64,000 bases of DNA. Origin: Candidatus Multivorans sp. (GTDB taxonomy: Bacteria > Acidobacteriota > Thermoanaerobaculia > Multivoradales > Multivoraceae). Each line of letters begins with the position of its first letter. Within the stretch, counting starts at the first letter, position 1. The notes beneath the pieces are model-generated. The model saw only the letters and a program-made list of their open reading frames with translations, had not been told where the DNA came from and made no database searches. The position numbers and the translations under genes were made by a program. This document shows positions 1 to 64,000 of the stretch, piece by piece. Where the stretch lies: the NCBI GenBank assembly GCA_965247095.1, contig OZ251997.1, positions 416,001 through 480,000 on the forward strand, written 5' to 3'.

Positions 1-247
1 CGACGGCTATCCCCAGGACTTCGACTACGGCAGCGACCGCGCCTCCCGTGTCTACGGCATCCGCGACACGATGGTGGCCCTGCGCGAAACGGAGCGTCAG
101 GGCGTTTCGACCTTCTGCATCACCGTCGACCCCGCCGGCCACGACTACCTGCGCGAGATGTGCCCCGAGCGCCGTTACCTGGTGATCGACGAAATCGCGG
201 CCCTGCCGAGTCAGTTGCCGAAGGTGTACCGGGGCTTGACGGCGTAG
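1..247 (+). CDS. NorD/CbbO-like VWA-domain protein, C-terminal part (runs off window start)
   Basis: Frame 2 reads DGYPQDFDYG..YGIRDT..ALRE..RQGVSTFCITVDPAGHDYLREMC..RYLVIDEIAALPSQLPKVYRGLTA*, the typical NorD/CbbO C-terminus; stop TAG at 245-247. Confidence 0.75.
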   Translation, partial: DGYPQDFDYGSDRASRVYGIRDTMVALRETERQGVSTFCITVDPAGHDYLREMCPERRYLVIDEIAALPSQLPKVYRGLTA

Positions 248-256
248 CGGCTGCGC

Positions 257-1621
257 CTACCGTTCGGCCGGTATTGGCGCCAGAACACCCAACGGCGGCG
301 CACCGTCCGGGCTCTCGAAGTCGACATCGAGCAGCAGGGCGATGAGATCGGCGATGTCGGTGAGACCCATGCGGTGGACCGTGCGGCCCGCTTCGAAGCC
401 GGCGCCCCAGCCAACGAAGCCGGTGAGGATCTCGGGGAAGTCGGTGGGGAAGAAGCCGTGGGTGCCGCCGTCGGTGGGCCTTACGGGGTCGCCTGAGGCG
501 TCGGAACCGAAGCGGACGCCGAGCGTGCCGGTGAGAGCGAAGGGGGCGTTCGGGGCGGCGCCGATGGCATCGAGTTCATCGCGTTCGACGACGCGGAACA
601 GGCGGTGGATGGAAGCGGGCAGAGCGGCGAGGATGTCGCGCACGGCGGCGGTCGCCGCATCGTCGGCCCGGTCGTTCAGGTGCAGAAACGCGGCGCCGCT
701 CGTGGCGTGGAAGGTCGCGCGCCATGTGCCGCGGTCGGGCTCAATGCCGTGGAGGCCGGCTTCGGCGAGCCACACGTTGGGCATGATCTGGGTGTGGAGA
801 TCGACGAAGCCGTGGTCGCCGGTGATCACGAAAGCGGTGCGGTCGAGAATCCCTGCGCGCTCGGCGGCGTCGCGGATCGCTCCGATCGCCCGGTCGGCCC
901 CGGCGACAGCGCGCCGGGCGACGTCGGACTCCCGCCCCTGTTCGTGCTGGAAGCGGTCGGTGGAGATGAGGTGGAGGGCCATCAGGGCCGGCCGGTAAGT
1001 CTCCAGGACGTACGCGGCGATGGCGCCCGTCGTGTCGTCGCGGGTGATGTAGTTGGCGGAGTAGTTGCGCACGTTGAGGCGTCCCGTGGCCTCCCGCTCC
1101 AATTCCTGCCACAGACCCGGCGTGCTGCCCTCGCGCATCGGCAGCAGGCGGTCGACGTTGGGGTCGAGGGAGTAGACCTCGGGGACGAGGAGGTCGATCG
1201 GTGCGCCGACGGTTACCGGCCAGGAGATCGCCGCGGTCTCCCTGCCGGCGGCTCGGACCGCGTCCCAGAGCGTGGGAACCTGGATTGCCGATTCGTGCCA
1301 GTACCAGTGGCCGGTCTGGCCGGCGGGTTCAAAGGGTCGGTTGTAGTAGACGCCGTGGCGGGCGGGTAGTGCGCCGGTCACGATCGTCGTGTGCGAGGGA
1401 TAGGTGACGGAGGGAAACACCCCGTGCACCCCCTCGGCGTGGGCGCCGTCGCGCGCCATCTGTTGCACGTTGGGGGCCGGCCAGGATGAACCTGGAACGT
1501 AGAAGTCGGGGCGGAAGCCGTCGACGGAGACGAGCACGACGTGGTCCGCCCGCGGCTGGGCGGCGAGGGGAACGGCGACCAGGAACAGGGCGCCGAGAAT
1601 GGCTGGAGCGGTGCGCTTCAC
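257..1621 (-). CDS. Secreted alkaline phosphatase-superfamily nucleotide pyrophosphatase/phosphodiesterase
   Basis: Signal peptide; VSVDGFRPD, PSVTYPSHTTIVTG (catalytic Thr), TD..QH, TGDHG and GTHG metal motifs. Confidence 0.9.
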   Translation of the reverse strand: MKRTAPAILGALFLVAVPLAAQPRADHVVLVSVDGFRPDFYVPGSSWPAPNVQQMARDGAHAEGVHGVFPSVTYPSHTTIVTGALPARHGVYYNRPFEPAGQTGHWYWHESAIQVPTLWDAVRAAGRETAAISWPVTVGAPIDLLVPEVYSLDPNVDRLLPMREGSTPGLWQELEREATGRLNVRNYSANYITRDDTTGAIAAYVLETYRPALMALHLISTDRFQHEQGRESDVARRAVAGADRAIGAIRDAAERAGILDRTAFVITGDHGFVDLHTQIMPNVWLAEAGLHGIEPDRGTWRATFHATSGAAFLHLNDRADDAATAAVRDILAALPASIHRLFRVVERDELDAIGAAPNAPFALTGTLGVRFGSDASGDPVRPTDGGTHGFFPTDFPEILTGFVGWGAGFEAGRTVHRMGLTDIADLIALLLDVDFESPDGAPPLGVLAPIPAER

Positions 1622-1627
1622 CGCGTG

Positions 1628-2455
1628 CTAGACCGCCGCCGCCAACTGGCGGTCGTAGACGCTCTGCCGCATCTCTTCCAGCTTGTCGAGGTAGAGCTGC
1701 CGGTAGCTTTCGTACTCGAGGCCGAAGGGCGCGTTGCCCGGCTCGAAGCCGGCGAAGGTCTGGTTCGGGCCGTCTTCCGCGAACGGACGCATGGCCTCGA
1801 CCTGCTCCTCGAACGGGTCGATGAGGCGCGGGTGCGCGGCGAGCAGCCGTTGCAACAGGTAGACGCCGAAGGCGATGTGACGGGCTTCGTCGCGCTGGAT
1901 CAACCGGATCCCGCGCTCGAGCGCCGGGAAACGGCCGCTGCGCTCGAAGATCGAGTAGAACAAGGGGTAGCCGGCTTCGGCGCCCACGCCCTCGACGTAG
2001 AAGTGGTAAAGCATGATCGCGTTCAGCATGGCCTCGGGGCTGTCATCCGTAAACAGCGCGCGCATCGCCTGGGGCAGCCGGGTCGAGAACATGTCGCCGT
2101 GCAGATCGGGGTAGGGGATATCGACGCCGAAGCGCCCAGGAAGCGCCTCGATCAGCCAGGTCTCGAAGAACTGGACGTGGCGCGCCTCCTCGTACATCTG
2201 GGCCGTGACGAACATCTCCTCCTCGAGCCGGCCCTGCTGGCGGAGGCGGAACTGGAGCGGCGCGAGTTCGTGGGTCACGCCGCGCTCACCGACCCGGAAG
2301 CCCGAAACGAGCCGCAGGAGCAGGTTGTGTTCGTCGCCCGTGAGCGCCAGCCAGTCCGACTGCTCCTGCGAGTAGTCGATGTCGCCGGGATTCCAGGAAC
2401 GTTCGTGCGAAGCGGTGAAGAGCCGCATCGGAAGCGAGTTGTTGTCGAATGGCAT
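1628..2455 (-). CDS. R2-like ligand-binding oxidase (Mn/Fe ferritin-like, R2lox)
   Basis: WNP.DIDY, GE.GVT.EL.P, EEARH, YH..VEG and DEARH.AFG motifs; 275 aa. Confidence 0.85.
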   Translation of the reverse strand: MPFDNNSLPMRLFTASHERSWNPGDIDYSQEQSDWLALTGDEHNLLLRLVSGFRVGERGVTHELAPLQFRLRQQGRLEEEMFVTAQMYEEARHVQFFETWLIEALPGRFGVDIPYPDLHGDMFSTRLPQAMRALFTDDSPEAMLNAIMLYHFYVEGVGAEAGYPLFYSIFERSGRFPALERGIRLIQRDEARHIAFGVYLLQRLLAAHPRLIDPFEEQVEAMRPFAEDGPNQTFAGFEPGNAPFGLEYESYRQLYLDKLEEMRQSVYDRQLAAAV

Positions 2456-2494
2456 CAGGTAGACCTCCTGGTCACAGATTCTATTGGAGAGGGC

Positions 2495-3733
2495 TCAGGC
2501 CGGATGAACGCGAAAGGTCCTGATCAACATGAGCATGGCGACCGCCATCAGCATGGATCCGGCGAGAAGCGGCGCCCCTGGCAGTTCGAAGGGCGCGGCG
2601 TCCGAGGTGAAGTAGCTGAACAGACCCGCGGTGAACACCAGCGGCGCGACGATGGCGGACAGACTCATCAGGGAGGTCAGAGCGCCCTGGACCTTGCCCT
2701 GGTCGTACGGCGCCACGGTGCCGGCGATGAGGCCCTGCACCGCCGGCCCGGCGATGCCGCCGAGCGAGCCGATCACGATCACCGTGATGAGGATCCAACC
2801 GCGAGAGGCGAGGCCGTAGCCGGCGAAAGCCAGCGTGCCGATCCCGAAGCCGATCAGTACGGCTTTGCGTTCGCCGAGCCAAGCCACGGCGTGCCGCACC
2901 AGGAGTCCCTGGACCAGGGCCGCCGAGACGCCGACCGCAGTCAGTGCGAGACCGTTCTGGAACTCGTTCCAGCCGTAGCGGTAGCCCGTGTAGAGCACCC
3001 AGCAGGTTTCGAGACCCCGCTGCGCCAGCGCCAGGAGCACGAAAGCGGCTGCCAGACTGGCGACCAGGGGATAGGCGCGCAGGTTGGAGAGACTGGATAC
3101 CGGGTTCGCGTTGCGGAGCGAGAAGGCGCTCCGGTTCTCCGGCGCCAGCGACTCGGGAAGCACGAAGAAACCGTAGATCGAGTTGATGAGGCAGAGGCCG
3201 GCGGCGACGAAGAAGGGCAATCGCAGATCGACGGTGCCGAGGAGGCCGCCAAGGCTTGGGCCCAGCATGAAGCCGATTCCGAAGGCGACGTTGATCAGAC
3301 CGTAGTTCCGGGCCCGGGTCTCGGGAGTCGAGATGTCGGCGATGTAGGCGTTCGCGGTCGTGATGCTGGCGCCCATCATGCCGGCGACAAGTCGACCGAC
3401 GAACAGCCAGGCGACCGAAGGGGCGAAGCCCATGATGAGATAGTCGACGCCGAGACCGAACATCGACAGCAGCAACACGCGACGGCGTCCGAAACGGTCG
3501 GAGAGGGCGCCGAGAATCGGGGCGAAGACGAACTGCGCTACCGCGTAGCAGGAAGCGATGACGCCCAGCATCCGGGCGGCGGACGACGTGTCGCCCCCCA
3601 TGAACTGCTCGATCAGTTCGGGCAGGATCGGGATGATGATGCCGACCCCGAGCATGTCGAGCAGGATCACCGCGAGGATGAAGGACACCCCGGCCTTGCG
3701 GCGTGGCTGTACTTGGGAATCGGAGGTCGTCAT
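2495..3733 (-). CDS. MFS transporter, TetA/DHA1-like
   Basis: GALSDRFGRRRVLL motif A, GRLVAG, AYIADIS, GFMLGP.LGG motif C; about 12 TM segments. Confidence 0.9.
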   Translation of the reverse strand: MTTSDSQVQPRRKAGVSFILAVILLDMLGVGIIIPILPELIEQFMGGDTSSAARMLGVIASCYAVAQFVFAPILGALSDRFGRRRVLLLSMFGLGVDYLIMGFAPSVAWLFVGRLVAGMMGASITTANAYIADISTPETRARNYGLINVAFGIGFMLGPSLGGLLGTVDLRLPFFVAAGLCLINSIYGFFVLPESLAPENRSAFSLRNANPVSSLSNLRAYPLVASLAAAFVLLALAQRGLETCWVLYTGYRYGWNEFQNGLALTAVGVSAALVQGLLVRHAVAWLGERKAVLIGFGIGTLAFAGYGLASRGWILITVIVIGSLGGIAGPAVQGLIAGTVAPYDQGKVQGALTSLMSLSAIVAPLVFTAGLFSYFTSDAAPFELPGAPLLAGSMLMAVAMLMLIRTFRVHPA

Positions 3734-3790
3734 CGCTCGAATCGGCTCGTCGGTTCTGGGGCGCGGTGGCTAAGGCGCTAGAGTTGCGGC

Positions 3791-4282
3791 GTGAATACCA
3801 CGTCTGAAACGAGACGGTGGGCTCGAGAGCCGCTCCCGGCCCGCGCCGCGGCACGGTCCCGGTTGGTCGCCCTCGGCGCGCTCGCACTGACCGGGGTGTT
3901 CCTTGCATGCGCCGAGTCGGTGCCCCAACCGAACGAGAAAGGTCTGCGGGCTTCGTTCATTGCCCAGATCGAGGCCGACGAACACGTGAAGGACCTCAAG
4001 GTCTACGGCGACGAGATCCACTTCGCCCGCCGCGACGGCTCGGGTGAGCACGTCGAGTGGCGGGTGCGCATCGACTCGCTGGAGGTGTATGCCGGCGAGG
4101 CCGAAGGGGCCCAGGCGAAGGGTCAGGTCGTATCGGGCTGGAGCGTCGCCGGACGCCCGGTGTCGGTCGAGGTCGGGCCGGAGGGCCTGGTCACCGACAT
4201 GCCGATCTGGGTGCTCGACGCCGGCCTGGCGCCCGAGTGCTGGGCGCTCTGGGACGAGGACGCGAAAGCCTGGGGCTGGTGA
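3791..4282 (+). CDS. Hypothetical lipoprotein
   Basis: Hydrophobic leader ending FLAC (lipobox-like); host-like codon usage; start uncertain. Confidence 0.65.
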   Translation: MNTTSETRRWAREPLPARAAARSRLVALGALALTGVFLACAESVPQPNEKGLRASFIAQIEADEHVKDLKVYGDEIHFARRDGSGEHVEWRVRIDSLEVYAGEAEGAQAKGQVVSGWSVAGRPVSVEVGPEGLVTDMPIWVLDAGLAPECWALWDEDAKAWGW

Positions 4283-4356
4283 ACCGGTCGAAGCGCAGCC
4301 TGCGCGGCAGCTATGATCACGGCAGGCAGTTGAACACGGTGGTTGGAGGGCAGGCA

Positions 4357-5445
4357 ATGAGAAGGCATGAACGCTTGAACGTCGGTTGGACCGTGGCCAT
4401 GGTCGTTGCACTCCTGGTTGTCGCCTTTGCCGGCGGCGCGGGCGCCGTGGGCAACAACGCCAACAATGCCACTGACGCCGACTGGACCATGCCTCGCACC
4501 GGCGCCGGTCATCCCGATCTCCAGGGCGTGTGGGCGAACAACAACGCGACGCCGCTGCAACGTCCCGCCGCGTGGGCCGGCAAGGAACGCCTGACGGACG
4601 AGGAACTGCACCAGTTGATGGCTGCAGCGTCCGAGGCGACCAACCCCGGCGCGGACGCCCTGTTCGGCGACCAACTCGTGCTCGCCGCGATCGCGCGCAC
4701 CGAGGCCACCTCTTACGACCCGACGACCGGCAACTACAACCAGTTCTGGATCGCGGACCGGGACTGGACGAACCGTACGTCCCTGGTCATCGATCCGCCG
4801 GACGGCCTGATCCCGCCCTTCACCGAACCGGCGAAGAAGCGTCTCTGCCAGCGGGTCAAGCACCTGATGGAGCACCCCGCCGACTCGTGGCTGGACCGGC
4901 CGATTCCCGAGCGGTGCATCAGCTACGGCGCTCCGTTCATCTTCCCGGGCTACAACGGCTACCACCAGGTCTTCCAGAGCGAGGACCACGTCGTGATTCA
5001 CCAGGAGATGATCCACGACGCGCGGGTGATCCCGCTCGACGGCCGGGCGCAACTGGACGAGGACGTGCGGCTGTGGAACGGGTACTCCCGCGGTCACTGG
5101 GAGGGCGACACCTTGGTCGTCGAGACCACGAACTATTCGGAAAAGAACGACTTCATGGGTTCTTCCGAGCAGTTGAAGATCACGGAGCGCTTCACCCTCA
5201 CTGGCCCCGATACACTGGAGTGGGCGATCACGGTGAACGACCCGGGCACCTGGACCAAGCCCTGGACGGCCTCGATCCCGCTCAAGCGCACCGAGGACGC
5301 GATCTTCGAGTACGCCTGCCACGAGGGCAACTACGCGATGGGAGGGATGCTCTCCGGCGCCCGCACCGAGGAGGCGTCAGACAAGCCGAAGCAGCTCGAT
5401 CCCGGCGCCGCGTTCCGGTATCCGGGTCTGACCTGCGACTTCTGA
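4357..5445 (+). CDS. Conserved secreted hypothetical protein (GHPDLQGVW...EYACHEGNY type)
   Basis: ATG at 4357 after GGAGG; signal peptide; motifs HPDLQGVW, ERC, HDARVIPLDG, G.SRGHWEGDTLVVETTN, FEYACHEGNY. Confidence 0.8.
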   Translation: MRRHERLNVGWTVAMVVALLVVAFAGGAGAVGNNANNATDADWTMPRTGAGHPDLQGVWANNNATPLQRPAAWAGKERLTDEELHQLMAAASEATNPGADALFGDQLVLAAIARTEATSYDPTTGNYNQFWIADRDWTNRTSLVIDPPDGLIPPFTEPAKKRLCQRVKHLMEHPADSWLDRPIPERCISYGAPFIFPGYNGYHQVFQSEDHVVIHQEMIHDARVIPLDGRAQLDEDVRLWNGYSRGHWEGDTLVVETTNYSEKNDFMGSSEQLKITERFTLTGPDTLEWAITVNDPGTWTKPWTASIPLKRTEDAIFEYACHEGNYAMGGMLSGARTEEASDKPKQLDPGAAFRYPGLTCDF

Positions 5446-5508
5446 TCGGTTCGGCGTTTCGCTGAGCGCGTTGCGCCGCCTTTTGCGGACGCGGGCGAGC
5501 GTCCTGCG

Positions 5509-5898
5509 TCAGCGGATGGTGCGGACTTCGATACCCGGCAGTTCCAGTTCGAGCCAGGCGCGGTCGCCGGTGAGAGCTGGTATTCCTAACAACGAAGCGG
5601 TGGCAAGGCAGGCGCGGTCGCCGAGGCCAAGACCTGCGGATGCAGTTGCGGGCCGGAGCGCGCCGCTTGAAAGGGCGACTTCTGAATCGAAAGGTAGTGT
5701 CTCCATTCTGAATTCGCCCAGCGTCTTCGCGACTTCTCTGGCCTCCCATCCACGGTGATGGAGATGGGCGGCGACTTCAGCGAGGTTCACAGTGGAGATT
5801 GCCGCGCCGTCGCGCAAGGCGGCCCGGACGACCTCGGCGCCAGGCTCGCGCCAGAGCAGGGCCAACAGTGCCGAGGCATCGAGGAGGGCCCGAGCCAC
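5509..5898 (-). CDS. VapC-family PIN toxin
   Basis: LLDASALLA, ISTVNLAEV, LGLGDRACLA, LTGDRAW; GTG start directly after the antitoxin stop. Confidence 0.85.
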   Translation of the reverse strand: MARALLDASALLALLWREPGAEVVRAALRDGAAISTVNLAEVAAHLHHRGWEAREVAKTLGEFRMETLPFDSEVALSSGALRPATASAGLGLGDRACLATASLLGIPALTGDRAWLELELPGIEVRTIR

Positions 5899-5899
5899 C

Positions 5900-6187
5900 T
5901 CAGTCTCGTGCCGCCTCCCGGCGTCGCTCGGCGATGAAGGCGTCGACTTCGCTCCCCGATGAACTTGTGCCGTGCTTCCGGGCAAGGGCCTGGGCGCGGG
6001 CGACTGCCGCGTCCACCGCCGTTTCCACGGTTGTTATCCGGATCGTGTCGCCTTCGAGATCGAGGATGACCTTCTGTCGAGGCTGAAAACCCAATGCCGC
6101 GCGAAAATGGGCTGGTACTACGAGCCGGCCTGCGGAGTCGATGATGGTGGAAGTCTGTGCGGGAGCGGGTGTGGGATCATCTGCCAT
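5900..6187 (-). CDS. AbrB/MazE-family antitoxin
   Basis: IDSAGRLVVPAHFRAALG AbrB motif; C-terminal VDAFIAERRREA; directly upstream of the PIN toxin. Confidence 0.85.
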   Translation of the reverse strand: MADDPTPAPAQTSTIIDSAGRLVVPAHFRAALGFQPRQKVILDLEGDTIRITTVETAVDAAVARAQALARKHGTSSSGSEVDAFIAERRREAARD

Positions 6188-6237
6188 AGCGCAGGAGTCT
6201 ACCATTGTGGCGCAGAATGGGAGGGTGCTCGGCTGTA

Positions 6238-6312
6238 CCACGGGAGTGAGAGTAGTGGCCAGTCGCTGGGGCCAACGGTCAGCACGGCGGAGGGACGGAC
6301 AAAGGTGATCAC
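6238..6312 (-). pseudogene. 5' relic of a fourth ABC-2-type permease paralog
   Basis: GTG-initiated VITFVRPSAVLTVGPSDWPLLSLPW aligns with MITVLRLSAVLIGGPRYWLLPLLPLPW of the intact paralogs; similarity then stops. Confidence 0.7.
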
Positions 6313-6361
6313 GCCGTCGCTCCGCCGTGCGTTGCCCGTATCGGCGGGTCGGTCGGCCCGG

Positions 6362-6658
6362 CTACACGCAGATCGTCATGCTCCGGAAGGTCAGGTGCAT
6401 CCCGACGGCGGTCAAGAAGGGGGAGCCAAGAGCCTGGCCGACGGCCGTAAGGAGCGCTCCGGCGACCGAGTCGGTCCTGCAACTGTGGCTCCGCGCTCCT
6501 CCAGCCACTCTCGTCAGGTCGGTGACCGTGAGCTGGTCGAGGCCATCGTGGCCGATGGTCGAGGTGCCGCCCGCCATCACGGCGTCAGGCGGTGTGGCGA
6601 AGGAAGCGCCGACGCTCAATACAAGGGCGATCGATGCAGTGGCTAGGAATCTCGTCAT
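6362..6658 (-). CDS. Small secreted bacteriocin-like precursor B (Sec signal + double-Gly-like leader + Cys-bounded core), 98 aa
   Basis: RBS GAAAGGA before ATG; MTRFLATASIALVLSVGASFA | ...GLDQLTVTDLTRVAGG | ARSHSC...TICV; paralog at 8844-9146. Confidence 0.75.
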   Translation of the reverse strand: MTRFLATASIALVLSVGASFATPPDAVMAGGTSTIGHDGLDQLTVTDLTRVAGGARSHSCRTDSVAGALLTAVGQALGSPFLTAVGMHLTFRSMTICV

Positions 6659-6731
6659 GTCCAGTGGTCCTTTCGGTTGTAGAGGGTTGGGGGTAGCCAG
6701 GTGGTGGAGGCCGCTGTCCGCGGCTCTCGAG

Positions 6732-6764
6732 CCACCTATGGACCAAGACGGAATCGGCGCGGCT
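6732..6764 (-). promoter_or_regulatory. Conserved motif upstream of precursor B (putative promoter/operator)
   Basis: Minus strand AGCCGCGCCGATTCCGTCTTGGTCCATAGGTGG; near-identical to 9300-9334. Confidence 0.5.
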
Positions 6765-6861
6765 CCGTTCGTCTCGGTCACTTCGGTCCGAGCCGGCAGG
6801 GTCGTGTCCTTGCCTTGCTGTGAGCATGAGCCGCCCGACCGGAGGAGCCCGGGAAGCGGGC

Positions 6862-7551
6862 TCAGCCGCTGAGCATCTGCTCGCGGCGCTCCGCACGGGC
6901 GAAGGTCAGGGCGACGATGGCGGCGATGATGAGGGCAATGCCTATACGGTTCTGGACGGCCATGGTGAGCAACTGCTCGGCGTCGCCCCCTTTCACGGCG
7001 AGCGGGTTCCACAATGGCGAGATGCGCGGCTCGACCGAGAGGTATGCCATTCGAAGGTTCGGGGCGAGTAGTGCCATGGTTGCCATTGCGCCGGTGACCT
7101 CGCTTCGGAAGAGGGTGGCGAAACCCATCGCTGCTACCAGGTAGAAAGCGGCTCCCTGCGCCGTGCCGTAGATGGTCTGAACAACTGGAAAGGAAGTGAA
7201 GAAAGCAAAGGTAAGCACCGCCGTCGGCGTCAGACTTGCAAACAGGATCAGCCCTGCGGCAGCGAGTTTTCCGGTCCATACGCGACGGGTGCCGCCGGGT
7301 ACGGTGTAGGCGATCTCCAGGGTGCGCTCGTCGAGTTCGCCGGCGATGATCCGGCCGCCCAGGAAGACGGCGAGAACCGCGACCGGCGCACCAATCAGGG
7401 TGTTCTGTGCGTCGGCGGGCTCGAAGTTGGGCCGAAGCCCGGAGATGAGCAGTATCGCCTGAATTCCCAACCACGGCAGGGGCAGCAGCGGCAGCAGCCA
7501 GTAACGCGGGCCCCCGATCAGCACGGCGGAGAGACGGAGAACGGTGATCAT
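6862..7551 (-). CDS. ABC-2-type transporter permease, paralog 3
   Basis: 229 aa, about 6 TM segments, II.GELDERTLE ABC-2-like motif; close paralog of 7710-8399 and 9406-10098. Confidence 0.85.
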   Translation of the reverse strand: MITVLRLSAVLIGGPRYWLLPLLPLPWLGIQAILLISGLRPNFEPADAQNTLIGAPVAVLAVFLGGRIIAGELDERTLEIAYTVPGGTRRVWTGKLAAAGLILFASLTPTAVLTFAFFTSFPVVQTIYGTAQGAAFYLVAAMGFATLFRSEVTGAMATMALLAPNLRMAYLSVEPRISPLWNPLAVKGGDAEQLLTMAVQNRIGIALIIAAIVALTFARAERREQMLSG

Positions 7552-7709
7552 GCCGGAGCTCGGTCACCGGTCGCCTGGGCCGGCCAGAGGTAGCCGTCCC
7601 CGACCCGTCCGAGGCCATGGCTCTCGATGACCGGTGTAGTGCCCGCCACGACCGAGTTGGGCGGTACAGCGACAGAGGGGCAGACACTCAAGACAAGTGG
7701 CGACTCCTG

Positions 7710-8399
7710 CTAGCGGCTGAGCATCTTCTCGCGACGCTCCGCGCGAGCGAAGGTCAGGGCGACGATGGCGGCGATGGTGAGCGCGATGCCGATGCGGTTC
7801 TGGATGGTCATGGCGAGCAACTGCTCGGCGTCGGCTCCTTTCACGGCGAGCGGGTTCCAGAACGGCGAGATGCGCAGGTGCCCGCCGAAGCCGGTCACAG
7901 AGCCGTTCAAGCCGAATAGCGCAATCGTGACCAAGGCACCGCTCACCTCGCTGCGGAACAGCGTGGAGAAACCCATCGCCGCGGCTAGGTAGAAGCTGGC
8001 TCCTTGGCCAGCACCGTGGAGGGTCTGGACGACCGGAAACGCGGTGAAGAAGGCGAACGCCAGAACAGTCATCGGGATCAGGCTGCCAAGCAGGATCAGG
8101 CCTGCGGCGGTTAGTTTCCCCCACCAGACCCGATGGGCGCCGCCCGGGACGGTGTAGGCGACTTCAAGGGTGCGCTCGTCGAGTTCGCCGGTGATGATCC
8201 GGCCGCCGAGAAACACAGCGAGGATCGCTACTGGCGCACCGATCAAGGTGTTCTGTGCAGCGGCGGGTTCGAAGCCGGGACGGCCGGTGAACAGCAACAG
8301 CACCGCCTGAAGGCCTAGCCAAGTCAGTGGCAGCAGAGGTAGCAGCCAGTATCTTGGCCCTCCGATCAGCACGGCGGAAAGACGGACAACGGTTCTCAT
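7710..8399 (-). CDS. ABC-2-type transporter permease, paralog 2
   Basis: 229 aa, ITGELDERTLE motif; close paralog of both neighbours. Confidence 0.85.
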   Translation of the reverse strand: MRTVVRLSAVLIGGPRYWLLPLLPLTWLGLQAVLLLFTGRPGFEPAAAQNTLIGAPVAILAVFLGGRIITGELDERTLEVAYTVPGGAHRVWWGKLTAAGLILLGSLIPMTVLAFAFFTAFPVVQTLHGAGQGASFYLAAAMGFSTLFRSEVSGALVTIALFGLNGSVTGFGGHLRISPFWNPLAVKGADAEQLLAMTIQNRIGIALTIAAIVALTFARAERREKMLSR

Positions 8400-8523
8400 T
8401 GCAGCTCTCCCCCGCGGGTTGCTTGGCCCGACCGGAGGTAGGTGTCTCTAGGCGGCGCGACGCCTCCTTCGCCTTGCATGTAGAGGGTGGTGGGCGGAGG
8501 GACTGGGGTGCAGGTACTCCGGT

Positions 8524-8733
8524 TCAGCATGTCCCGTCGCGACGAGCGGCCATCCTGCCGACGATCCAGAGAGCTGGCAGCGAGAAGAGGGATGCGATGG
8601 CGACGAACAGGACCGGAGAACCGCCGACGAGGGCCAACAGCCGACCGCTCAACCAGCTTCGCCCGAAGGCGCTGCCCGGGGCAGGTCGCAGCGGCCGGTA
8701 GGGGCGGCTTTGTAGGTCCATGAACGTCGCCAT
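8524..8733 (-). CDS. Small membrane protein (69 aa), candidate immunity/accessory peptide
   Basis: RBS GAAGGA before ATG; hydrophobic stretch LLALVGGSPVLFVAIASLFSLPALWIVG followed by a basic tail; directly downstream of precursor A. Confidence 0.5.
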   Translation of the reverse strand: MATFMDLQSRPYRPLRPAPGSAFGRSWLSGRLLALVGGSPVLFVAIASLFSLPALWIVGRMAARRDGTC

Positions 8734-8843
8734 CGAGTCCTTCCAAACAGGAGCGTGATGCGCTATCCGCCCGCCTCTTTCCGGGGCCGAAGCCGGCACC
8801 CGCAATCAGAGAGTCTCATCGAGCGAGACGGCGCCGTTGTTGG

Positions 8844-9146
8844 CTAGACACACACAGCGTCCGCGAGGAACGGACCGGCCAACCCGGCAGCGTGCATGAG
8901 CCCCCTGCCCGTGTAGATCCCTACGAAGACAAAGGCCTCGCCCGTCGTCTCAAAAGCAGCAGTGCAAGCTCCGGACCACCAAGCTGCTCCCATCACGCCG
9001 ACCATCTCGGCATCCGCGAGTTGTTCGAGCCCGGGATTGTCGACGCCCGGATAGTCGCCCGCCACGGCCGTGACAGGCGGTTCTGCGAAGGCGCCGCCGA
9101 CACTCAGTACAAACGCTGCCACTGCGATAGATAGAACTTTCTTCAT
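8844..9146 (-). CDS. Small secreted bacteriocin-like precursor A (Sec signal + double-Gly-like leader + Cys-bounded core), 100 aa
   Basis: RBS GAAAGGA; MKKVLSIAVAAFVLSVGGAFA | ...GLEQLADAEMVGVMGA | AWWSGAC...AVCV; paralog at 6362-6658. Confidence 0.8.
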   Translation of the reverse strand: MKKVLSIAVAAFVLSVGGAFAEPPVTAVAGDYPGVDNPGLEQLADAEMVGVMGAAWWSGACTAAFETTGEAFVFVGIYTGRGLMHAAGLAGPFLADAVCV

Positions 9147-9299
9147 GATTCTTGTTCCTTTCCGTTTCATGGGTTCTTGTTGCCGTCGACCCCTTCGGAG
9201 AGGCCGACGACGCTGGTAGACGGGAAGGTCCTGCGGAAGCCGAGGAGGCTTCGCAGGTCCACCGCCGCGCAGCGCCTTACGGCGTGCAGGGACTGTGGA

Positions 9300-9334
9300 C
9301 CGCCTATAGACCTATGACGGAATTCGGAGCGGCT
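9300..9334 (-). promoter_or_regulatory. Conserved motif upstream of precursor A (putative promoter/operator)
   Basis: Minus strand AGCCGCTCCGAATTCCGTCATAGGTCTATAGGCGG; near-identical to 6732-6764. Confidence 0.5.
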
Positions 9335-9405
9335 TTTTCTGGCGAGGACCCTGAGAGGGGGCTGGGTGGCAGTGGCTGCGTGTCAGGTCGAGGGCGGAAC
9401 CCGGC

Positions 9406-10098
9406 TCAGCCGCCGAGCATCTTCTCGCGGCGTTCGGCGCGGGCGAATGTCAGGGCGACGATGGCGGCGATCGCGAGGGCGATGCCGATCCGGTTCTGGA
9501 CGCTCATCGCGAGCATCTGGTCGGCGTCGGCTCGGTCCACCGAGAGGGGGTTCCAGAACGGCGAGATGCGGAGGGGGTTTTCGCCGAAGCCGGTGATCAG
9601 GCCGTTGAGGCCAAGGAGGCCGGTCGTGGTCAGGGCGCCGGCCACCTCGCTGCGGAACAGGGTGGCGAGCCCCATGGCTGCAACCAGGTAGAAGGTGACG
9701 CCCTGGGCCGCGCCGTAGAGACTCTGGAAGACGGGGAAGGAGGTGAAGAAGGCGAACGTGACGGACGCCATCAAGGCCAGACTGGCGAGTAGCAACAGGC
9801 CGGCTGCGGCGAGCTTGCCGAGCCAGACGCGGTGAGCGCCGCCGGGTACGGTGTAGGCGATCTCAAGAGAGCGCTGGTCGAGTTCGCCGGTGATGATCCG
9901 CCCGCCCAGGAACACGGCGAGAACGGCCACCGGCATTCCGATCAGTGTGTTCTGGGCGGCGTCACGTTCGAAGCCCGTCGCGGCGCCGGCCAACAGCAGG
10001 ATCGCCTGCACGGCTAGCCACAGTAGCGGCAGCAGGGGCAGCAACCAGTAGCGCCGCCCTGCCAGCAGCACCGCGGACAGACGCAGCACGGCGATCAC
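9406..10098 (-). CDS. ABC-2-type transporter permease, paralog 1
   Basis: 230 aa; GTGA overlap with the stop codon of the upstream RND-ABC fusion; ITGELDQRSLE motif. Confidence 0.88.
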   Translation of the reverse strand: MIAVLRLSAVLLAGRRYWLLPLLPLLWLAVQAILLLAGAATGFERDAAQNTLIGMPVAVLAVFLGGRIITGELDQRSLEIAYTVPGGAHRVWLGKLAAAGLLLLASLALMASVTFAFFTSFPVFQSLYGAAQGVTFYLVAAMGLATLFRSEVAGALTTTGLLGLNGLITGFGENPLRISPFWNPLSVDRADADQMLAMSVQNRIGIALAIAAIVALTFARAERREKMLGG

Positions 10099-13000
10099 GT
10101 CGGGGCTCTGCCGCGCGCCGCCTGCGCCAGCCAGAGGTAGCCGTCCTCGAGCGTGGGTTCGACTGGTTCGGCCCGCCGATCGGGGCGGTCGGCAGCCAGC
10201 ACGCGCAGGCGGCTGCTGCCGTCGGGTTCCGGTTGGCGATCGGCGAGCACGGACGCCTCGGGAAGCTCCGGCTCCTCATCTCCGGGCGCCGTCCATGACC
10301 AGACACGGCCTTCGGCCTCTCGGGACAGCGCCGCCGGCTCGCCGTCGAACACCATGCGGCCGCCGGTGAGCACCAGTACGCGCTCGCAGGCCACCGCCAC
10401 GTCCTCGACGACGTGGGTCGAGAAGAGGACGATGCGGTCCTTGGCCAGGCGCGAGAGCAGGTTGCGGAAGCGGACGCGCTCGCGTGGGTCGAGGCCGACG
10501 GTCGGCTCGTCGACGACGATGATCGGCGGCAGGCGCAACAGCGTGCGGGCCACCGCGACCCGCTGCCGCATGCCGCCGGAGTAGCCGCCGATCGGTTCGT
10601 CCGCTCGCTCGTCGAGTCCGACTTCGCGCAGCAGGGAGCCGATGCGCTCCGCTCGCTCCGACGCCTCGATCTGGTAGAGCGCGGCGTAGTACTCGAGGTA
10701 CTGCCGGGCCGTCAGGCGCGCCGGCAGGCCGGCGTCCTGCGGCAGGTAGCCGACGTAGCGGGCCAGCCGTTTCCGTATCCTGAGCAGGGGCACGCCGCCC
10801 AGCGTGATCCGGCCGCGGGTCGAATCCAGAATGCCGGTCACCTGGCGGAGCAGGGTCGTCTTGCCCGCGCCGTTCGGACCCAGCACGCCGACCATGCCCC
10901 GCTCGACATCGAAGCTCACCGCGGCCAGCGCCTTCACCGTGTCGATCGGCAGATCGAGACCGAAGATCCGGGTTGCTGCCGCCCGCCAGAGGCGGATCAA
11001 CATGCCGCGCCAGCCACGGGTGCGCCGGCGGCGGGTTGACCGCTGCTCCCGGCGCACCGTCTCGAGACGGGCCGTGCGACGTCCGAGTTGGATCAGAAGG
11101 ATGATCGTGGAGAGGATGGCCACGACGATGAACCCGCCCACCGCGGGCTCGGTGGCGAGAGCCGGACCGACCAGGCCCGCGAGAAGCGCCCAGGGCAGCA
11201 GGGCGGACAGAACGCCCTCGATGCCGCCCGGCTCGACTCGACCAAGCGCGTCGGCGCGGCCGCGGGCACGCCGGACCTCGGTCAGCAGCCGGGAAGCGAT
11301 CAGCAGTGCGGCAATCCAGGCGCCCAGTTGGATCAGGTCGGCACGGAACCTCATGGCCAGGGCGACCGCGCCGGCGAGCAACAGGAGCAAGGGCAGGATG
11401 CGGTCCCGCGCGTCGGCGGGGTGGAAGGCCTGACCGCCGCGGTCGACGACCTGCTTGGCGAAGTCGGTCGATGCCCGCAGCGCCCGGCGCACCGGCCCCG
11501 GCCGGCCGTAGGTCTTGCGCAGGTGACGGACCACCAGCCGGGGCGGTCCGGCGTCGGCCTCCGGTTCCGGTGTCGGCGGTTTTGGCACCAGCCACACGGT
11601 GAGCCCGAGCAGGGCGCCGGCGATGAGCACGGTCGTCGTGACCTGCCAGAACATGGACTCGATCACGCCGAGAACGAACAACGGGGCGGTGGCCGCGATC
11701 ACCGCGCCGAGCCAGGTCAGAACCACCCAGGGTCCGACGCGGCTGAAGACATCGTCCAGGCGCCGCAGAAAGACGTAGCCGACCGGGATGACGAGCAGCG
11801 TGAGCACGGTCGAGGTCAGAAGACCGCCGATCACCAGGGTCGCGAAGGGCGGCCAGAGCTCGTTCTCGCGTCCCGTGGCGATGGCCAGCGGTGCGAGCGC
11901 CGCGATCGTCGTCGCGCTGGTCATCAACACCGGACGCGCGCGCTCGCGAACCGCGGCCAGGGCGGCGGCGCCCGCACTCCAGCCGGCGCCGAGTACCCGT
12001 TGCTGCATCCGGTCGACGAGCAGAACCGCCGGGTTCACCGCCAGCCCGAGGAGGACGAGCGCCCCGAGCAGCGCCATCGGATCGAGCCCGATGCCGGAGA
12101 ACATCAGCGCCCACAGCGAGCCGAGCAGGGCGAGCGGCAGCGCGAGCAGAACAAGGATCGGCAGGGTCATCGACTCGAACGCCACCGCCAGAACCAGGAA
12201 CACGAGCATCACGACCGGCGCCAGGACGCGCCGGAACCAGCTCGTGTTCTCGTCCGAGCGGTCGAGCTCGATTGTCGTTCCGGGCGGACGGTGGATGCTG
12301 GCAAGCGCCTCGTCCAGGTTGCGGTCGAATTCCAGCCGCGCCGGTCCGCCGCTTGGTACGTCGGACGAGACGCTGTAGATGACCTCCCGCTCGCGGCGGC
12401 CGTTGTGGTGTGTGATCACCGGGGAAGCCGGCGCGCGGCGCACCTGCGCCAAGGCGGCTACTGGCAGGACGCCAGCGCTCGTGGAGACGCGGAGCCGGGA
12501 CAGGCCGCTCAGCGACGCCTCGCGCTCGAAACTGCTGCCGTCCACGACCCGGGCGTCACTGGGTCGGTTCTCCGCGCGCTGGACGACGATCGGAAGCTCA
12601 CGGCCGTTCGGAAGCGGGAAGCCGCTGTTGATGCTCGTACCCTCACGGCCGGCGAGACTCAGCATCGGCAGCACATCGTCGAGCAGGACGCCGAAGGTGT
12701 CGAAGGCGCGACGGTTCGGGCTGACGTGGATCTCGTCGGGGCCGGGCCGTGAGGCTAGAAAGGCGCCGCTGATCCCCTCGATCTCCTTGAGCCGCTCGGC
12801 GACCTCCGTGGCCAGACCGGTCAACTGGTCGTTGTCGTTTCCGGACAGGATGACCCGTTTCGGCCCTGCCCCGAGCAACTCCTGGGCGCCGCCGCCACCG
12901 CCGGGACCGCCGCCCCGACCGCCCGGGCCTTCGCCTTCGCCGGGTCGCAGAATCTCGGTACCGGCGCGCCGGTTCGCGGCCCGGCGTACGAGCTGACGGA

Positions 13001-14912
13001 TCCGCGCCGCGGTCAGTTCCTCGGGGCGGTCCTCGAGTGCCTCGAGGTGGACCGTCAACGAGCCCCCCTCCTCGCGGATCATGCTTTCGACGCGGTCCAC
13101 GCCGTCGACTTCATGGACCGCCTCCAGAGGCTGGAAGGCGCGCACCGCGGAATCGAGCGAACTCCGGCTCTCGTCGAGGCGCACGGAGAACTGGACCTGG
13201 TCCGCGATCTCTGCTTCTGGCGACACTGTGTTTCCGAGCACAAAGGGCAGGGCCACGAGCGCGGTGACGACGACGGCGAGAGCCACCGACGTGATCCAGC
13301 TCGCAGGCCGCCTCAGTGCCGAGGCGAGAACTCCTGCAAACAGGATGCGGATCGGGTCGGGCGGCGCCTGTCCGGCGAAGCGTTCGCGGCGCTGTCGCAA
13401 TCGGGCCAGCCGGCGGATCGCCGCGGGCGCGGCGAGATGGCGGGCCAGCAGCGGTACGAGACCGATCGCCACCAACAGGGAACCGAACAGCGGCAGCAGG
13501 ATCGAGAGGGCGGCGATCGCGATCAGGTTGCGGATCATCGACGATCCCAGGTCGACGAGCAGCGGCGGCACGAAGACGACCGCGGTGGTCACGGACGCGG
13601 CGATGATCGCGCGGGCGGTGCGGCGGATGCCTCCCGCCGCGGCGTCGTCGGGACTTCGGCCCCGCTCGAGGCGGCGTTGGACGGACTCGAAGACCACGAC
13701 GCTGTTGTCGACCAGCAGTCCGACGCCGACCGCAAGGCCGAAGAGGCTGATCAGGTTCAGGGTCTGGCCGGCCAGGTAGAGGAAGGACAGCGCCGCGGCC
13801 AGGCTGACCGGCACCGCGATCGCTACCACCGCCACGGCCCGCCATTGGCGCAGGAAGAGGAACAGGACCGCAAGGGCGATCAGGAAGCCTGAGAGACCGA
13901 GGTTTCTCAGACGGCCGATCTGGGTCTCGACGAGTTCCGCGGCGTCGAGGCTGATGAGCAGATGAATGCCGAGGGGCTCGAGATCTGCGTTGACCTCCTC
14001 GATCCGGCGGCGCAGGTCGCGGCCGAGGCGAACCAGGTTCGCGCCCTCTTCCTGGAAGAGCAAGACCCCAACCGAGGGGTCGCCGTTGACCCGGAACAGC
14101 ATTTGTCGGCGGCCGGGGCCGACTTCGATCTCGGCGACGTGGCGCACCAGAGCCGGCCGGTCCGGCACGATCCGAACCTCGCCCATGGACACCGGGCCGA
14201 CGGGACGGCCGTCCAGCATCACCGCCGTTCGCCCGGCTTCGTCTTCCAGGCTGCCGAGGTAGCGCAAGCGGCCGGCCGCGGCGCGCACCGCCGCCGTCAC
14301 CTGCTCCGTGGTGACGCCGAGCGCTGCACAGCGGTTCGGGTCGACCCAGACGGTCAACTGCCGCGACGCACCGCCGCCGACGATCGCCTGACTGACGCCC
14401 GGCACCGCGGCCAGCCGCGGCGTGACGAGTTCCACGACCAGGTCGTGCAGGGCGTTCTGGTCGGCGGCGCCGGTGACCTGCAGGACCATGGCGAAGCTGG
14501 AAATGGCACTGCTGTCCTGGGCCTGGACGTCCAGGAAAGCGTTCCGCGGCTGGGTGCGGGCGAGGTCCGCGGCGATCCGGCGCACCTCCAGCTCGCGGAC
14601 CTTCAGGTCGACGCCGCGTTCGAAGAGGATCGTGAAGCTGCCGCCGGCGCCGCTGACCTCGCCCCAGGTCTCGGCGACCCGCGGCAGGGTCCGTACCCGG
14701 GCCTCGAGCGGCATCAGGATCTCCCGCTCGATCGTCTCCGGTTCGCTGCCCGGGCGGAAGAAGTTGACGTAGAGCTGGTCGCCGGTCAGGGCCGGGAAGA
14801 GTTCGACCGGCAGTCGTCGCCAGGCGAACAGCCCCAGGATCACAAACCCCAGGAAGAACATCGCCACGGCGACGGGGCGGCGAATGGCAAGGGTGTCGAG
14901 ACCGGCTCTCAC
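10095..14912 (-). CDS. RND (AcrB/CusA-like) permease fused to a C-terminal ABC ATPase
   Basis: RND motifs RRPVAV, LPVELFP, GLLVDNSVVVFE, RARPVLMT, P.ATLVIGGL; C-terminal Walker A GPNGAGKTT, signature YSGGMRQR, Walker B IIVVDEPT, STH; a single 1605-aa ORF. Confidence 0.9.
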   Translation of the reverse strand: MRAGLDTLAIRRPVAVAMFFLGFVILGLFAWRRLPVELFPALTGDQLYVNFFRPGSEPETIEREILMPLEARVRTLPRVAETWGEVSGAGGSFTILFERGVDLKVRELEVRRIAADLARTQPRNAFLDVQAQDSSAISSFAMVLQVTGAADQNALHDLVVELVTPRLAAVPGVSQAIVGGGASRQLTVWVDPNRCAALGVTTEQVTAAVRAAAGRLRYLGSLEDEAGRTAVMLDGRPVGPVSMGEVRIVPDRPALVRHVAEIEVGPGRRQMLFRVNGDPSVGVLLFQEEGANLVRLGRDLRRRIEEVNADLEPLGIHLLISLDAAELVETQIGRLRNLGLSGFLIALAVLFLFLRQWRAVAVVAIAVPVSLAAALSFLYLAGQTLNLISLFGLAVGVGLLVDNSVVVFESVQRRLERGRSPDDAAAGGIRRTARAIIAASVTTAVVFVPPLLVDLGSSMIRNLIAIAALSILLPLFGSLLVAIGLVPLLARHLAAPAAIRRLARLRQRRERFAGQAPPDPIRILFAGVLASALRRPASWITSVALAVVVTALVALPFVLGNTVSPEAEIADQVQFSVRLDESRSSLDSAVRAFQPLEAVHEVDGVDRVESMIREEGGSLTVHLEALEDRPEELTAARIRQLVRRAANRRAGTEILRPGEGEGPGGRGGGPGGGGGAQELLGAGPKRVILSGNDNDQLTGLATEVAERLKEIEGISGAFLASRPGPDEIHVSPNRRAFDTFGVLLDDVLPMLSLAGREGTSINSGFPLPNGRELPIVVQRAENRPSDARVVDGSSFEREASLSGLSRLRVSTSAGVLPVAALAQVRRAPASPVITHHNGRREREVIYSVSSDVPSGGPARLEFDRNLDEALASIHRPPGTTIELDRSDENTSWFRRVLAPVVMLVFLVLAVAFESMTLPILVLLALPLALLGSLWALMFSGIGLDPMALLGALVLLGLAVNPAVLLVDRMQQRVLGAGWSAGAAALAAVRERARPVLMTSATTIAALAPLAIATGRENELWPPFATLVIGGLLTSTVLTLLVIPVGYVFLRRLDDVFSRVGPWVVLTWLGAVIAATAPLFVLGVIESMFWQVTTTVLIAGALLGLTVWLVPKPPTPEPEADAGPPRLVVRHLRKTYGRPGPVRRALRASTDFAKQVVDRGGQAFHPADARDRILPLLLLLAGAVALAMRFRADLIQLGAWIAALLIASRLLTEVRRARGRADALGRVEPGGIEGVLSALLPWALLAGLVGPALATEPAVGGFIVVAILSTIILLIQLGRRTARLETVRREQRSTRRRRTRGWRGMLIRLWRAAATRIFGLDLPIDTVKALAAVSFDVERGMVGVLGPNGAGKTTLLRQVTGILDSTRGRITLGGVPLLRIRKRLARYVGYLPQDAGLPARLTARQYLEYYAALYQIEASERAERIGSLLREVGLDERADEPIGGYSGGMRQRVAVARTLLRLPPIIVVDEPTVGLDPRERVRFRNLLSRLAKDRIVLFSTHVVEDVAVACERVLVLTGGRMVFDGEPAALSREAEGRVWSWTAPGDEEPELPEASVLADRQPEPDGSSRLRVLAADRPDRRAEPVEPTLEDGYLWLAQAARGRAPT

Positions 14913-14925
14913 GTCGCTTTCCGGT

Positions 14926-17900
14926 TCAGGCGCCGGACGGGTCGCGGCGGCGCCGGGTCAGTCGCATCGAGTCGAGTATCAGGTAGAGGCAGGGCAGCAC
15001 GAGGAGCGAGCCGACGGTGGAGGTGAGGATGCCGCCGATGATCGTGTACGCCATCGGGCTTCGCAGTTCCGCGGCTTCGCCGGCGCCTATGGCAAGCGGC
15101 GCCAGGACCAGGACAGTGGTCAGGGTCGTCATCAGGATCGGCCGCAGGCGGATCGCGGCGGCCCGGGCCAGTGCGGTGCGCCGCTCCATGCCGGCGGCGA
15201 GCAGCCGGCGGGCGGTGGCAATCAGGAGGACCGCGTCGTTCACCGCCACGCCCGCGAGCACGATGAGGCCGAGCAGCGCCATGACACCGACCGGCCGTCC
15301 GAGGAAGCCGAGGGTGCAGGCGACGCCGACCAGGGCCAGGGGGATCGAGAACAACACCGTGAGCGGTTGGAGCAGGGACTCGAACGTTCCGGCGAGGACC
15401 ATCAGCACGAGAACGAGCGCCAGCAGCCCCGCCCAGCGCAGTTCGCCGACGGCGCGCTCGCGTTCCTCTTCCTCGCCGGCGAGACGGACGATCAGACCGG
15501 AGGGCAGGTCGGTTGCTGCGATCGTCTCGCCGGCTGCCGCGATCGCGCGCGGGTAGTCGCTGTCGTCGGCGACCCGGGCGGTCACCTGGGCGACGCGGCG
15601 CTGGTCGCGGCGGAAGACCTCGCGGGCGCCCTCGGCGGGGACGAAGCGGGCGACTTGGCCGAGGGCGAGGTCCGCGCCGTCGTTGCTCGTGAAGCGCAGT
15701 TTGGCGAGTTCCTCGGGCCGCGGCTGGGGCAGAGAGAGGACGACGTGGCGCTCCTCGTCTCCAGTCGAGAGCAGGGTGACCCTGCGGCCGTCGAGTGCGG
15801 CCTGGAGCACCCGGGCGATCGTTTCCAGGCCGACGCCGAGGCCGTCGGCCATCGCGCGGTCGAGTTCGATCCGCAGTTCCGGCGGTCCGCCCTCGAACGA
15901 GGAGCGGACGTTCCAGAGTTCGGATCGCACAGCCATCGCGTCGCGCAACCTGGTGGCCGCCAGGCGCAGGTCGGGCAGCGACTGGCCCGCGATCTCGACC
16001 ACGATCGGCGGTCCCGCGGAGCCGAGCGCGCGCGATAGCGCCGACGCCCCGACCTCCCACTCGATCTCGGTATCCGGCAGGTCTTGGAAGTTGGGCTGCA
16101 GGGCGGTCACGATCTGGCCGCCGGTCGGCCCTTCGGCGGACAGCCGGACGAGCAGGCGGGCCGTGTTCTCCTCAGTCAGCTCCGTGGTCACGAGCCGATC
16201 GTCCTCGGGCAGGCGGCCGACCTCGGCCTGGATCGCCTGCAGGTGCTCGCCGGCAGCCTGCCTGACCGCCTCTTCCAGCGTCGCCACGGCGCCGGCGGTG
16301 GCCTCGACGCGCTGGCCGGGCGGGCCGACCATGCGCACCGAGAACTGCCGCGGGTCGGCAGGCGGCAGCAGTTCGCTGCCCAGTCCGAGCAGAACGTAGA
16401 CGGCGCCGGCGGCGGCGAGCACCGCCACTCCGACGACCAGCCAGCGAAGCTGAAGCAGGCCGAGAACCAGGCGCTCGACGGCGCCGAAGGCCCAGCCCAG
16501 CGGACGCGCTTCGTCTTCGTCAGCGTCCACCGGCATGCTGATGGATGCCGCCGCCGATGCGTCGGCCGTGGGCTCGGGCGCGGCGGTTTGCGGTTTGGCG
16601 CGCGGCAGGAGCCAGCGCGACAGGGCCGGAATCAGCATGATCGCGACCGCCAGGGAGGCGCCGAGGGAGGCGGTGACGGTGAAGGCGATGCCTTCGATCA
16701 GGCGCGCCGCCAGACCCTGGACGAAGAGGACGGGCAGGAAGACAACGCACGTAGTGAGCGTCGAGGCGGCAATCGCGCCCGCGACCTCGCCCGTGCCCCT
16801 GGCGGCCGTGTCGGCTGCCGAGGCGCCGGGGCGGTGGCGGCGGTGGATGCTCTCCACGACGACGATCGCGTTGTCGACCAGCATGCCGGCGCCGAGCGCC
16901 AGCCCGGCCAGGGTGATGATGTTCAGAGAGTGCCCCCACAGCCGCATCGCGAACAGCGCGACGAACAGGGACACCGGCACCGCTGAAGCGACGACCAAGG
17001 TCGGACCGAGGGAGCGCAGGAACAGCGCCAGCACGACGACCGCCAGGGCGATGCCGATCAGCGCCGCGTTCGTCAGGTCGTCCATCGCGTCCTCGATCAG
17101 CGCGGCGTCGTCGTTGACCATCGAGACGAGGACCCGGGGCAGGTCGCGCTCGAGGTCGTCGAGCGCCGCGCGCACGGTGCGCGAGACCTCCACGGTGTTG
17201 GCGCCCGCCTCCTTGAACACCTGCAGGCCGACGCCCTCCTGGCCGTTCACCCGCACCAGGTGGTCGATCTCGGCGTGTGCGAGTTCGACCGTGGCGACGT
17301 CGGAGACCCGGATCGGCTGACGGACCTGCCGGCCTCCCTCCGCCTGCTGGGTGCGGTAGCGCACGACGACCCGCTCGACATCGCGGGAGTTCCGGAACCG
17401 GGAGATGCCTCGAACGAGATAGACCTGACCGCCGTCCTCCAGGGTGCCGGCGTCGATGTCGACGTTCTCGGCCACGAGGCGTTGCTCCAGTTGGTCCAAG
17501 GTGACGCCGAACGCCTGCAGGCGGTAGCGGTCGACGCGTACGCGGACCTCCAGTTCCCGCCCTCCGAGGACCCGCACCTCGGCAACGTCGGCGAGCTGCT
17601 CCATGGCCGGCGCCACCTGACGGCGCGCCAGGCGGCGGAGCTCGGCGAGATCAGGTCCTTCCGGCTCGGCGGCCAGCCCAAGGGTGATCACCGGCGACTG
17701 CCTCGGATCGAGTTGGCGGACCAGGACCTCGTCGACTTCGGGGTCGGCCGCGACCGGATTGACCGCCTTCTGCACGTCGATCAGCGCCAGGTCCATGTCG
17801 GCGTCCCAGTCGAAGCGGACGGTGGCGATCAGGCGGCCGGTGCGGGCGACCTGGTGCACCTCGCGGAGGCCGCGCACCGTGAACAGGCGCTGCTCGACCT

Positions 17901-18120
17901 GCTCGCCGTAGAGCCGCTCCATCTCGGTCGGCGGCCGGTCGCCGGAACGCACGGCGACGACGATGGTCGGCGAACGCAGGTCGGGCAGGAGGTCGATCGG
18001 CAGTTCACGCCACGACATCCAGCCCACCAAGGCGAATGCCAGGGCGGTGACGGTGACCGCTACGGGCCGGCGCGCAGCCAGGCGGGCGGGGCCGAAGGTC
18101 TCACCGGATGTTCGAGTCAT
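14926..18120 (-). CDS. RND efflux transporter permease subunit
   Basis: LPIDLLP, GMLVDNAIVVVE, RLRPILMTT, PMAYTIIGG; 1064 aa. Confidence 0.93.
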   Translation of the reverse strand: MTRTSGETFGPARLAARRPVAVTVTALAFALVGWMSWRELPIDLLPDLRSPTIVVAVRSGDRPPTEMERLYGEQVEQRLFTVRGLREVHQVARTGRLIATVRFDWDADMDLALIDVQKAVNPVAADPEVDEVLVRQLDPRQSPVITLGLAAEPEGPDLAELRRLARRQVAPAMEQLADVAEVRVLGGRELEVRVRVDRYRLQAFGVTLDQLEQRLVAENVDIDAGTLEDGGQVYLVRGISRFRNSRDVERVVVRYRTQQAEGGRQVRQPIRVSDVATVELAHAEIDHLVRVNGQEGVGLQVFKEAGANTVEVSRTVRAALDDLERDLPRVLVSMVNDDAALIEDAMDDLTNAALIGIALAVVVLALFLRSLGPTLVVASAVPVSLFVALFAMRLWGHSLNIITLAGLALGAGMLVDNAIVVVESIHRRHRPGASAADTAARGTGEVAGAIAASTLTTCVVFLPVLFVQGLAARLIEGIAFTVTASLGASLAVAIMLIPALSRWLLPRAKPQTAAPEPTADASAAASISMPVDADEDEARPLGWAFGAVERLVLGLLQLRWLVVGVAVLAAAGAVYVLLGLGSELLPPADPRQFSVRMVGPPGQRVEATAGAVATLEEAVRQAAGEHLQAIQAEVGRLPEDDRLVTTELTEENTARLLVRLSAEGPTGGQIVTALQPNFQDLPDTEIEWEVGASALSRALGSAGPPIVVEIAGQSLPDLRLAATRLRDAMAVRSELWNVRSSFEGGPPELRIELDRAMADGLGVGLETIARVLQAALDGRRVTLLSTGDEERHVVLSLPQPRPEELAKLRFTSNDGADLALGQVARFVPAEGAREVFRRDQRRVAQVTARVADDSDYPRAIAAAGETIAATDLPSGLIVRLAGEEEERERAVGELRWAGLLALVLVLMVLAGTFESLLQPLTVLFSIPLALVGVACTLGFLGRPVGVMALLGLIVLAGVAVNDAVLLIATARRLLAAGMERRTALARAAAIRLRPILMTTLTTVLVLAPLAIGAGEAAELRSPMAYTIIGGILTSTVGSLLVLPCLYLILDSMRLTRRRRDPSGA

Positions 18121-18159
18121 CGTGCCGGGCTCCGGTGGTCAGAGCTGCCGAATCGGTTC

Positions 18160-19260
18160 TTATTGGGAAACCCGGACGCGGGTGCCGTCGGTCAGGGTTT
18201 CGAGGCCGCGAACGACGACCCGCTCGCCGAGCTCCAGCCCCTGGCGAATCTCGGTGATCTCGTCGTCGCCGAGACCGAGAACGACTTCGCGCCGCACCGC
18301 GCGCTGGCCGTCGAGGACGAAGACGACGCGCCGGCCGCCGCGCTCGGTAACCGCCTCGCGCGGAATGACGGGGACGTCGTTGCGCTGCTCGACGACCAGG
18401 GTCACTTCGACGAACATGCCCGGCCGCAGCAGGCCGCCGGGATTGCGCACCGCCACCTCGGCGCGGAAGGTGTGGGTGACCGGGTCGACCTCGGGGGACA
18501 GGCGGACGACCCCGCCTTCGAACGTCTGGCCCTCCCAGGCGAAGTGCCTGAGCCGGCCCCGCTGCCCGGGGTGGACCCGCGCCAGTTCGGGGCCCACGAG
18601 GTCGATGTCGGCGATCAGGGAGGCGACCGGAGCGATCCGGGCCACCTGGAAGCCCCGGGAAACGAGCTGGCCGTCGGCGATCGGCATGCCGTTCGGGTCG
18701 CGGGCGAGTTCCATCAGCACGCCGCCGATCGGGGTCAGCATCTTCGCGCGGTCCTCGGTAAGCAGGCTCTGCTCCCAGGTCGCCTTCGCGTCTTCGAGCG
18801 CGATCTCGGCGCGGCGCAGCTCTTCGGCACTGATCAGTTCCTGCTCGAACAGCTTGGCGCGGGCGTCGCGTTCGGCCTCGGCGCCCAGGTAGGCTTGGTG
18901 GGTCGCCTCGACCCGGGCCGCGAGCCGTGCGTCCTCGCCGGTGACCTCCGCGATCATCTGCTCGGGGACGACGCGGTCGCCTTCGGCCAGCCGGTCGCCG
19001 GAACCGTTGCGGCCGATCAGCAGTCTCCCCGGCGTCTCGACCTGCAGGACGATGCTCTCGGCCGCTCGCAGAGTGCCGGTGGCGACGATCAGATCCTCGA
19101 CGTTGCCGGTTTCGACCTCGGCCGCGGTGACCGGCACCAGGAAGTCGACGGGGTCCGTGCTGCCGCCGCCTTCGCAGGCGACGATCACGGCGCAGGCGGC
19201 TATCGCGAGGCCCGCATGCCGGAGGCCGGCGATCGGGCGGGAGGGCTGCCGCGGGCTCAT
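18160..19260 (-). CDS. RND periplasmic adaptor (membrane fusion protein), lipoprotein
   Basis: ATGA overlap with the upstream gene; lipobox-like VIVAC; PEVDPVTHTF, LRPGMFV, IPREAV, GL..GERVVVRG. Confidence 0.9.
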   Translation of the reverse strand: MSPRQPSRPIAGLRHAGLAIAACAVIVACEGGGSTDPVDFLVPVTAAEVETGNVEDLIVATGTLRAAESIVLQVETPGRLLIGRNGSGDRLAEGDRVVPEQMIAEVTGEDARLAARVEATHQAYLGAEAERDARAKLFEQELISAEELRRAEIALEDAKATWEQSLLTEDRAKMLTPIGGVLMELARDPNGMPIADGQLVSRGFQVARIAPVASLIADIDLVGPELARVHPGQRGRLRHFAWEGQTFEGGVVRLSPEVDPVTHTFRAEVAVRNPGGLLRPGMFVEVTLVVEQRNDVPVIPREAVTERGGRRVVFVLDGQRAVRREVVLGLGDDEITEIRQGLELGERVVVRGLETLTDGTRVRVSQ

Positions 19261-22200
19261 AGCCCCGCGCCCCCGGTCTCGGCGCGGCCGGCGGCGGCGC
19301 TGTTGTCGAGCCGCACGAAGCGCACCGCGTCCGCGGCGACCGCTTTGCCGGAGGTCTCGTCGCTCAGGACCAGTTCGGTCGGGCCGCCGGCCAGATCGAA
19401 GTCGCCCAGCACCGCCCATCCCGCGCCCGCGGCCGCGGCGTCGAAGTCGATCGGCCGGGAGACGCCGCCGTTCTGCAACTCCAGGTCGTAGGTGCCGAGA
19501 GCCAGCCCCAGGTTCACCGAGACCCGTACGCCGCCGTCGTCGTCCCCTCCTCTTCGTGGTGCGTCTCCACCTCCGTCGCCGACCCGCACTTCCCGACGCA
19601 CGGCCGTGGCGCCGGCTGGCAGGGGCGAGAGCGACGGCACGTGCAGTTCGACCCGCCAGCGGCCGTCTGCCGGCAACTCCGTCCGGTAGATCGCGCGGCT
19701 GTTCCCTTCGCCCGCGGGCGCCAGGGCGGTCGTGCGGCGGTAGCGGCCCCAACTGGTGGGCTGTGCGTAGCGCGACCATTCGGTCGGCGGTCCGCCGAAG
19801 CTCTGGTAGACGAGCAGACCCTGATCCGTCTGGTTCGACGGCGCGAAGAAGCCAGCGAGACCGCCCTGCAGCCGGAAGCCGCCGGCATCCGCTTCATCCG
19901 TCTCGATCGAGAAGCCGGGGTCCAGGTCGTCGACGACGATCATGTCGGTCGTTGACTCGAGGAAGGCGGGCAGCCAGTCGGCCGGCCGCGTGCCGCGCAG
20001 TGGTTCGGCATCGACGATCGTCTCGTTGTTGACGCTCGGCAGATCGATCGGGAACTCCCGGCGGTTCAGCGACAGGTAAGGTGAAGCCAGCATCCTGCCC
20101 GGCACCCTGGAAGTGACCAGACCGAATTCGACGGAGCTGTTTCCCGGGATCAGGGTCGGCTCGCTGGACTCCCAGCGCACGCCGCTCGGTGCGCGGACGG
20201 CGTAGCGGAGCCGGAACAGGCCCGGAGCCTCCTCGCCGTTGTGGACGAAGAGACGGGTCTGGTACTGCGGCAGGCCCTGGTCGTCGTCCGCCAGCCGCAC
20301 GAGTTCGGCGGGGGATACGACGAAGCCCGGCAGGTCGGTCTGGTGGAGGAAGTCGCCGACCAGGCCGGCGAGGTCCAGGCCGGCTTCCTGAGCGGCCCGT
20401 TCGAGGTCGGCGGCGGTGAAGGTCGATCCCCGGTGGTCGCGCATGAGGTTCGCGAGCATCGCGGCGGTCCGTTCCCGGCCGGCGCCGTCCAGAATTGCGC
20501 CGGCAAGGGCCGAAGTCTTCAGATAGAGCGCGTTCAACGCTTTCTTCGGCTCCTCTTCGACGTCCATTTCCGTCAGCGAGGCGCCGAGAACGGCGTCCCA
20601 TACCTCGGGGCGGTCGGTGAGGCTCTGTACGATGGTGCTGGAGACCGAGGAGGCGCCTCCGCCGAGCTGGCTGAAGATGGCGCCCTGCAACACGCTGGCG
20701 ATCGTCCAGCCGAACTCGCGGTCGAACAGGTGGGCCGAGAAGTACGATTCGCCGCCGTTCACCAGCCGGTTCACCAGGTTGTTGCACAGTTCCTCGAGCG
20801 CCAGCGCCTCCGGACCGCGGGCGCCGGTCTGGTACATGAACAGATTGCGGACACCGCCGACCTCCACGTTGCCGCCCGAGAAGTCGTTGCGGAAGAACTG
20901 CTGCAGCCCGGAGGCCTTTGCCCGGGGCAGACCGCCCTCCTGCTCCTCGAACCGCTCCGGGTTGCGGAACAGGAACTCGAAGCGAGCGGTCGGCAGGCTG
21001 CTCTCGCTGAGCAGCAGCATGCCCGGCGGCGCGCGCTCGGTGTCCATCCGCCAGCCGCCGCCGTAGGAGCGCAGGGTCCAGGGAACTTCAACCAGGGTGA
21101 GCTGACGGTAGGGGTAGGGCAGGCCCAGCTCGCGCGCGCTGGTGAAGCGCTCGGCGGCGACTGCCTCGATCTCTTCCCGGGCGTCGGCGAAGAGCTCCAC
21201 GTTTCTCAGATGGCGGGGGTGGAGGAGCAGTTCGATCTCGACGCCCTCGACCTCCGTCGTCCGGCGATCGAACCGACCGGCGACCAGGGCCGCTTCGGGC
21301 ACGACTGCCACGGGTGCGAACCGTTGCCGTTCGCCGGCCGGCTCGGCTCTGCCTGGCCCGGCGACCGTCCAGCCCGAGGGGGCGCCGACCTCCAGGTCGA
21401 GTTCGAAGAAGTCTCTGGGACGCCTTCGCGGATCGGTGAGGCCGACCGACGTGCCGGGGCGCGGCATCCAGGCCAGCGCGGCGGGCAGCGCGACGTAGCG
21501 GCGCTCCGCAAAGCCGTTCAGGGCGCCGAGAAGGATGATCTGGGCGTCCTGGAACTTGATCCGGTTGAAGTCGATCGCGGAATCCAGGTACGCGAAGCGA
21601 AGGTCGGGCCGTCCGTGGGCGCGCAGGCGAAGGTCGACGGCCTCGCCCGCGGCCGGCGAGCGCCCGAGGTCGACCTCGAGCAGGCCGTCGCGGTGGTTGA
21701 ATCCGAGCGTCGCGCCGGCGGTATCCTCAATGGCGTCGACCTGGAGGCCGGGGTTCAGGCTGAAGAGAGCCTGCGAACCGCCGGCGGCGAGGAACCGGAC
21801 GTTGACATCGAGGGTCAGGCGGCCGCGCGGTGCGATGTCGACGGCGCCGTGGATCTGTTCCAGGTCAAGGACCGGTTCGCTCTGGCGTGCCGTGTGGGCG
21901 ATGCGCCAGTCGTCGATTTCGTCGACCCGGTTGCCGGCCGTGACCGCGGCGGCTGCGATCGTTCCGATGGCCGCCGCCAGGAGGCCGGCGCCGGCGGTGG
22001 CCCACAGGCGTCGCCGGGTGTCGTCGAGCCGGGGATGGACGGCGACGGCGACCGCAAGCATCCCAACGGCCAGCGCCGCGACCGTGGCCCGGTTCATCAA
22101 GTTGAAGGCGGTCCAGATCTGGGGCGCGACCTCGGAAGGATTGGTGCCGAAGCCGCCGTTGATCGCCAGCATCGGCAGGACGTAGGTCGGCACGCGGAAG

Positions 22201-22808
22201 GAGAGAAGCATCGGCCCGATGGCCAGCCCGAGGCCCAGGAGCGCGGCGACCAGGCGGTTGCCGCTCAGGAGTGACGCCACATGGACGAAGGCGATGGTCA
22301 GAGCCAGCGCCGGCAGCGCCTCGGTCAGCAGGTAGGCCCAGACGGAACTCCAGATCGCCGGTTCGCCCACGTACCAGCCGAGCGCCACGCCGAGATGGCC
22401 GATGCCCTGGATGATCATCATGCCGATGAAGGCGACGCCCCAGATCATGATCAGGGCGCCGAGGAAGCGGCCGAGGACGAGTTCGGCGTTCGAATAGGGC
22501 CGGCTGTCCAGGACCTCGATGACGCGGTCGCGCCGGTCCCGTGCGCGCAGATCGAAGGCCAGGAACACGACGCCGATCGCGAGAACCATCGTCTGCGTCG
22601 AAGCCATCTGAGCGAGCAGGAACTTCGGGCTCATCGCGCCGACCGTCGCCGAGAACGACGAAAAGAGGCCGTGGATAACCCAGTAGTAGCCGTACGACAC
22701 CAAGCCGACGAGGAGTGCGAGGCCCGAGAACAGCCAGAAGCGGAACAGCCGGCGGAGGGTGCGCATCTCGGCGCGGGCCAGCGACCAGACGGCGGCGAGT
22801 GAGATCAC
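19257..22808 (-). CDS. ABC-2-type permease fused to an M1-aminopeptidase-like ectodomain (no HExxH seen) and a C-terminal beta-sandwich module
   Basis: N-terminal ARAE..TL and RDRRDRVIEVLDSRP.S..ELVLGRFLG permease motifs; LPYPY..LTLVEVP and YLKT...FT.ADL...DLAGLV.DFL...LP M1-like segments; C-terminal AVAADAVRFV. Confidence 0.75.
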   Translation of the reverse strand: MISLAAVWSLARAEMRTLRRLFRFWLFSGLALLVGLVSYGYYWVIHGLFSSFSATVGAMSPKFLLAQMASTQTMVLAIGVVFLAFDLRARDRRDRVIEVLDSRPYSNAELVLGRFLGALIMIWGVAFIGMMIIQGIGHLGVALGWYVGEPAIWSSVWAYLLTEALPALALTIAFVHVASLLSGNRLVAALLGLGLAIGPMLLSFRVPTYVLPMLAINGGFGTNPSEVAPQIWTAFNLMNRATVAALAVGMLAVAVAVHPRLDDTRRRLWATAGAGLLAAAIGTIAAAAVTAGNRVDEIDDWRIAHTARQSEPVLDLEQIHGAVDIAPRGRLTLDVNVRFLAAGGSQALFSLNPGLQVDAIEDTAGATLGFNHRDGLLEVDLGRSPAAGEAVDLRLRAHGRPDLRFAYLDSAIDFNRIKFQDAQIILLGALNGFAERRYVALPAALAWMPRPGTSVGLTDPRRRPRDFFELDLEVGAPSGWTVAGPGRAEPAGERQRFAPVAVVPEAALVAGRFDRRTTEVEGVEIELLLHPRHLRNVELFADAREEIEAVAAERFTSARELGLPYPYRQLTLVEVPWTLRSYGGGWRMDTERAPPGMLLLSESSLPTARFEFLFRNPERFEEQEGGLPRAKASGLQQFFRNDFSGGNVEVGGVRNLFMYQTGARGPEALALEELCNNLVNRLVNGGESYFSAHLFDREFGWTIASVLQGAIFSQLGGGASSVSSTIVQSLTDRPEVWDAVLGASLTEMDVEEEPKKALNALYLKTSALAGAILDGAGRERTAAMLANLMRDHRGSTFTAADLERAAQEAGLDLAGLVGDFLHQTDLPGFVVSPAELVRLADDDQGLPQYQTRLFVHNGEEAPGLFRLRYAVRAPSGVRWESSEPTLIPGNSSVEFGLVTSRVPGRMLASPYLSLNRREFPIDLPSVNNETIVDAEPLRGTRPADWLPAFLESTTDMIVVDDLDPGFSIETDEADAGGFRLQGGLAGFFAPSNQTDQGLLVYQSFGGPPTEWSRYAQPTSWGRYRRTTALAPAGEGNSRAIYRTELPADGRWRVELHVPSLSPLPAGATAVRREVRVGDGGGDAPRRGGDDDGGVRVSVNLGLALGTYDLELQNGGVSRPIDFDAAAAGAGWAVLGDFDLAGGPTELVLSDETSGKAVAADAVRFVRLDNSAAAGRAETGGAGL

Positions 22809-23806
22809 TGTCGGGCCTCCTCTCCGGAGGTCGTGTCGCCTGCGTCCGCGTCCGCCGATCCTTCGCCGCCATCGGACCGAGCGTTGTGGGCGGCTTTGTT
22901 CCCGCCGAAGTGCTCATCGGTCACCAGGGCTTCGGCACGACCGCGCGCGACCATGAAGGCGAGGTATCCCTCCTCGAGGGTCGGCGACGAGGCGATCCGC
23001 GCTCGTGCCGGTACGCCGCCGGGCGCCGCGACGGCGCGGTAGGTCGTTTCGTTCATGCTGACGGTGCGCGAGACGATCTCGAAGCCGCCTTCGGGCTGCG
23101 GCGCGGATGTCGGCAGGGTCAGCTCGAACACCTGGCCCTGGGCGCGCTCAAGCAGTTGGGTGGGGGAGCCGCGAAAGACGATCTTGCCCGCGTCGAGCAG
23201 GGCGAGGTCGTTGCAGCCGGTGCCCAGGTCGGCGACGATGTGGGTCGAGAGGATGATCGTCCGCTCGCGGCCGAGGCTCGCCATCAGTTGGCGGAAGCGG
23301 AGCCGCTCCTCCGGGTCCAGACCGACCGTGGGTTCGTCGACCACCAGCAGGCGGGGTTGGTGGATCAGCGCCTGGGCGATGCCGAGGCGGCGGGTCATGC
23401 CGCCTGAGAGCTTCTTCACCTTGCGGTGCGCGACCTCGCCCAGGCCGACGCTGTCGAGGACGGAATCGACGCGGGCCCGGCGGGCGCCGCGGTCGTCCAG
23501 GCCGGAGAGCTCGGCCAGGGTGTCGAGGACCTCCTCCACGCGGTGCAGACGCCAGGCGCCGAATTCCTGCGGCAGATAGCCGAGATGTGCGCGGACGCCG
23601 CGCCGCTGCGAGACCACGTCGTGGCCGAAGACGGTTGCCGTCCCGCCGCTGGGCTTGAGCAGCGTGCAGACGATCCGCATCAGGGTGCTCTTGCCGGCGC
23701 CGTTGGGGCCCAGCAGGCCGAAGAGACCCGCGCCGATCTCCAGATCGACGCCGTCGAGAGCTACTGTGCCGCCGCGATAGACGTGGCGGAGGCCGCGCGC
23801 GGCCAC
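22805..23806 (-). CDS. ABC transporter ATP-binding protein
   Basis: GPNGAGKST, LSGGM, LVVDEPT, STH; true start may be the in-frame CTG at 23818, which follows GGAGG. Confidence 0.93.
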   Translation of the reverse strand: MAARGLRHVYRGGTVALDGVDLEIGAGLFGLLGPNGAGKSTLMRIVCTLLKPSGGTATVFGHDVVSQRRGVRAHLGYLPQEFGAWRLHRVEEVLDTLAELSGLDDRGARRARVDSVLDSVGLGEVAHRKVKKLSGGMTRRLGIAQALIHQPRLLVVDEPTVGLDPEERLRFRQLMASLGRERTIILSTHIVADLGTGCNDLALLDAGKIVFRGSPTQLLERAQGQVFELTLPTSAPQPEGGFEIVSRTVSMNETTYRAVAAPGGVPARARIASSPTLEEGYLAFMVARGRAEALVTDEHFGGNKAAHNARSDGGEGSADADAGDTTSGEEARQ

Positions 23807-24028
23807 TGTCGTAGTCAGAGTGTTTCCTCCCGAAGGTCTATACGGAAGCGGGCAGCGCTTGGTTTACACCGCGTGTCCCTTCCAGGATCCGGTGACCGTG
23901 GGCTGAAACCCCGCGGGGCCGTCCGCGTACTCGTATAGTATGCCGGCGCATACCGGATACCCTTTTTCTGCCAACATCTCTGGACACCCCCGAGTTTCTC
24001 GACATTCCAAAAGGGAGGCCTCCACACA

Positions 24029-25510
24029 ATGATCCGTTCCCAGTTCTCGCTCGCGAGTCGTGCGCTCGCAGTCGGCGCCGTCTGTTCCCTGGCGCTCTCC
24101 GGCCTCGCCGCTGCCGCGGCGGTCGACCCTGAGCCGGTCACCTTCCACCGTGACGTGGCGCCCCTGCTGCAGCAGGAATGCCAGGTTTGCCATCGGCCCA
24201 ACGGCGCCAACCTCGGCGGCATGGTGGCGCCGATGGCGCTGACCACCTACGAGGAGACCCGGCCCTGGGCGCGCTCGATCGCCCGCCAGGTCGCGACGCG
24301 CGCGATGCCGCCCTGGGATGCGGCGCCGGCCCACAACGGCGTGTTCGCCAACGAGCGCACGCTGACCCAGGAAGAGATCGACCTCATCGTGCGCTGGGCC
24401 GAGTCCGGCGCGCCGGCCGGCGATCCTGCGGACGCCCCGACGCCGATCGAATGGCCAAGTGCCGACGGCTGGCTGATCGGCGAGCCGGATCTCGTCCTGC
24501 AGTTCGACGAGCCCTTCTGGGTCGAGGACGACGTGGACGACCTCTACATCTACCGGAAGACGACAGTGACCGAAGAGATGATCCCCGAGGATCGCTTCGT
24601 CAAGGCGATCGAGTTCCGGCCCGACAGTTCGGCGGTTCACCACATCATCGTCCCCGGCCTGGGCGGCATCGCTCCCGGCAACGACCCGGTGATCCACGCG
24701 GACGGCATGGCGGACGTGCTCAAGGCCGGCCGCGACCTGACCTGGCAGATGCACTACCACAAGGAGCCGGGCGAGGGCACCGGCTCCTGGGACCAGTCCT
24801 CGGTGGCGCTCAAGTTCTACGACAGCGAAGACGAGGTCAAGTACGAGGTCTTCAACGCCGGCATGGGCAAGTTCGACTTCGCCGTGCCGCCGGGCGACTC
24901 GGACTACACGATCCAGACGGAGTGGACCTTCCCGACGGACTCGGAGATCGTCAGCTACCTGCCGCACATGCACCTGCGCGGCAAGGCGGCCAAGTACGAG
25001 GCCTACTACCCGGACGGCAGTCACGAAGTGCTGCTCGACGTGCCGAACTACGACTTCAACTGGCAGACCACCTACCTGTACGAGGAGCGCAAGAAGGTGC
25101 CGGCGGGCACGCGAGTGGTCCTGACCACGGTGTTCGACAACTCGGCCGACAACCCCGCCAACCCGAATCCGAACGAGACGGTGCGTTGGGGCGAGCCGAC
25201 CACCGACGAGATGAGCTTCGGCTTCATGGCCTACATCAACGAAGAGAACCAGGGCCGCGGCGCGTTCCAGGGTGAGGGCGAGGGCATCGACGTCACCGCG
25301 ATCGTCGCCTTCTCGGACGAGAGCCGCGACGGCCTGATGCAGCTCGAAGAGGCGCCGGACATGGTCAAGCCCTACTTCGAGATGATGGACCAGAACAAGG
25401 ACGGCGCCGTCGACATGGAGGAGGCGCGGGCAGCCAACGGCGTCCTCGAGCAGATGGCGGAGGGCAGGTCTGAGGCAGCGGCCTCTGCCGGAGCGGGCGG
25501 CGGGCAATAG
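24029..25510 (+). CDS. Secreted cytochrome c / copper type II (PHM/DBH-like) monooxygenase-domain protein with C-terminal EF-hand-like motifs
   Basis: Signal peptide; CQVCH; VHH, MHYH, PHMH and DEM copper-ligand pattern; YDFNWQ; DQNKDGAVDMEE. Confidence 0.8.
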   Translation: MIRSQFSLASRALAVGAVCSLALSGLAAAAAVDPEPVTFHRDVAPLLQQECQVCHRPNGANLGGMVAPMALTTYEETRPWARSIARQVATRAMPPWDAAPAHNGVFANERTLTQEEIDLIVRWAESGAPAGDPADAPTPIEWPSADGWLIGEPDLVLQFDEPFWVEDDVDDLYIYRKTTVTEEMIPEDRFVKAIEFRPDSSAVHHIIVPGLGGIAPGNDPVIHADGMADVLKAGRDLTWQMHYHKEPGEGTGSWDQSSVALKFYDSEDEVKYEVFNAGMGKFDFAVPPGDSDYTIQTEWTFPTDSEIVSYLPHMHLRGKAAKYEAYYPDGSHEVLLDVPNYDFNWQTTYLYEERKKVPAGTRVVLTTVFDNSADNPANPNPNETVRWGEPTTDEMSFGFMAYINEENQGRGAFQGEGEGIDVTAIVAFSDESRDGLMQLEEAPDMVKPYFEMMDQNKDGAVDMEEARAANGVLEQMAEGRSEAAASAGAGGGQ

Positions 25511-25533
25511 CCCTTAGGCAGTCCGTTCAGTTC

Positions 25534-25568
25534 GAACCGCCGGCGCGCCGCGAGGCCGCCGGCGGTTC
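25534..25568. terminator. Hairpin between convergent genes
   Basis: Perfect 12-bp stem GAACCGCCGGCG/CGCCGGCGGTTC with an 11-nt loop; no long U tract. Confidence 0.5.
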
Positions 25569-25580
25569 TGCGTGTTGGGG

Positions 25581-26576
25581 TCATAGGTTGTAAGCGTGCC
25601 GAATCGCCGCCGCCGCCAGCAGACGCGCCGGATCAAACAACGGCCGTCCCGCCGCCTCCGCTCCGCCCAGGGCCAGCGGAATCTCCGTACAACCCGCCAC
25701 CAGCACATCGACGCCGGCGTCCCCGACCAGCCTCCCGGCCGCCTCCTCCAGCAGCACCCGTGCCCGCGGCGACCCGCCGTCCGTCTTGATCCCGCCGCCT
25801 CGATGCCGTCCATTGACCCAGGGCCCGTAGATCGCCTCCATGACCGCGCGGAGCTGCAGCGCTTCGCCGTCCTCCAGGTCGAGCGGGCTCACCGCCCGAA
25901 GGCCACGGGCCTCCAGCGGATCGTGGTAGAGCCGCGAGCGCAGCGTGCCGGACGTGGCGAGCAGGCCCACCCGCCCGCCAGGCGCGATGCGCTCCGCCTC
26001 GTCGGCCGTGACCTCGACCAGGCTGAGGATCGGCAGCGGGCTCTCCTCGCGCAGTGGCGCCATCCGTGCGCCCGATGACGGGCGCACGGACTGGTTCGCG
26101 GGTGACGCGGGACCGCGCCACCCGGGTGTCATCCATGCGCCCGATGACGGGCCCATGGACTGGTTCGCGGCTGGCGCGGTCCCGCGCCACCCGGGTGTCA
26201 TCCATGCGCCCGATGACGGGCCCATGGACTGGTTCGCGGCTGGCGCGGTCCCGCGCCACCCGGGTTCCAGGAACAGGTGCGCTGTATTGCAGGCGACCAC
26301 GGCGAAGTCCGCTCCGGCCCGTCGCACCCGTTCCAGGCTCCGAAGCAGCACCGGGCTCGGGTCCTCCGCGTGGCCCAGGAAGGCTTCGGTCCGGTCGGGG
26401 GTCTGCGGAATGCTGGACAGCACCCATTCCGGGAAGTCCTGATCCGCCGTGGCGCCAGTCAACTCACGCGCCGCCTCCAGCAGCTTCCGCTCGAAGTCGA
26501 GATGGGCGAAGGGTCCGAGGCCCCCGACGATCCCTATCAGACGCTGCTGCCGCATGCGTTGAGTGGTCCTCGGCAT
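25581..26576 (-). CDS. Aspartate/amino-acid racemase carrying a 69-aa in-frame repeat insertion
   Basis: IGIVGGLGP, PDRT, VACNTAH, GLLATSGT and AGCTEIP two-Cys racemase motifs. Confidence 0.88.
   Translation of the reverse strand: MPRTTQRMRQQRLIGIVGGLGPFAHLDFERKLLEAARELTGATADQDFPEWVLSSIPQTPDRTEAFLGHAEDPSPVLLRSLERVRRAGADFAVVACNTAHLFLEPGWRGTAPAANQSMGPSSGAWMTPGWRGTAPAANQSMGPSSGAWMTPGWRGPASPANQSVRPSSGARMAPLREESPLPILSLVEVTADEAERIAPGGRVGLLATSGTLRSRLYHDPLEARGLRAVSPLDLEDGEALQLRAVMEAIYGPWVNGRHRGGGIKTDGGSPRARVLLEEAAGRLVGDAGVDVLVAGCTEIPLALGGAEAAGRPLFDPARLLAAAAIRHAYNL
26055..26269. repeat. Three head-to-tail copies of the 69-bp double-hairpin element
   Basis: CATCC recurs at 26061, 26130 and 26199 (period 69); encodes 3 x 23 aa (PGWRGTAPAANQSMGPSSGAWMT-like) in the racemase. 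Confidence 0.95.
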
Positions 26577-26640
26577 ACGCGGATCATCCTAGCTTCCGTG
26601 GTGCTTCACCTGCCGATGGGGGCAGTGTCGCTGGCGAGTC

Positions 26641-27093
26641 GTGGATGCGCTGATGAACGAAATTGACTCGCACGCGAGCAATGATGCCGAAACCGAGCAA
26701 GTGCTCTTGAGGATGGCTGAATTCACGCACTTGCAGCGTTTGTTCCGTGCAGTTCTCGACGGACAAGTGGTGCTCACCGGTATGGACCTGGGTGGGCTGA
26801 CCAAACTGGCGAGCGAAACCGCAGGAACCGTGAATCGAGCGGAGACGCTGGACTGGTTGCCGCTTTTTCGGTTGGAGGCTTCGATGGTCGCGCTTGAATC
26901 GCTTGTAGAAACGCCAGCCGAGTTGCTGGAACTCGGAAGTCAGATAGCAGAGAAAAGGTTATCGCTCGGATTGGACAAACAAGAGGCGCTCTACCGGACG
27001 CTGGAAGACTCGGGCTGCCCGGCGCCACGTACATCACGAAGCTTTATTGATGAAGTGCTCGAGGGAGAAGATGAAGACATCGTACGAGCTTGA
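26641..27093 (+). CDS. Hypothetical protein (more AT-rich codon usage)
   Basis: Acidic 150-aa ORF with natural-looking composition; start may be ATG 26653. Confidence 0.55.
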   Translation: MDALMNEIDSHASNDAETEQVLLRMAEFTHLQRLFRAVLDGQVVLTGMDLGGLTKLASETAGTVNRAETLDWLPLFRLEASMVALESLVETPAELLELGSQIAEKRLSLGLDKQEALYRTLEDSGCPAPRTSRSFIDEVLEGEDEDIVRA

Positions 27094-27199
27094 TTTGTGG
27101 GAAACCTAGGTGCGAATGGCTTGGGCCGCAGCCTGGAGATGGTCCTGACGGCCGGGTGAGTGCGGGGAGTGCTCAGACGGACCGGAGTTGAAGCGATCG

Positions 27200-27586
27200 T
27201 CAGGGCGCTGTGACCTTGGGGGACGCGCCCCTGGCCTTGCGAATGAAGCTGCGGTCGAATGTGAGCATGGTCTGGCAGTGGGCGGCAGCGCCAAGATGCA
27301 GCGCGTCTGCGAAGTCCATGCCCTTCTCTGCTCGATCGAGCGCCTCCCTGAGCAGGGACGGGCTCTCTACGGTGACCCCCGGCAGGCCCGAGAAGGCCTT
27401 CAGGGCCGCCGCGACATCCTCGCCGGAAAGCCCGTACACGCTGCGTAGGACCCACTCGCACTCGAGGAGAACGGTCGTGCTCACGAAGACACCCCCCGTG
27501 TCGATCACGCCCCTTGCCTTGCCGGCTTGTCCCGGATCGTCGCCGGTCAGGTATCGGACGACGACGTTGGTGTCAATCGCCTGCAT
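27200..27586 (-). CDS. VapC-family PIN toxin
   Basis: MQAIDTNVVVRYL, VLLECEWVL, MDFADALH, LTFDR. Confidence 0.9.
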   Translation of the reverse strand: MQAIDTNVVVRYLTGDDPGQAGKARGVIDTGGVFVSTTVLLECEWVLRSVYGLSGEDVAAALKAFSGLPGVTVESPSLLREALDRAEKGMDFADALHLGAAAHCQTMLTFDRSFIRKARGASPKVTAP

Positions 27587-27848
27587 GCCGTCGCCTGGCT
27601 TCGGCCAGTACACCGGCCCGCATCTCTTGAAGGGACTTCGGCGGGCTGTCGTAGGCCAGGCTGCCGAACACGTCTTCCGGCCGGGTTTCGGAAAACACGG
27701 GCGCCGGCTTGAGCAAGACGCCCTCGGAGGTGTTCTCCACGACGAGGCGTGTTCCGGCTACCCAGCGCAGCGCCCGACGGATGGCCTTCGGCAGGATGAC
27801 CTGCCCCTTCGTCGACACGGTGGTGGTAAGCGGTTCAGGCGTCGGCAT
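27573..27848 (-). CDS. AbrB/MazE-family antitoxin
   Basis: TTVSTKGQVILPKAIR AbrB motif; overlaps the toxin start. Confidence 0.9.
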   Translation of the reverse strand: MPTPEPLTTTVSTKGQVILPKAIRRALRWVAGTRLVVENTSEGVLLKPAPVFSETRPEDVFGSLAYDSPPKSLQEMRAGVLAEARRRHAGD

Positions 27849-27937
27849 TGATGGATTCCTCCTTCGCACCCGGTAAGGCGAAAGTAAGATACACCGTTCG
27901 GCGCCGTGAGCCAAGCGCAAACAGAGAATCAAGGGAA

Positions 27938-28114
27938 CGCGGCACGGTCGAGGCGATTCAGGTCGGCGCCCGAGGCGTCAACCTGGCGATCACGGGCAGC
28001 CGCTACGGCCCGGGCGGAACCAGGATCCACAGCATCGACGCCGTCTACCTGATCACGGAGGTGGAGGGCCGCTGGGGCATCCGCGCGGGTTCCGGCATGT
28101 CGCCTCGGCCCTGA
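27938..28114 (+). pseudogene. 3' relic of an NTF2/SnoaL-like protein gene
   Basis: VEAIQVGARGVNLAITGSRY...IDAVYLITEVEGRWGIRAGS* resembles an NTF2-fold C-terminus; no plausible N-terminus. Confidence 0.45.
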
Positions 28115-28160
28115 GCTGAACGGAGTTCCTCAGAACGCGATCCGCCGGATTCGGTCCACG

Positions 28161-28271
28161 GTCGCCAAGAACGATGCTTGGCACGACCAGGCGCCGCGCC
28201 GAACGCAGGGGCGCTTCGGCTGCCGCGAGCCCCTCCGCCCAGGCCGACAGCGCATTCGTGTCGAGAATCAC
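28161..28271 (-). pseudogene. Truncated VapC PIN toxin (first ~37 codons)
   Basis: GTGA overlap with the antitoxin; VILDTNALSAWAEG...VVPSIVLGD, after which PIN similarity is lost. Confidence 0.75.
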
Positions 28272-28561
28272 GGGATGTCGTCGGGCTCGAGCTTCTCGAA
28301 CTCGTCCTCGATCGTCTCGAGGACGGCACGGTGTTCGTCGCCGAGGTCGGCAAGTTCCCCGAATCCCGCCATCCAGGGCGGCGCCAGAGGAGCGGGCGCG
28401 GCGCGGTGCGAATCGGTATGACCCCGTGCGCTCGCCGCGTGTCGACTGAGCTGCTGTTCGACGGCGTCGGTGAAGAATCGTTTCAGCGTCATGCCGCGGA
28501 CCGCGGCGAAAGCCTTCGCGCGTCGGAAGGTGGTGTCGGGAAGCTCTATCGTCGTCTTCAT
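28268..28561 (-). CDS. VapB-like (RHH-type) antitoxin
   Basis: MKTTIELPD..FRRAKA.AA.RG.TLK.F..AVE; acidic C-terminus IEDEFE. Confidence 0.8.
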   Translation of the reverse strand: MKTTIELPDTTFRRAKAFAAVRGMTLKRFFTDAVEQQLSRHAASARGHTDSHRAAPAPLAPPWMAGFGELADLGDEHRAVLETIEDEFEKLEPDDIP

Positions 28562-28636
28562 TGACCCATATTGCCATATTTCCGGTGGCTGTCGCTCTCG
28601 ATGAAGAGGAGCCAGCGCTCGCTGTAGAGTGTGGAC

Positions 28637-29020
28637 ATGGACAGCGCTGCATCCTCGACGAGTCCCGGTTTCGTCGTCCGCCGCGCCGAGGACGCTCCGG
28701 CAAACCAAGTCGAACTCGGCACCGCGACGACCACTCAGGTGCTCCTCGGCGCCGACGACGGCACGCCGCACTTTGCGATGCGGCGGTTCCGCATGGAGGA
28801 CGGCGGGGGGATGCCGCTGCACACGAACCAGGTCGAGCACGAGCAGTACGTGCTCCGGGGCCGGGCGAGGGTCGTGCTGGGGGAGGAGACGGTCGAGGTC
28901 GGCGCCGACGACGTACTGCTGATCCCGGCAGGCCTGCCGCACTCCTACGAAGTGATCGAGGCGCCGTTCGAGTTCCTCTGCCTGGTGCCGAACCGGCCGG
29001 ACCGGATCGATCTGGTCTAG
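28637..29020 (+). CDS. Cupin-domain protein
   Basis: FAMRRF, MPLHTNQVEHEQYVLRG, IPAGLPHSY, FLCLVP. Confidence 0.88.
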   Translation: MDSAASSTSPGFVVRRAEDAPANQVELGTATTTQVLLGADDGTPHFAMRRFRMEDGGGMPLHTNQVEHEQYVLRGRARVVLGEETVEVGADDVLLIPAGLPHSYEVIEAPFEFLCLVPNRPDRIDLV

Positions 29021-29049
29021 AGGCGCAGGTGACCGTCCGCGGCTTCGGG

Positions 29050-30435
29050 ATGCGGGCGTTCGCCGCGATTCTGCTGGCGTTCGCGGTTCCGCTTGCGGCC
29101 GCGGCCGCTGCCGACGGCGAGACCCTGTCGCCGGACCTCCGGACCCGCACGGACGGCATCGACTGGCCGGGCTTCCTCGGACCGAACCGCGACTCGAAGT
29201 CGCCCGAGACGGGAATCCGCACCGACTGGGAGGCCGATCCGCCGCCGCTGCTCTGGCACCTCGAACTCGGGGATGGCTACGCGGCGCCCTCGGTAGCCCG
29301 GGGGCGGCTGTTCTACTTCACCCGCGTCCGCGACCGGGTGCGGCTCGTCGCGGTGCGGGCCGACAACGGCGAGGAGCTCTGGCGCTCGGAGTACCGGACG
29401 GACTACGAGGACTACTACGGCTACGACGGCGGGCCGCGTACGGCGCCCCTCGCCTCTGGCCCACGGGTCTATGCGGTGGGCGCCGACGGCTTCCTCCGCT
29501 GCCACCGGGTCGTCGACGGCGCCGTGCTGTGGGAGCGTGATGTGCACGCCGAGTACGGCGTCCAGCAGAACTTCTTCGGCGTCGCCAGCTCGCCCTGGAT
29601 CGAGGACGATCTGCTGATCGTGACGGTCGGCGGAAGTCCGCCGGGTTCGCCCGGCGTTCACAGCGGTCGCTTGAAGCCCAACGGCACCGCCCTGGTCGCG
29701 TTCGACAAGCGGACGGGCGAGGAGCGCTACCGCCTCGGTAACGATCTGGCCAGCTACGCGAGCCCGGTGGTCAGGGACATCGACGGCAAGCGGCGCGGCT
29801 TCCACTTCGCTCGCTCCGGCCTGATCGTCTTCGACCCGAAGGACGGCCGGGAACTCAACGCCTTCGGTTGGCGGGCGCGCCGGCTGACCAGCGTGAACGC
29901 CGCGAACCCGCTGGTCGTCGGCGCCCGGGTGCTGCTCACGGAGTCGTACGAGAAGGGGGCGGTCCTGCTCACGTACAACGAGGGTCCGGAAGGCGACGCC
30001 AGCGGCTTGCTACCGGTGTGGCAGGACGGCCCGCGCAACCAGGCGATCGCGGCGCACTGGAACACACCGGTCCACCACGAGGGGGTGGTCTACGTCTCGA
30101 GCGGCGAGAAGTCGCCGAGCGCGGAACTGCGAGCCGTGGATCTGTTGACCGGCGACGTTCACTGGAGCCAGCCGCGCCTCGCGCGCACCCAGTTGCTCCA
30201 CGTCGACGGCCATCTCGTGGTGCAGAGCGAGGTCGGCGATCTGCTGCTCGTCCGCGCGACCGCGGAGAGCTACCAGCAGGTCGCGCACCTGCGCCTTCAG
30301 GCGGAGATCGACGATCGGACCGTCGATCTGCTGCGCTATCCGGCCTGGGCGGCGCCGGTGCTGGCTCACGGTGTGCTCTACGTGCGCGGCTCGGACCGTC
30401 TGGCCGCCCTCGAACTCATCCCGCCGCCGGAGTAG
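29050..30435 (+). CDS. Secreted PQQ-like (BamB-type) beta-propeller protein
   Basis: Signal peptide; DWPGFLGP.RD, GYAAP, GPRTAP, GVASSP, AFDKRTG, SYASP, WAAPVLAHG.LYVR. Confidence 0.85.
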   Translation: MRAFAAILLAFAVPLAAAAAADGETLSPDLRTRTDGIDWPGFLGPNRDSKSPETGIRTDWEADPPPLLWHLELGDGYAAPSVARGRLFYFTRVRDRVRLVAVRADNGEELWRSEYRTDYEDYYGYDGGPRTAPLASGPRVYAVGADGFLRCHRVVDGAVLWERDVHAEYGVQQNFFGVASSPWIEDDLLIVTVGGSPPGSPGVHSGRLKPNGTALVAFDKRTGEERYRLGNDLASYASPVVRDIDGKRRGFHFARSGLIVFDPKDGRELNAFGWRARRLTSVNAANPLVVGARVLLTESYEKGAVLLTYNEGPEGDASGLLPVWQDGPRNQAIAAHWNTPVHHEGVVYVSSGEKSPSAELRAVDLLTGDVHWSQPRLARTQLLHVDGHLVVQSEVGDLLLVRATAESYQQVAHLRLQAEIDDRTVDLLRYPAWAAPVLAHGVLYVRGSDRLAALELIPPPE

Positions 30436-30439
30436 AGCC

Positions 30440-33400
30440 ATGGCCCGCGGCTCGATCCTCGTTTCCTGTTCGGCGGCCCGACGGCTGGCGGCGGCCGCCG
30501 GGTGGCTGCGCAAACGCCGGCACGGCGAGGAGGAGACGCTGCTGCTTGCGGCCTCGCGCGGCGCCGCCGACGACCTGGTCCGGGGCATGTCGGAGACAGG
30601 CCGGGGGATGCTGGGCGTTCATCGCGCGTCGCTCGACCAGTGGGCGTTGCAGACCGCGGCGCTTGAGTTGGCCGCCCGTGGACTGCGGCCGGTCACGCCG
30701 CTCGGAACCGAGGCGATGGCGGCGCGGGTCGCCCGCCTTGCCGCGGCGCAAGGAGAACTGGAGCGTTTGGAGCCGGTTGCCGACCTTCCCGGTTTCGCCC
30801 GCTCCCTGGCGGGGACGATCGGTGAGCTGCGCGCGGCAGGCGTTTCGCCCGGCGACCTGCTGAAGGACCACGGAACGCGCGACCTGGGCCGGCTGGTTCA
30901 CCGATTCGACGAGGAGATGACCCGTTTCGGGTTGGCGGATCCGGCGACCGTGCTTCGCTCCGCCGTCGTGGCAGTGGACCGGGAGCAGGTCGCTGTTCCC
31001 AAGGGATCGCTGTGGCTCGATCTGCCGCTTCGAAGCGCTAGCCAGGTCGCACTCTTGCGGGCGCTCGCCGCGCGCAGCCGGGACGTGCTCGCGACCGTGG
31101 CCGCGGGCGACCACGAGACGCTGGAGTGGCTGGGGTCGCTGCTCGGCGACGGGGCGGTGATCGATCTCGACCGGGAGGAAGCGGTCGACGCCGGGACTGC
31201 GGGCGGTCGTCGGCTGGCTCGGGTCCAGCGCTTCGTCTTTGAGACCGGAGCGGATGCGTCTTCGCCGCTTGACGGTACGCCAGGTGCGGGCGAGACGCCC
31301 GCGTTCCATCCGCGCGCCCGCGGACGGGCGCGCGGAGTGGTTCCCGGGTGGCGCGGGACCGCGCCACCCGGGTTCCCAGGCAGTGGAGCAGACGTGCCGG
31401 CCGGCTCTTCGGTCGACCTGTTCTCGGCGGCCGGCGAGGGCCAGGAGTGCGTCGAAATCGCCCGGCGCATCCAGCGCGCCGCCGCCGGGGGGCTTGCCTT
31501 CGATCGCATGGCGATCTTGCTTCGCCAGCCGGCCGCCTACCTGCCCCTGGTGGAGGACGCGCTCGGCCGCGCCGGCATCCCCGCCTACGTCACCCGGGGC
31601 ACGTTGCGCCCCAATCCGGCCGGCCGCGCCTTCCTTGCCCTGCTGGCCTGCGCGGGGGAGAGACTCTCGGCAAGCCGCTTCGCCGAGTACCTGTCCCTCG
31701 GTCAGACCCCCGAACCGGCGAAGGGCGGCAGACCGCCAAAGCGCGAGGTGCCCTGGGTCGAGCCGGCGGGCGATCAACTCGTCATCAAGTCGCCGGAGCT
31801 CTCTCGAGCGCGGGCGTCTCGCCCGCATTCTGCGACCGACGGCGCCGCGGCCACCGACGCTCGCGAAACCCAGGAAGAGGCAGCGCCCGCCGGCGCGCTG
31901 CGCGTCCCCTCCCAGTGGGAGCGCTTGCTGGTCGACGCCGCCGTGGTCGGCGGCGCCGAACGCTGGCAGAAGCGGCTCGCGGGCCTTGGCGCGGAGTTCC
32001 GGCTGCAACTGCGCGAGGCCGGGGACGAGGACGAAGGCCGCAGGGCTTACCTGGAGCGGCAGATCCGGCGCCTGGAGACGCTCCAGACGTTCGCGCTGCC
32101 CCTGATCGAGTTTCTCGACGCCCTGCCCGAGCACGCGGACTGGGGCTGGTGGCTCGAGCGTCTGCAGGAGCTGGCGACGATGGCGCTGCGCCGGCCGGAG
32201 ACCGTGCTCGAGGTGCTTGCCGAGCTCCGACCGCTGGCGCAGGTCGACGAGGTGGGCTTGGCCGAGGTGGAGCGGATTCTGGGCGAGCGCCTGCGCTTCA
32301 GCCGCAGCCGGCCGCCGAAGCGGCGGTTCGGCCGGGTCTTTGTCGGTGGCGTCGAGGAGGCGGCGGGACGGAGCTTCGAGGTCGTGTTCGTGCCGGGTCT
32401 GGCCGAGGGCGTGTTTCCGCGGCGGGCGAAGGAGGATCCGCTGCTGCTCGACGAACGTCGCCGGACGCTGCGAGAGGCGGGCTACCGGTTGACCGAGGAT
32501 CTGGGGCGCACCCGGCGGGAGCAACTGCTGCTTCGCCTCGCCATCGGCGCCGCGAGTCGCTGGCTGGTCGTGTCGTATCCCCGGGTCGACCTGGTGCAGG
32601 GGCGCGCCCGGGTGCCGTCGCTGTACGCGCTCGATGTGCTGCGGGGCGCCGAGGGGCGCCTGCCGGACCTCGACGCGCTCGGCCGGCGTGCCGCGGCCGC
32701 CGGCGCCGCGGTGGTCGGCTGGCCGGCGCCGGCCGAACCCGAGGACGCGGTCGACGAGGCCGAGTTCGATCTCGCCCTGCTGCGGCCGCTCCTGGTCCCG
32801 GGCGCCCCGGTCGCGGAGCGCAGAGGACGGGCGCGCTTCCTCCTCGAGTCGAACCCGCACCTCAAGCGTGCCCTGGAGGCGCGCGGCCGGCGCTGGCGGC
32901 GACCCTGGTTCCCGGTCGACGGCCTCGTGGACGCGAGCGCCGAAGCCAGGGAAACGCTGGCCGCCCAGCGCATCGGCGCGCGCTCCTACTCGCCGACCGC
33001 GCTCCAGAACTTCGCCGCCTGCCCCTACCGCTTCTTCCTCCAGGCGGTGCTCTACCTCAGGCCCCGCGAGGAGCTGGTCCAGCTCGAGCAGATGGACCCG
33101 ATGACCCGGGGCAGCATCTTCCACGAGATCCAGTTCCGCCTGTTCGGCGCCTTGGAGGCGGCGGACCTGCTGCCGGTGGCGCCGAGTTGCCTGGCGAGGG
33201 TCTTCGAACTGCTCGACGAGGTGCTCGCGCGGAGCGAACGCGACTACCGGGAGGAACTCGCGCCGCCGATCGAGCGCGTCTGGAGGGCGGAGTTCGAGGG
33301 CCTGCGGGCCGACCTGCGCGGCTGGTTGCGGCAGGTGGCGGACGAGGGCGGCCAGTGGAAGCCCATTCACGCCGAACTCTCCTTCGGTCTCAGGCGGTCC

Positions 33401-33901
33401 GGGGACCGGGATCCGCGCAGCAAGCGGGCGCCGGCGGAGGTGCTCGACGGGGCGCTGCTGCGCGGCTCGATCGACCTCGTCGAGGAGGACGCGGGCGGTC
33501 GGCTGCGGGTGACCGACCACAAGACCGGTCGCGCCGTTCACGCCGGCGGGGGCCTGGTGATCGGCGGCGGCAAGGTGCTGCAGCCGGTGCTCTACAGCCT
33601 GGCCGCGGAGCACGTGCTCGAGCGGGACGTGGTCTCGGGGCGGCTCTTCTACTGCACCCAGCGGGGTGGCTACAGCACGGTCGCCGTGCCGCTCGACGAG
33701 CGGAGCCGCGGCGCCGCCCGCCGGCTGCTGGACGCGGTGGACGGGGCGCTGGAGGACGGTTTCCTGCCCGCGGCGCCGGCGAAGGACGAGTGCCGGTACT
33801 GCGACTACCGGCGGGTGTGCGGCCCCTACGAAGAGTTGCGGGTCCAGCGCAAGGACGCGACGCGGCTCCACGATCTGCAGGCGATTCGGAGCGAGCGGTG
33901 A
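30440..33901 (+). CDS. addB: AddB/RexB-like protein with C-terminal PD-(D/E)XK nuclease and 4-Cys Fe-S staple
   Basis: SPTAL..FAACPY, RGSIFHE, LRGSIDLV, VTDHKTG, LQPVLY, C..C.Y...C; directly upstream of a UvrD-like helicase-nuclease. Confidence 0.8.
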   Translation: MARGSILVSCSAARRLAAAAGWLRKRRHGEEETLLLAASRGAADDLVRGMSETGRGMLGVHRASLDQWALQTAALELAARGLRPVTPLGTEAMAARVARLAAAQGELERLEPVADLPGFARSLAGTIGELRAAGVSPGDLLKDHGTRDLGRLVHRFDEEMTRFGLADPATVLRSAVVAVDREQVAVPKGSLWLDLPLRSASQVALLRALAARSRDVLATVAAGDHETLEWLGSLLGDGAVIDLDREEAVDAGTAGGRRLARVQRFVFETGADASSPLDGTPGAGETPAFHPRARGRARGVVPGWRGTAPPGFPGSGADVPAGSSVDLFSAAGEGQECVEIARRIQRAAAGGLAFDRMAILLRQPAAYLPLVEDALGRAGIPAYVTRGTLRPNPAGRAFLALLACAGERLSASRFAEYLSLGQTPEPAKGGRPPKREVPWVEPAGDQLVIKSPELSRARASRPHSATDGAAATDARETQEEAAPAGALRVPSQWERLLVDAAVVGGAERWQKRLAGLGAEFRLQLREAGDEDEGRRAYLERQIRRLETLQTFALPLIEFLDALPEHADWGWWLERLQELATMALRRPETVLEVLAELRPLAQVDEVGLAEVERILGERLRFSRSRPPKRRFGRVFVGGVEEAAGRSFEVVFVPGLAEGVFPRRAKEDPLLLDERRRTLREAGYRLTEDLGRTRREQLLLRLAIGAASRWLVVSYPRVDLVQGRARVPSLYALDVLRGAEGRLPDLDALGRRAAAAGAAVVGWPAPAEPEDAVDEAEFDLALLRPLLVPGAPVAERRGRARFLLESNPHLKRALEARGRRWRRPWFPVDGLVDASAEARETLAAQRIGARSYSPTALQNFAACPYRFFLQAVLYLRPREELVQLEQMDPMTRGSIFHEIQFRLFGALEAADLLPVAPSCLARVFELLDEVLARSERDYREELAPPIERVWRAEFEGLRADLRGWLRQVADEGGQWKPIHAELSFGLRRSGDRDPRSKRAPAEVLDGALLRGSIDLVEEDAGGRLRVTDHKTGRAVHAGGGLVIGGGKVLQPVLYSLAAEHVLERDVVSGRLFYCTQRGGYSTVAVPLDERSRGAARRLLDAVDGALEDGFLPAAPAKDECRYCDYRRVCGPYEELRVQRKDATRLHDLQAIRSER
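31283..31380 (+). repeat. REP-like hairpin filled with one 69-bp element, in frame inside the addB-like gene
   Basis: GCGGGCGAGACGCCCGCGTTCC[ATCC...CCCGGGTTCC]CAGG; junction hexamers at 31302 and 31371 are 69 bp apart. Confidence 0.9.
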
Positions 33902-33906
33902 CCCCG

Positions 33907-36900
33907 ATGGACAGGCACGCAGGCGCCCCGCCGCCGGCCGACGAAGCCGCCCGCCGGCGCATCCGCGAGGCGCTGGACGAGAGCCAGTTGGTGGAGGCGG
34001 CCGCCGGTACCGGCAAGACGACGGTGCTGGTGGAGCGTCTGGTGGCGATCCTGGAGGCGGGCCGCGGCTCGGTCGACGGGCTGGCGGCGGTGACCTTCAC
34101 CCGCAAGGCGGCCGGCGAACTCAAGCTCCGCCTGCGCCAGGCGCTCGACGCCCGGCTGATCGAGTTGCGCGGCAGCGGCGCGGCCGGCAAGCGGACGGCG
34201 AACCTCGAAACCGCGATTTCCCGCCTGGAGCAGGCGGCCATCGGCACGATTCACTCCCTCTGCGCCGACATCCTGCGCGAGCGTCCGGTCGAGGCCGGGG
34301 TCGATCCGGGGTTCGGAGAGCTGGCGGAAGACGAGGCGCCGCGCCTGTTCGCCCGCACCTTCGGACGCTGGATCGAAGAGCAGCTCGAGGCGATGCCGCA
34401 GGGCCTGAGGCGGGAACTGGCCCGCCTGACGGTGGGGCCGTGGTCGCCGCACCAGTCGGCGCTCGACCGGCTGCGCGAAGCGGCGTGGAGACTGGTCGAC
34501 TGGCGCGACTTCGCGGCGCCCTGGCGGCGCCCCGAGTTCGATCGGGAGACGGAGTTGGAGGAACTCTCGGCCGTGGTCGAGCGGCTCGGGGAACTGGTCC
34601 TCCACGGCCGGCCGGGCGACCTGCTGCGCCGGGGCCTTACGCCCGTCGTCGAGCTGTCGAACTGGATTGTCCGTACCCGGCAACTGGGTGGGGCGGGTCC
34701 CGGGCCGAATGGCGGGGATCGGGCCGACGGCCAGGAGGCGTTCCAGGACCAGTTGGAAGCAAGGCTCGTCAAGCTGCTGCGAGACCTGAGTGGGTTCAGG
34801 AGTCCGCGCAAGGGCCGCGGCGGCTTTGCGGAGGGCGTCGCCCGGGAGCAGGTCTTCGAGCTCTGGCGCCGGCTCCTGGAGCGTCTGCGCCGTTTCGAGC
34901 AAACCGCGAATGCCGACCTTGCCGCGCTGCTGAAGGACGAACTATCCGTCGCCGTCGAACGCTACGAGCACGCCAAGCGACTGCTGGGGAAGCTCGACTT
35001 CCACGACCTGCTGATCAAGGCCCGCGACCTGCTTCGCCGCGACCGGGAGGTGCGGCGCCACCTGCAGGCGCGCTACCGGCACCTGTTCATCGACGAGTTC
35101 CAGGACACGGATCCGCTGCAGGCCGAGATCCTGCTGCTGCTCGCCGCCGACGACCCGGACCAGGACGACTGGACGCAGGTCACTCCGGCTGCCGGCAAGC
35201 TGTTCCTTGTCGGCGATCCGAAACAGTCGATCTACCGTTTCCGCCGGGCCGATGTCGTGCTCTACCAGGAGGTCAAGGAGAGGCTCGCGGAGCGCGGCGT
35301 CGAGGTCCTGCACCTTGTGACCAGTTTCCGGTCCGTGGCGCCGATCCAGCGGCTGGTCAACGCGGCCTTCGCGCCGCACATGACCGGCGACCGGACCGCC
35401 GGCAGCGCCGACTACATCCCGCTGGGCGAGCACCGGCAGGCGATCCCCGGCCAACCCCAGGTCGTCGTGCTGCCGCCGCCCAAGCCCTACGGTTACCGCA
35501 ACGTCACCCAGCGGGACATCGAGGCGTGCCAGCCGTATGCGACGGTCGAGTTCGTGCGCTGGTTGATCCAGGACAGCGGTTGGAAGGTCGAGGTCCCCGA
35601 TCCGGACAATCCGGGTCGCTTCATGCGGACGCCGGTGCAGCCGCGCCACATCTGCCTGCTCTTCCGGCGCTTCCTGAGCTGGAACCAGGACACGGCCCGG
35701 GACTACGTCCGCGGCCTGGAGGCGCTGGGCATTCCGCACCTGCTGATCGGCGCCCGCTCCTTCCACGAGCGGGAGGAGGTGGAGGCGTTGCGATCGGCTT
35801 TGACGGCGGTCGAGTGGCCCGACGATCGACTCTCCGTCTACGCGACGCTCCGGGGATCCCTGTTCGCCTTCGACGACGATCTGCTCCTGCGCTTCAAGAC
35901 GCGCTACGGGAACTGGCACCCCCTGTTCTCGCCGCGCAAGGCGCGGGAGTGCGGCGAGCCGCCGGAGGAGTTCGCCTCCCTCGTCGATGTCCTCGACTTC
36001 CTCGGCACGCTCCACCGGCGGCGGAACTACCGGCCGATCGTGCAGACGGTGCAGGAGATTCTGGCCAAGCCGCGCGCCCAGGCGGCGATGGCGCTGCGGC
36101 CGGCAGGCAACCAGGTGCTGGGCAACGCCCAGCGCGTGTGCGATCTGGCCCGCCGCTACGAGGTTGCCGGCGGCCGTTCGTTCCGTGGCTTCGTCGAGCA
36201 GTTGGACGAGGAGGCGGAACGGATCGGAGGCGCCCAGGCCCCGGTAGTCGAGGAGGACGCCGAGGGAGTCCGCGTGATGACGGTTCACACCGCGAAGGGA
36301 CTGGAGTTCCCGGTCGTCATCCTCGCGGACATGACGGCGAAGCTCTCGCGCGGCGCCGAGCGAACCGTACGCAGTGGGGACGAGCTCTGTGCGATGAAGC
36401 TGCTTGGACTCTCGCCTCAGGAACTGCTCGACGCCTCGGAGGTCGAGGACAAGAGGGAGGAAGCGGAAGGCATCCGGGTCGCGTACGTGGCCGCCACGCG
36501 GGCCCGGGATCTGCTCGTGGCGCCCGCGGTCGGCGACGTGAAGCGGCCGGGCTGGATCGAATGCCTCAACGACACCGTGTACCCGGGATCGGACGGTTGG
36601 CGCGGCTCGGCGCCCGCCGAGGGCTGCCCCGAGTTCGGCGACAGGTCGGTCGCCGCGCGCCCGTCGGACTACGACCGCATGCCGGAGCGGTCCGTGAGAC
36701 CCGGCCGGTACCGGTTCCCGCAGGCGGCTGGAACGGACGGCGCGGCCGACGACGCTCCGGACTACGACGTGGTCTGGTGGGATGCGGACCTTCTGAACCA
36801 GGAGCCTCCGGCCACCTACGGCCTGCTGGGCGAGGATCTCCTGGTCGAGGGCGGTGGCGCCGCCGCCGATGCGAGTCGCGAGCGGTTCGAACGGTGGCGT

Positions 36901-37545
36901 CGCCGGAACCAGGAACTGCTCGCGTCCGGCGGGCGTCCCTCGGTGCGGCCTGAAGCGGTCACCGGGCTCGACTTCGAGCCCCCCGGGCCAGTGGCCGAGG
37001 TCTTGGTCGAGGAACTGGAGCGTCGCCGAGACCGCCCGGGCGGCGTCCGGTTCGGCAGTTTGGTGCACACCGTGCTGCGGGACGCCCCTCTTGCCGGCGA
37101 GCCGGACCGGATCCTTGAGTTGGCCCGGCTGCACGGTTCCCTGCTGGCGGCTGATGCGGCGGAGATCGAGGCCGCGGTCGCGGCGGTGTCGGCCGCCCTT
37201 GCGAGCCCGGCCGCGCGCGCCGCGCGGGACTCGCCGCGGGTGCTGCGCGAGACCCCGTTCGTGTTGCCTCTACCGGCCCCGGAAGGTGGCAGCGAAGACG
37301 GTGAGGATGGCCGCGGAATCGTCGAGGGGACGGTCGACCTCGCCTACGTCGACGAGGACGGCCGCTGGATCGTCGTCGACTGGAAGACGGATCTGGGCGA
37401 TCTCGACGCACCGGCCGGCGGCGGCGACCCCGGCGCCGAGGACGTCCCGCGGGGCGAGGCGTACCGCCGCCAGGTGCGCTGGTACTGCTACGCGTTGGAG
37501 CAACTGACGGGCGCGCCCGCTTCGGGGCGGCTGGTGTTGCTGTAG
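33907..37545 (+). CDS. addA: AddA/RexA-like UvrD helicase-nuclease
   Basis: VEAAAGTGKT, VTFTRKAA.EL, TIHS, IDEFQDTD, VGDPKQSIYRFRRAD, MTVH.AKGLEFPVV, YVAATRARD; C-terminal G.VDL..VDWKTD, Q...Y; alternative GTG start at 33898. Confidence 0.88.
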   Translation: MDRHAGAPPPADEAARRRIREALDESQLVEAAAGTGKTTVLVERLVAILEAGRGSVDGLAAVTFTRKAAGELKLRLRQALDARLIELRGSGAAGKRTANLETAISRLEQAAIGTIHSLCADILRERPVEAGVDPGFGELAEDEAPRLFARTFGRWIEEQLEAMPQGLRRELARLTVGPWSPHQSALDRLREAAWRLVDWRDFAAPWRRPEFDRETELEELSAVVERLGELVLHGRPGDLLRRGLTPVVELSNWIVRTRQLGGAGPGPNGGDRADGQEAFQDQLEARLVKLLRDLSGFRSPRKGRGGFAEGVAREQVFELWRRLLERLRRFEQTANADLAALLKDELSVAVERYEHAKRLLGKLDFHDLLIKARDLLRRDREVRRHLQARYRHLFIDEFQDTDPLQAEILLLLAADDPDQDDWTQVTPAAGKLFLVGDPKQSIYRFRRADVVLYQEVKERLAERGVEVLHLVTSFRSVAPIQRLVNAAFAPHMTGDRTAGSADYIPLGEHRQAIPGQPQVVVLPPPKPYGYRNVTQRDIEACQPYATVEFVRWLIQDSGWKVEVPDPDNPGRFMRTPVQPRHICLLFRRFLSWNQDTARDYVRGLEALGIPHLLIGARSFHEREEVEALRSALTAVEWPDDRLSVYATLRGSLFAFDDDLLLRFKTRYGNWHPLFSPRKARECGEPPEEFASLVDVLDFLGTLHRRRNYRPIVQTVQEILAKPRAQAAMALRPAGNQVLGNAQRVCDLARRYEVAGGRSFRGFVEQLDEEAERIGGAQAPVVEEDAEGVRVMTVHTAKGLEFPVVILADMTAKLSRGAERTVRSGDELCAMKLLGLSPQELLDASEVEDKREEAEGIRVAYVAATRARDLLVAPAVGDVKRPGWIECLNDTVYPGSDGWRGSAPAEGCPEFGDRSVAARPSDYDRMPERSVRPGRYRFPQAAGTDGAADDAPDYDVVWWDADLLNQEPPATYGLLGEDLLVEGGGAAADASRERFERWRRRNQELLASGGRPSVRPEAVTGLDFEPPGPVAEVLVEELERRRDRPGGVRFGSLVHTVLRDAPLAGEPDRILELARLHGSLLAADAAEIEAAVAAVSAALASPAARAARDSPRVLRETPFVLPLPAPEGGSEDGEDGRGIVEGTVDLAYVDEDGRWIVVDWKTDLGDLDAPAGGGDPGAEDVPRGEAYRRQVRWYCYALEQLTGAPASGRLVLL

Positions 37546-37574
37546 TTCGCTCGAATCCCCCCGCGCGGAGACGC

Positions 37575-38378
37575 CTACAGCCAGCCGGCCGGCGCCGGCT
37601 CTGGCAAGGCCGGTGAGTTGCCGAGTAGCCACTCATAGGCCGGCTGGGCCTCAATGTCCTGCGGTATCTCGGAAGGGAGGGCTGATCGCCCCAGAGTCAG
37701 CACCAGCTTGCGCGCGTTGGGAAAGCGGCTCTCAGCGGCGACCAGCGCCCGGATCTCCCGGTTCGCGGCGCCGGCGTCGGACGCATCGGCGCACACCTGG
37801 ATCAGTTCCGTCTCGCCGCTGGGCGACCGGGCCAGGAAGTCGACCTCGTAGCCCTCCGGCGTGCGCACATAGGTCACTTCGCACCCCCGGCGCTCCAGCT
37901 CGATGAGGACCGTCGCGATCTCTCGGGAGAGGAGACCGGCTGAGGATCCTGAGATGTACAAGTCGGCGTGTCGGGAGTCCAGCAGGCGCCTCACGAGGCG
38001 CTCCCAGCCGGGCACGACCTGAATCTCGTCGAGGAACCAAGCTTCGGGCGCGGCCTCCACGCCGTCCAGGTAGCGGCTCGGGTACTCGTCGATCAAGACT
38101 CCGAGGGACAGGGCGTCCAGTCCCGCGAACCGCTCTTCTTCGAGCCTGAGGAACGGTAGCTGCCAGGGTGCTGCGCCCCGCGCAATGCTCTCGGCTCTCA
38201 ACTGGTGCAGGAACGTGGTCTTGCCCGCGCGCCGCATGCCGATGACGGACGTGACCTTGCCCGGCAGCCCGATGCGGCCAAAGACTCGACGCCTCGTAAA
38301 GGGCGGACCGGCGTCTTCCAACCCTTCGGCAAGCTGCGCGTCGAATGCGCGTCGGAGGCGCTCGAGGTCCGGGGTCAT
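37575..38378 (-). pseudogene. AAA_14/DUF4143-type ATPase with a large internal in-frame deletion
   Basis: GMRRAGKT, FLDEIQ, ISGSSA.LLSREIAT joins directly to the C-terminal VLIELERRG..EVDFL..LIQVC; the middle region is missing. Confidence 0.7.
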
Positions 38379-38417
38379 GGCGCTAGGATTTCTCCTCGCC
38401 AAGGGGAGAAATCGACC

Positions 38418-39155
38418 TCACACCTTTGCTCTGAGCGGAACGCGTGGACGCCATTTGACCGTCCCCTTGCCGTTCACGAAGACCTCGCCCAAGGAGCACT
38501 TCTCCCTGACATATATGGCGAATCCCTCCTCTGCGATCGTCCCCACAACCTCGCGGTCCACGACGAGGTCGAATACCTCCCGCCTTCGGAGTGTCGCCCC
38601 CTCGCGGGGAAGAATGAGCCGAAAGCCGGGAGGAGCATCGCTCGGTACTTGACCGACGTTGGATAGCTCCTTCGCAGCGCGCTCCCACGCGTCTCGGGCC
38701 GATGTCGGGTCGGGCGCCAAGCCGGATCCGCGTGCGGCATCCTCGGCTTGAGTCGCCGAAGCGGCGGTTCCTGCCGGCTTCCGCTTGTCTACTGGAACAG
38801 CGCGCCCAAGGTCAGAGCTGGCTGCGTCATTGGCGGTGGGGAGAGTGGACTTGGCGTCAGGGTCGCTATTGCCTGCGCCGCCGGGTTTGTCCGGTTCGCT
38901 GTCAAGTTTGTAGACGACCTGCCCTTCGGGAACGCCGGCTCTCATCTCGTCCTCCAACCGGTTCACGAGCGCCGGAGGCCACCCGTAGTAGCGGGCCGCT
39001 TCGCGCAGATTCACGAATCGGACAGCGGTGCGCTCGGCCTGCGCCAGCGTAACCGCGTCCAGCCGGCCTCGACGGATCGCCGCCCTGACCGCCGGCACCG
39101 TCACACCGGCCAGTCGCGCGGTGAGCTTGATTGAGAGAAGAACGATACCGGCCAC
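38418..39155 (-). CDS. Hypothetical protein with possible N-terminal HTH
   Basis: LSIKLTARLAGVTVPAVRAAIRRGRL resembles an excisionase-type HTH; low-complexity linker; purine-rich upstream sequence. Confidence 0.5.
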   Translation of the reverse strand: MAGIVLLSIKLTARLAGVTVPAVRAAIRRGRLDAVTLAQAERTAVRFVNLREAARYYGWPPALVNRLEDEMRAGVPEGQVVYKLDSEPDKPGGAGNSDPDAKSTLPTANDAASSDLGRAVPVDKRKPAGTAASATQAEDAARGSGLAPDPTSARDAWERAAKELSNVGQVPSDAPPGFRLILPREGATLRRREVFDLVVDREVVGTIAEEGFAIYVREKCSLGEVFVNGKGTVKWRPRVPLRAKV

Positions 39156-39212
39156 TGTTCTTGTTGTCCTCCGTCAACGTGTGACGAGAGGTTACTATAT
39201 GTCGCATCGTAA

Positions 39213-40343
39213 CTACAGCACCTCGCCGATGTAGCGCTCCCTCGCCAGACGCCAGAAGACGACCAGGAAGGCGGTCAACGGAATCGCCAGGATCATGCCG
39301 GCAATGCCGTTGAGGGCCGAGCCCCAGAAGAAGACGGCGACGATGATCGCCATCGGGTGCAAGCCCGTGCGATCGCCCATGATCCGCGGCGTCAGCACGT
39401 AGGCCTCTATGAGCTGGACGAGCACGAAGACGACCAGCACCCAGATCACCAGACCGATCCCGCCGCCCTGCTGCCAGTACGCGATCGGCAGCGCCACTGC
39501 CAGACCGACGATGCTGCCGAGGTAGGGGATGATGTTGAGGAAGCCCAGCATGAGTCCGAGGACCAGGCCGTAGCGCAGACCGGCGATGGAGAAGCCGACG
39601 GCGAACAGCGCGCCCTGGAGGAAGGCGATGACGAGCTGGCCGCGGAAGAACGCGACGAGGATGTCGATGAACTCCTGGATGAGATAGATCACGTCCTCAC
39701 GGGTCCTCGGCTTGAGGAAGGGGAAGAGGTGGTCCAACTTGCGGAAGCGGTCCGGCTCGACCATGAGGAAGAAGCAGAGGTAGACCGGCAGCACGGCCCA
39801 GGCGAAGAGGGAGGCGAGGCCGGCGGCGATGCTCTGGAGTACCTCCACTGCCGTATCGCCGACGATGCCGAAGCTCGAGAGCAGGTTCGAGTCTCCACCC
39901 TCGAACGCCTCCCGCACCTGGATTGCGACCGGGTTCGTTTCCAGGAACTCGGTCACGACAGGCGAGATCTCGGCCGTCCAGTCGACGATGCGGTCCCACG
40001 CGCCGGGGAGCGCATCGAGGAGTTCGTCGATCTGTGACGCCGCCATGGCGCCGAAGAACCAGGCGAAGCCGACGACGGGTACGAGCAGGGACAGCAGCAC
40101 AGCGGCCACAGCGAGGATCTTCGGGAACCGCAGCCGTTCGTTGAGCAACTCATAGTACGGCCGGAGCACGAACGCCAGCACGGCCGCGACCGCCAGCGGC
40201 AGAAAGACGCTCGAGAAGGCGGCGAAGAAGGTGCCGATGGCCCAGAACAGCGCCACCACCGCGGCCAGGATGACGGCGGCCGCGGCGATCGTCGCCGCGG
40301 CAGCGACGGTGGCGCGCTGGCGTTCCGAGAGTTCGATCTGCAC
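39213..40343 (-). CDS. AI-2E family transporter
   Basis: FFRGQL, LNIIPYLG, QLIEAYVLTPRIMG..TGLHP, GMILAIPL. Confidence 0.9.
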   Translation of the reverse strand: MQIELSERQRATVAAAATIAAAAVILAAVVALFWAIGTFFAAFSSVFLPLAVAAVLAFVLRPYYELLNERLRFPKILAVAAVLLSLLVPVVGFAWFFGAMAASQIDELLDALPGAWDRIVDWTAEISPVVTEFLETNPVAIQVREAFEGGDSNLLSSFGIVGDTAVEVLQSIAAGLASLFAWAVLPVYLCFFLMVEPDRFRKLDHLFPFLKPRTREDVIYLIQEFIDILVAFFRGQLVIAFLQGALFAVGFSIAGLRYGLVLGLMLGFLNIIPYLGSIVGLAVALPIAYWQQGGGIGLVIWVLVVFVLVQLIEAYVLTPRIMGDRTGLHPMAIIVAVFFWGSALNGIAGMILAIPLTAFLVVFWRLARERYIGEVL

Positions 40344-40430
40344 GGGTGTTCGTCCTCGGCGGGACGCTACCACCTGGCCACCGGCAGCTTGAGCGAACGC
40401 CGCGCGCGGCCGCTCCGTATACTCCTTCGC

Positions 40431-41027
40431 ATGACCGTGACGCTGCTCGACCGGCCGCCGCGGACGCTGACGCGCAGTTTGGGGCCGTACCGCCGCTGCG
40501 ACTACATGGCCCTCCCCGATGAACCCCGCTGCGAGTTGATCCGCGGGAGGTTCTACCTGAGTCCCAGCCCTATTGTTCTCCATCAGTTGATCGTCGGGCA
40601 CCTGTTCCGCCTGTTCTTGGATGTGGCCGATCGCACCGGAGGAACCGCGATCGTGGCGCCGATGGATGTCCACCTGGCGGATCACTCGGTGGTCCAGCCC
40701 GACGTGATCTACGTCTCCCCGGAGCGCGGCGAGATCGTTCAGGATTGGATGGAAGGCGCGCCGGACCTCCTGGTCGAGGTGCTGTCGCCATCGACCGCGT
40801 CGCGGGACCGGGTCCACAAGCTCGACCTCTACGCGACGGCCGGCGTGCGGGAGTACTGGATCGTCGATCCGCGGCAGCGCCGGATCACGTTCCTTGTTCA
40901 CGACGGCGAGGGCTTCGCCGAGGGGGTGCCGGAAGGCGCTGGCTACGAGTCGCGCGTCGTGCCGGAGATCAGGCTGAACATGGACGAACTCTGGGCGGCG
41001 GTCGACCGGAAGTTCGCGAACGCCTGA
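40431..41027 (+). CDS. Uma2-family endonuclease-like protein
   Basis: ELIRG..SPSP..HQ, VQPDV, GAPDLLVEVLSPST...DR..KL.LY...GVREYWIVDP. Confidence 0.92.
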   Translation: MTVTLLDRPPRTLTRSLGPYRRCDYMALPDEPRCELIRGRFYLSPSPIVLHQLIVGHLFRLFLDVADRTGGTAIVAPMDVHLADHSVVQPDVIYVSPERGEIVQDWMEGAPDLLVEVLSPSTASRDRVHKLDLYATAGVREYWIVDPRQRRITFLVHDGEGFAEGVPEGAGYESRVVPEIRLNMDELWAAVDRKFANA

Positions 41028-41061
41028 GGGCCGCGCCGTAGAGCGGCCTGCTGTTCAGGTT

Positions 41062-41090
41062 CCTGGGAACGCGGGCATCCTGCCCGCATC
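41062..41090. repeat. REP-like hairpin, empty form
   Basis: CCTGGGAACGCGGGCATCCTGCCCGCATC; one mismatch to 48504-48532. Confidence 0.85.
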
Positions 41091-41174
41091 CGGGCCGAGG
41101 CCCGGCTCGGCTCGCGCTCGAAGCTCCGTTCAGAGCGCCCCCGCATTGCGGCTGGATGGATACGATCGGCCCCC

Positions 41175-42449
41175 ATGGCTGCGAAACACCGATTCCAAAG
41201 CGTCAAGGGGATGCGCGACCTCTTGCTGGACGAGGCCGCGGCCTTCGCGGCCGTAGAGGACACGGCGCGCCGGGTGTTCTCGCTCTATGGCTACCGCGAG
41301 GTGCGCACACCGGTGGTGGAAGAGACAGAGCTGTTCGTGCGCGGAGTCGGCGAAGGCAGCGAGATCGTCGGCAAGCAGATGTACACCTTCGACGACAAGA
41401 AGGGGCGCAGCCTGACGCTCCGGCCCGAGAGCACGGCGGCGGTGGCGCGGGCCTATCTGCAGCACGGCATGGCGTCCTGGCCCCAGCCCGTCAAGGTCTT
41501 CTACATGGGGCCGCACTTCCGCTACGAGCGGCCGCAGGCGGGCCGCTACAGGCAGTTCCACCAGATCGGCGCTGAACTGATCGGCGATCCGGGGCCCTAC
41601 GGCGACGCGGAACTCCTGGTCATGCTGCTGCGCTTTCTGGAGGAACTCGGCTTTGAGGACCTGGAGGTGGGCCTCAACTCCGTGGGCGATCCGGACTGCC
41701 GCCGGCGCTACTCCGGGCTGCTGCGCGAGTACCTCGAACCGCATCGGGACGAGTTGGGCGCCGACAGCCGTCGCCGCCTCGAGACGAATCCGCTCCGCAT
41801 CCTCGATACGAAGGCGCCGGTGGAGCGGAAACTGCTCGAGAGGGCGCCGCGCCTGCTCGATGTGCTCGGGGACGGGGCCCGCCGGCACTTCGAGGTAGTG
41901 CGCGAACAGCTCGAACGGTTCGGCGTCGCCTACCGGGTCGACGATCGGCTGGTGCGCGGCCTCGACTACTACACGCGGACCGTGTTCGAGATCACCTCGG
42001 CGGCACTGGGCGCGCAGAACGCGATCCTGGGCGGCGGCCGCTACGATGGCCTGATCGGCGAGCTCGGCGGTCCGAGCGTGCCCGGGATCGGCTTCGCGAT
42101 CGGCGAGGACCGGCTGGTCGATGTGCTGCCGGCGGCGTCGCCGGCGCGGGCCGCCGGCGCGCCGCCGGTGAGTGTCCTCATCGTCGGCGAGGCCCACCTG
42201 CGGCAGGGTCTGGAGCTCACCGAGGAGTTGCGCGCGGCCGGTGTGCCGGCGATCTGCGACCTGGCCGCCGGCACGCTGAAGGCCGGTCTGCGCAAGGCGA
42301 ACCGCCGCGGATGCCGATGGGTCGTGCTGTTCGGGGAGGACGAAGAGGCCGCCGGGACGGTGGTGCTGAAGAACTTCGAGAGCGGCATCCAGGAGACGAT
42401 CCCGCGCGAGGGTTTCGCGGCCGCGATAGCGGCGAGGATTTCGCCCTGA
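41175..42449 (+). CDS. hisS: Histidine--tRNA ligase
   Basis: KGMRD, LRPESTA, FRYERPQAGRYRQFHQ, LVRGLDYY, GGGRYD. Confidence 0.97.
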   Translation: MAAKHRFQSVKGMRDLLLDEAAAFAAVEDTARRVFSLYGYREVRTPVVEETELFVRGVGEGSEIVGKQMYTFDDKKGRSLTLRPESTAAVARAYLQHGMASWPQPVKVFYMGPHFRYERPQAGRYRQFHQIGAELIGDPGPYGDAELLVMLLRFLEELGFEDLEVGLNSVGDPDCRRRYSGLLREYLEPHRDELGADSRRRLETNPLRILDTKAPVERKLLERAPRLLDVLGDGARRHFEVVREQLERFGVAYRVDDRLVRGLDYYTRTVFEITSAALGAQNAILGGGRYDGLIGELGGPSVPGIGFAIGEDRLVDVLPAASPARAAGAPPVSVLIVGEAHLRQGLELTEELRAAGVPAICDLAAGTLKAGLRKANRRGCRWVVLFGEDEEAAGTVVLKNFESGIQETIPREGFAAAIAARISP

Positions 42450-42505
42450 GTTGTGCGAGGATCGGCGGTTCGGGCCAAAGGTGGCCCGCCGCGAAGGACA
42501 AGCAC

Positions 42506-44258
<1,753 letters not shown>

Positions 44259-44272
<14 letters not shown>

Positions 44273-45455
44273 GGTTGCCTTGGCCGACCACGCCGCGGAC
44301 GGCCCGCACCGTCTGACTCTCGCCCATCCCCGGGGCGTGAGCGAGATCCTCGTCGGCCCGGGTCTGCTCGCCGCGGGCGCCGAGGGCGCGCTCGGCGGCG
44401 TGTTGGACTGGTGCCGGGGCCGGGTCGTGTTCCTGGTCACGAGCGAGGCGCCTGCTCGTCACTGCGGCGCGGCGGCGCGGCGGTTGCTTGAGACCGCGGG
44501 CGCTGCGCGGATTGAGACGATCGAGGTTCCCGACGGCGAGGCGGCCAAGACAGTCGAGTGCGCAGCGTCCGTCTGGCGGGAGATGCTCGAGCGCGGCGGC
44601 AAGCGGGACAGTCGCCTGGTGACCCTCGGCGGCGGCGCGGTGGGCGATCTCGGGGGCTTCGCCGCCGGTTGCTTCCTGCGCGGCATCGACTACATCCAGA
44701 TCCCGACCACGCTGCTGGCCCAGGTCGACGCCTCGGTCGGCGGCAAGACCGGGGTCGACCTGCCCGGCGGCAAGAACACGGTCGGCGCCTTCCACCATCC
44801 CCGCTTCGTGCTCGCCGACATCGACTGCCTGCGCACGCTGCCGGTCGGCGAGCTGCGGTCCGGGTTGTTCGAGGTGGTCAAGATGGCGGCGCTGCTCGAT
44901 CTCCGTCTGTTGACGGTGGTGGAGGAGTCGCTGGAGCGGCTGCTCGCCGCCTGTGCCGAGTCGCTGACGCCGGTCGTCGCCGCCTCGATCCGGGCCAAGC
45001 TGGGCGTCGTCGAAGCGGATCTCGAAGAAGGGGACCGCCGGCGGCTGCTCAACTTCGGCCACACCCTGGGGCACGCGATCGAATCGGAGTTCGGCTACCA
45101 GGGCCTGCGTCACGGCGACGCGGTGGCTCACGGCATGAGGTTCGCCCTGCGTTTGGCGCTTCGGCGTGGGCTGGATCCGGAGTTCGCGGCGCGCCTGGAG
45201 CGGATGATCGACCGGCTGGCGCCGCCCGGACTCGGCGCCGTGGAGCGGCAGGGTGGCGTGCGCCTGGACGTGGACCGGCTCATCCAGGCCATGGGCCGGG
45301 ACAAGAAGGCGCGCGAGAGCGGTCTGGTCTGGATCCTGCCGGCCGCGCCGGGCCGGGGCGAGATCGTTGCCGATCTCGATCCGGCGCTGGTGCGGAGTGA
45401 ACTCCGGGCGTTTCTCGACGACTCCCGTGCCTCGTCGTCCGGGGACGCGCAGTGA
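44259..45455 (+). CDS. aroB: 3-dehydroquinate synthase
   Basis: DGEAAK, GGGAVGDLGGF, PTTLLAQVDASVGGKTG, LLNFGHTLGHAIE, HG.AV; start uncertain. Confidence 0.95.
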
Positions 45456-46447
45456 GCGTGGAAACCGGCGGTAGCGGCGCGGCTACGCCGGCGGTCGAGG
45501 GCGAAGCGCGCGAATCGCTGGAATCCGGAAGGGGCGGCCTGTGGAACCGGCTGCGGCGGGGCCTCGGCCGTACCCGGAAGGGACTGGTGGGCCGGATCAG
45601 CACCGCGCTTGGAGGCGCCGCGCGGATCGATGAGGACGTGCTGGAGCGGATCGAGGAGACCCTGATCGAGTCGGACCTCGGCGTCGAGACCTCGCTCGAG
45701 CTCGTCGAACGGCTGCGTCAGGCGGGAGATTCGGGGCCGATCGCCGCCGGCGACGAGTTCGCCCTACGGCAACTGCTGGTCGACGAAGTGGCGGTGCTGC
45801 TGCTCGACGCACCGCCTGCCGCGTTGCCGGCGACCCCGCGCATCACGCTGATGGTGGGCGTCAACGGTTCGGGCAAGACGACCTCCGCCGCCAAGCTGGC
45901 GCAGGCGTCCCTGGCCCGGGGCGAGAAGGTCCTGTTCGCGGCCGGCGACACCTTTCGTGCCGCGGCCGCGGAGCAGCTCGAGGTCTGGGGCGAGCGGCTG
46001 GGGATCGAGGTCGTCCGTCGCCCGTCGGGCGGCGACCCGGCGGCGCTCGTCTTTGACGCCGTTCAGGCGGCCGGGGCGCGCGGCGTCGATCATCTGATCG
46101 TCGACACGGCGGGCCGCCTCCACACCCGCGGTCAACTGATGGACGAGCTGTCGAAGGTCCACCGGGTCACCCGGCGCGCGGCCGGCGACGCCTGGAACCT
46201 CTTCACCCTCCTGGTGGTCGATGCCGGCAACGGCCACAACGCGCTGGTGCAGGCGCGCGAGTTCGGGGCGACGGTCCCGATCGACGCCGTGTTCCTGGCC
46301 AAGCTCGACGGCACGGCAAAGGGCGGCATGGCGGTGGCGATCGCCCGCGATCTGCGCCTGCCGGTCGCCTACCTGGGTGTGGGCGAGGGGGTGGAGGACA
46401 TCGTCGACTACAAGCCGCGGTCCTTTGCGGCCGCCCTGTTCGGGTGA
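45452..46447 (+). CDS. ftsY: Signal recognition particle receptor
   Basis: GVNGSGKTT, DTFRAAA, DTAGR, KLDGTAKGG, GVGE. Confidence 0.96.
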   Translation: MSVETGGSGAATPAVEGEARESLESGRGGLWNRLRRGLGRTRKGLVGRISTALGGAARIDEDVLERIEETLIESDLGVETSLELVERLRQAGDSGPIAAGDEFALRQLLVDEVAVLLLDAPPAALPATPRITLMVGVNGSGKTTSAAKLAQASLARGEKVLFAAGDTFRAAAAEQLEVWGERLGIEVVRRPSGGDPAALVFDAVQAAGARGVDHLIVDTAGRLHTRGQLMDELSKVHRVTRRAAGDAWNLFTLLVVDAGNGHNALVQAREFGATVPIDAVFLAKLDGTAKGGMAVAIARDLRLPVAYLGVGEGVEDIVDYKPRSFAAALFG

Positions 46448-47631
46448 GCGCCGTGGGCGCTGAGACCGCCGGACGTTTCGACGACGCCGATCGGCGGGCG
46501 ATGGGGCGGGCCCTGGCGCTGGCGCGGCGGGGCCGCCTGACCACGGCGCCGAACCCCATGGTGGGCGCGGTGGTCACGAAGAGCGGCGAGATCGTCGGCG
46601 CCGGCTGGCACCGTCGGGCCGGCGGCGAGCACGCGGAGGCGATGGCGCTCGACGCCGCCGGTGGCCGCGCCCGTGGCGGCACGATCTACGTCACGCTCGA
46701 GCCGTGCACCCATCACGGCCGGACCCCGCCCTGCGCGGGACGGATCCTGGAATCGGGGGTTGAGCGCGTGGTCTTCGCCCACCGCGATCCGAACCCCGAG
46801 GTGATCGGCGGCGGTGGCGAACGGCTGCGGGCCGCGGGCCTCCGGGTCGAGAGCGGGCTCCTGGCCGAGCAGGCGGTCGAGATGAATGTGCCCTTCCTGA
46901 CCCGCGTCCTTCACGAGCGGCCCGCCGTGACCCTGAAGTGGGCGATGAGCCTGGACGGCCGCATCGCGACGGCGACCGGCGACAGCCAGTGGATCTCGTC
47001 GCCGCGCGGCCGCCGTTGGGCGCTCGAACTGCGCGAGGAGCACCAGGCGATCGTGGTCGGCAGCGGCACCGCGCTGGCCGACGATCCGCGTCTCGACCGG
47101 CGACTGGGCCGGGCCGAGGGACCGATCGTGCGGGTGGTGCTCGATCGGCGGTTGCGGCTATCCCCGGGGGCGCGGATGTTCGAGGTCGAGGGGCCGGTTG
47201 TCGTCTACACGGCGGCGCCGGAGGGCGGCGCGAACGAGGGCGCGGACGAGGGCGCGGTGGAATGGGCCCGGCGGCGAGACCGTCTACGTGATGCGGGCGC
47301 CGATGTCGTCGTGATCGAGGCCGTGGCGCCGCCCGCGGTGCTGGCGGACCTGGCCGGGCGCGGCGTGTCGAACGTGCTCGTCGAGGGCGGTGCCGGGGTG
47401 CTGGAGGCGTTTGCGTCCTCGGGTGTCTGGGATCGGGCCGCGGTGTGCTGCGCGCCCCTCCTGATCGGCGGCGCGGCGGCCCTGGGCCCGATCGGCGGCG
47501 CCGGCGCGGAGAAGTTGGCTGACGCCTGGCGCCTCGATCGGCTGCGGGTTCTAAGGCGTGGCGCGGACGTGATTCTTGTAGGGTACCGGCAGGGATGTAT
47601 ACCGGAATTGTCACGGAGTGTGGCCGGGTAG
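46444..47631 (+). CDS. ribD: Riboflavin biosynthesis deaminase/reductase
   Basis: PNPMVGAV, HAE, TLEPCTHHGRTPPC, KWAMSLDGRIA, VEGG. Confidence 0.96.
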   Translation: MSAVGAETAGRFDDADRRAMGRALALARRGRLTTAPNPMVGAVVTKSGEIVGAGWHRRAGGEHAEAMALDAAGGRARGGTIYVTLEPCTHHGRTPPCAGRILESGVERVVFAHRDPNPEVIGGGGERLRAAGLRVESGLLAEQAVEMNVPFLTRVLHERPAVTLKWAMSLDGRIATATGDSQWISSPRGRRWALELREEHQAIVVGSGTALADDPRLDRRLGRAEGPIVRVVLDRRLRLSPGARMFEVEGPVVVYTAAPEGGANEGADEGAVEWARRRDRLRDAGADVVVIEAVAPPAVLADLAGRGVSNVLVEGGAGVLEAFASSGVWDRAAVCCAPLLIGGAAALGPIGGAGAEKLADAWRLDRLRVLRRGADVILVGYRQGCIPELSRSVAG

Positions 47632-48344
47632 TCGAGGCCCCCAAAGCCCCCAAAGCCCCGACGCGCCACGGTGCCATCCGACCGCCCGAAGACGGGCGCT
47701 CGGACTGGGTCGCGTGTGGCGCGAGCACGCGCCCCACGGGTTCCCGCATGGTGATCGGGCACTCGGCGGAGCTTGCGTCGCGGCTGGAGCCGGGCGCCAG
47801 CCTCTCGGTCGCCGGGGTCTGCCTGACCGTGGTGGAGCAGGGCGGCGCGAACGGAGTGTCGGGTAACGGCGCAGAGGGCGCCATCCCGGCCTGGTCCGCC
47901 TTCGATCTGTCTCCCGAAACGCTCAGCCGCACGACTCTTGGCGCTCTGGTTGACGGCGATGAGGTGAACCTGGAGCCGCCGCTTTCTGCCGGCGACCCCC
48001 TTGGCGGCCACTGGGTCCAGGGCCACGTCGACACGACGACCCGGGTGGCGAAAGTCGAGGAACTCGGAGACAACCGGGTCATCACGTTCGAAGTCCCCGC
48101 CGAGCTCGAGAACGGCCTCGTCCTCAAGGGCAGCGTGACGATCGACGGCGTCAGCCTGACGATCGCGGCGCTGGACGAAGAAACCTTCGACGTCGCCCTG
48201 ATTCCGCACACGCTCGAGGTCACCACCCTCTCGGAGCTGAAGCCCGGCGACCCGGTCAACGTCGAGGGCGACGTCCTCGCCCGGTACGTCCAGAAGTCCG
48301 TCGAGGCGGCCGTCGCCGCCGCCCTCGAGTCGGCCCGGCGTTGA
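47595..48344 (+). CDS. ribE: Riboflavin synthase (alpha chain) with an in-frame 69-bp element insertion
   Basis: MYTGIV, GVCLTV, ETL..T, VNLE, GGHWVQGHVD, KGSVTIDGVSLT, LIPHT. Confidence 0.93.
   Translation: MYTGIVTECGRVVEAPKAPKAPTRHGAIRPPEDGRSDWVACGASTRPTGSRMVIGHSAELASRLEPGASLSVAGVCLTVVEQGGANGVSGNGAEGAIPAWSAFDLSPETLSRTTLGALVDGDEVNLEPPLSAGDPLGGHWVQGHVDTTTRVAKVEELGDNRVITFEVPAELENGLVLKGSVTIDGVSLTIAALDEETFDVALIPHTLEVTTLSELKPGDPVNVEGDVLARYVQKSVEAAVAAALESARR
47670..47744 (+). repeat. Diverged copy of the 69-bp element inside ribE
   Basis: GGTGCC at 47670 and GGTTCC at 47739 are 69 bp apart; same two hairpins and linker as the other copies. Confidence 0.88.
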
Positions 48345-48374
48345 GAGGGCATCGCGGGGCCCTTGAGGCCCGCC

Positions 48375-48469
48375 CCTGGGAGCCCGGGTGGCGCCCCGCG
48401 CCACCCGTGAACCACTCCGTGCGCCCGTCTTCGGGCGCGCGGATGGCACGCGGGCATCTTGCCGGCATC
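48375..48469 (-). repeat. REP-like hairpin filled with a 66-bp variant of the element (intergenic, inverted)
   Basis: Minus strand GATGCCGGCAAGATGCCCGCGTGCC[ATCC...CCCGGGCTCC]CAGG. Confidence 0.88.
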
Positions 48470-48503
48470 TGCGTGAGGGCCGTCCGCGACATGAGCCGTC
48501 CGT

Positions 48504-48532
48504 CCTGGGAACGCGGGCATCTTGCCCGCATC
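48504..48532. repeat. REP-like hairpin, empty form
   Basis: CCTGGGAACGCGGGCATCTTGCCCGCATC. Confidence 0.85.
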
Positions 48533-48552
48533 TGGGTCAGGATCGTCGCCCC

Positions 48553-49560
48553 GTGACTCCACTCAACCTCCGCGAACACGTCGCCGAACCGGCGAACCTC
48601 TGGATCCGTCACAGCTTCCCCCGTTGGCCCGCGGCCGGCAGCGGCAAGCTCTGGTGCGACTTCGCCACCGGCGGCCTGCCGCCATCGACCGTCGGGCCCT
48701 TGCCGGCCGCCGCCGAGGCCGCCGAAGGGGTGCACTCGGTGACCGATGTTGTGTACGTTCCCCCGCTACCGGCGGATCACGAGCACCTCCGTGCGCGCAT
48801 CGTCGAGGCCGCGGCTGGCGCCGGAGTGCCGCTCCTGATTCAAGTGGTGGCGAACATCCCGGTCGGCGGGTCGAGCCTCGGCGAGCTGGCCGCGCCAAGA
48901 CTTGCCGACCTGCCCCCCAACGCCGTCGTCGCAGTCGACCTCCTCGACGCCCTGGTCCGCCACGCTGCCGCGCTGCGAAGCGAGTTCAGGGAGCGTCGGC
49001 AGCCTGGCCTCCCGTTCGAACCGCGTCCGCTGGCCGGCGCGACCGTCGTCTGGCCGCTCGTTGCCGACTGGACCGACCAGCCGGGCCTCCTGGCGCCGGC
49101 GATGGCCCGACTCGCTGCCGCCGGCGCCCGCCGCGTCGTACCGCGCGCGATGCAGCTCGGCGCCCGCGAGCGGCGCCTGCTCGCCGAACGCCTGCAATCC
49201 ACCTGGCCCGAAGCCCTCGACGCCCTGTTTCACGGCGGCGATATACCACCCGACGTCGCGGCGTTCCAACGCGCCGCCGAAGCCGCGGGTCTCCAGCCCC
49301 GCCTGCCCCGGCCCCTGCCCGTGCCGCCCCTGCCGCCCAGGCTCCGCCGCACGCGCGAACTCGCCGGCCACCTGATCGAACTCGGCGACGCCGCCGGCGC
49401 CGAGCGTCCCGTGTACTACCGTGCCGCCCGCTTCCTCGACCGCGGCGAAGTCGACATCGACGCCGCCGCCCGCGAAGGCAACCTGAGCGTCTTGCCCTGG
49501 CTGGAGGAACTGGCCAGGGTGGCCGTGGAGGAGTGGCTGGCTACGAACCGCGGAAGCTAG
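48553..49560 (+). CDS. Hypothetical protein with PolX-like helical/HhH C-terminus
   Basis: GC-biased codon usage; C-terminal ELAGHL.ELG...YYRAARFLD...DI...AREGNL..LPWL resembles the PolX N-terminal domain; start uncertain. Confidence 0.6.
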   Translation: MTPLNLREHVAEPANLWIRHSFPRWPAAGSGKLWCDFATGGLPPSTVGPLPAAAEAAEGVHSVTDVVYVPPLPADHEHLRARIVEAAAGAGVPLLIQVVANIPVGGSSLGELAAPRLADLPPNAVVAVDLLDALVRHAAALRSEFRERRQPGLPFEPRPLAGATVVWPLVADWTDQPGLLAPAMARLAAAGARRVVPRAMQLGARERRLLAERLQSTWPEALDALFHGGDIPPDVAAFQRAAEAAGLQPRLPRPLPVPPLPPRLRRTRELAGHLIELGDAAGAERPVYYRAARFLDRGEVDIDAAAREGNLSVLPWLEELARVAVEEWLATNRGS

Positions 49561-49567
49561 GAAGTCC

Positions 49568-50251
49568 ATGCACCTGATCGTCTTCGACGTCGACGGGACG
49601 CTGGTCGAGTCGGACGAGTTCGATGGGGTCTTGTACGCCCAGGCGGTTCGGGACGTGCTCGACGTCGCGGTTGATGAGGACTGGTCCAGCTACCGGCACG
49701 TCACGGACAGCGGCATTCTGGACGAGATCCTCGATCGGCACGCCCTTGAGATGGACCGCTCCGTTGCCCATGCCTCAGTCAGGAAGGCCTTTGTCGCCCT
49801 GGTCCGCGACTATCTCAGCGATCGTAGTGGTCGACTACCGGAGGTCCCCGGCGCCAGAACCTTCGTGAACCGACTCATCGCGCACCCCGAAGTCACCGTA
49901 GCCGTTGCGACGGGCGGCTGGCGTGAGACCGCGGCGATGAAACTGCAAGCGATCGGCCTCGATCCCGAGGCGCTGCATCTGTCCTCCGCTTCGGATGCCA
50001 TCCGCCGGATCGAGATCATGCAGATTGCGGAGCGACGAGCGATGGCCGGCAAACCAGCCGACCGGAAGTTCTACTTCGGAAACCAGCCGTGGGACAGGGC
50101 AGCGAGTCGGAAGTTGGGTTGGGAGTTCATCGGGATCGGCGAACAGGTTGAGCATGTTCCTCGGTTTGAGGACTTTCTCGACCATGAGTCCATACTTGAG
50201 GTATTGGAGTTACCGCCGGCTTCGGCGCCGGCCCACGATGGGGGGACGTAG
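49568..50251 (+). CDS. HAD-family hydrolase
   Basis: IVFDVDGTL motif I, VATGG motif II, YFGN..WD motif IV-like. Confidence 0.88.
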   Translation: MHLIVFDVDGTLVESDEFDGVLYAQAVRDVLDVAVDEDWSSYRHVTDSGILDEILDRHALEMDRSVAHASVRKAFVALVRDYLSDRSGRLPEVPGARTFVNRLIAHPEVTVAVATGGWRETAAMKLQAIGLDPEALHLSSASDAIRRIEIMQIAERRAMAGKPADRKFYFGNQPWDRAASRKLGWEFIGIGEQVEHVPRFEDFLDHESILEVLELPPASAPAHDGGT

Positions 50252-50335
50252 GGGCCTGGGAAGTTGGTCCCCCTTCCGGTGAGATGGCGCCACTTGGCCA
50301 GGGCGCCTGCGTCACTGGTTTGGCGTGCGGACGCC

Positions 50336-51761
50336 TCAGGCGGCTTGCGGCTGGCGTTGGTCTCGCCTGATGACGCCCAGTCGCTCGCGAGCCACCACGG
50401 CCTCCAGGTGCGGCGGCGGTCGCCACAGGGACTCCATGACATAGCGCAGGTCCATCGGCCTGCCGTCCCAGGTGGGCATGGACTCCTTGCCGGTGACAGA
50501 ACGCCTGCGTCCTCCAGGTGCCGGACGAGCTCCTGGGCGGCGTAGGGGCCATGGACGGCGGCGCCGGGCAGTGCTCAAGCGGCCTGCCGCGACTGTCGAA
50601 GAACTGGGCGGCGCCCTCGTCGTTCATTCGCACGCTGCAGCCGCCTTCGTGGAGCAGGCGGTGGTGCCGCCGGCATAGGAGCACGAGGTTCGAGAGCTTC
50701 GTCTCGCCTCCGTCGGCCCAATGATGGACGTGATGGGCGTCGCAGTGCTGTGAAGTGCAGCCAGGGAAGCGGCAACTGCGGTCGCGGAACTCCAGGGCGC
50801 GCCGGATGGGGGGCGGAATGGTGCGGGTTTTGCGGCCAACGCTCAGGATCTCGCCATTTCGGTGGGTCATGCGCACCCTGCCGGCTTCGCAGGCGATCCG
50901 CCGGACTGTTTCCGCGGAAACAGGGACGCTGGAGGTGCCGAGCCAGGCGCTATGCGAGCAGGCGCCGTTCACCGGCGTTTCCGCGGAAACGCGACCGCCA
51001 CCTGCTTCCGCGGAAGCGCTTCCCGTCTGCGGCGCCGACGGCGTTTCCGCGGAAACGTGCGGCCCGTGGTCGGCGGACGTCGGTTCGGGTGCCTTGAGCT
51101 CTTCCTCGTTCACATGGACGACCACCTGATAACGGTCGCCGCTCTGTCCCGGCTCCAGCCCGCCTGCGAGCGCGCTCTCGGCCACCAGTGTCAGCGCATC
51201 GGCGCGCTGTTTGCCGACAGGCGGGCGGTCGTCGCGGCTCCTGTCGTACAGCTTCTCCCTCGCAGCCTTGAGAGCCTTCATCAGGACCTCGCCGGCCTCA
51301 GGCGCCAGCCGGCCCCGGATCACGAACGTGCCGTTCTCGTCGACGTGCGTCGTCAGGTGACTGGAGGCGTCGCGCAGGTCGTCGTCGTGGGTCTCAATCG
51401 TGCGGTCGATCCTCCGCCATGATCGGACGACTCGCTCGATGTGCGCCGCGGTGCCGGCCTTTCTGAGCTCCACGAGCGACTTCTCGGTGTCGGGCCGGGC
51501 GACGCGGGTCAGCGCCCTGACCTTGGACTACGAGAGTTCGCCTCGCCTCATCGCCTCGCTCAGGAGGGGCAGTTCGCTCAGGGCGCGAGCAACGCGGACC
51601 CGCTCGCGCGAGGCGCTGGGCGCCAGTCCGATGCGCCATGTGAGCCAGTGGGCGCAGGTCAGGAAGCCTTTACTCCAGCCCTCCTGCTCATCGAATCTGC
51701 GGATCAATACGAGGAGTTCGTAGGTCGCGGCGTCGATGCGCGTTGCGAGCGTGGCGATCTC
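50336..51761 (-). pseudogene. DUF222/HNH endonuclease pseudogene
   Basis: CAHWL.WR, GELS*SKVRA (in-frame TAG at 51528-51530), RD..CRFPGC...CDAHHVHHWADGGET.L.NL.LLC..HH..LHE; 3' frameshifts near 50500-50540; 5' end cut by IS3. Confidence 0.88.
50908..51056. repeat. Four 14-bp palindromes GTTTCCGCGGAAAC / GCTTCCGCGGAAGC (VSAET-type peptide repeats)
   Basis: Copies at 50908, 50977, 51004 (variant) and 51043. Confidence 0.9.
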
Positions 51762-51802
51762 TGGAGTTGCCCCGTTTTCGTGGACGGTTTGTGTTTGGAA
51801 AA

Positions 51803-52081
51803 TCAAGCAGCTTCGCGGTAGCTCTTCTCGAAGTTGACGGGTGATCGCTGTCCGATCGCGGAGTGACGACGATGGGTGTTGTACCAGCCCTCGATGTACC
51901 GGAAGAGCTCCGCCTTCGCTTCGGCATGATTCCGAAACCTGGTCCGGTCGAGCAGTTCGCACTCGAGGCTGGCAAAGAAGCTCTCCGCCATGGCGTTGTC
52001 GTAGCAGTCTCCGACGGAGCCCATCGAGAGCGCGATGCCGGCGTCGCGGCAGCGCTTCCCGAAGGTCAGGGAAGTGTACTG
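51803..52081 (-). pseudogene. IS3 orfB C-terminal fragment
   Basis: QYTS..F, SMGSVGDCYDNAMAESFF..LE.E, YIEGWYN..RRHSAIG..SP. Confidence 0.92.
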
Positions 52082-52170
52082 CTTGGGTTCAAGGGATCGT
52101 CGCAACGCTTGGACGTCCAGGTCCGGTTCCGGTCCTCCTACGGGCGGAGTCTATTGGTTAGCCGTCGCCG

Positions 52171-52348
52171 GGGCTGTGGGAGGTGTGGGAAACGCGGAGG
52201 TCCTCCGGAGCGTTTTCCAAGCGGCTGCGGAAATCGCCTCAGCGATTTCCGAGGGGCCTGTGGGAGAGCTGTGTGAAGCGGGCGGGGGCCCGGGGGCTTT
52301 GCACAGCTCTTCCACCAGACCCGGCAGACGCGACACCTTCCACAGCCC
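52171..52348 (+). ncRNA. Putative structured RNA/ssDNA element in the IS30 3' non-coding region
   Basis: 16-bp closing stem plus three internal stems; deviations from Watson-Crick pairing in the main stems are G-U on the + strand. Confidence 0.55.
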
Positions 52349-52431
52349 TCCGGGACCGGCCGGGCGCATGGATCGAAGGCGTGCTCCCTGGCGGTCAGAT
52401 TCGATTGGAATCCCCGGTCGTTCTCAGCCGC

Positions 52432-53802
52432 CTACGTGTGTACGAGCTCCTCAAAGACTTCGGCAGGCGTTCTCCAGCCGAGTGTCTTGCGGGGTCGGCT
52501 GTTGAGGGCGAGCGCGACCGCGGAGAGGTCGTCGCTGGAGTATCTGACCAGGTCAGTGCCCTTCGGGAAGTACTGGCGTAGCAGCCCATTGGTGTTCTCG
52601 TTGGTGCCCCTCTGCCAGGGGCTTTGCGGATCGCAGAAGTAGATCGCGATTCCGGTGTCGACGCGGAGTTGAGCGTGTTGAGCCATCTCGGCGCCCTGGT
52701 CCCAGGTCAAGGATCGCCGGAGGTGCTCGGGCAGCGTCGTGATCGACGCCGCGATCGCGTCACGGACGGCTTCTGCGCCGTGCCCGGCGAGCGCCGGCCC
52801 GTTCTTCACCCTCGATTCGTTGCCGTGGCCTTCCATACGGGGCAGGTGCAGCAGCATTGTGAAGCGCGTAGTCCGTTCGACGAGGGTGCCGATCGCTGAG
52901 CTCTCGAGCCCGACGATCAGGTCACCTTCCCAGTGGCCCGGTACGGCCCGGTCGCCGGCTTCGGCGGGGCGTTCGCTGATCATGATTCCCGGGGTCACAA
53001 ACTTCTTGCCTGACCTCCGAGTACGCGCACGCGGCACACGTAGCGCTCGCCCGGTTCGCAGGCACGCGACGAGCTCGCGCTTGAGGGCTCCTCGACCTTG
53101 GATGTAGAGCGCTTGGTAGATCGCCTCGTGAGAGATCCGCATCGACTCATCATGAGGAAAATCGATGCGAAGCCGATTCGAGATCTGCTCCGGGCTCCAC
53201 GACTTCGCCCAACGCCGATCCTGGCGGCGACCGTGCCGACGGCCAATCCAACGCACAGCCGGACCGGGTACCGGCTCCCCGTCAGGCCTTGCGATCAAGC
53301 CGGCGAGGCGGTCCTGCACGTACTCACGCAAGGCGTCGTTCGCGGCAAGCTTGGAGACCTTCGGCCGGCTGGCGCGCCGCTCCGCGTGCCACTGGGCAGT
53401 CGTCGCTCGATAGGCGACGCCACCACTTCGAGTCGACGCGTTGCGGCGCAGCTCCCGCGAAATCGTCGACGGTGAACGGCCCATGCGTCGGGCGATTTCA
53501 CGTACCCCAATGTGCTGAGCGTGAAGGATGGCGATCTCTTCCCGCTCGGCCAACGACAGATAACGCCCCGACACTGGAGCCAACGAAATAGGCGGCATTC
53601 CGCCAGCTTCCCTGAACCATCTCGATCCGACTGCCTGCGACACTCCAGCTTCCCGTGCAGCATCCTCGGTGGACGCCCCACGAACGATCGCCTCCCAGAA
53701 GCGGACCCGATCCTCGCGATGCGCTGTCGAGGGACGGCCCGGCGACCACATCTGCCCACGCATCTCACGAATCGCACGCCTACGCTTACCAACTCCCATC
53801 AC
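52432..53802 (-). CDS. IS30-family transposase
   Basis: LSLAEREEI, GRSPSTISRELRRN, WSPEQI, ISHEAIY, GHWEGDLI, LTWDQGAEM, QRGTNENTNGLLRQYFPKG. Confidence 0.96.
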   Translation of the reverse strand: MMGVGKRRRAIREMRGQMWSPGRPSTAHREDRVRFWEAIVRGASTEDAAREAGVSQAVGSRWFREAGGMPPISLAPVSGRYLSLAEREEIAILHAQHIGVREIARRMGRSPSTISRELRRNASTRSGGVAYRATTAQWHAERRASRPKVSKLAANDALREYVQDRLAGLIARPDGEPVPGPAVRWIGRRHGRRQDRRWAKSWSPEQISNRLRIDFPHDESMRISHEAIYQALYIQGRGALKRELVACLRTGRALRVPRARTRRSGKKFVTPGIMISERPAEAGDRAVPGHWEGDLIVGLESSAIGTLVERTTRFTMLLHLPRMEGHGNESRVKNGPALAGHGAEAVRDAIAASITTLPEHLRRSLTWDQGAEMAQHAQLRVDTGIAIYFCDPQSPWQRGTNENTNGLLRQYFPKGTDLVRYSSDDLSAVALALNSRPRKTLGWRTPAEVFEELVHT

Positions 53803-53848
53803 GAAACACCTCCATCACGAGATGTTGCGACGACCAGTTGAATCCACC

Positions 53849-54421
53849 CTGGCTGCCTTGATCCGAGTGGTGGATCACGTCCTCGGGTCTCCGCTGGGCG
53901 ATCGCCATCTTCAGCGCGCCGACCACGAGGTCGGTTGCCAGAGACGAATCCATGGCCCAGCCGACGATGCGCCGACTGAACGCGTCAAGGACGATCGCCA
54001 GGTACAGGAAACCGGCAAGGGTCGGCACGTAGGTGATGTCCGCGAGCCACAACCGGTCGGGGCCTTCGGCTGTGAACTCCCTCTCGACGAGGTCCGGCGC
54101 CGGGCGAGCTGACGGGGCGCGGCGCGTCGCCTTCGGCCGCTTGCGGCGGCTGATGCCCGCCAGACCGGACTCTCGCATGAGTCTGGCGACCCGCTTGCGG
54201 CTCACTGGGAACCCCTCGTCAGCCAACTCGGCCTGAATCCTCGGCGCACCGTAGGTCCCGCGGCTGCGTTCGTGGATCGCCCGCACGCGCTCCGCCAGAG
54301 CGCTGTCCGACTTCTCCCTGGCCGACCGCTCTCGCTTCAACCAGGCGTAGTACCCGCTCGTGGAGACCCCGAGCACTCGGGCCATCGTCGTGATCCGGAA
54401 CTCGGCCTGGTGCGCTCTCAT
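53849..54421 (-). pseudogene. IS3 orfB N-terminal fragment
   Basis: GVSTSGYY, SRGTYGAPRI, KRVARLM, W.ADITYV, LDAFSRRIVGW, HHSDQGSQ, followed by IS30 end sequence. Confidence 0.92.
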
Positions 54422-54726
54422 GAACCTGAAGACCGCTTCGGGCCCGTCTCCCGAGCGAACCAGGCCGTTGCTTTTGCCAGGATCTCCCGCTCCTCGCGCA
54501 ACCGGCGTACCTCCCGGCGCAGACGGCGCAACTCCTGGCGCTCCGCCGTCGTAGTGCCGTCCTGGCGGCGACCTTCGTCGCGGTCCGCCTGGGCCACCCA
54601 GTTACGCATCGACTGTGCTGAAGGCTCGAACTCGCGGGCCAGTTGGTCCGGGCTCCGCCCGGACCGGACCAGATCCACCATCTGCTGCCGGTACTCTGCC
54701 GGGTACCGACTCCTCTTTCTCGACAT
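54418..54726 (-). CDS. IS3 transposase OrfA
   Basis: YPAEYRQQMV.LV, LAREF, RNWV, ELRRLRRE...LREEREILAKA; GCAAAAG possible -1 frameshift site. Confidence 0.9.
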   Translation of the reverse strand: MSRKRSRYPAEYRQQMVDLVRSGRSPDQLAREFEPSAQSMRNWVAQADRDEGRRQDGTTTAERQELRRLRREVRRLREEREILAKATAWFARETGPKRSSGS

Positions 54727-54802
54727 CGTGGATACCTCCTCCGACAAGGATGTAGTGTCCACGAAACCGGGGCAAGCTCATACCTCCTCTTCCAAAAATG
54801 AG

Positions 54803-54828
54803 GTGTCCACAAAAAGGGGTCAAGCTCA
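54803..54828 (-). mobile_element. Orphan second IS3-type left end
   Basis: TGAGCTTGACCCCTTTTTGTGGACAC, similar to the IR at 54755-54780, followed by a GAGGAGGT RBS. Confidence 0.7.
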
Positions 54829-55034
54829 GAGCCTCCAACGCGGCAAACAGGAACCACATAGAGGCTCCGCGAACAGCACTCGCAGCAGGGGAGGGGAGGC
54901 GAACGCGAGAGGCGCTCGACCCGCCTGAATCGTCCGACTCGCGTGCCCTGATAGCATTCGCCAGTACGCGAGGGCCGAGTAACCGCCAGATCGGTCGGTA
55001 CTTGGTTCAACGAAACGCGAGATGAGGAAAGCGA

Positions 55035-55328
55035 ATGACCAAAACCGGTACGGTGGCTCCGCCCTGGAAACAGCATTCCGACAAGCGAGGGGCTGACTTC
55101 CGCATTATACGTCCGGGTGAAGGCGAAGGTCCCAAGGTCAACGATCATGCGTTCTTGGAGTCGCTAGAGGACCGCTGGCCGCTGCCGTCGCCTTTGCGAT
55201 GGGCTGTAAGTATGGGCAGTCAGTTGGCGATAATCGAGTGGGAGAGACAAGATAGAAGGCGCTGGCGTGTGGTCGAGTACAAGTTCATTCTGCAGAGCCT
55301 AGAAAGTGACACAAGATCCGTCATATAG
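55035..55328 (+). CDS. Hypothetical protein (AT-richer island)
   Basis: 97-aa ORF with GAGGAAAG upstream; no family recognised. Confidence 0.4.
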   Translation: MTKTGTVAPPWKQHSDKRGADFRIIRPGEGEGPKVNDHAFLESLEDRWPLPSPLRWAVSMGSQLAIIEWERQDRRRWRVVEYKFILQSLESDTRSVI

Positions 55329-55718
55329 TTTTGGTTTCTTAGTAGGATATGCGACACGAGTCAGTTTTTTCCGTGTGAACACGAATGGATTCGATCTCCA
55401 AACGACGACTTGGAGTCTAAGAGGATTGTCACGCTCAAGTGTGCCAAGTGCATGACCAAGGACTTTGTGCGACTGGACGTCGCGGCGGAGGTATTGCCAG
55501 AAGTCGATCTTCCGCGCCACGCTGGGGCGGATCGTCCGCATCGCGACCCGCTGACCTGCCAAGCGGCTGGTCGGCGAGCCGCAACAGCGTGTCCAACGAG
55601 GCCGCGCAGAGTGAGGGTCAGTGCCACGGCGAGAGTCCAGCACCTAGAAGTCAGCCATGGCAGCTAGCTAACTCGGGTAATGCTCGCCCCCTCATTCGTG
55701 CCAAACCGGAGGAAACCG

Positions 55719-56555
55719 ATGGCCACAGTTGACGACCTTCAAAGCGATGTCCAAGTAGTTCTGAATTCCATTCGACCATATATTGAGAGCATTAGCAGTC
55801 TGCGGTGGGGCCCGTCAGACGGGGCACTTACCATAGTGTTTCGATCTATGCTCCGTAGGCAATACGAGGCACTTGGCGTCACTTCTCATCTGATCGCCAA
55901 CTGGCAAGGATTCCCCGTACCCCAACTTCTGCGTCCCGCGTGCGAGGAATTTGTTTGGGCCAAGTACTTAACATCCATCCCGACTGCCGCTGCGGAAGTG
56001 CTTGTCAGGTGCGTCAATTCCAAGGAAGTACGTGATAGCTTGCGCGCTCAAGACCAGTGCGCCGGTAGATCTGCTACAAGGACTCTCGGACTACTCCCCT
56101 TTCTGGAAGAAGCAAACAATCGTGAGGCTTCCGAGCTTGAACTCTTGCGTTCCCTTGCAAGCAATCTGGATTGGCCGCCGGGAAGCAGAAAGACGGGGCG
56201 GATGCCCTCACTAAAGTGGCTTGCTAAGAAGACCAACGAGCTGGATACCTACGAGTTGATCTATCACTCGACGTCACGCTTCGTACATTTCAGCGCGGCC
56301 GAACTTACTCGAGGAGCTTGGTATGATCCGAACACAGGCGCCACGAGGATTAGTTATGCGCAGTTTCGGGAAGTACACGGTCACTTGGGCTTGTACTGGG
56401 GCCTGCTCTTGCTTGTTCAAACTTGGAACGAGGTGGACGAGTTCCTAGATGTGCGAGTTGAGATTGACGTTGCTAGGATTACCGAAGCGGTTTGTCGCAT
56501 TGGAGAGGCTGGTATACCTCCAATCATCACAGCAAAGGAGCTAGAGCGATCCTAG
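55719..56555 (+). CDS. DUF5677-like (HEPN-related) protein
   Basis: GGAGG RBS; LLR...E (LLRPACEEF) and Y...Y...S..VH (YELIYHSTSRFVH) pattern. Confidence 0.65.
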   Translation: MATVDDLQSDVQVVLNSIRPYIESISSLRWGPSDGALTIVFRSMLRRQYEALGVTSHLIANWQGFPVPQLLRPACEEFVWAKYLTSIPTAAAEVLVRCVNSKEVRDSLRAQDQCAGRSATRTLGLLPFLEEANNREASELELLRSLASNLDWPPGSRKTGRMPSLKWLAKKTNELDTYELIYHSTSRFVHFSAAELTRGAWYDPNTGATRISYAQFREVHGHLGLYWGLLLLVQTWNEVDEFLDVRVEIDVARITEAVCRIGEAGIPPIITAKELERS

Positions 56556-56947
56556 TGAGGATTCACAGTTGTTTTGCGGGTCCGACCGTGACGTAGCGGA
56601 ATTCTCTACTAATGCCTTCGACAAGAATGTCAAGCATATCATAGAGTATTGAAGATAGCGAAGTGGATTTAGAGGTTTGGCAGACCAGCAGTCACGATCG
56701 CTGGAACTGATTGGGAGAGGGATAGGCTCGAGTCGAGGAGCGCAGACGGCCCTCGGCTGGCGCGCTACCGTAGATGCGCACGAGATACTCGCCGGTGAAT
56801 GTCTGCAGGAACGAACGTTCGTCACGCTGCGCAGCGCCAGTTCGGCGACGAGGCTCGCGGCCTTCCCGCTTGGCCGTTCCTCGGCCTGAAGTCCGCCGGC
56901 ACGGAGGAACTCATCGGCATCGTCGGTAGACACTTGGGGTTGAGCTG

Positions 56948-57646
56948 ATGTCTTCCCAGGAGGAGTTCCTTGCACAAGGCGATACGGCGCCGTACTTCAA
57001 GTGTTGCTGCGGCGCGAGCGCCTTCTATGAAGCCGCAAAGCTCCTTGAACGGCAGATCCAATGTCGGGGCCTTAGGCCCAACGACAGGACGCTGGAAGGA
57101 GGTTCAGGCCCCATGCGGAAGTGGCAGGTCTGGGAAGCTCTCAAGGGCGCCAGCCACTTCAATGTGAGCGTCTCGTTGGAACTAGCCCTCAAGAGCCTCC
57201 TCATCCTGAACGAGCTGGAATGGCCGAAGGGTCCCAAGGGCCATCGGTACGAGGTGCTGTACGACAAGCTCAAGGAGAAGCGCCCAGAAATGGCGGCTTC
57301 AGCGGAGCAGTGCTACGACCGTGCGAAGAGTGAAGCGATGCACGTCGACTTCGTCCAACTTGTAACGGTCGAAATACTCCCGGGTTCTGAACCACAGGAA
57401 CTGCGGGTTCCAGATACTCCGGACTCCCTGCGGGAGTTCTTCTCGTACCTGAACGACGAGGTGGAGATCCAGGTGATACGGTACTCGTTCGAGAATGTCG
57501 GTCTCGGCGAGGCCCCGCGCCATTACTTACTGGACTTGGGAGTCGTCCTTTCTTTGGTCCGCGAGCTTCTTCACTTGAGTCTCAAGGCGGCACAGCAAGC
57601 CGGACTTCGCTTCCCCTGGCCGCCGAACCACCGGCCGCCGGCCTAG
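56948..57646 (+). CDS. HEPN-like domain protein
   Basis: SLELALKSLL...GH....LY..L...IRY.FE pattern. Confidence 0.6.
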   Translation: MSSQEEFLAQGDTAPYFKCCCGASAFYEAAKLLERQIQCRGLRPNDRTLEGGSGPMRKWQVWEALKGASHFNVSVSLELALKSLLILNELEWPKGPKGHRYEVLYDKLKEKRPEMAASAEQCYDRAKSEAMHVDFVQLVTVEILPGSEPQELRVPDTPDSLREFFSYLNDEVEIQVIRYSFENVGLGEAPRHYLLDLGVVLSLVRELLHLSLKAAQQAGLRFPWPPNHRPPA

Positions 57647-57811
57647 GGCCGGTCGCCTTGCCGGGGGGGGCAGGAGATGGTGCCGCCGAATCTCGGCAGA
57701 TCCCGCGAGCTCCCGTTAACGGAGTGTTGGCTCTGGCGTCGCTACTGCTGATTGCGCAGATTTCTCGCACGCTCTTGCGCGGATCTTTCGCATCTCTCTA
57801 CATATCTGGCC

Positions 57812-57837
57812 GCTTCCGGCGAGAGCCGGCCGGAAGC
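57812..57837. terminator. Hairpin downstream of lysS
   Basis: 9-bp stem GCTTCCGGC/GCCGGAAGC; no clear U tract. Confidence 0.35.
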
Positions 57838-57866
57838 CTGGGCACCCGGAGCGACGGCACCCACCG

Positions 57867-59351
<1,485 letters not shown>

Positions 59352-59354
59352 GGC

Positions 59355-60227
59355 TCAGTTTGACTCCGAGTCCCAGAGAACGCCATCGGCGAGCAGGCGG
59401 GAGGTCAGGCGCGCGAGGCCGGCCGCAGCGTTGCTGCCGATCCGCAACACGTCCTCGTGGTCGACGGGGCCTTCCTCGAGGCCGACGCCCATGTTCGTGA
59501 CCAGGGAGAAGCCGAGCACGCGGAGGCCCATGTGACGGGCCGCGATCACTTCCAGCACCGTCGACATGCCGACCAGGTCGACGCCGAGCGCCTGGTAGGC
59601 GCGGATCTCGGCCGGGGTCTCGTACGAAGGCCCGAGCAGGCCGAGGTAGACCCCTTCACCGACGGGAATCCCCGCGTCGCGGCCGAGTTCGGCGAAACGG
59701 CGGCGGAGGGCCGGGTCGTAGGCACAGGCCAAGTCGGGAAACCGGGGCCCCCAGCCTCCCGGCAGGCGGCCGCGGAGCGGGTTCAGCCCGGTGAGGTTCA
59801 CGTGATCGGAAATCGCCGCGATCGATCCCGGCGGCAGATCGCGCCGCAGCGAGCCGGCCGCGTTCGCGACCACGAGCGAACCGGCGCCGAGCAGGGCCGC
59901 GAGACGCACGATGTACACGACCTGCGCCGGCGTGTAGCCCTGGTAGGCGTGGAGCCGGCCGCGGCAATAGAGCACGACCCGTCCGTCCCGCGTTTCCACT
60001 ACTTCGGCGGTGGCGGCGTGGCCTTCGATCGCCTCGACATCGAACGGGAGCAGGTCGCCGAACGGCCACGGGCCGGCGGCAGGCGCGCCCAGATCGAGGC
60101 TGAGACCGGAGCCGGTGACCAGGAGAGCGTCAGGCCGGGGCCACCCCGCGTCGAGCCAACGCTTCCGGCTCTCCTCCAGTTCGGCGGAGAGACCCGTGTC
60201 CGGCCCTGTATCCTTGCGCAGATTCAC
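59355..60227 (-). CDS. Purine-nucleoside phosphorylase (trimeric type)
   Basis: GSGL, GRLH.YQG, NAAG, GPSYETPAE, VGMSTV.E, VTN. Confidence 0.92.
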   Translation of the reverse strand: MNLRKDTGPDTGLSAELEESRKRWLDAGWPRPDALLVTGSGLSLDLGAPAAGPWPFGDLLPFDVEAIEGHAATAEVVETRDGRVVLYCRGRLHAYQGYTPAQVVYIVRLAALLGAGSLVVANAAGSLRRDLPPGSIAAISDHVNLTGLNPLRGRLPGGWGPRFPDLACAYDPALRRRFAELGRDAGIPVGEGVYLGLLGPSYETPAEIRAYQALGVDLVGMSTVLEVIAARHMGLRVLGFSLVTNMGVGLEEGPVDHEDVLRIGSNAAAGLARLTSRLLADGVLWDSESN

Positions 60228-60304
60228 TCCCTTGATCCCCCGTCGCGGAGTGCGGGAGACGATACACGACCGGCCTGTCGTTCGGCGGCGGCGCGAGGTG
60301 ATCC

Positions 60305-60853
60305 ATGACCGAGAACGGAATGCCCCGGGAGCTCATTTCGACTGAGGCTCTGCAACGCCGGGTCGACGAATTGGCGGCCGAGATCGAGCGCGACTACGCC
60401 GACAGCAAGGATCTCCTCTGCGTGGGCGTGCTCAAGGGCTCGGTGTTCTTCCTCACCGATCTGGTGCAGCGACTGTCGCGGCCCCTGGTGGTCGACTTCT
60501 TCCAGACCTCGAGCTACCGGGGCGAGACGACCTCGCACGGCGAAGTGCGGATCCGGCGCGACCTCGACCACTCGTTGGCCGGGCGCGACGTCCTGCTGAT
60601 CGAGGACATCGTCGACACGGGCTACACGATGCGCACGATCATGGCGCTGATGGGTTTCCGCGGCGCCCGCTCGGTTCGCCTCTGCGTATTGCTGGACAAG
60701 GCGTGCAAGCGGAAGACGGCGGTCCAGATCCACTACCGCGGCTTCGAGGTCGACGACGTGTTCGTGGTCGGCTACGGCCTCGACTACAACGACCGCTACC
60801 GCAACCTGCCGTACATCGGCGTGCTGGACGAGGTGGAGGTGGAAGCGGAGTAG
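60305..60853 (+). CDS. hpt: Hypoxanthine phosphoribosyltransferase
   Basis: VLKGS, LLIEDIVDTG.T, LLDK, FVVGYGLDY...YRNLPYI. Confidence 0.96.
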   Translation: MTENGMPRELISTEALQRRVDELAAEIERDYADSKDLLCVGVLKGSVFFLTDLVQRLSRPLVVDFFQTSSYRGETTSHGEVRIRRDLDHSLAGRDVLLIEDIVDTGYTMRTIMALMGFRGARSVRLCVLLDKACKRKTAVQIHYRGFEVDDVFVVGYGLDYNDRYRNLPYIGVLDEVEVEAE

Positions 60854-60874
60854 CTGGTCTGCGGATAGCCTCGC

Positions 60875-62083
60875 GTGGTCGTGGGGTTTGTCTGGCATGT
60901 CGCGCTGAGGTATTTCCGCTCGACTCGCGCTGACGCGCACATCCGCGTTCTGTCCTCGCTGACCGCCGGCGGCCTGGCGGTGGGCACGGCGGCGCTGGTC
61001 CTGGCTTTGGCGGCGCTCTCGGGTTTTCAGAGCCACCTGCTGCGAGACCTTGCGCAACACACCCCGGCGCTGCAGGTGGAACTGGGAAGCGGCGCGGATG
61101 CCGCAGCCGGTGGGGCCGGGTCGACCGTCTCGCTTGTCGACCGGGTGATTGCCGTGGACGGCGTCGTGGCGGCGCAGGAGTTGCTCTACGCCCGCGGCTG
61201 GCTGGCCGACAGGACGGGGGTGTTGGCGGTCGAGGTGGTGGGCTACGAGCAGACGCCGCCGGCCTGGATCCCGGTCGAGAGCGCTGCTGTTCCGGGCCTG
61301 ATCGTGCCGGTCTCGGTTGCTCTGCGGATGGGGCTGGCGGTCGGCGGCACGGCGCGGGTGGTGTCGCCCCGGCCTGGACTGACGCCGGTGGGGCCGCGGC
61401 CGCGTATGCGGACGCTGCCGGTGGCGGCGATCTACGACTCCGGCCGCGCGGAGTACGAGGAACTGCCGGTGCTGCTGCCGCTCGAGCAGGCGGCCGCACT
61501 GTTCGCGGGCGGTGATCGGCGGCTTGATCTGACCCTGGCCCCGGCCGCCGATCCGGAGGACGTGGCCGCCGACCTGCGCCCGGCGATTGGTGCGGGCGAG
61601 GGCACGGTGACCACCTGGCGGCAGGCCAATCGGGCGTTGCTGTTCGTCCTCCGGCTGGAGAAGGGCCTGGTGTTCTCGGCAGTGGCGCTGATCGTCGCGG
61701 TTGCGGCCTTTGCGCTGCTCGCCGCGCTGTCCCTGGTGCTGTCGAGCAAGCGCTCCGAAGTCGGCGTCCTCGCGGCGATGGGGGCGCCGCCGGCCCGGCT
61801 GCAGAGACTCTTCCTGGCGCTCGGCGCGCTGCTCTCGGTGGGCGGCGCCGGTCTCGGCGGCGCGGTGGGCGCGAGCGTGGCCGTGTTTCTGGACCGCTTC
61901 CGGGTCCTTTCGCTCCCGTCTGACGTGTACATCGTCGACTATGTTCCGTTCCTGGTTCGGGGCAGGGACGTGCTCGTCGTGGTGGTGTCCACGATCGTGT
62001 TCACGGGCGCGGCCTCGCTTTTGAGCGCGCGCAAGGCGAGCCGCCTGGATCCGGTCGAGGCGATGCGGAGCGCCCGGACGTGA
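60875..62083 (+). CDS. Lipoprotein-releasing ABC transporter permease (LolC/E-like)
   Basis: ALRYF, AALVL..A..SGF, W...N..L...L.LEK, K..E.GVL.AMGA, P.DVY...Y.P, DPVEAMR. Confidence 0.85.
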   Translation: MVVGFVWHVALRYFRSTRADAHIRVLSSLTAGGLAVGTAALVLALAALSGFQSHLLRDLAQHTPALQVELGSGADAAAGGAGSTVSLVDRVIAVDGVVAAQELLYARGWLADRTGVLAVEVVGYEQTPPAWIPVESAAVPGLIVPVSVALRMGLAVGGTARVVSPRPGLTPVGPRPRMRTLPVAAIYDSGRAEYEELPVLLPLEQAAALFAGGDRRLDLTLAPAADPEDVAADLRPAIGAGEGTVTTWRQANRALLFVLRLEKGLVFSAVALIVAVAAFALLAALSLVLSSKRSEVGVLAAMGAPPARLQRLFLALGALLSVGGAGLGGAVGASVAVFLDRFRVLSLPSDVYIVDYVPFLVRGRDVLVVVVSTIVFTGAASLLSARKASRLDPVEAMRSART

Positions 62084-62748
62084 TCTCCGTCTCCGGAGTC
62101 GCCAAGGCCTACCGCGACGGCGAGGTCCGGCGCGAGGTCCTGCGCGGCGTCGATCTCGAGCTCGGCCCCGGCGACACGGCCGCCATCGTCGGACCTTCGG
62201 GTTCGGGGAAGTCGACGCTGCTGAACGTCCTGGGGGCGCTCGATACCGCCGATGCCGGCACGGTCCGTATCGACGGTGTGGATCTGATGGCGTCCAGGCC
62301 GGCGGCGCTGGCCGGGTTCCGCAACCGCTCCATCGGCTTCGTGTTCCAGTTCCACCAGTTGCTGCCCGACTTCACGGCGATCGAGAACGTGATCATGCCG
62401 GGCCGGATCGCGGGCCGCCCCGCGGCGTCGCTGCAGACTCAGGGGCTGGAGCTGCTCGACCAGGTCGGACTCAGGGACCGCGCCGCCGACTTTCCCCAGC
62501 AGCTCTCCGGCGGCGAGCGGCAGCGGGTGGCGATCTGCCGCGCGCTGGTGCTCGAACCCCCGGTGCTGCTTGCCGATGAACCGACCGGCAACCTGGATGC
62601 GGCCAGCGGAGCGCAGGTGCTGGAGCTGCTGAGCGACCTTCAGCGGCGGCGCGGAACCACCATGGTGCTGGTGACGCACAACCCCGATGTGGCCAGTCGC
62701 TGCGGCAGGGGGCTGCGACTGGACCGGGGGCGGTTGGCGCCGGTTTGA
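62080..62748 (+). CDS. lolD: Lipoprotein-releasing ABC ATPase
   Basis: GPSGSGKST, IGFVFQFHQLLPDF, LSGGERQR, ADEPTGNLD. Confidence 0.88.
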   Translation: MISVSGVAKAYRDGEVRREVLRGVDLELGPGDTAAIVGPSGSGKSTLLNVLGALDTADAGTVRIDGVDLMASRPAALAGFRNRSIGFVFQFHQLLPDFTAIENVIMPGRIAGRPAASLQTQGLELLDQVGLRDRAADFPQQLSGGERQRVAICRALVLEPPVLLADEPTGNLDAASGAQVLELLSDLQRRRGTTMVLVTHNPDVASRCGRGLRLDRGRLAPV

Positions 62749-62829
62749 ATGCTGGAACGCCCGGCGGACCGGCCGCGTCGATAGACTGCGGGCAGAGCCG
62801 GGCGCGCAGCGCCATGAGCAGGTAGTTCC

Positions 62830-64000
62830 GTGTTCGAGAAATACAACGAAAAAGCGCGCCGGGCCCTCTTCTTCGCCCGCTACGAGGCGAGCAAGCTGGG
62901 CAGCCGGGTCATCGAGTCGGAGCACATCCTGCTGGGCATCCTGCGGGAGGGCGAGGATTCGATCACCGAGCTGTTCCAGCGGCTCGAGGTCAAACCGGAG
63001 GACCTCCGCCGCGAGATCGAGGGAGAGCGGGTATTTGTCGAGCGCATCTCATCGACCGCGGAGCTGCCGCTCTCGGAGGTGTCGAAGAAGATCCTCGCGT
63101 TCGCCTCGCACGAGGCCGAGAGCATGGTCCACTCCTCGGTCGGTTCGGAGCATCTGCTGATCGGCGTGCTGCGGGTCGAGGACTGCCTGGCGCAGCGCAT
63201 CCTGGTTCAGCACGGCTTCGAGGTCGCGACGGTGCGCGAAGAGGTCGCGCAGGTGGCGCGGGAGCGCGCCAACCGGCGCGGCAAGCAGGAACTGCCCTAC
63301 CTTGACGAGTTCGGCCGCGACCTGACCGCGCTGGCCCAGCAGGATCAGTTCGACCCGCTCATCGGTCGTGAGGAGGAGGTCGGGCGGATCGTTCAGATCC
63401 TCGCCCGGCGAACGAAGAACAATCCCATCCTGCTCGGCGAGCCGGGGGTCGGCAAGACGGCGATCGTCGAAGGGCTGGCGCAGCGCGTGGTGCAGGGCCG
63501 GGTGCCGAGGTTCCTGGCGGCCAAGCGCATCGTCGCTCTCGACCTGTCGTTGATCGTCGCCGGCACGAAGTACCGGGGCCAGTTCGAGGAGCGCCTCAAG
63601 GGCATCCTCAAGGAGTTGGAGGAAGGCGACGACGTACTCGTCTTCATCGACGAGATTCACGCCCTGGTCGGGGCGGGCTCAGCCGAGGGGTCGCTCGACG
63701 CGGCGAACATCCTCAAACCGGCCCTGTCGAGGGGCGACATCGCCTGCATCGGCGCCACGACGCAGCGGGAGTACCGGCGCTACATCGAGAAGGACCGTTC
63801 CCTGCTGCGGCGTTTCCAGGCGGTCCAGGTCGAGCCGCCGACGGCCGATGAGACGTACGACATCCTGGTGGGGCTCAAGGAGCGTTATCAGGGCTTCCAC
63901 AGGGTGGCCTACGATGACGGCGCTCTGCGGGCCGCGGTCGCCGGGTCGAACCGCTACATCCCCGACCGCTACCAGCCGGACAAGTCGATCGACGTGATCG
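62830..64000 (+). CDS. clpC: ATP-dependent Clp protease ATPase, ClpC/ClpA family (partial, runs off window end)
   Basis: [62 protein letters not shown]. Confidence 0.92.

Follow-up and report, generated by a model that had tools for sequence, protein, structure and literature searches.

A conserved RND-ABC fusion transporter locus in Candidatus Multivorans carries a variable array of peptide precursor and permease genes

What is a tandem array of small permeases and short peptide genes doing directly behind an ABC and RND transport machine? The question is raised by a locus in which all genes lie on the minus strand of a 64,000-nucleotide stretch of DNA from Candidatus Multivorans (Acidobacteriota), hereafter the window. 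An earlier note had read it as a candidate new peptide secretion and immunity system; 11 of the 12 elements listed there are borne out by the ORF scan, domain searches, and repeat and family comparisons, and the locus can be laid out in gene order as follows:

22805-23806, minus strand: ABC ATPase 1, 333 aa, DrrA/GldA-like (PF00005, 103.8 bits)
19257-22808, minus strand: giant ABC-2 permease, 1183 aa (Golvesin_C and a below-cut-off ABC2_membrane_2 match)
18160-19260, minus strand: MFP periplasmic adaptor, probable lipoprotein (TIGR01730 RND_mfp, 157 bits; cut-off 94.9)
14926-18120, minus strand: RND transporter 1, 1064 aa (PF00873, 662.8 bits, full length)
10095-14912, minus strand: RND 2 with six extra hydrophobic helices and an ABC ATPase domain, 1605 aa
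9406-10098, minus strand: core small ABC-2 permease P1, 230 aa (PF12679, 23.0 bits; cut-off 27.2)
8844-9146, minus strand: peptide precursor A, 100 aa, core type 6 (family alignment)
8345-8432, minus strand: duplicated junction before P2, ATPase gene 3'-end relic plus permease start (repeat families D3 and D4)
7710-8399, minus strand: accessory permease P2, 229 aa, candidate cognate of peptide A (accessory clade)
7590-7709, minus strand: peptide gene relic, leader part only
7497-7584: the same ATPase-tail/permease-start junction, before P3
6862-7551, minus strand: accessory permease P3, 229 aa (accessory clade)
6362-6658, minus strand: peptide precursor B, 98 aa, core type 2, terminal "orphan"
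6258-6345, minus strand: fourth permease 5' relic with an ATPase-tail junction in front (repeat family D4, 4 copies)

The element that fell away is a small membrane ORF (8396-8746 or 8524-8805), which among the loci searched is present only in the window and its two closest relatives and whose 3' end is an ATPase-tail relic. The fourth-permease relic is confirmed: the junction between NBD tail and permease start occurs here for the fourth time, and the relic translates as a permease N-terminus (first ~24 residues), and has matches directly behind the terminal peptide in 10 further loci (L027-L029, L031, L039, L044, L047, L053, L056 and L063) as well as at other permease starts. The peptide relic between permeases 2 and 3, absent from the earlier list, gives a weak protein match to peptide residues 16-55 and matches peptide HMM positions 12-45 (E 2e-5). 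The recurrence of repeat families D3 and D4 at the junctions shows that the duplicated unit comprised ATPase tail, permease and peptide.

The core consists of six genes, for ABC ATPase, giant ABC-2 permease, MFP, RND, RND-ABC fusion and P1, and is as tightly packed as originally described, with 4-nt overlaps at the ATPase/permease, permease/MFP and fusion/permease 1 boundaries (the GTG start of P1 overlaps the fusion stop) and a 13-nt gap between the RND and fusion genes. The true start of the MFP is the ATG at 19260, and its translation has a lipobox-like signal; signal peptides and membrane topology at the locus were read by eye. The RND-ABC fusion is genuine and conserved. Its residues 8-1049 cover model positions 4-1020 of ACR_tran (PF00873, 465.2 bits), a full-length 12-TM match, and residues 1331-1471 match ABC_tran (PF00005, 94.7 bits). 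Among the full-length-range homologs listed, 103 of 120 are 1500-1900 aa long and 115 of 120 carry both domains, while all four shorter database matches to the fusion linker still have the RND domain. The motifs GPNGAGKT, LPQD, YSGGMRQR, IIVVDEPT and STHVVED are present, and across 22 fusions the Walker A, Q-loop, signature, Walker B and H-loop motifs show little or no variation, indicating that the ABC ATPase domain is intact. The linker query finds matches in 19 of 401 sampled Acidobacteriota genomes, which belong to 11 of the 228 genera sampled, and our literature search retrieved no paper on a natural RND-ABC fusion.

RND 1 and the RND part of the fusion are 32% identical, and alignment to the solved chain 8zxs_A places neither with the classical arrangement of two TM4 aspartates and a TM10 lysine, the RND proton relay of AcrB. 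Where 8zxs_A has D-D and K-N, the fusion reads D402-N403 and N960-P961, invariant in the 22 fusions, and RND 1 has D-N in TM4 and N-D in TM10; the TM11 arginine is kept. MdtABC-type RND pumps place two adjacent RND paralogs behind one adaptor, and the locus is likewise built from one MFP gene followed by two RND paralogs, with candidates for an outer-membrane channel in trans: PF02321 matches at six places elsewhere in the genome in a profile search, and no outer-membrane factor, C39 peptidase or RiPP-modifying enzyme was seen among the scanned ORFs of the locus, in agreement with the earlier reading. Unlike MdtABC, the locus adds six helices and an ABC ATPase domain to its second RND, lacks the D-D/K arrangement in both and includes two ABC-2 permease genes in the same operon. 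The ABC side recalls ABC-2-type exporters that work with a periplasmic adaptor, such as YbhGFSR and RbbA/YhiI of Escherichia coli, and the DrrAB/GldAFG systems: the locus ATPases score best on the drrA, GldA and RbbA models, all below cut-off (for ABC ATPase 1 the best NCBIfam matches are drrA and GldA), and the permease is small, translationally coupled and, by hydropathy, composed of six hydrophobic segments. In contrast to those systems, the second ATPase is the C terminus of an RND protein rather than a free subunit, and the small permease family is weakly recognizable to Pfam, with P2 and P3 at 17.2 and 25.0 bits against the same PF12679 cut-off that P1 misses; sequence searches returned no solved relative of the small permeases.

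The giant permease combines about seven transmembrane helices with a periplasmic M1-aminopeptidase-fold domain, beta domains and a Golvesin_C domain, of which the last exceeds its Pfam cut-off (37.1 vs. 31.6 bits) whereas ABC2_membrane_2 does not (21.2 vs. 27.2). The suggestion that part of this protein is M1-like is upheld by its fold: in the AF2 model (pLDDT 85.1, pTM 0.81) Foldseek detects the N-terminal beta domain and thermolysin-like domain of the M1 family (E 2e-17), residues ~307-866 superpose on the two-domain Deinococcus enzyme 6iff with a VIA Z of 22.9 (rmsd 3.8 Å over 391 aligned residues), and the lanthipeptide leader peptidase EryP (7v9p) is matched at E 2.5e-15. Unlike these zinc aminopeptidases, however, the protein lacks the HEXXH-(18)-E zinc site, with no HExxH motif either in the window or in any of 36 locus homologs, and gives no match to the Pfam M1 model PF01433 at E up to 5; its M1 domain is also joined in one chain with an ABC-2 membrane part and additional beta domains.

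Is this machine a peptide transporter by design? The core recurs in Desulfatiglans, in Gammaproteobacteria and in other Acidobacteriota, with the full order from ATPase through giant permease, MFP, RND and fusion to a single permease in Desulfatiglans (L071) and a gammaproteobacterium (L072), and with those core parts that fit on the contig in L070 and L074-L076; behind the L071 permease lies an OMF-like lipoprotein gene. Together, these gene orders show a conserved six-gene envelope transporter. All seven distant loci have one permease behind the fusion and no peptide, as do 7 of 40 loci in the genus-level group to which the window belongs (records titled Candidatus Multivorans and related Acidobacteriota). 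The pump is thus not intrinsically a peptide system, and its primary substrate is something else. The proposal of a peptide secretion and immunity system therefore fails for the machine itself; the array is an add-on of the genus-level group. For the core, we propose that the two RND paralogs form a mixed trimer, that the fused ATPase domains dimerize beneath a P1 dimer, and that the ABC part would lift a hydrophobic substrate from the inner membrane into the RND/adaptor duct, whose outer-membrane channel would be encoded elsewhere.

The array occupies a variable island of zero to three cassettes, each a ~100-aa precursor followed by a paralogous permease. In every case the island is bounded by P1 on one side and a conserved flank gene on the other, and P1 adjoins this gene directly in L042, L050 and L052. 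At least two intact permeases are found in 29 of the 40 group loci, each of which also has one or more full peptides, whereas the peptide HMM finds no match in the seven single-permease loci. Two is the commonest number of permeases (exactly two in 21 of the 29). A VapB/AbrB antitoxin paired with a PIN toxin is encoded beside the permease 4 relic (ORF 5900-6241), and VapBC is variably present within the same island. P1, P2 and P3 are mutually 72-73% identical, and all 36 accessory permeases fall into one clade (SH-aLRT 95). Neutral evolution of permeases 2 and 3, named in the earlier note as counting against its proposal, was not found: dN/dS is 0.14-0.37 in 10 comparisons of close accessory copies, 0.23-0.32 for P2 and 0.14-0.20 for P3 against their orthologs, and the medians are 0.28 for accessory permeases and 0.22 for P1. 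These values support the view that the extra permeases are functional paralogs under purifying selection. Variation peaks at residues ~160-178, at the outer end of TM5 by hydropathy, and the most conserved segment is the loop 69-94, a putative ATPase contact.

The peptides form a family of leader plus variable core, with a predicted Sec-type signal, a double-glycine-like leader and a hypervariable, glycine-rich core of 36-45 aa closed by two invariant cysteines. The gene for peptide A has a purine-rich stretch, AAAGGAAC, a few bases 5' of its ATG. Peptides A and B are 34% identical paralogs; orthologs of A in the closest relatives are 82-87% identical, and those of B 74-94% in the five closest relatives and 53-57% in two more distant ones. 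The N terminus has a basic start, a hydrophobic run of 12-15 residues and small residues at -3/-1, with A21 invariant, and matches, at E 0.012, the first 28 residues of a solved cytochrome c1 chain, presumably its signal sequence; a lipoprotein-signal model is likewise matched, below cut-off, in 11 of 30 members. The leader itself comes after this signal-like segment rather than at the N terminus, conforms to the type L-x-x-L-x-D-x-D/E-M/L-x-x-V-x-G and ends at an invariant G53, the first and only invariant glycine of the "GG", with G, A, R, E or K at the next two positions; more distant members end in a canonical "...VVGG" or "...VLGG". The leader portion of the profile is also matched by a protein with five "ELSDADLEAIAGAG"-type repeats. 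Across the 30 members scanned, every family model stays below its cut-off, including those for Bacteriocin_IIc (matched in one member), ComC (two), BlpC (two) and cerein 7B (one). Between close relatives dS is 0.05-0.13 in the leader and saturated in the core, the cores fall into at least six unrelated types, and loci with identical P1s (L036/L037, L039/L056) have peptides that are 53-55% different and P2s that are 25-33% different. These comparisons show that cores have been exchanged by recombination behind a conserved leader. Pooled dN/dS is high in both parts (leader 0.62, core 0.75), and same-type cores give 0.25-0.35 in some close pairs and 0.5 to above 1 in others.

If permeases were paired with cognate peptides, as was proposed, core type and permease should travel together, and to a degree they do. 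Type 5 cores precede downstream permeases of cluster C (5/5), type 6 cores those of cluster D (3/3), and the subtypes of type 1 those of clusters B (4/4) and A (6/6). When locus pairs are restricted to those with P1s differing by more than 5%, the downstream permeases are close in 22 of 49 same-core pairs vs. 15 of 346 different-core pairs, whereas the upstream accessory permeases are close in 4 of 31 and 8 of 70, respectively, supporting an association of core type with the downstream rather than the upstream permease clade. On raw distances, however, the Mantel r between core and downstream permease is 0.19 (equalled in 17 of 3000 shuffles) and thus no better than the 0.29 obtained with the upstream permease (2 of 3000), which in nearly all loci is P1. 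For the 14 pairs whose P1s are nearly identical, a rank correlation of 0.19 is not significant. Pairing also breaks down for type 2 and 3 peptides, 15 of 17 of which have no called downstream permease, with one frameshifted and one intact copy behind the other two. An intact downstream permease is thus absent for 9 of 9 type 2 and 7 of 8 type 3 peptides, which fits badly with a strict rule of one toxin and one immunity gene: a toxin with no protection beside it would be expected to be lost, unless protection is shared. It is also important to note that the co-variation could be plain linkage if recombination is anchored by the conserved leader and the conserved permease 3' end.

In light of these results, the best reading of the array, though one we hold tentatively and at less than even confidence, is a bacteriocin with its cognate permease: the peptides would be secreted, disulfide-closed, membrane-active competition peptides, and the permease behind each would act as a specificity or self-protection subunit. 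With no further ATPase gene within the array, the accessory permease would have to borrow the RND-tethered ATPase or the first ATPase, and may in this way remove the peptide from the membrane of the cell that makes it and pass it to the pump. The pairing data fit equally well with peptides that are exported signals, pheromones or surface/matrix peptides, served by permeases that confer export specificity and no immunity; double-glycine pheromones have the same leader-plus-variable-core design, the BlpC and ComC matches, though below cut-off, point that way, and orphan peptides without a permease are tolerated. Yet the scanned locus ORFs showed no sensor kinase or regulator, and glycine-rich hydrophobic cores of at least six unrelated types, in cassettes that turn over between close relatives, are a pattern seen more often in antagonism than in signaling, so that we regard a signaling role as unlikely. 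Slightly less probable still is that the peptides and permeases are functionally unrelated neighbors, in which case the accessory permeases would be heterodimer partners of P1 or alternatives to it and widen a lipid or xenobiotic range, and, at the same low level of confidence, the peptides would be independent small secreted proteins whose co-variation reflects linkage at a recombination hot spot. ABC-2 transporters commonly have two different permease genes, in keeping with the prevalence of two-permease loci, VapBC comes and goes in the island just as the cassettes do, and the raw-distance tests are weak; but peptide and extra permease are gained and lost jointly (HMM-detected peptides in 0/7 single-permease and 29/29 multipermease loci), and the association is with the downstream and not the equally adjacent upstream permease.

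Two further alternatives carry less weight. The hydrophobic N-terminal stretch might not be a Sec signal at all: the precursors would then be ordinary double-glycine-leader peptides that a C39-peptidase ABC transporter from another part of the genome cleaves and exports, and the array permeases would serve immunity only. The genome does have one C39 domain outside the locus (at ~2.31 Mb, 110.9 bits), and the canonical leader ends of distant family members would suit such an enzyme. Its open frame is only 219 aa long, however, and is unlinked to the locus, lying ~1.9 Mb away, while the signal-like N terminus with its invariant A21 and its cytochrome c1 and lipoprotein-signal matches, together with two invariant cysteines that fit periplasmic oxidation, makes this route improbable. 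That the array is merely functionless, decaying duplication debris, as the peptide, permease 5' and ATPase-tail relics and the broken copies in relatives (L029, L043, L044 and L046) might suggest, is already disfavored and hardly credible given the constraint on intact permease copies and on some, if not all, close same-type core pairs, and the retention of the arrangement in 29 of 40 loci.

The bacteriocin reading has precedents with which the array can be compared. LanFEG and BcrAB are peptide-immunity ABC transporters, lactococcin 972 is a Sec-dependent bacteriocin with ABC immunity, and as in those loci a secreted-peptide gene adjoins ABC-2-type membrane subunits; both locus ATPases match the lantibiotic-protection model TIGR03740 (E 1e-34 and 4e-30) without reaching its cut-off (119.9 and 105.2 vs. 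309.75 bits). Unlike LanFEG and BcrAB, the candidate immunity unit is a single permease paralog with no ATPase gene of its own, in a host with two membranes. Double-glycine bacteriocins and class II microcins, which leave the cell through C39-peptidase ABC transporters working with an adaptor and TolC, have a leader motif of similar type ahead of a hydrophobic, glycine-rich core that contains two cysteines. Here, however, the leader is preceded by a segment resembling a signal peptide, its second glycine varies, the scanned locus ORFs include no C39 domain, and all peptide models stay below cut-off. The array also resembles the polymorphic toxin/immunity arrays (CDI cdiA-CT/cdiI orphan modules, Rhs and the pneumococcal blp bacteriocin locus), with which the locus shares a conserved N-terminal part, a recombining, sharply bounded variable C-terminal part, a co-varying downstream gene, orphan and relic modules at the array end, and cassette content that varies between close relatives. 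It differs from them in that the candidate immunity gene is a transporter permease paralog and the array is joined to an efflux machine.

Finally, we consider a bolder but unlikely reading, in which the locus would encode an envelope machine of a new class, built on an RND heterotrimer with two covalently tethered ABC ATPase domains and, in the window's genus-level group, equipped with plug-in peptide-permease cassettes. ATP hydrolysis, alone or with the proton gradient, would drive or feed the RND duct, interchangeable permeases would each recognize one self-made, Sec-exported, disulfide-closed peptide, and the giant permease would use its catalytically dead M1 domain as a periplasmic peptide receptor. 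If true, this would constitute a new route of bacteriocin export and self-immunity in two-membrane bacteria.

The genome that holds the window is a single contig of 4.62 Mb (98.96% complete), and the window itself has a G+C content of about 70%. Six genes on its minus strand make up the pump core, and 3' of the last of these, permease P1, lies an island of peptide and accessory permease cassettes.

Features of the locus in the window
22805-23806, minus strand, DrrA/GldA-like ABC ATPase
19257-22808, minus strand, ABC-2 permease of 1183 aa (the giant permease)
18160-19260, minus strand, RND adaptor with a lipoprotein-like signal
14926-18120, minus strand, RND transporter
10095-14912, minus strand, RND plus six hydrophobic helices plus ABC ATPase domain, 1605 aa (the fusion)
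9406-10098, minus strand, permease P1, 230 aa
8844-9146, minus strand, peptide A
7710-8399, minus strand, permease P2
about 7590-7709, minus strand, peptide relic
6862-7551, minus strand, permease P3
6362-6658, minus strand, peptide B
6258-6345, minus strand, 5' relic of a fourth permease

Genes overlap by 4 nt at three junctions, that between the fusion's stop and the start of P1 among them, and direct-repeat analysis defines the duplicated unit as "ATPase-gene tail + permease + peptide", with its junction present four times. Eleven of the twelve genes and relics listed in the earlier note are correct; the remaining one, a "small membrane ORF", was dropped as a gene, as it is confined to the window and the two relatives closest to it and overlaps an ATPase-tail relic. 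A scan of 5800-10300 for promoters and terminators gave no promoter-like and one terminator-like site, not above shuffled sequence.

The 1605-aa protein is a genuine RND-ABC fusion, as had been proposed from the sequence, and the lengths, paired Pfam domains and invariant motifs of its relatives all bear this out. With the linker and ATPase part as query, 103 of the 120 homologues listed measure 1500-1900 aa, and ACR_tran and ABC_tran occur together in 115; those listed are labelled Acidobacteriota, Deltaproteobacteria and Pseudomonadales, at identities to the query down to 52%. Across 22 aligned fusions there is little or no variation in the Walker A, Q-loop, signature, Walker B and H-loop motifs, and the same holds for many residues of the linker. 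The linker query matches 19 of 401 sampled Acidobacteriota genomes (11 of 228 genera), mostly in open frames of about 1590-2340 aa, with three matches in frames of 450-1150 aa in fragmented assemblies. A database search with the linker for unfused 6TM-ATPase forms returned only four shorter matches, all RND-bearing fragments; because this search scored only 8000 candidates, split forms may still exist. The AF2 model of the fusion's last 565 residues is of moderate quality (pLDDT 64.8, pTM 0.40) and, used for its secondary structure only, comprises six helices, the ATPase domain and a C-terminal beta domain. Within the RND part, D402-N403 in TM4 and N960-P961 in TM10 are invariant among the 22 aligned fusions and stand where the solved RND 8zxs_A has D-D and K-N and the neighbouring RND of the locus has D-N and N-D, positions that we take to be those of the AcrB proton relay. 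Three fusion homologues of 1840-1876 aa (P0063-P0065) also carry sigma-70 region 4 domains (PF04545, PF08281), which would be explained by an additional fusion or by the merging of gene calls.

For the giant permease, Pfam gives a weak ABC-2 match below the cut-off and a C-terminal Golvesin_C match above it, a search of PDB sequences gives no match, and the ESM Atlas returns Golvesin_C proteins of Bacteroidota together with a weak Peptidase_M1 lead (0.84, in a cluster with 19% of members carrying Peptidase_M1). The AF2 model, built on an alignment of 33 homologues, is confident (pLDDT 85.1, pTM 0.81) and predicts an M1 aminopeptidase fold at residues ~307-866; it matches IRAP (Foldseek E 2e-17), the lanthipeptide leader peptidase EryP (Foldseek E 2.5e-15) and a Deinococcus M1 enzyme (VIA Z 22.9, rmsd 3.8 Å, 391 residues aligned). 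The label "M1-like" thus stands as a description of the modelled fold; HExxH is absent from the giant permease and from its 36 locus homologues, and the domain most probably has a binding and not a catalytic role.

The core predates the array and is more widespread. Its full order (ATPase, giant permease, adaptor, RND, fusion and one small permease) is found in the two distant loci with sufficient flank, those of a Desulfatiglans (L071) and a gammaproteobacterium (L072), and its parts are present as far as the contigs reach in L070, L074, L075 and L076; none of the seven distant loci (L070-L076) has a second permease or a peptide match. Directly after the small permease of the Desulfatiglans locus lies a 549-aa lipoprotein-like ORF (L071:15573-17222, plus strand) whose N-terminal sequence, judged by eye, is OMF-like. 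In the window's own genome the OMF family PF02321 has no match inside the window and matches at six sites elsewhere. The sole Peptidase_C39 match of that genome also lies outside the window (G000:C1:2307576-2307950, plus strand; 110.9 bits), in an open frame that, at 219 aa, is too short for a full C39-ABC exporter.

Closer to the window, the permease turned up, in a protein search of 61 genomes, in each of the 36 further species of the genus that were sampled, mostly as two tandem copies, and in none of 24 genomes from other families of the order. We compared 40 loci whose fusion shares at least 69% identity with that of the window, namely the window and L027-L069 minus L041, L045, L049 and L055, which are short contigs lacking downstream sequence; these loci are relatives and not independent samples. 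At least two intact permeases are present in 29 loci, each with at least one full-length peptide; seven have one permease and no peptide by HMM, one (L046) has one permease and a partial one, one (L054) is rearranged, and two (L034, L035) hold a second fusion copy with no permease. The earlier note had proposed a candidate peptide secretion/immunity system and named homologous loci with a single permease and no adjacent peptides as counting against it; such loci are all seven distant ones and seven of the 40 of the group, and the array was thus added to the pump within the genus-level group of the window. The second fusion copies found in some genomes of the genus (L034:6388-8988, L035:12816-15417) are 80% identical in their linker/ATPase part and are followed by no permease match, just by a peptide fragment covering profile positions 1-68. 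In L064, counted among the seven single-permease loci, a degenerate peptide-like frame missed by the HMM was seen by eye after P1 (L064:15586-16476, plus strand), with a signal-like start, two cysteines ~40 residues apart and no stop.

The position of the island is constant, between P1 and a flank gene that P1 directly abuts in L042, L050 and L052. This flank gene (4057-5445, plus strand) has a hydrophobic N-terminal segment and no Pfam match at E up to 5; 35 related loci hold orthologues at 79-97% identity. At the array's end (5509-6241, minus strand) stand an antitoxin of the VapB/AbrB type (MazE_antitoxin, E 2e-4) and a toxin with a PIN domain (57.4 bits), and this VapBC pair between array and flank gene is kept in some related loci and missing in others. 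In run X10 one contig connects 7697 with 9408 through 13 other letters, its shorter side being 45 letters long; it hints at an array without the peptide A/permease 2 cassette, and only hints, because it is a single metagenome contig at 90% likeness amid repeats. The remaining joints, in contigs of four runs compared with 5400-10400, had either a depth of about 3 or sides shorter than 31 to 35 letters.

The 50 full-length precursors align as one family, with a basic start, a hydrophobic run, small residues at -3/-1 (A21 being invariant) and then E-P-P, followed by a spacer and an L-x-Q-L-x-D-x-D-M-x-x-V-x-G-type motif with an invariant G53. The peptide core of 36-45 residues is bounded by two invariant cysteines, and at 50% identity the cores form 14 groups, of which six have at least three members. 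The family is small (32 matches at E <= 1e-3 and 22 at <= 1e-10 among 1.84 billion representatives); one distant match, a protein in which a 'ELSDADLEAIAGAG'-type repeat occurs five times, aligns to the leader part of the profile, and other distant members have leaders ending in the canonical '...VVGG' or '...VLGG'. No family in Pfam, NCBIfam or PDB sequences reaches the cut-off for the peptides, the matches below threshold being to double-glycine families and a lipoprotein-signal model. In close relatives the leader is near-identical and the core unrelated even at silent sites (leader dS 0.05 with core dS saturated for the window against L029; 0.13 and 2.7 against L027), so that cores are replaced by recombination and not by point mutation. 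Close pairs of same-type cores vary in dN/dS, some at about 0.25-0.35 and others from 0.5 to above 1; with 139 pairs pooled, the leader gives 0.62 and the core 0.75.

Upstream of the pump, 24029-25510 (plus strand) is a divergently oriented gene for a PHM-like copper monooxygenase with weak Pfam matches (Cu2_monoox_C 23.5 bits against a cut-off of 23; cytochrome c and EF-hand matches below cut-offs). The gene is syntenic in 31 related loci, peptide-free ones included, and no homologue was seen upstream in L071 or L072. It is suggestive to find a periplasmic peptide-modifying enzyme beside a pump that handles peptides, but the C-terminus of the precursors is C-V/A/S/Y and not glycine.

A quick maximum-likelihood tree of 81 permease copies (IQ-TREE) groups the 36 accessory permeases, without exception, as a single clade (SH-aLRT 95) that lies within the P1s of the group and branches differently from them. 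The permease copies are under purifying selection, with median dN/dS of 0.22 for P1 and 0.28 for accessory copies; comparisons of close accessory copies, P2 and P3 of the window included, gave 0.14-0.37, far from the value near 1 that neutral evolution of these two would have left. Accessory copies vary most at residues ~160-178, by hydropathy the outer end of TM5 and the next loop, and least in loop 69-94, which we take to contact the ATPase in the topology that we infer; the permease profile has no match among PDB sequences.

Cassettes can differ on an identical background: L036 and L037 share an identical P1 and differ by 55% in their peptides and 25% in P2, as do L039 and L056 by 53% and 33%. 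Raw distances of peptide core and downstream permease correlate weakly (Mantel r 0.19; 17 of 3000 shuffles as high) and those of core and upstream permease slightly better (r 0.29; 2 of 3000), the upstream permease standing for species background because it is nearly always P1. Since the Mantel test did not favour the downstream permease, we typed the cores and clustered the accessory permeases at 20% distance, which links core type to downstream permease.

Peptide core type and downstream permease cluster
Core type 5: cluster C, 5 of 5
Core type 6: cluster D, 3 of 3
Core type 1, first subtype: cluster B, 4 of 4
Core type 1, second subtype: cluster A, 6 of 6
Core type 4, near-identical trio: cluster F, 3 of 3

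Among locus pairs with P1s more than 5% different, downstream permeases are close in 22 of 49 same-core pairs vs. 15 of 346 different-core pairs; for upstream accessory permeases the figures are 4 of 31 and 8 of 70. In 14 pairs with near-identical P1s the rank correlation of core and permease is 0.19 and not significant, and the two of these pairs with similar cores have the two closest permeases. An intact downstream permease is missing for all nine type 2 peptides and for seven of eight type 3 peptides, one of the seven being followed by a frameshifted copy, and in the window and ten relatives (L027-L029, L031, L039, L044, L047, L053, L056 and L063) the terminal peptide is immediately followed by a permease-relic match. 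A predicted complex of permease 2, in two copies, with residues 22-100 of peptide A scored 0.00 and counts neither way.

We propose that the pump may work as a two-stage exporter, in which the fused ATPase domains and a permease dimer would form an ABC-2 module that pulls a hydrophobic substrate from the inner membrane and hands it to the RND/adaptor duct. The peptides would reach the periplasm via Sec, there to be oxidised to a closed loop and clipped at the leader, and the permease after each peptide would make the machine specific for that peptide, whether in export, in self-protection or in both. Bacteriocins with cognate permeases are the reading that we tentatively prefer: the link between core type and downstream permease is consistent with it, and the raw-distance correlations, the pairs with near-identical P1s and the type 2 and 3 orphans weigh against it.

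Those orphans would sit more easily with peptides exported as signals without immunity, a reading that the link between core type and downstream permease fits as well as it fits immunity; cassette turnover between close relatives is more typical of antagonism, and we hold the export of signals to be somewhat unlikely. Peptides and permeases might also be unrelated neighbours linked through recombination, a process that evidently replaces the cores; this we consider unlikely, as peptides and extra permeases come and go together and core type goes with the downstream permease and not with the upstream accessory one. Classical C39-dependent double-glycine peptides, hinted at by the leader ends of distant members and the matches below threshold, are improbable at a locus that, unlike double-glycine peptide systems, has no C39. 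That the array is junk, as its relics might suggest, is hardly credible for permeases under purifying selection. Returning to bacteriocins with cognate permeases, a bolder reading would make an ATP-linked RND the plug-in chassis for such cassettes.

RND and ABC transporters are regarded as separate efflux engines, the one proton-driven and the other ATP-driven. Paired-RND pumps, ABC-2 exporters with adaptors, double-glycine peptides and polymorphic toxin/immunity arrays are known kinds, and the parts of the locus belong to them; yet the relay residues of RND pumps are changed here, the zinc site of M1 aminopeptidases is missing, and the score against the model of lantibiotic-protection ATPases is far under its cut-off. 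Database names of these proteins are generic, and none of the listings and abstract openings retrieved in our literature search dealt with a natural RND-ABC fusion, with Candidatus Multivorans or with signal-plus-double-glycine precursors.

What emerges is a conserved protein joining RND and ABC, in an operon with a second ABC module that bears a candidate receptor domain of predicted M1 fold without the zinc motif. The operon offers a direct handle on substrate transfer from an inner-membrane transporter to a tripartite pump, and the fusion a way to ask whether an RND can couple to ATP. In the genus-level group the pump has become the chassis of rapidly evolving peptide/permease cassettes; should these prove to be bacteriocin/immunity pairs, they would represent a new way for diderm bacteria to export peptides and protect themselves, and a source of about a dozen unrelated small peptides, predicted to be disulfide-closed, from an uncultured lineage.

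Follow-up and report, generated by a model that had tools for sequence, protein, structure and literature searches.

A family of polymorphic, Cys-bounded peptides in Candidatus Multivorans with tandem Sec-type signal and double-glycine-type leader, probably cut outside the cytoplasm

Double-glycine leaders are known from peptides whose processing takes place in the cytoplasm and is coupled to ABC export. The class IIb two-peptide bacteriocins and the Caulobacter peptides CdzC/CdzD leave straight from the cytoplasm by PCAT or type I export, with no Sec signal, and in the Sec-dependent class II bacteriocins of Gram-positive bacteria (enterocin P type) a Sec signal replaces the double-glycine leader. 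In polymorphic cassettes of the CDI and colicin kind, the toxin is an enzyme domain and immunity comes from a protein dedicated to it.

FapD, from the Pseudomonas Fap amyloid system, is described in PMC5557850 as an active periplasmic C39 peptidase acting on Sec-exported proteins, and the same paper calls its target unclear and the peptidase class uncharacterised. The E. coli heat-stable enterotoxin II (STII) is passed from Sec to DsbA and on to MacAB-TolC (reviewed in PMC5985334). For double-glycine leaders, PMC6363468 gives Gly at -2 followed by Gly, Ala or Ser at -1, and the recognition positions named there are those kept in the precursor family described below.

The locus analysed here (Table 1) lies in a window of 64,000 nucleotides from an uncultured, soil-type acidobacterium, the window being the whole stretch of DNA under analysis. 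Its leaders resemble those cut by LahT150, PCAT1 and ComA (G at -2, hydrophobic residues at -4, -7 and -12, an acidic residue at -8, and a conserved leader before a variable core), and the candidate peptidase has the PF03412 domain with the catalytic Q/C/H/D set. Unlike in PCAT systems, the leader comes after a 21-residue Sec-type signal instead of at the precursor N-terminus, E, R or K frequently occupies its -1 position, and the peptidase is stand-alone, membrane-anchored and predicted to be periplasmic, with no ABC exporter fused to it. Like FapD, this peptidase is predicted to work in the periplasm on Sec-exported proteins; it differs in being anchored by an N-terminal hydrophobic segment and in its neighbours, which are ~100-aa Cys-bounded peptides with hydrophobic cores and ABC/RND transporters, as opposed to amyloid subunits with the FapF channel. 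With STII, the locus shares a small peptide with a Sec-type signal and Cys residues suited to a periplasmic disulfide. STII is expelled from the periplasm by a tripartite pump that has an ABC component, and the operon here encodes an adaptor, RND proteins and an ABC ATPase, whereas the hybrid RND/RND-ABC pump with ABC-2 permeases, the lack of an outer-membrane factor gene and a proposed extra C39-type step set it apart from MacAB-TolC.

The likeness of the cores to class II bacteriocins and CdzC/CdzD is an analogy: small, Gly-rich hydrophobic peptides with small-xxx-small motifs and a double-glycine-type leader, encoded two side by side, are common to both, but here a Sec signal is present, and where those systems have a small immunity protein the partner gene encodes an ABC-2 permease. 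Enterocin P likewise joins a bacteriocin-type peptide to a Sec signal, which in our precursors stands in tandem with the leader. As in CDI and colicin cassettes, a conserved N-terminal recombination anchor precedes a variable C-terminal part exchanged with the next gene; the exchanged unit, however, is a ~37-residue peptide core plus part of a transporter permease. Our literature search found no paper on peptides with both a Sec signal and a double-glycine leader and with bacteriocin-like cores.

Precursor genes and the surrounding pump operon

Table 1. Features of the precursor and pump locus, in window positions (residue numbers refer to the encoded precursor)
Feature	Position	Strand	Remarks
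Precursor B	6362..6658	-	98 aa; 44-aa tail (residues 55-98) with Cys60 and Cys97
Precursor B, signal	residues 1-21 = 6596-6658	-	
Precursor B, leader motif	residues 40-54 = 6497-6541	-	VAGG at end
ABC-2-type permease 3	6862..7551	-	229 aa; upstream of precursor B
Third precursor, decayed remnant	~7593..7703	-	between permeases 2 and 3; E 8.5e-5
ABC-2-type permease 2	7710..8399	-	229 aa; directly downstream of precursor A; diverges along with A core
Precursor A	8844..9146	-	100 aa; 46-aa tail (residues 55-100) with Cys61 and Cys99
Precursor A, signal peptide	residues 1-21 = 9084-9146	-	
Precursor A, pro-region	residues 22-39		disordered
Precursor A, double-glycine-type leader helix	residues 40-54 = 8985-9029	-	
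ABC-2-type permease 1	9406..10098	-	230 aa; the pump operon's base permease; found in every congener, with or without precursors
RND permease with C-terminal ABC ATPase fusion	10095..14912	-	1605 aa; kept in every congener examined
Second RND permease	14926..18120	-	1064 aa
Membrane-fusion (periplasmic adaptor) protein	18160..19263	-	HlyD_D23 domain; start uncertain
1183-aa protein	19257..22808	-	N-terminal ABC-2-like membrane part and large extracytoplasmic part with Golvesin_C
ABC ATPase	22805..23806	-	333 aa; first gene of the operon

The two paralogous precursors put forward in a preliminary description of this DNA are real reading frames: A and B are 33% identical (BLASTP, E 3e-12), both contain the quoted motifs VLSVGxxFAxPP (with its cut marked before xPP) and GL(E/D)QLxxx(E/D)(M/L)xxVxG(A/G), and their tails have the lengths given there, with a final 32 residues that align ungapped and end in CV and a second Cys near the tail start. 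In both genes an AAAGGA-type ribosome-binding site precedes the ATG by 9-10 nt. Of the third precursor, just the end of the signal, the PP and the start of the pro-region are left, and the same decayed remnant is carried by two congeners. Neither A nor B belongs to a Pfam family (Pfam-A scan), and an NCBIfam scan returned a single chance-level match far under its cut-off, with no bacteriocin model matched. The AF2 model of precursor A has helices at 39-79, 82-89 and 91-99 (pLDDT 85-88 across residues 61-90), and a Foldseek search of the PDB with the precursor model gave no relative (best E 1.9). Sequence scans of positions 6000-10200 found no promoter-like site and one terminator-like site, fewer than expected from shuffled sequence.

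The precursors always lie directly behind the RND-ABC gene and are interleaved with its permeases; precursor B is not followed by a permease. The adaptor, the two RND proteins and the ABC parts adjoin the peptide genes in 20 of 21 stretches (those reaching that far), the RND-fused ABC ATPase presumably powers the ABC-2 permeases, and Pfam and NCBIfam annotation revealed no outer-membrane factor gene within the pump operon. The pump serves a function independent of the peptides, since four congeners hold the RND-ABC operon intact with one permease and yet no precursor, and since RND-ABC fusion proteins are widespread elsewhere.

Distribution of the family, leader conservation and core exchange

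When a profile was built from the two sequences and run on related genomes, as had been proposed, full-length relatives (proteins of ~100 aa) were found in 29 of 36 genomes of Candidatus Multivorans, a name of which the literature search returned bare mentions only, vs. none of 24 other genomes of the order. In wider searches, 35 of 5.8 billion proteins matched the same profile, as did 29 representatives out of 1.84 billion. At least two full precursors occur in 16 of 21 loci. A pattern scan (signal, x-G-x, Cys-bounded tail) gave 12 matches in the whole 4.6-Mb genome, five of which are A, B and three peptides beside the C39 peptidase discussed below.

The window does hold many spurious long reading frames, as GC-rich DNA may, e.g., 23864..25507(-), on the strand opposite a real gene. 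We nonetheless give practically no credence to A and B being chance frames of that kind, a reading rejected by conservation: full-length conservation at a fixed position in 29 of 36 congeners, Cys and leader positions kept amid variable DNA, and the presence of ribosome-binding sites all speak against it, and on this comparative footing the pair is more than a chance occurrence. The frame at 23864..25507(-) was itself rejected as an operon gene and synteny marker, being an antisense artefact of a plus-strand gene.

Among the 89 unique family members, on which all conservation counts are based, both Cys are invariant (89/89) and the leader is strongly constrained, with Gly at -2 (G53) in 88, V/L/I/A at -4 in 88, M/L/I at -7 in 87, D/E at -8 in 83 and L at -12 in 74. 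The -1 residue (position 54) is G in 40, A in 20, E in 12, R in 11 and another in 6, with K among the non-small ones, and position 55 is small in every member in which position 54 is not (29/29). The GG-like motif that homologues were expected to conserve held for its first residue and was kept in part at its second, which is G or A in just 60 of the 89; because the other 29 depart from the published GG/GA/GS rule, this misfit counts against the proposed cleavage. A home-made signal-peptide rule (net positive n-region, 12-residue hydrophobic window, small -3/-1 site) was satisfied by 82 of the 89 members, the seven failures being mostly truncated, frame-shifted or mis-started sequences.

Variability is concentrated behind the leader, as mean column entropy rises from 1.54 bits in the signal and 1.79 in the leader to 2.64 in the core. 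Among 74 pairs with leader identity of at least 85%, core identity was below 35% in 43. At the DNA level, all four comparisons with a congener that carries another core show identity of 77-98% giving way to 8-55% exactly at the G53-C61 codons, and in one of these (L045) low identity continues through most of the downstream permease, with the upstream permease at 85-100%. The core between the invariant Cys is hypervariable and, on this evidence, swapped as a cassette along with the downstream ABC-2 permease. A partial Mantel test controlled for RND identity (19 loci, i.e., 21 minus L058 and L061) gave r 0.47 between core and downstream permease vs. r 0.24 between core and upstream permease, mean identity being 0.71-0.80 for the permeases and 0.32 for the cores. 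The correlation could be plain linkage, which alone would fit this result, so that we take it as supportive and not decisive. The transporter permease nevertheless appears to be the peptides' variable partner.

The cores themselves span 32-37 residues between the Cys, of which ~60% are G/A/L/V/I (G 15%, A 15%, L 12%, V 10.5%), with a mean of 3.6 small-xxx-small motifs per core. A conserved leader before a variable core would also be expected of secreted, pherotype-like quorum signals, processed by C39 as ComC-type pheromones are and with the core setting the signal type, and quorum peptides likewise use double-glycine leaders (PMC6363468, introduction). We consider this quite unlikely: the length, composition and hairpin-like character of the cores favour insertion into a membrane over binding to a receptor, the neighbour that co-varies with them is a permease, and the annotated part of the window showed neither a sensor kinase nor a response regulator beside the genes.

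A stand-alone C39 peptidase with a predicted periplasmic active site

The genome has one PF03412 match, a stand-alone protein of 183 aa (110.5 bits vs. a cut-off of 22, E 7e-32), and therefore no PCAT; for that reason we rejected the N-terminal hydrophobic stretch of the precursors as part of a cytoplasmically processed leader. Its closest solved structure is LahT150 (6mpz, E 1e-14), and Q59, C65, H139 and D153/154 are invariant among 12 C39 homologues. All 12 have a hydrophobic 17-mer (mean hydropathy >2.1), preceded by 3-10 K/R in 11; in the protein of this genome an N-terminal arginine cluster comes with the hydrophobic anchor. From this membrane anchor we predict a periplasmic C39 domain and active site, with the positive-inside rule as the single basis.

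A stand-alone C39 gene of this kind is present in 42 of 42 genomes of the genus. Here it lies outside the precursor locus, 1.9 Mb away, after a TlpA-like redoxin gene and before the three peptides of precursor-like build. The same surroundings recur elsewhere: a redoxin gene is directly upstream in 30 of 30 loci, and small frames with a signal, a GG-like motif and a Cys-bounded core are found within 1.5 kb of the C39 gene in 29 of these 30. In two congeners, a second, extra C39 gene adjoins family members at the RND-ABC locus: it stands between a permease gene and a precursor gene at the syntenic site in G020, and between a second RND-ABC gene and a precursor gene in G032. The earlier suggestion of a Sec-type signal ahead of a true double-glycine-type leader, with recognition of that leader in the periplasm, is thus backed by comparative evidence, i.e., the kept leader positions, the lack of a PCAT, the anchored C39, its peptide neighbours and the C39 copies beside family members.

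A predicted complex of the C39 domain with precursor A scored 0.37 vs. 0.04 for the best of three controls, with runs sharing at least 62% of contacts and a partner pLDDT of at least 42. Of 157 solved complexes, 116 reach the mark for this score, against 2 of 215 mismatches, and passes at 0.60 or below comprise 18 of those 157 and both passing mismatches; since similar complexes have already been solved, the prediction shows likeness only.

The precursors might instead be exported and stay uncut at the glycine, with the helix as a pump-binding handle, as accessory or regulatory subunits (periplasmic or membrane-inserted) of the RND-ABC/ABC-2 machine or as its dedicated cargo. Their constant position behind the RND-ABC gene and among its permeases, the non-canonical -1 residue and the distant peptidase in this genome would fit such a role. 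It is unlikely in our judgement, as structural subunits would not be expected to be hypervariable, cassette-swapped and missing from congeners with an intact pump, C39 genes adjoin family members in the two genomes above, and peptides of the same build accompany C39 in its home locus, which is without any RND gene.

FapD and the Gly/Ala-rich cores also bring to mind surface fibre or amyloid subunits, as in Fap and Fil-type systems with known or suspected periplasmic C39 (a literature search on Fil fimbriae and C39 found nothing useful). This seems very improbable, because short cores, closed by two Cys and nearly wholly different between close relatives, are unlike a polymerising subunit, and Pfam/NCBIfam scans with general models recognised no FapF-type channel or usher-like gene in either locus.

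A proposed maturation route

Overall, A and B probably represent a new sort of membrane peptide that is swappable, closed by a disulfide and cut to size outside the cytoplasm. The fuller proposal, which we hold with evenly balanced confidence, is that they are precursors of a polymorphic bacteriocin-like peptide pair matured outside the cytoplasm in five steps. The N-terminal signal would direct Sec export, with signal peptidase I cutting after the conserved A-F-A, and a periplasmic disulfide would then join the invariant Cys at both ends of the predicted helix-turn-helix hairpin. As gene context suggests, the helix with L-12, D/E-8, M/L-7, V-4 and G-2 would dock on the anchored periplasmic C39, whose cut after G53-x54 would free a Gly/Ala-rich hydrophobic hairpin of 44-46 residues. 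Competitors or non-kin may then have their membranes attacked by the mature peptides, perhaps by A and B acting as a pair, and the ABC-2 permease just downstream of the core, driven by the RND-fused ATPase, may clear the producer's own peptide (self-protection and/or export). The RND pump, as put forward earlier, might plausibly export the peptide from the periplasm; more speculatively, the MFP/RND part of the operon would move it across the outer membrane, as MacAB-TolC does with STII.

Several observations run against this route, namely the peptidase outside the locus here, the absence of a bacteriocin model match, precursor B with no permease after it, the occurrence of the pump operon without precursors, cores far more variable than the permeases, the missing outer-membrane factor gene and the weak complex score.

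It is tempting to speculate further, in a broader and distinctly more doubtful version, on an undescribed diderm route to bacteriocin-like or kin-discrimination peptides, in which Sec export would be followed by periplasmic leader removal by an anchored C39 (reduced by the TlpA-like redoxin), disulfide closure of the glycine-zipper hairpin and expulsion by the RND-ABC hybrid, with ABC-2 permeases as type-specific immunity partners and core-permease cassettes exchanged at the leader/core junction. If this were true, periplasmic C39 peptidases would gain in these peptides their first clear natural substrates.

The locus points to a Sec-first making of polymorphic membrane-active peptides in two-membrane bacteria, an arrangement that genome-mining tools expecting an N-terminal leader and a neighbouring PCAT would miss. 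It also provides candidate substrates that are short, abundant and easy to synthesise and whose cut site is predicted; this makes the specificity and topology of the periplasmic C39 class directly testable. The 1183-aa protein has an ectodomain that was weighed as a peptidase in place of C39 and is kept as a lead only, its atlas neighbours being of the Golvesin_C type (0.98), vs. just 0.84 for an M1 peptidase.

The precursor family and its anatomy

Precursors A and B, two genes for peptides of ~100 aa, are paralogous as proposed in the preliminary description (33% identity, E 3e-12), and every motif it listed was found in both. The profile search of relatives it called for was also positive: a two-sequence profile retrieved full-length members from 29 of 36 same-genus genomes, and from 0 of 24 genomes representing eleven other families of the order. 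In larger collections, the A+B profile matched 35 proteins out of 5.8 billion, and a 36-sequence profile only 29 representatives at E ≤ 0.001 among 1.84 billion, while a scan of both precursors found no family model in Pfam or NCBIfam. Given the hits within the genus, the zeros elsewhere in the order and the few database matches, this family is real and well conserved, but narrow in range. One member, from a single congener, is longer: its protein record (P0063) has 117 aa, and an inserted Ala/Asp/Pro-rich repeat separates its signal from its leader.

We aligned 89 unique sequences, pooled from the protein-collection, representative-set and genome-stretch matches. Residues 1-21 resemble a Sec signal: the start is basic, a hydrophobic stretch comes next, and a conserved A-F-A stands ahead of E-P-P. 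A simple home-made signal rule was passed by 82 of the 89 (the seven failing sequences are mostly truncated, frame-shifted or mis-started), in agreement with the Sec-type signal originally placed ahead of the leader. Residues 22-39 are variable, and disordered in the AlphaFold2 model. Residues 40-54 fit a double-glycine leader (residue 54 being position -1), with L at -12 in 74/89, D/E at -8 in 83/89, M/L/I at -7 in 87/89, V/L/I/A at -4 in 88/89 and G at -2 in 88/89; these are the positions named in the LahT150 paper (PMC6363468). Of the GG-like motif expected from the first reading, the -2 glycine is thus retained among homologues, but -1 is G or A in only 60/89 and otherwise E, R, K or another residue, the following residue then being small in every case.

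Neither cysteine varies (89/89). The first follows G53 by 4-10 residues (8 residues in 50/89), and the second stands at or almost at the end of the precursor; the core between them spans 32-37 residues, has a high content of G, A, L and V, and holds on average 3.6 small-xxx-small motifs. In the AlphaFold2 precursor model (mean pLDDT 65.6, and 85-88 across residues 61-90), a helix at 39-79 is followed by a turn and by helices at 82-89 and 91-99, so that the predicted fold is a hairpin with the cysteines on its two ends.

An exchangeable module beside a conserved pump

In the window, both precursors belong to one long minus-strand operon, in which an ABC ATPase is followed by pump genes and then by an array of ABC-2 permeases and precursors (see table). 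The operon begins at this ATPase, since the minus-strand ORF further upstream (23864-25507) was rejected as an antisense shadow of a plus-strand gene. The latter weakly matches cytochrome c and the C-terminal domain of a copper monooxygenase. The 1183-aa protein combines its ABC-2-like membrane domain with an outer domain of ~900 aa ending in a Golvesin_C match; in the atlas, its neighbours either lack a name or are labelled "xanthan lyase family", with M1 peptidase as no more than a weak lead. On the downstream flank, an AbrB/MazE-like antitoxin and PIN-domain toxin pair forms the same array boundary in most congeners.

Features of the window and of related loci
Feature	Location	Coordinates	Strand	Remark
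ABC ATPase	window	22805-23806	minus	first operon gene
ABC-2-like permease with large outer domain	window	19257-22808	minus	1183 aa
Membrane-fusion protein	window	18160-19263	minus	
RND permease	window	14926-18120	minus	
RND permease fused to ABC ATPase (RND-ABC)	window	10095-14912	minus	1605 aa
ABC-2 permease 1	window	9406-10098	minus	array start
Precursor A	window	8844-9146	minus	
69-codon ORF	window	8524-8733	minus	
ABC-2 permease 2	window	7710-8399	minus	
Decayed precursor remnant	window	about 7593-7703	minus	
ABC-2 permease 3	window	6862-7551	minus	
Precursor B	window	6362-6658	minus	
AbrB/MazE-like and PIN pair	window	5509-6241	minus	
Gene with weak copper monooxygenase and cytochrome c matches	window	24029-25510	plus	
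Anchored C39 peptidase	own genome	2,307,414-2,307,965		183 aa
Second peptide locus	own genome (G000:C1)	2,306,900-2,312,600		L031 7918-13591
Longer family member	L060	1090-1665	minus	
G071 locus	L123 (G071:C78)	5681-7501		
G259 locus	L124 (G259:C440)	4107-5145		

Across 21 stretches sampled from the genus, pump gene order is conserved in all 20 that reach upstream past the RND-ABC gene. This gene is followed by permease, precursor and permease in 19 stretches, often with another precursor behind them, and two or more full precursors occur in 16 of the 21. Among ten further loci, six have a precursor (one of these divergent) and four (in G014, G009, G004 and G007) consist of RND-ABC, one permease and the flanks. 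Because these four retain the pump without any precursor, we interpret the precursor and its following permease as a unit added to a base pump. The RND-ABC protein itself, in which a complete RND permease is extended by further membrane segments and, at the C-terminus, an ABC ATPase, is kept in all congeners examined. Its C-terminal part matches 1307 proteins of 882-2809 aa (E ≤ 1e-5), so such fusions are not special to the genus; some carry the source label "AcrB/ABC-type multidrug transport ATPase", these names being generic only. Among 151 genomes of the class, the full fusion was found in the genus only (21/21, including the window's genome).

Within the precursor, variability is concentrated in the core: mean column entropy is 1.54 bits for the signal, 1.79 for the leader and 2.64 for the core, and 43 of the 74 pairs with leader identity ≥ 85% have a core identity < 35%. 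DNA comparison of the window with six close congeners (60-nt bins) located the breakpoint of this cassette. Identity stays at ≥ 83% across the gene in the two congeners that share the window's core type, whereas all four with another core type fall from 77-98% to 8-55% in the bin holding the G53-C61 codons. For L045, which is among these four, identity remains low across the spacer and roughly three quarters of the permease downstream before rising to 95%, while the upstream permease stays at 85-100%. Consistently, a partial Mantel test controlled for RND identity (19 loci, L058 and L061 dropped) linked the core to the downstream permease (r 0.47, p 0.0005), compared with r 0.24 for the upstream one. 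Linkage alone could explain this correlation, and the permeases are much less variable than the cores (mean identity 0.71-0.80 vs. 0.32).

The 444 bp that separate precursor A from permease 2 contain an ORF of 69 codons that has a ribosome-binding site (GGAAGGA) and a single hydrophobic segment; it could encode a small, immunity-like membrane protein or be noise. Its conservation is uninformative, as both congeners of the same core type match this spacer at 95-100% identity.

A stand-alone, membrane-anchored C39 peptidase

The only Peptidase_C39 match in the window's genome is a stand-alone 183-aa protein encoded 1.9 Mb from the window locus; this genome therefore has no peptidase-containing ABC transporter (PCAT). 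The protein consists of an arginine cluster, a 17-residue hydrophobic segment and the C39 domain, which is predicted by the positive-inside rule to face the periplasm. Among 12 homologues, the hydrophobic segment is present in all, 3-10 K/R precede it in 11, and the catalytic set Q59, C65, H139 and D153/154 is invariant. The closest solved structures are LahT150, PCAT1 and ComA.

At least one anchored C39 gene occurs in each of 42 genus genomes. In 30 of 30 loci, the gene immediately upstream of the C39 gene encodes a membrane-anchored redoxin. In 29 of the 30, between one and three small ORFs within 1.5 kb combine a signal and a GG-like motif with a Gly-rich core bounded by cysteines; this pattern matches 12 times over the whole 4.6-Mb genome, five of these being the real ones. 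Two genomes link the peptidase to the A/B family directly: at the syntenic site of G020 (same AbrB/PIN flank), a permease, an anchored C39 and a family precursor follow in order, and G032 has an anchored C39 and a family precursor behind a second RND-ABC gene. In a class sample of 301 genomes (including the unpublished G207, which bears none of the claims made here), C39 matches almost always sit in PCAT-like frames of 495-1833 aa. Three listed matches outside the genus depart from this pattern, and the two examined (G071 and G259) are both stand-alone and N-terminally anchored. Behind each come small ORFs that combine a signal and a GG motif with a Cys-rich Gly-zipper core, and an ABC ATPase gene lies next. 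Judging from these gene arrangements, the pairing of anchored C39 and signal/GG/Cys peptides may extend beyond the genus.

Complex prediction for the C39 domain (48-183) and precursor A (22-100) gave a score of 0.37 (runs 0.36-0.38) vs. 0.04 for the best of three controls, with contact agreement ≥ 62% and partner pLDDT ≥ 42; of 157 solved complexes, 116 reach the mark applied, as do 2 of 215 mismatched pairs, but only 18 of the solved complexes, plus both of these mismatches, pass at ≤ 0.60. The model thus hints that precursor A might dock on the C39 domain, and represents a likeness rather than a proof, since similar complexes are already solved.

Proposed maturation and a second peptide locus

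We propose that the precursor is exported by Sec with cleavage of its signal, that a disulfide would form between the two cysteines in the periplasm, and that the anchored C39 would cut after G53-x54. The mature hairpin would be membrane-active, singly or as an A+B pair, and the downstream permease would serve in self-protection or as an exporter, powered by the ATPase domain of the RND-ABC protein. More speculatively, the adaptor and RND proteins of the operon might carry the peptide across the outer membrane, much as MacAB-TolC does for E. coli heat-stable enterotoxin II (STII; PMC5985334); the pump operon contains no outer-membrane factor gene, and four loci keep the pump with no precursor.

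Compared with double-glycine leader systems, the A/B system would work alike, but lacks one defining feature, namely a leader that starts the protein and is removed by a PCAT in the cytoplasm. Within the full-text literature outside subscription journals, the only published periplasmic C39 peptidase found was FapD, from the Pseudomonas Fap amyloid system (PMC5557850), and the FapD paper was also the only relevant one for stand-alone C39 peptidases and for double-glycine leaders behind Sec signals; it calls the target unclear and the periplasmic C39 class uncharacterised. The A/B peptides are promising candidate substrates for such peptidases, and their system suggests a new variation on the double-glycine peptide theme.

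The C39 gene of the window's genome is itself part of a second peptide locus. Alongside the membrane-anchored redoxin and the peptidase, this locus encodes a Cys/Pro-rich secreted protein of ~107 aa (present in only 9 of 30 related C39 loci), three peptides with a signal, a GG motif and a Cys-bounded glycine-zipper core, and, in addition, a polytopic membrane protein of 566 aa and an ABC ATPase.

Follow-up and report, generated by a model that had tools for sequence, protein, structure and literature searches.

In a REPIN, one REP is present in two inverted copies, and these together fold as a single long hairpin. In the cited portion of Di Nocera et al. 2013 (PMC3733652), the REP classes are described as short single palindromes of 20-40 bp with a GTAG or CGTC tag, and some RAYT genes of Pseudomonas are flanked by a REP unit joined to an unrelated stem-loop; intragenic REPs, Rickettsia palindromic elements (RPEs) and composite REP units are likewise in print there. 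As set out in the part of PMC10055086 used here, IS200/IS605 elements insert downstream of an adjacent motif, do not duplicate their target, and have gene-less palindrome-associated derivatives. Here we describe a double-hairpin repeat unit, DH, which shares features with each of these systems. The genome under study (G000, 4.6 Mb; other G numbers denote congeneric genomes) is that of Candidatus Multivorans sp., and the repeat was noticed in a window of 64,000 nucleotides (contig OZ251997.1, positions 416,001 to 480,000) that also holds a second, separate repeat of the same genome, the short REP. DH is a selfish element of a known kind, of which it forms a new family. A preliminary description of this DNA had called it undescribed, which is right for the family and not for the kind; since in-frame REPs, RPEs and composite REP-plus-stem-loop units are published in the source cited above, its novelty is below what that description assumed.

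All six copies that the preliminary description had placed at four loci of the window were found (Table 1). We built a profile from these copies and ran it on the whole genome (E<1e-3), which gave 167 matches, 161 without opposite-strand shadow hits. The genome-wide count that had been proposed as a check thus came to 155 near-full copies, a copy number far above chance. Among these 155, 94 copies were 68 bp long, 41 were 69 bp, 14 were 67 bp, 4 were 66 bp, and one each was 65 and 63 bp. The earlier figure of 66 bp for intergenic copies described a variant of the usual 68-bp form, which happens to be the sole intergenic copy of the window.

The DH consensus (68 nt) consists of two stems of 12 and 11 bp with an invariant TGGTTC linker between them. 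The stems are unlike in sequence, and each pairs within itself. Stem cells were paired in 94.5% of cases, a value that dropped to 29-49% when the partners were slid. The compensatory hairpin changes noted in the window were borne out genome-wide, as double-sided changes occurred at 17 of the 23 stem pairs and in both stems, whereas 300 shuffles gave 5.8 such pairs on average and never more than 10. Neither a GTAG nor a CGTC tag was present in the consensus or in the short REP, and the consensus ends, CATCCGTG... and ...CCGGGTTC, are not inverted repeats.

DH inserts site-specifically. Its left junction is GTKCC, with counts in 74 solo copies of G 61, T 63, G/T 72, C 61 and C 71; nothing was conserved upstream of it in these copies, so that the edge is sharp and the motif exactly five positions long. 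This corrects the junction of the preliminary description, (G/C)GYNYC. The 3' end of DH is GGGTTC, i.e., it finishes in GTTC(C), and this right motif belongs to the conserved DH whatever its flank. Left and right 5-mers were identical in only 7 of the 74 solo copies and 23 of 140 copies overall, differing in the other 117. No target duplication was seen at DH copies in this flank comparison, and empty sites carry one motif.

Seventy DH copies lie exactly within the tail of a short REP; this tail (GTKCC followed by CAGG) is exactly a DH-type target, which would explain the nesting. A loose short-REP pattern was followed by CAGG 135 times and by the ATCC of DH 70 times. The junction of filled short REPs is mostly GTGCC and that of uninterrupted ones GTTCC; for this GTGCC, one amplified composite founder fits as well as repeated nesting. 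Lagging-strand targeting predicts a replication-strand orientation bias. With the replication strand assigned from the skew profile, solo DH copies were split 38 leading to 42 lagging, with no significant bias; a bias was present only in composites (27/48, p=0.02) and in uninterrupted short REPs (49/81, p=0.006).

We found 31 DH copies within 29 called genes. The gene calls come from a home-made codon-score caller, on which the counts of in-gene and intergenic copies depend. Lengths divisible by three (3n) were strongly enriched in genes, in 26 of 31 copies (mostly 69 bp) compared with 8 of 96 intergenic ones (p=2.6e-15), and the length check proposed in the preliminary description therefore came out in its favor. 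The enrichment persisted for solo copies alone (21/25 versus 4/37) and under a stricter coding test (17/20 versus 29/135, p=5e-8); five of the 31 in-gene copies were not 3n. Of the 41 copies of 69 bp, 37 have their extra base in the right half, where at least 10 different loop sequences occur, and 4 have it in the left half; this variety of positions and loops indicates that the 69-bp form arose many times. For 20 copies, coding signal continued in the same frame on both flanks. The consensus is stop-free in five of six frames, and the use of different frames seen in the window extended to all six strand/frame combinations across the genome. Judged from the 3n filter only, in-gene units are probably translated as about 23 extra residues each. 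Intergenic copies occurred in every intergenic configuration.

Table 1. Repeat units and host genes in the window.
Feature	Position	Strand	Remarks
Host gene, Asp/Glu-type amino-acid racemase, 331 aa	25581..26576	-	TIGR00035, 114.9 bits
Three head-to-tail DH units, 69 bp each	26062-26130, 26131-26199, 26200-26268	+	In racemase gene
Host gene, AddB-like helicase-nuclease subunit	30440..33901	+	C-terminal PD-(D/E)XK domain
Short REP hairpin GCGGGC-GAGAC-GCCCGC-GTTCC	31286..31307	+	In addB, directly 5' of DH; CAGG tail at 31377-31380, after DH
DH unit, 69 bp	31308..31376	+	In addB, gene's own strand; composite with short REP
Uninterrupted short REP	41066..41087	-	
Host gene, riboflavin synthase ribE, 249 aa	47595..48344	+	TIGR00187, 167 bits; NF006767, 186 bits
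DH unit, 69 bp	47676..47744	+	In ribE, gene's own strand; 81 nt after start codon
Intergenic DH unit, 66 bp	48379..48444	-	Nested in degenerate short REP
Short REP hosting the intergenic DH	48445-48466	-	CAGG tail at 48375-48378
Uninterrupted short REP	48508..48529	-	Empty target form (GTTCC then directly CAGG)

The orthologue comparison covered the three in-gene loci, and each of them (racemase, ribE, addB) had clean empty sites, confirming the insertions proposed earlier. The racemase gene reads its three DH units, two of which are identical, on the strand opposite to the units as 3 x 23 residues. Its profile match splits at residues 104/175, with the insert as residues 105-174, directly after the invariant ACNTAHLFL stretch of the orthologue alignment. 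This 207-bp insert was absent from 14 of 14 congeneric orthologues (9/9 and 5/5) and is unique to G000 among them. Near-identical metagenome contigs, from three runs of three studies, skip it exactly (from 26059 to 26267) and keep the left motif (GGCG followed by CCAGG).

In addB, the DH begins at 31308 (the start first assigned to it was 31302); a short REP directly precedes it, and the two form a composite. Loop A of this copy is CGGA and not ATGA, and the TGA stop that the consensus has in this frame is therefore removed. All six genomes compared at this site (G000, G024, G032, G042, G043, and G055) carry the short REP, and only G000 and G032 carry the DH; a second short REP takes its place in G042 and G055, and G043 and G024 have no DH. 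The ribE copy is common to G000, G042, and G055, is present in degenerate form in G001, and is absent from G043, G032, and nine other congeners. Different species share the insert in ribE and the one in addB, and the frames are intact. The intergenic site is filled alike in G043 and is an uninterrupted short REP in G055. Thus, the addB and intergenic DH copies sit exactly between GTKCC and CAGG, where the short REP of sister genomes is uninterrupted or differently filled.

A RAYT/IS200-like transposase flanked by the repeats had also been sought, and the genome contains a single RAYT-like Y1 gene with inverted DH copies, a candidate for the mobilizing enzyme. This gene is the one PF01797 match in the whole genome (34.9 bits, cut-off 23); its Y1/HUH product scored 79.8 bits against NCBIfam REP_Tyr_transpos (curated cut-off 80), and its best solved relative was TnpA-REP 4ER8 (E=1.9e-7), with the HUH and YIxxNPVK motifs aligned. 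The inverted flanks comprise 3+3 short REPs and 1+1 DH copies, with short REP arrays immediately beside the gene and DH at the outer edge. No IS200/IS605 tnpA with DH ends in direct order was found in this genome. The closest relative, G024, has a 99%-identical transposase flanked by 7+7 short REPs and by a single DH copy, on one side, which makes the short REP the tighter partner of the transposase. DH was present in 21 of 24 congeners, whereas G024 alone had the G000-type transposase; 15 others had a 50-55%-identical type, and no transposase was found in 8. No DH lay within about 1.5 kb of 9 of 10 loci of the 50-55%-identical type, and G032 has many DH and short REP copies with no transposase match. 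The distribution of DH therefore does not track that of the transposase.

We consider DH to be, more likely than not, a non-autonomous element that would move as ssDNA through a HUH Y1 tyrosine transposase acting in trans. The preliminary description had arrived at a non-autonomous mobile element; its movement is evident from the empty sites in relatives, and the ssDNA intermediate and the enzyme are suggested by the arrangement of one hairpin on the left and one on the right, a target motif next to the element, and a like motif at its end, which is the anatomy of IS200/IS605 'peel-and-paste' elements. DH (68 nt; more rarely 69, 67, or 66 nt) inserts immediately 3' of GTKC(C) and ends in its own GTTC(C), with neither target duplication nor terminal inverted repeats, and the candidate mover is the single RAYT-like gene bracketed by inverted short REP and DH arrays. 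The 3' end recreates a target and may thereby help head-to-tail arrays form. Insertions fall in genes as well as in spacers; in genes, only 3n, stop-free copies would persist, by way of varied +1 changes, mostly in loop B, or of loop A changes, each adding about 23 residues in whatever frame was hit.

The likeness to REP/BIME and RAYT systems lies in GC-rich hairpin repeats at high copy number, in two repeat types that form a mosaic, and in a single-copy Y1/HUH transposase bracketed by inverted repeats. In-gene REP units encode 20-30 residues, often in DNA-repair genes, as addB is here (PMC3733652, cited portion). In contrast to these systems, DH is untagged, has two unlike hairpins in 68 nt instead of one 20-40-nt palindrome, has a defined adjacent target motif, and lives in an acidobacterial (Thermoanaerobaculia) genus whose transposase here falls just under the curated RAYT score. 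With IS200/IS605 elements and the gene-less PATEs (palindrome-associated transposable elements), it shares left and right subterminal hairpins, insertion 3' of a short adjacent motif, a similar 3'-end motif, and the lack of both target duplication and inverted terminal repeats. However, DH is far smaller, its solo copies have no significant lagging-strand bias, and the only Y1 gene here has inverted, RAYT-style flanks. RPEs resemble it as palindromic repeats in frame in many unrelated genes, absent from orthologues and tolerated as added peptide, a likeness in way of working; DH differs in its unrelated host lineage, its candidate transposase, and its mostly intergenic copies, and also in having a neutral form that is not 3n, so that selection for 3n variants can be seen. 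Pseudomonas REPINs are, similarly, RAYT-linked, non-autonomous populations of diverged copies, and classification of DH as a REPIN was ruled out by its two different hairpins, each folding alone.

Unlikely in our view, yet deserving weight, is the reading that the composite of short REP and DH, about 100 bp, is today's mobile unit, copied by the RAYT via the short REP, and that solo DH copies, including most of those in genes, are immobile relics of an older burst whose transposase has since been lost. Composites vary less than solo copies do (0.936 versus 0.894 similarity to the consensus; folding energy -33.0 versus -29.9 kcal/mol), share a GTGCC junction that is rare in uninterrupted short REPs, and in many cases have identical longer flanks; moreover, DH is genus-wide, whereas only 8 of 41 congeners have the short REP in abundance, and the RAYT flanks are mainly short REPs. 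However, the racemase triple, unique to G000, missing from near-identical contigs and with two identical units, implies that solo DH changed recently, and at the addB site it is the DH that varies (2/6 genomes) over a constant short REP (6/6). An ordinary MITE of a DDE transposase, with the conserved 5-mer as a site-specific target duplication, would account for the similar 5-mers on both sides of each copy, but we regard it as extremely improbable given how seldom these 5-mers are identical, the ends that are not inverted repeats, and a right motif that is part of DH regardless of its flank.

Two further readings concern what DH does in its host. A host-selected module spread by recombination (for example a terminator, a hairpin that stabilizes mRNA, a site bound by a protein, or a peptide loop of use to the host) would agree with the compensatory maintenance of stem pairing, with hairpin stability kept inside genes (-31.0 kcal/mol), and with REPs reported as RNA elements (PMC3733652, cited portion). 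It is nevertheless improbable: use of all six strand/frame combinations means that selection does not favor any one peptide, sister genomes have or lack copies in a scattered pattern, one insert adjoins the conserved CNTAH stretch of the racemase, and copies occupy every intergenic configuration. We find it quite improbable, too, that in-gene copies mark dead genes and that their open frames are an accident of GC-rich, stop-poor sequence. The stop-free consensus frames and the young racemase insert beside a conserved motif would suit this, but an accident would not enrich 3n lengths, coding signal runs in one frame across both sides of 20 copies, and more than one species keeps an intact frame through the ribE and addB inserts.

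A bolder version of the favored ssDNA movement, which we hold only tentatively and think unlikely, is that DH, with nothing but its left hairpin, linker and right hairpin in 68 nt, is a minimal 'ends-only' peel-and-paste transposon that a RAYT-type enzyme moves in vivo to a GTKC target. Excision of peel-and-paste elements is scarless, and 3n in-gene copies would therefore be reversible 23-residue insertions. If so, DH would be a natural route to add protein loops and then remove them again, and continued selection would keep its hairpins intact even in coding sequence.

The debate on how RAYT-linked repeats move still draws largely on a handful of proteobacterial models. The DH family, from an acidobacterial genus that has received little study, is a case that is unusually easy to read, through its sharp target motif, the filled and empty sites between sister genomes, and its nesting in another repeat. 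Because the neutral length is 68 bp, the in-frame filter shows directly. Annotation stands to gain, since DH inserts break up profile matches and gene callers can be misled by them. The family also illustrates how selfish DNA can make ordinary enzymes 23 to 69 residues longer, in the racemase beside a conserved active-site stretch.

All six copies of the double-hairpin repeat (DH) that the preliminary description had reported were found in place by sequence inspection, and their alignment revealed a common plan consisting of a GTKCC junction, ATCC, hairpin A, a TGGTTC linker, hairpin B, and GGGTTCC. The genome studied (G000) is a single contig of 4,617,209 bp with 67.7% G+C, of which the window covers 416001-480000. 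A profile built from the six copies gave 167 genome-wide matches at E<1e-3; 161 were left once opposite-strand shadows were dropped, and 155 of these were near-full. Six matches are partial and extend no further than hairpin A and a stretch of the linker. As the linker, TGGTTC, repeats the terminal GTTC motif, they may represent halves of elements cut at that point. In Rfam, no family matched the DH copies, and three unrelated matches were all under their gathering scores. DH is a real, well-supported mobile repeat family.

To delimit the element, we compared the flanks of 74 solo copies, which are neither array-internal nor nested in a second, shorter hairpin repeat of this genome (short REP). 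Exactly five left-flank positions were conserved (G in 61, T in 63, G/T in 72, C in 61, and C in 71 of the 74) and none before them, while on the right of the same copies conservation ran through GGGTTC and the following base was free (G 30, C 28). DH can thus be written in two ways of equal length, as ATCC...GGGTTCC after GTKCC or as CATCC...GGGTTC after GTKC, and the latter boundary agrees better with the logo. The 5-mers flanking DH were identical on the left and right in only 7/74 solo copies and 23/140 overall, and the DH ends lack inverted repeats, so that DH cannot be a classical MITE with target duplication. DH instead matches the IS200/IS605 plan as described in PMC10055086, in which an element goes in downstream of a motif adjacent to it, carries a related motif at its own end, and creates no duplication.

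Empty sites occur in relatives. At the racemase gene, which carries three head-to-tail DH units, 9/9 and a further 5/5 congeneric orthologues were continuous across the site, without a DH insert. Moreover, contigs from three runs of three studies joined window position 26059 to 26267, skipping exactly the 207 bp of the array. This joined form reads GGCG|CCAGG and retains the unusual left motif GCGCC, which places the insertion target on the left side of DH. The insert occurs in G000 alone, and two of its three units have the same sequence, so it is young. In the protein, the racemase profile match is split at residues 104/175, and the 69-residue insert directly follows the invariant ACNTAHLFL stretch, which holds a catalytic cysteine in Asp/Glu racemases. 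A structure model (mean pLDDT 52.6, from 11 sequences) was too poor as a whole to place the insert on the fold; the insert lies in a segment under pLDDT 50 (residues 88-181).

The other window sites also varied among congeners. The 69-bp DH of ribE was present in G000, G042, and G055, degenerate in G001, and absent from G043, G032, and nine other congeners, where the empty site has one GGYKCC. In addB, all six sub-clade genomes carry a short REP within the gene. Only G000 and G032 have DH precisely at the junction of its GTTCC and CAGG; in G042 and G055 a second short REP takes the place of DH. The intergenic site at 48379 was filled in G043 as in G000 and held an uninterrupted short REP in G055. 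We also observed other changes around ribE. Just upstream of its insert (window 47636-47662), 9 bp are duplicated in tandem in G000 (GCCCCCAAA twice), which adds three residues; the duplication is missing in G042, G055, and G043. At a second ribE site, after VVEQGG, G001 and G003 (loci L012 and L013) have long extra segments, one of which contains an ...NQ... peptide reminiscent of the repeat's antisense reading. In G024, the two halves of the ribE-region query lie ~4.6 kb apart (G024:C1:3542711-3547368), which puts something large at or near the ribE 5' end there.

Covariation among 142 distinct DH cores supported both hairpins. Standard pairs filled 94.5% of stem cells, and both-sided changes were found at 17/23 stem pairs, compared with a mean of 5.8 and a maximum of 10 in 300 column shuffles; one hairpin A pair, for example, occurs as TA 84, AT 12, CG 11, and GC 2 times. 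Sliding the 3' partners by 1-3 columns lowered the paired fraction to 29-49%. Both hairpins are therefore kept by selection, or by repair acting on folded single strands. Folding energies with DNA parameters were similar across groups, at -31.0 kcal/mol for in-gene copies, -29.9 for other solo copies, and -33.0 for composites, that is, copies nested in a short REP.

We then related the copies to genes called with a home-made codon-score caller (3,580 genes, 88% coding). The 155 copies comprised 31 inside 29 genes, 28 overlapping gene ends, and 96 that were intergenic. Lengths divisible by three (3n) were found in 26/31 in-gene, 12/28 gene-end, and 8/96 intergenic copies (in-gene vs intergenic, p=2.6e-15), and in 21/25 in-gene vs 4/37 intergenic copies when solo DH was considered alone. 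A stricter test, based on whole-segment scoring, demanded a coding signal in a shared frame to the left and right of the copy; 17 of the 20 passing copies were 3n long, against 29/135 of the others (p=5e-8), and the three exceptions are 68-bp copies. Short-flank codon scoring had proved too noisy, the true-frame 5th percentile about equalling the wrong-frame 95th, and was replaced by whole-segment scoring and gene calls; it retained no more than 10 and 6 copies, each of them 3n long. In 37 of the 41 copies of 69 bp, the additional base is located in the right half, where loop B takes many different sequences; the remaining 4 have it in the left half. The 69-bp form has thus arisen repeatedly and been sieved.

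In-gene copies occupy all six strand and frame combinations, with 25/31 antisense to their host genes. Read in one forward frame, the consensus shows a TGA in loop A, where several genes end (d3 ~ -51); the addB copy has an altered loop A without that stop. Since removal of the inserts from RNA would do away with the expectation of a 3n constraint, they are most likely translated. A metatranscriptome run (X21) gave no contig spanning the racemase array and was uninformative on transcription or insert removal.

Partial DH matches and 68-bp exceptions to the stricter in-gene test (genome coordinates)
Feature	Coordinates	Remark
Partial match	292456-292507	profile search
Partial match	558567-558610	profile search
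Partial match	327169-327221	profile search
Partial match	3566238-3566290	profile search
Partial match	3808553-3808603	profile search
Partial match	1708931-1708968	profile search
68-bp copy	350369	called intergenic by the gene caller
68-bp copy	540022	composite
68-bp copy	724772	

A 17-bp perfect inverted repeat (CCAGGACCTTGCGCCGC ... GCGGCGCAAGGTCCTGG) encloses one copy (genome 350369-350436) in its loop.

Nesting in the short REP was frequent: in a genome scan with a loose short-REP pattern (GCGGGC-N3-6-GCCCGC-GTKCC), 135 matches ran on into CAGG and 70 into the ATCC of DH. Many short REPs, whether filled or empty, have longer flanking stretches that are identical (...GGCCGGCGCTTCGCGCCGGAT and CAGGTCAGATCGTTCT...; for example at genome 7200, 215085, 867520, 1525163, and 1583113); the short REP is therefore part of a still larger repeat unit. 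PF01797 had one match in G000, a 214-aa ORF (genome 2898172-2898813, - strand) that scored 79.8 bits on the NCBIfam REP-associated tyrosine transposase model (cut-off 80). Among solved structures, the closest to it is E. coli TnpA-REP 4ER8, and the HUH and YIxxNPVK motifs align between the two. The ORF lies between 3+3 inverted short REPs and also between the two members of an inverted DH pair; a 99%-identical gene in G024 is flanked by 7+7 short REPs and one DH. Five short REP units at genome 2072223-2072353 form a tight head-to-tail array with a 26-27 bp period, and the sevens in G024 are likewise arrays.

DH was matched in 21/24 congeners and in 0/16 genomes representing 15 further genera of the order. 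Scanning public genomes for its pattern returned at least 114 stretches; among the 80 listed, 79 were titled Acidobacteria, Thermoanaerobaculia, or Candidatus Multivorans MAGs. The remaining one (L135), from a MAG labelled Thermomicrobiales, matches the DH core exactly on a contig of 10.8 kb and could be a binning error or transfer. The short REP was abundant (78-241 exact matches) in only 8/41 congeners, with 0-3 matches in the rest. Outside G000, the G000-type transposase was found in G024 only; a 50-55%-identical type occurred in fifteen other congeners, with no DH nearby at 9 of the 10 such loci examined, and eight congeners had no transposase match, among them G032 with its many copies of both repeats. 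Across the 24 congeners, DH and transposase presence showed no clear association (both 15, DH alone 6, transposase alone 1, neither 2).

The skew profile places the G000 origin near 2.48 Mb and the terminus near 1.09 Mb. Solo DH split 38/42 between the replication strands, without bias; composites (27/48, p=0.02) and uninterrupted short REPs (49/81, p=0.006) leaned to one strand. The replichores delimited by these GC skew switches are very unequal (~3.2 and 1.4 Mb), which means a genuine asymmetry, a large rearrangement, or a problem with the assembly.

Related elements have been described. Di Nocera et al. 2013 (PMC3733652) report REPs inside Opitutus, Rickettsia, and Thauera genes, encoding 20-30 residues and many in replication/repair genes; RAYT genes that have as flanks either REPs or inverted repeats unrelated to them, and among such transposases a group specific to Acidobacteria; and, in Pseudomonas, hundreds of copies of composite repeats joining a REP to an unrelated stem-loop. 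Gene-less IS200/IS605 derivatives (PATEs) are also known (PMC10055086). As far as our literature search found, DH is undescribed, with the supplementary lists of PMC3733652 a place that could hold related acidobacterial repeats; the search returned no paper on such repeats in Thermoanaerobaculia and none pairing that name with 'repetitive extragenic palindromic'. DH is a new family of an already known kind of element, and its particular value lies in its clear target motif, its nesting, and its visible 3n sieve.
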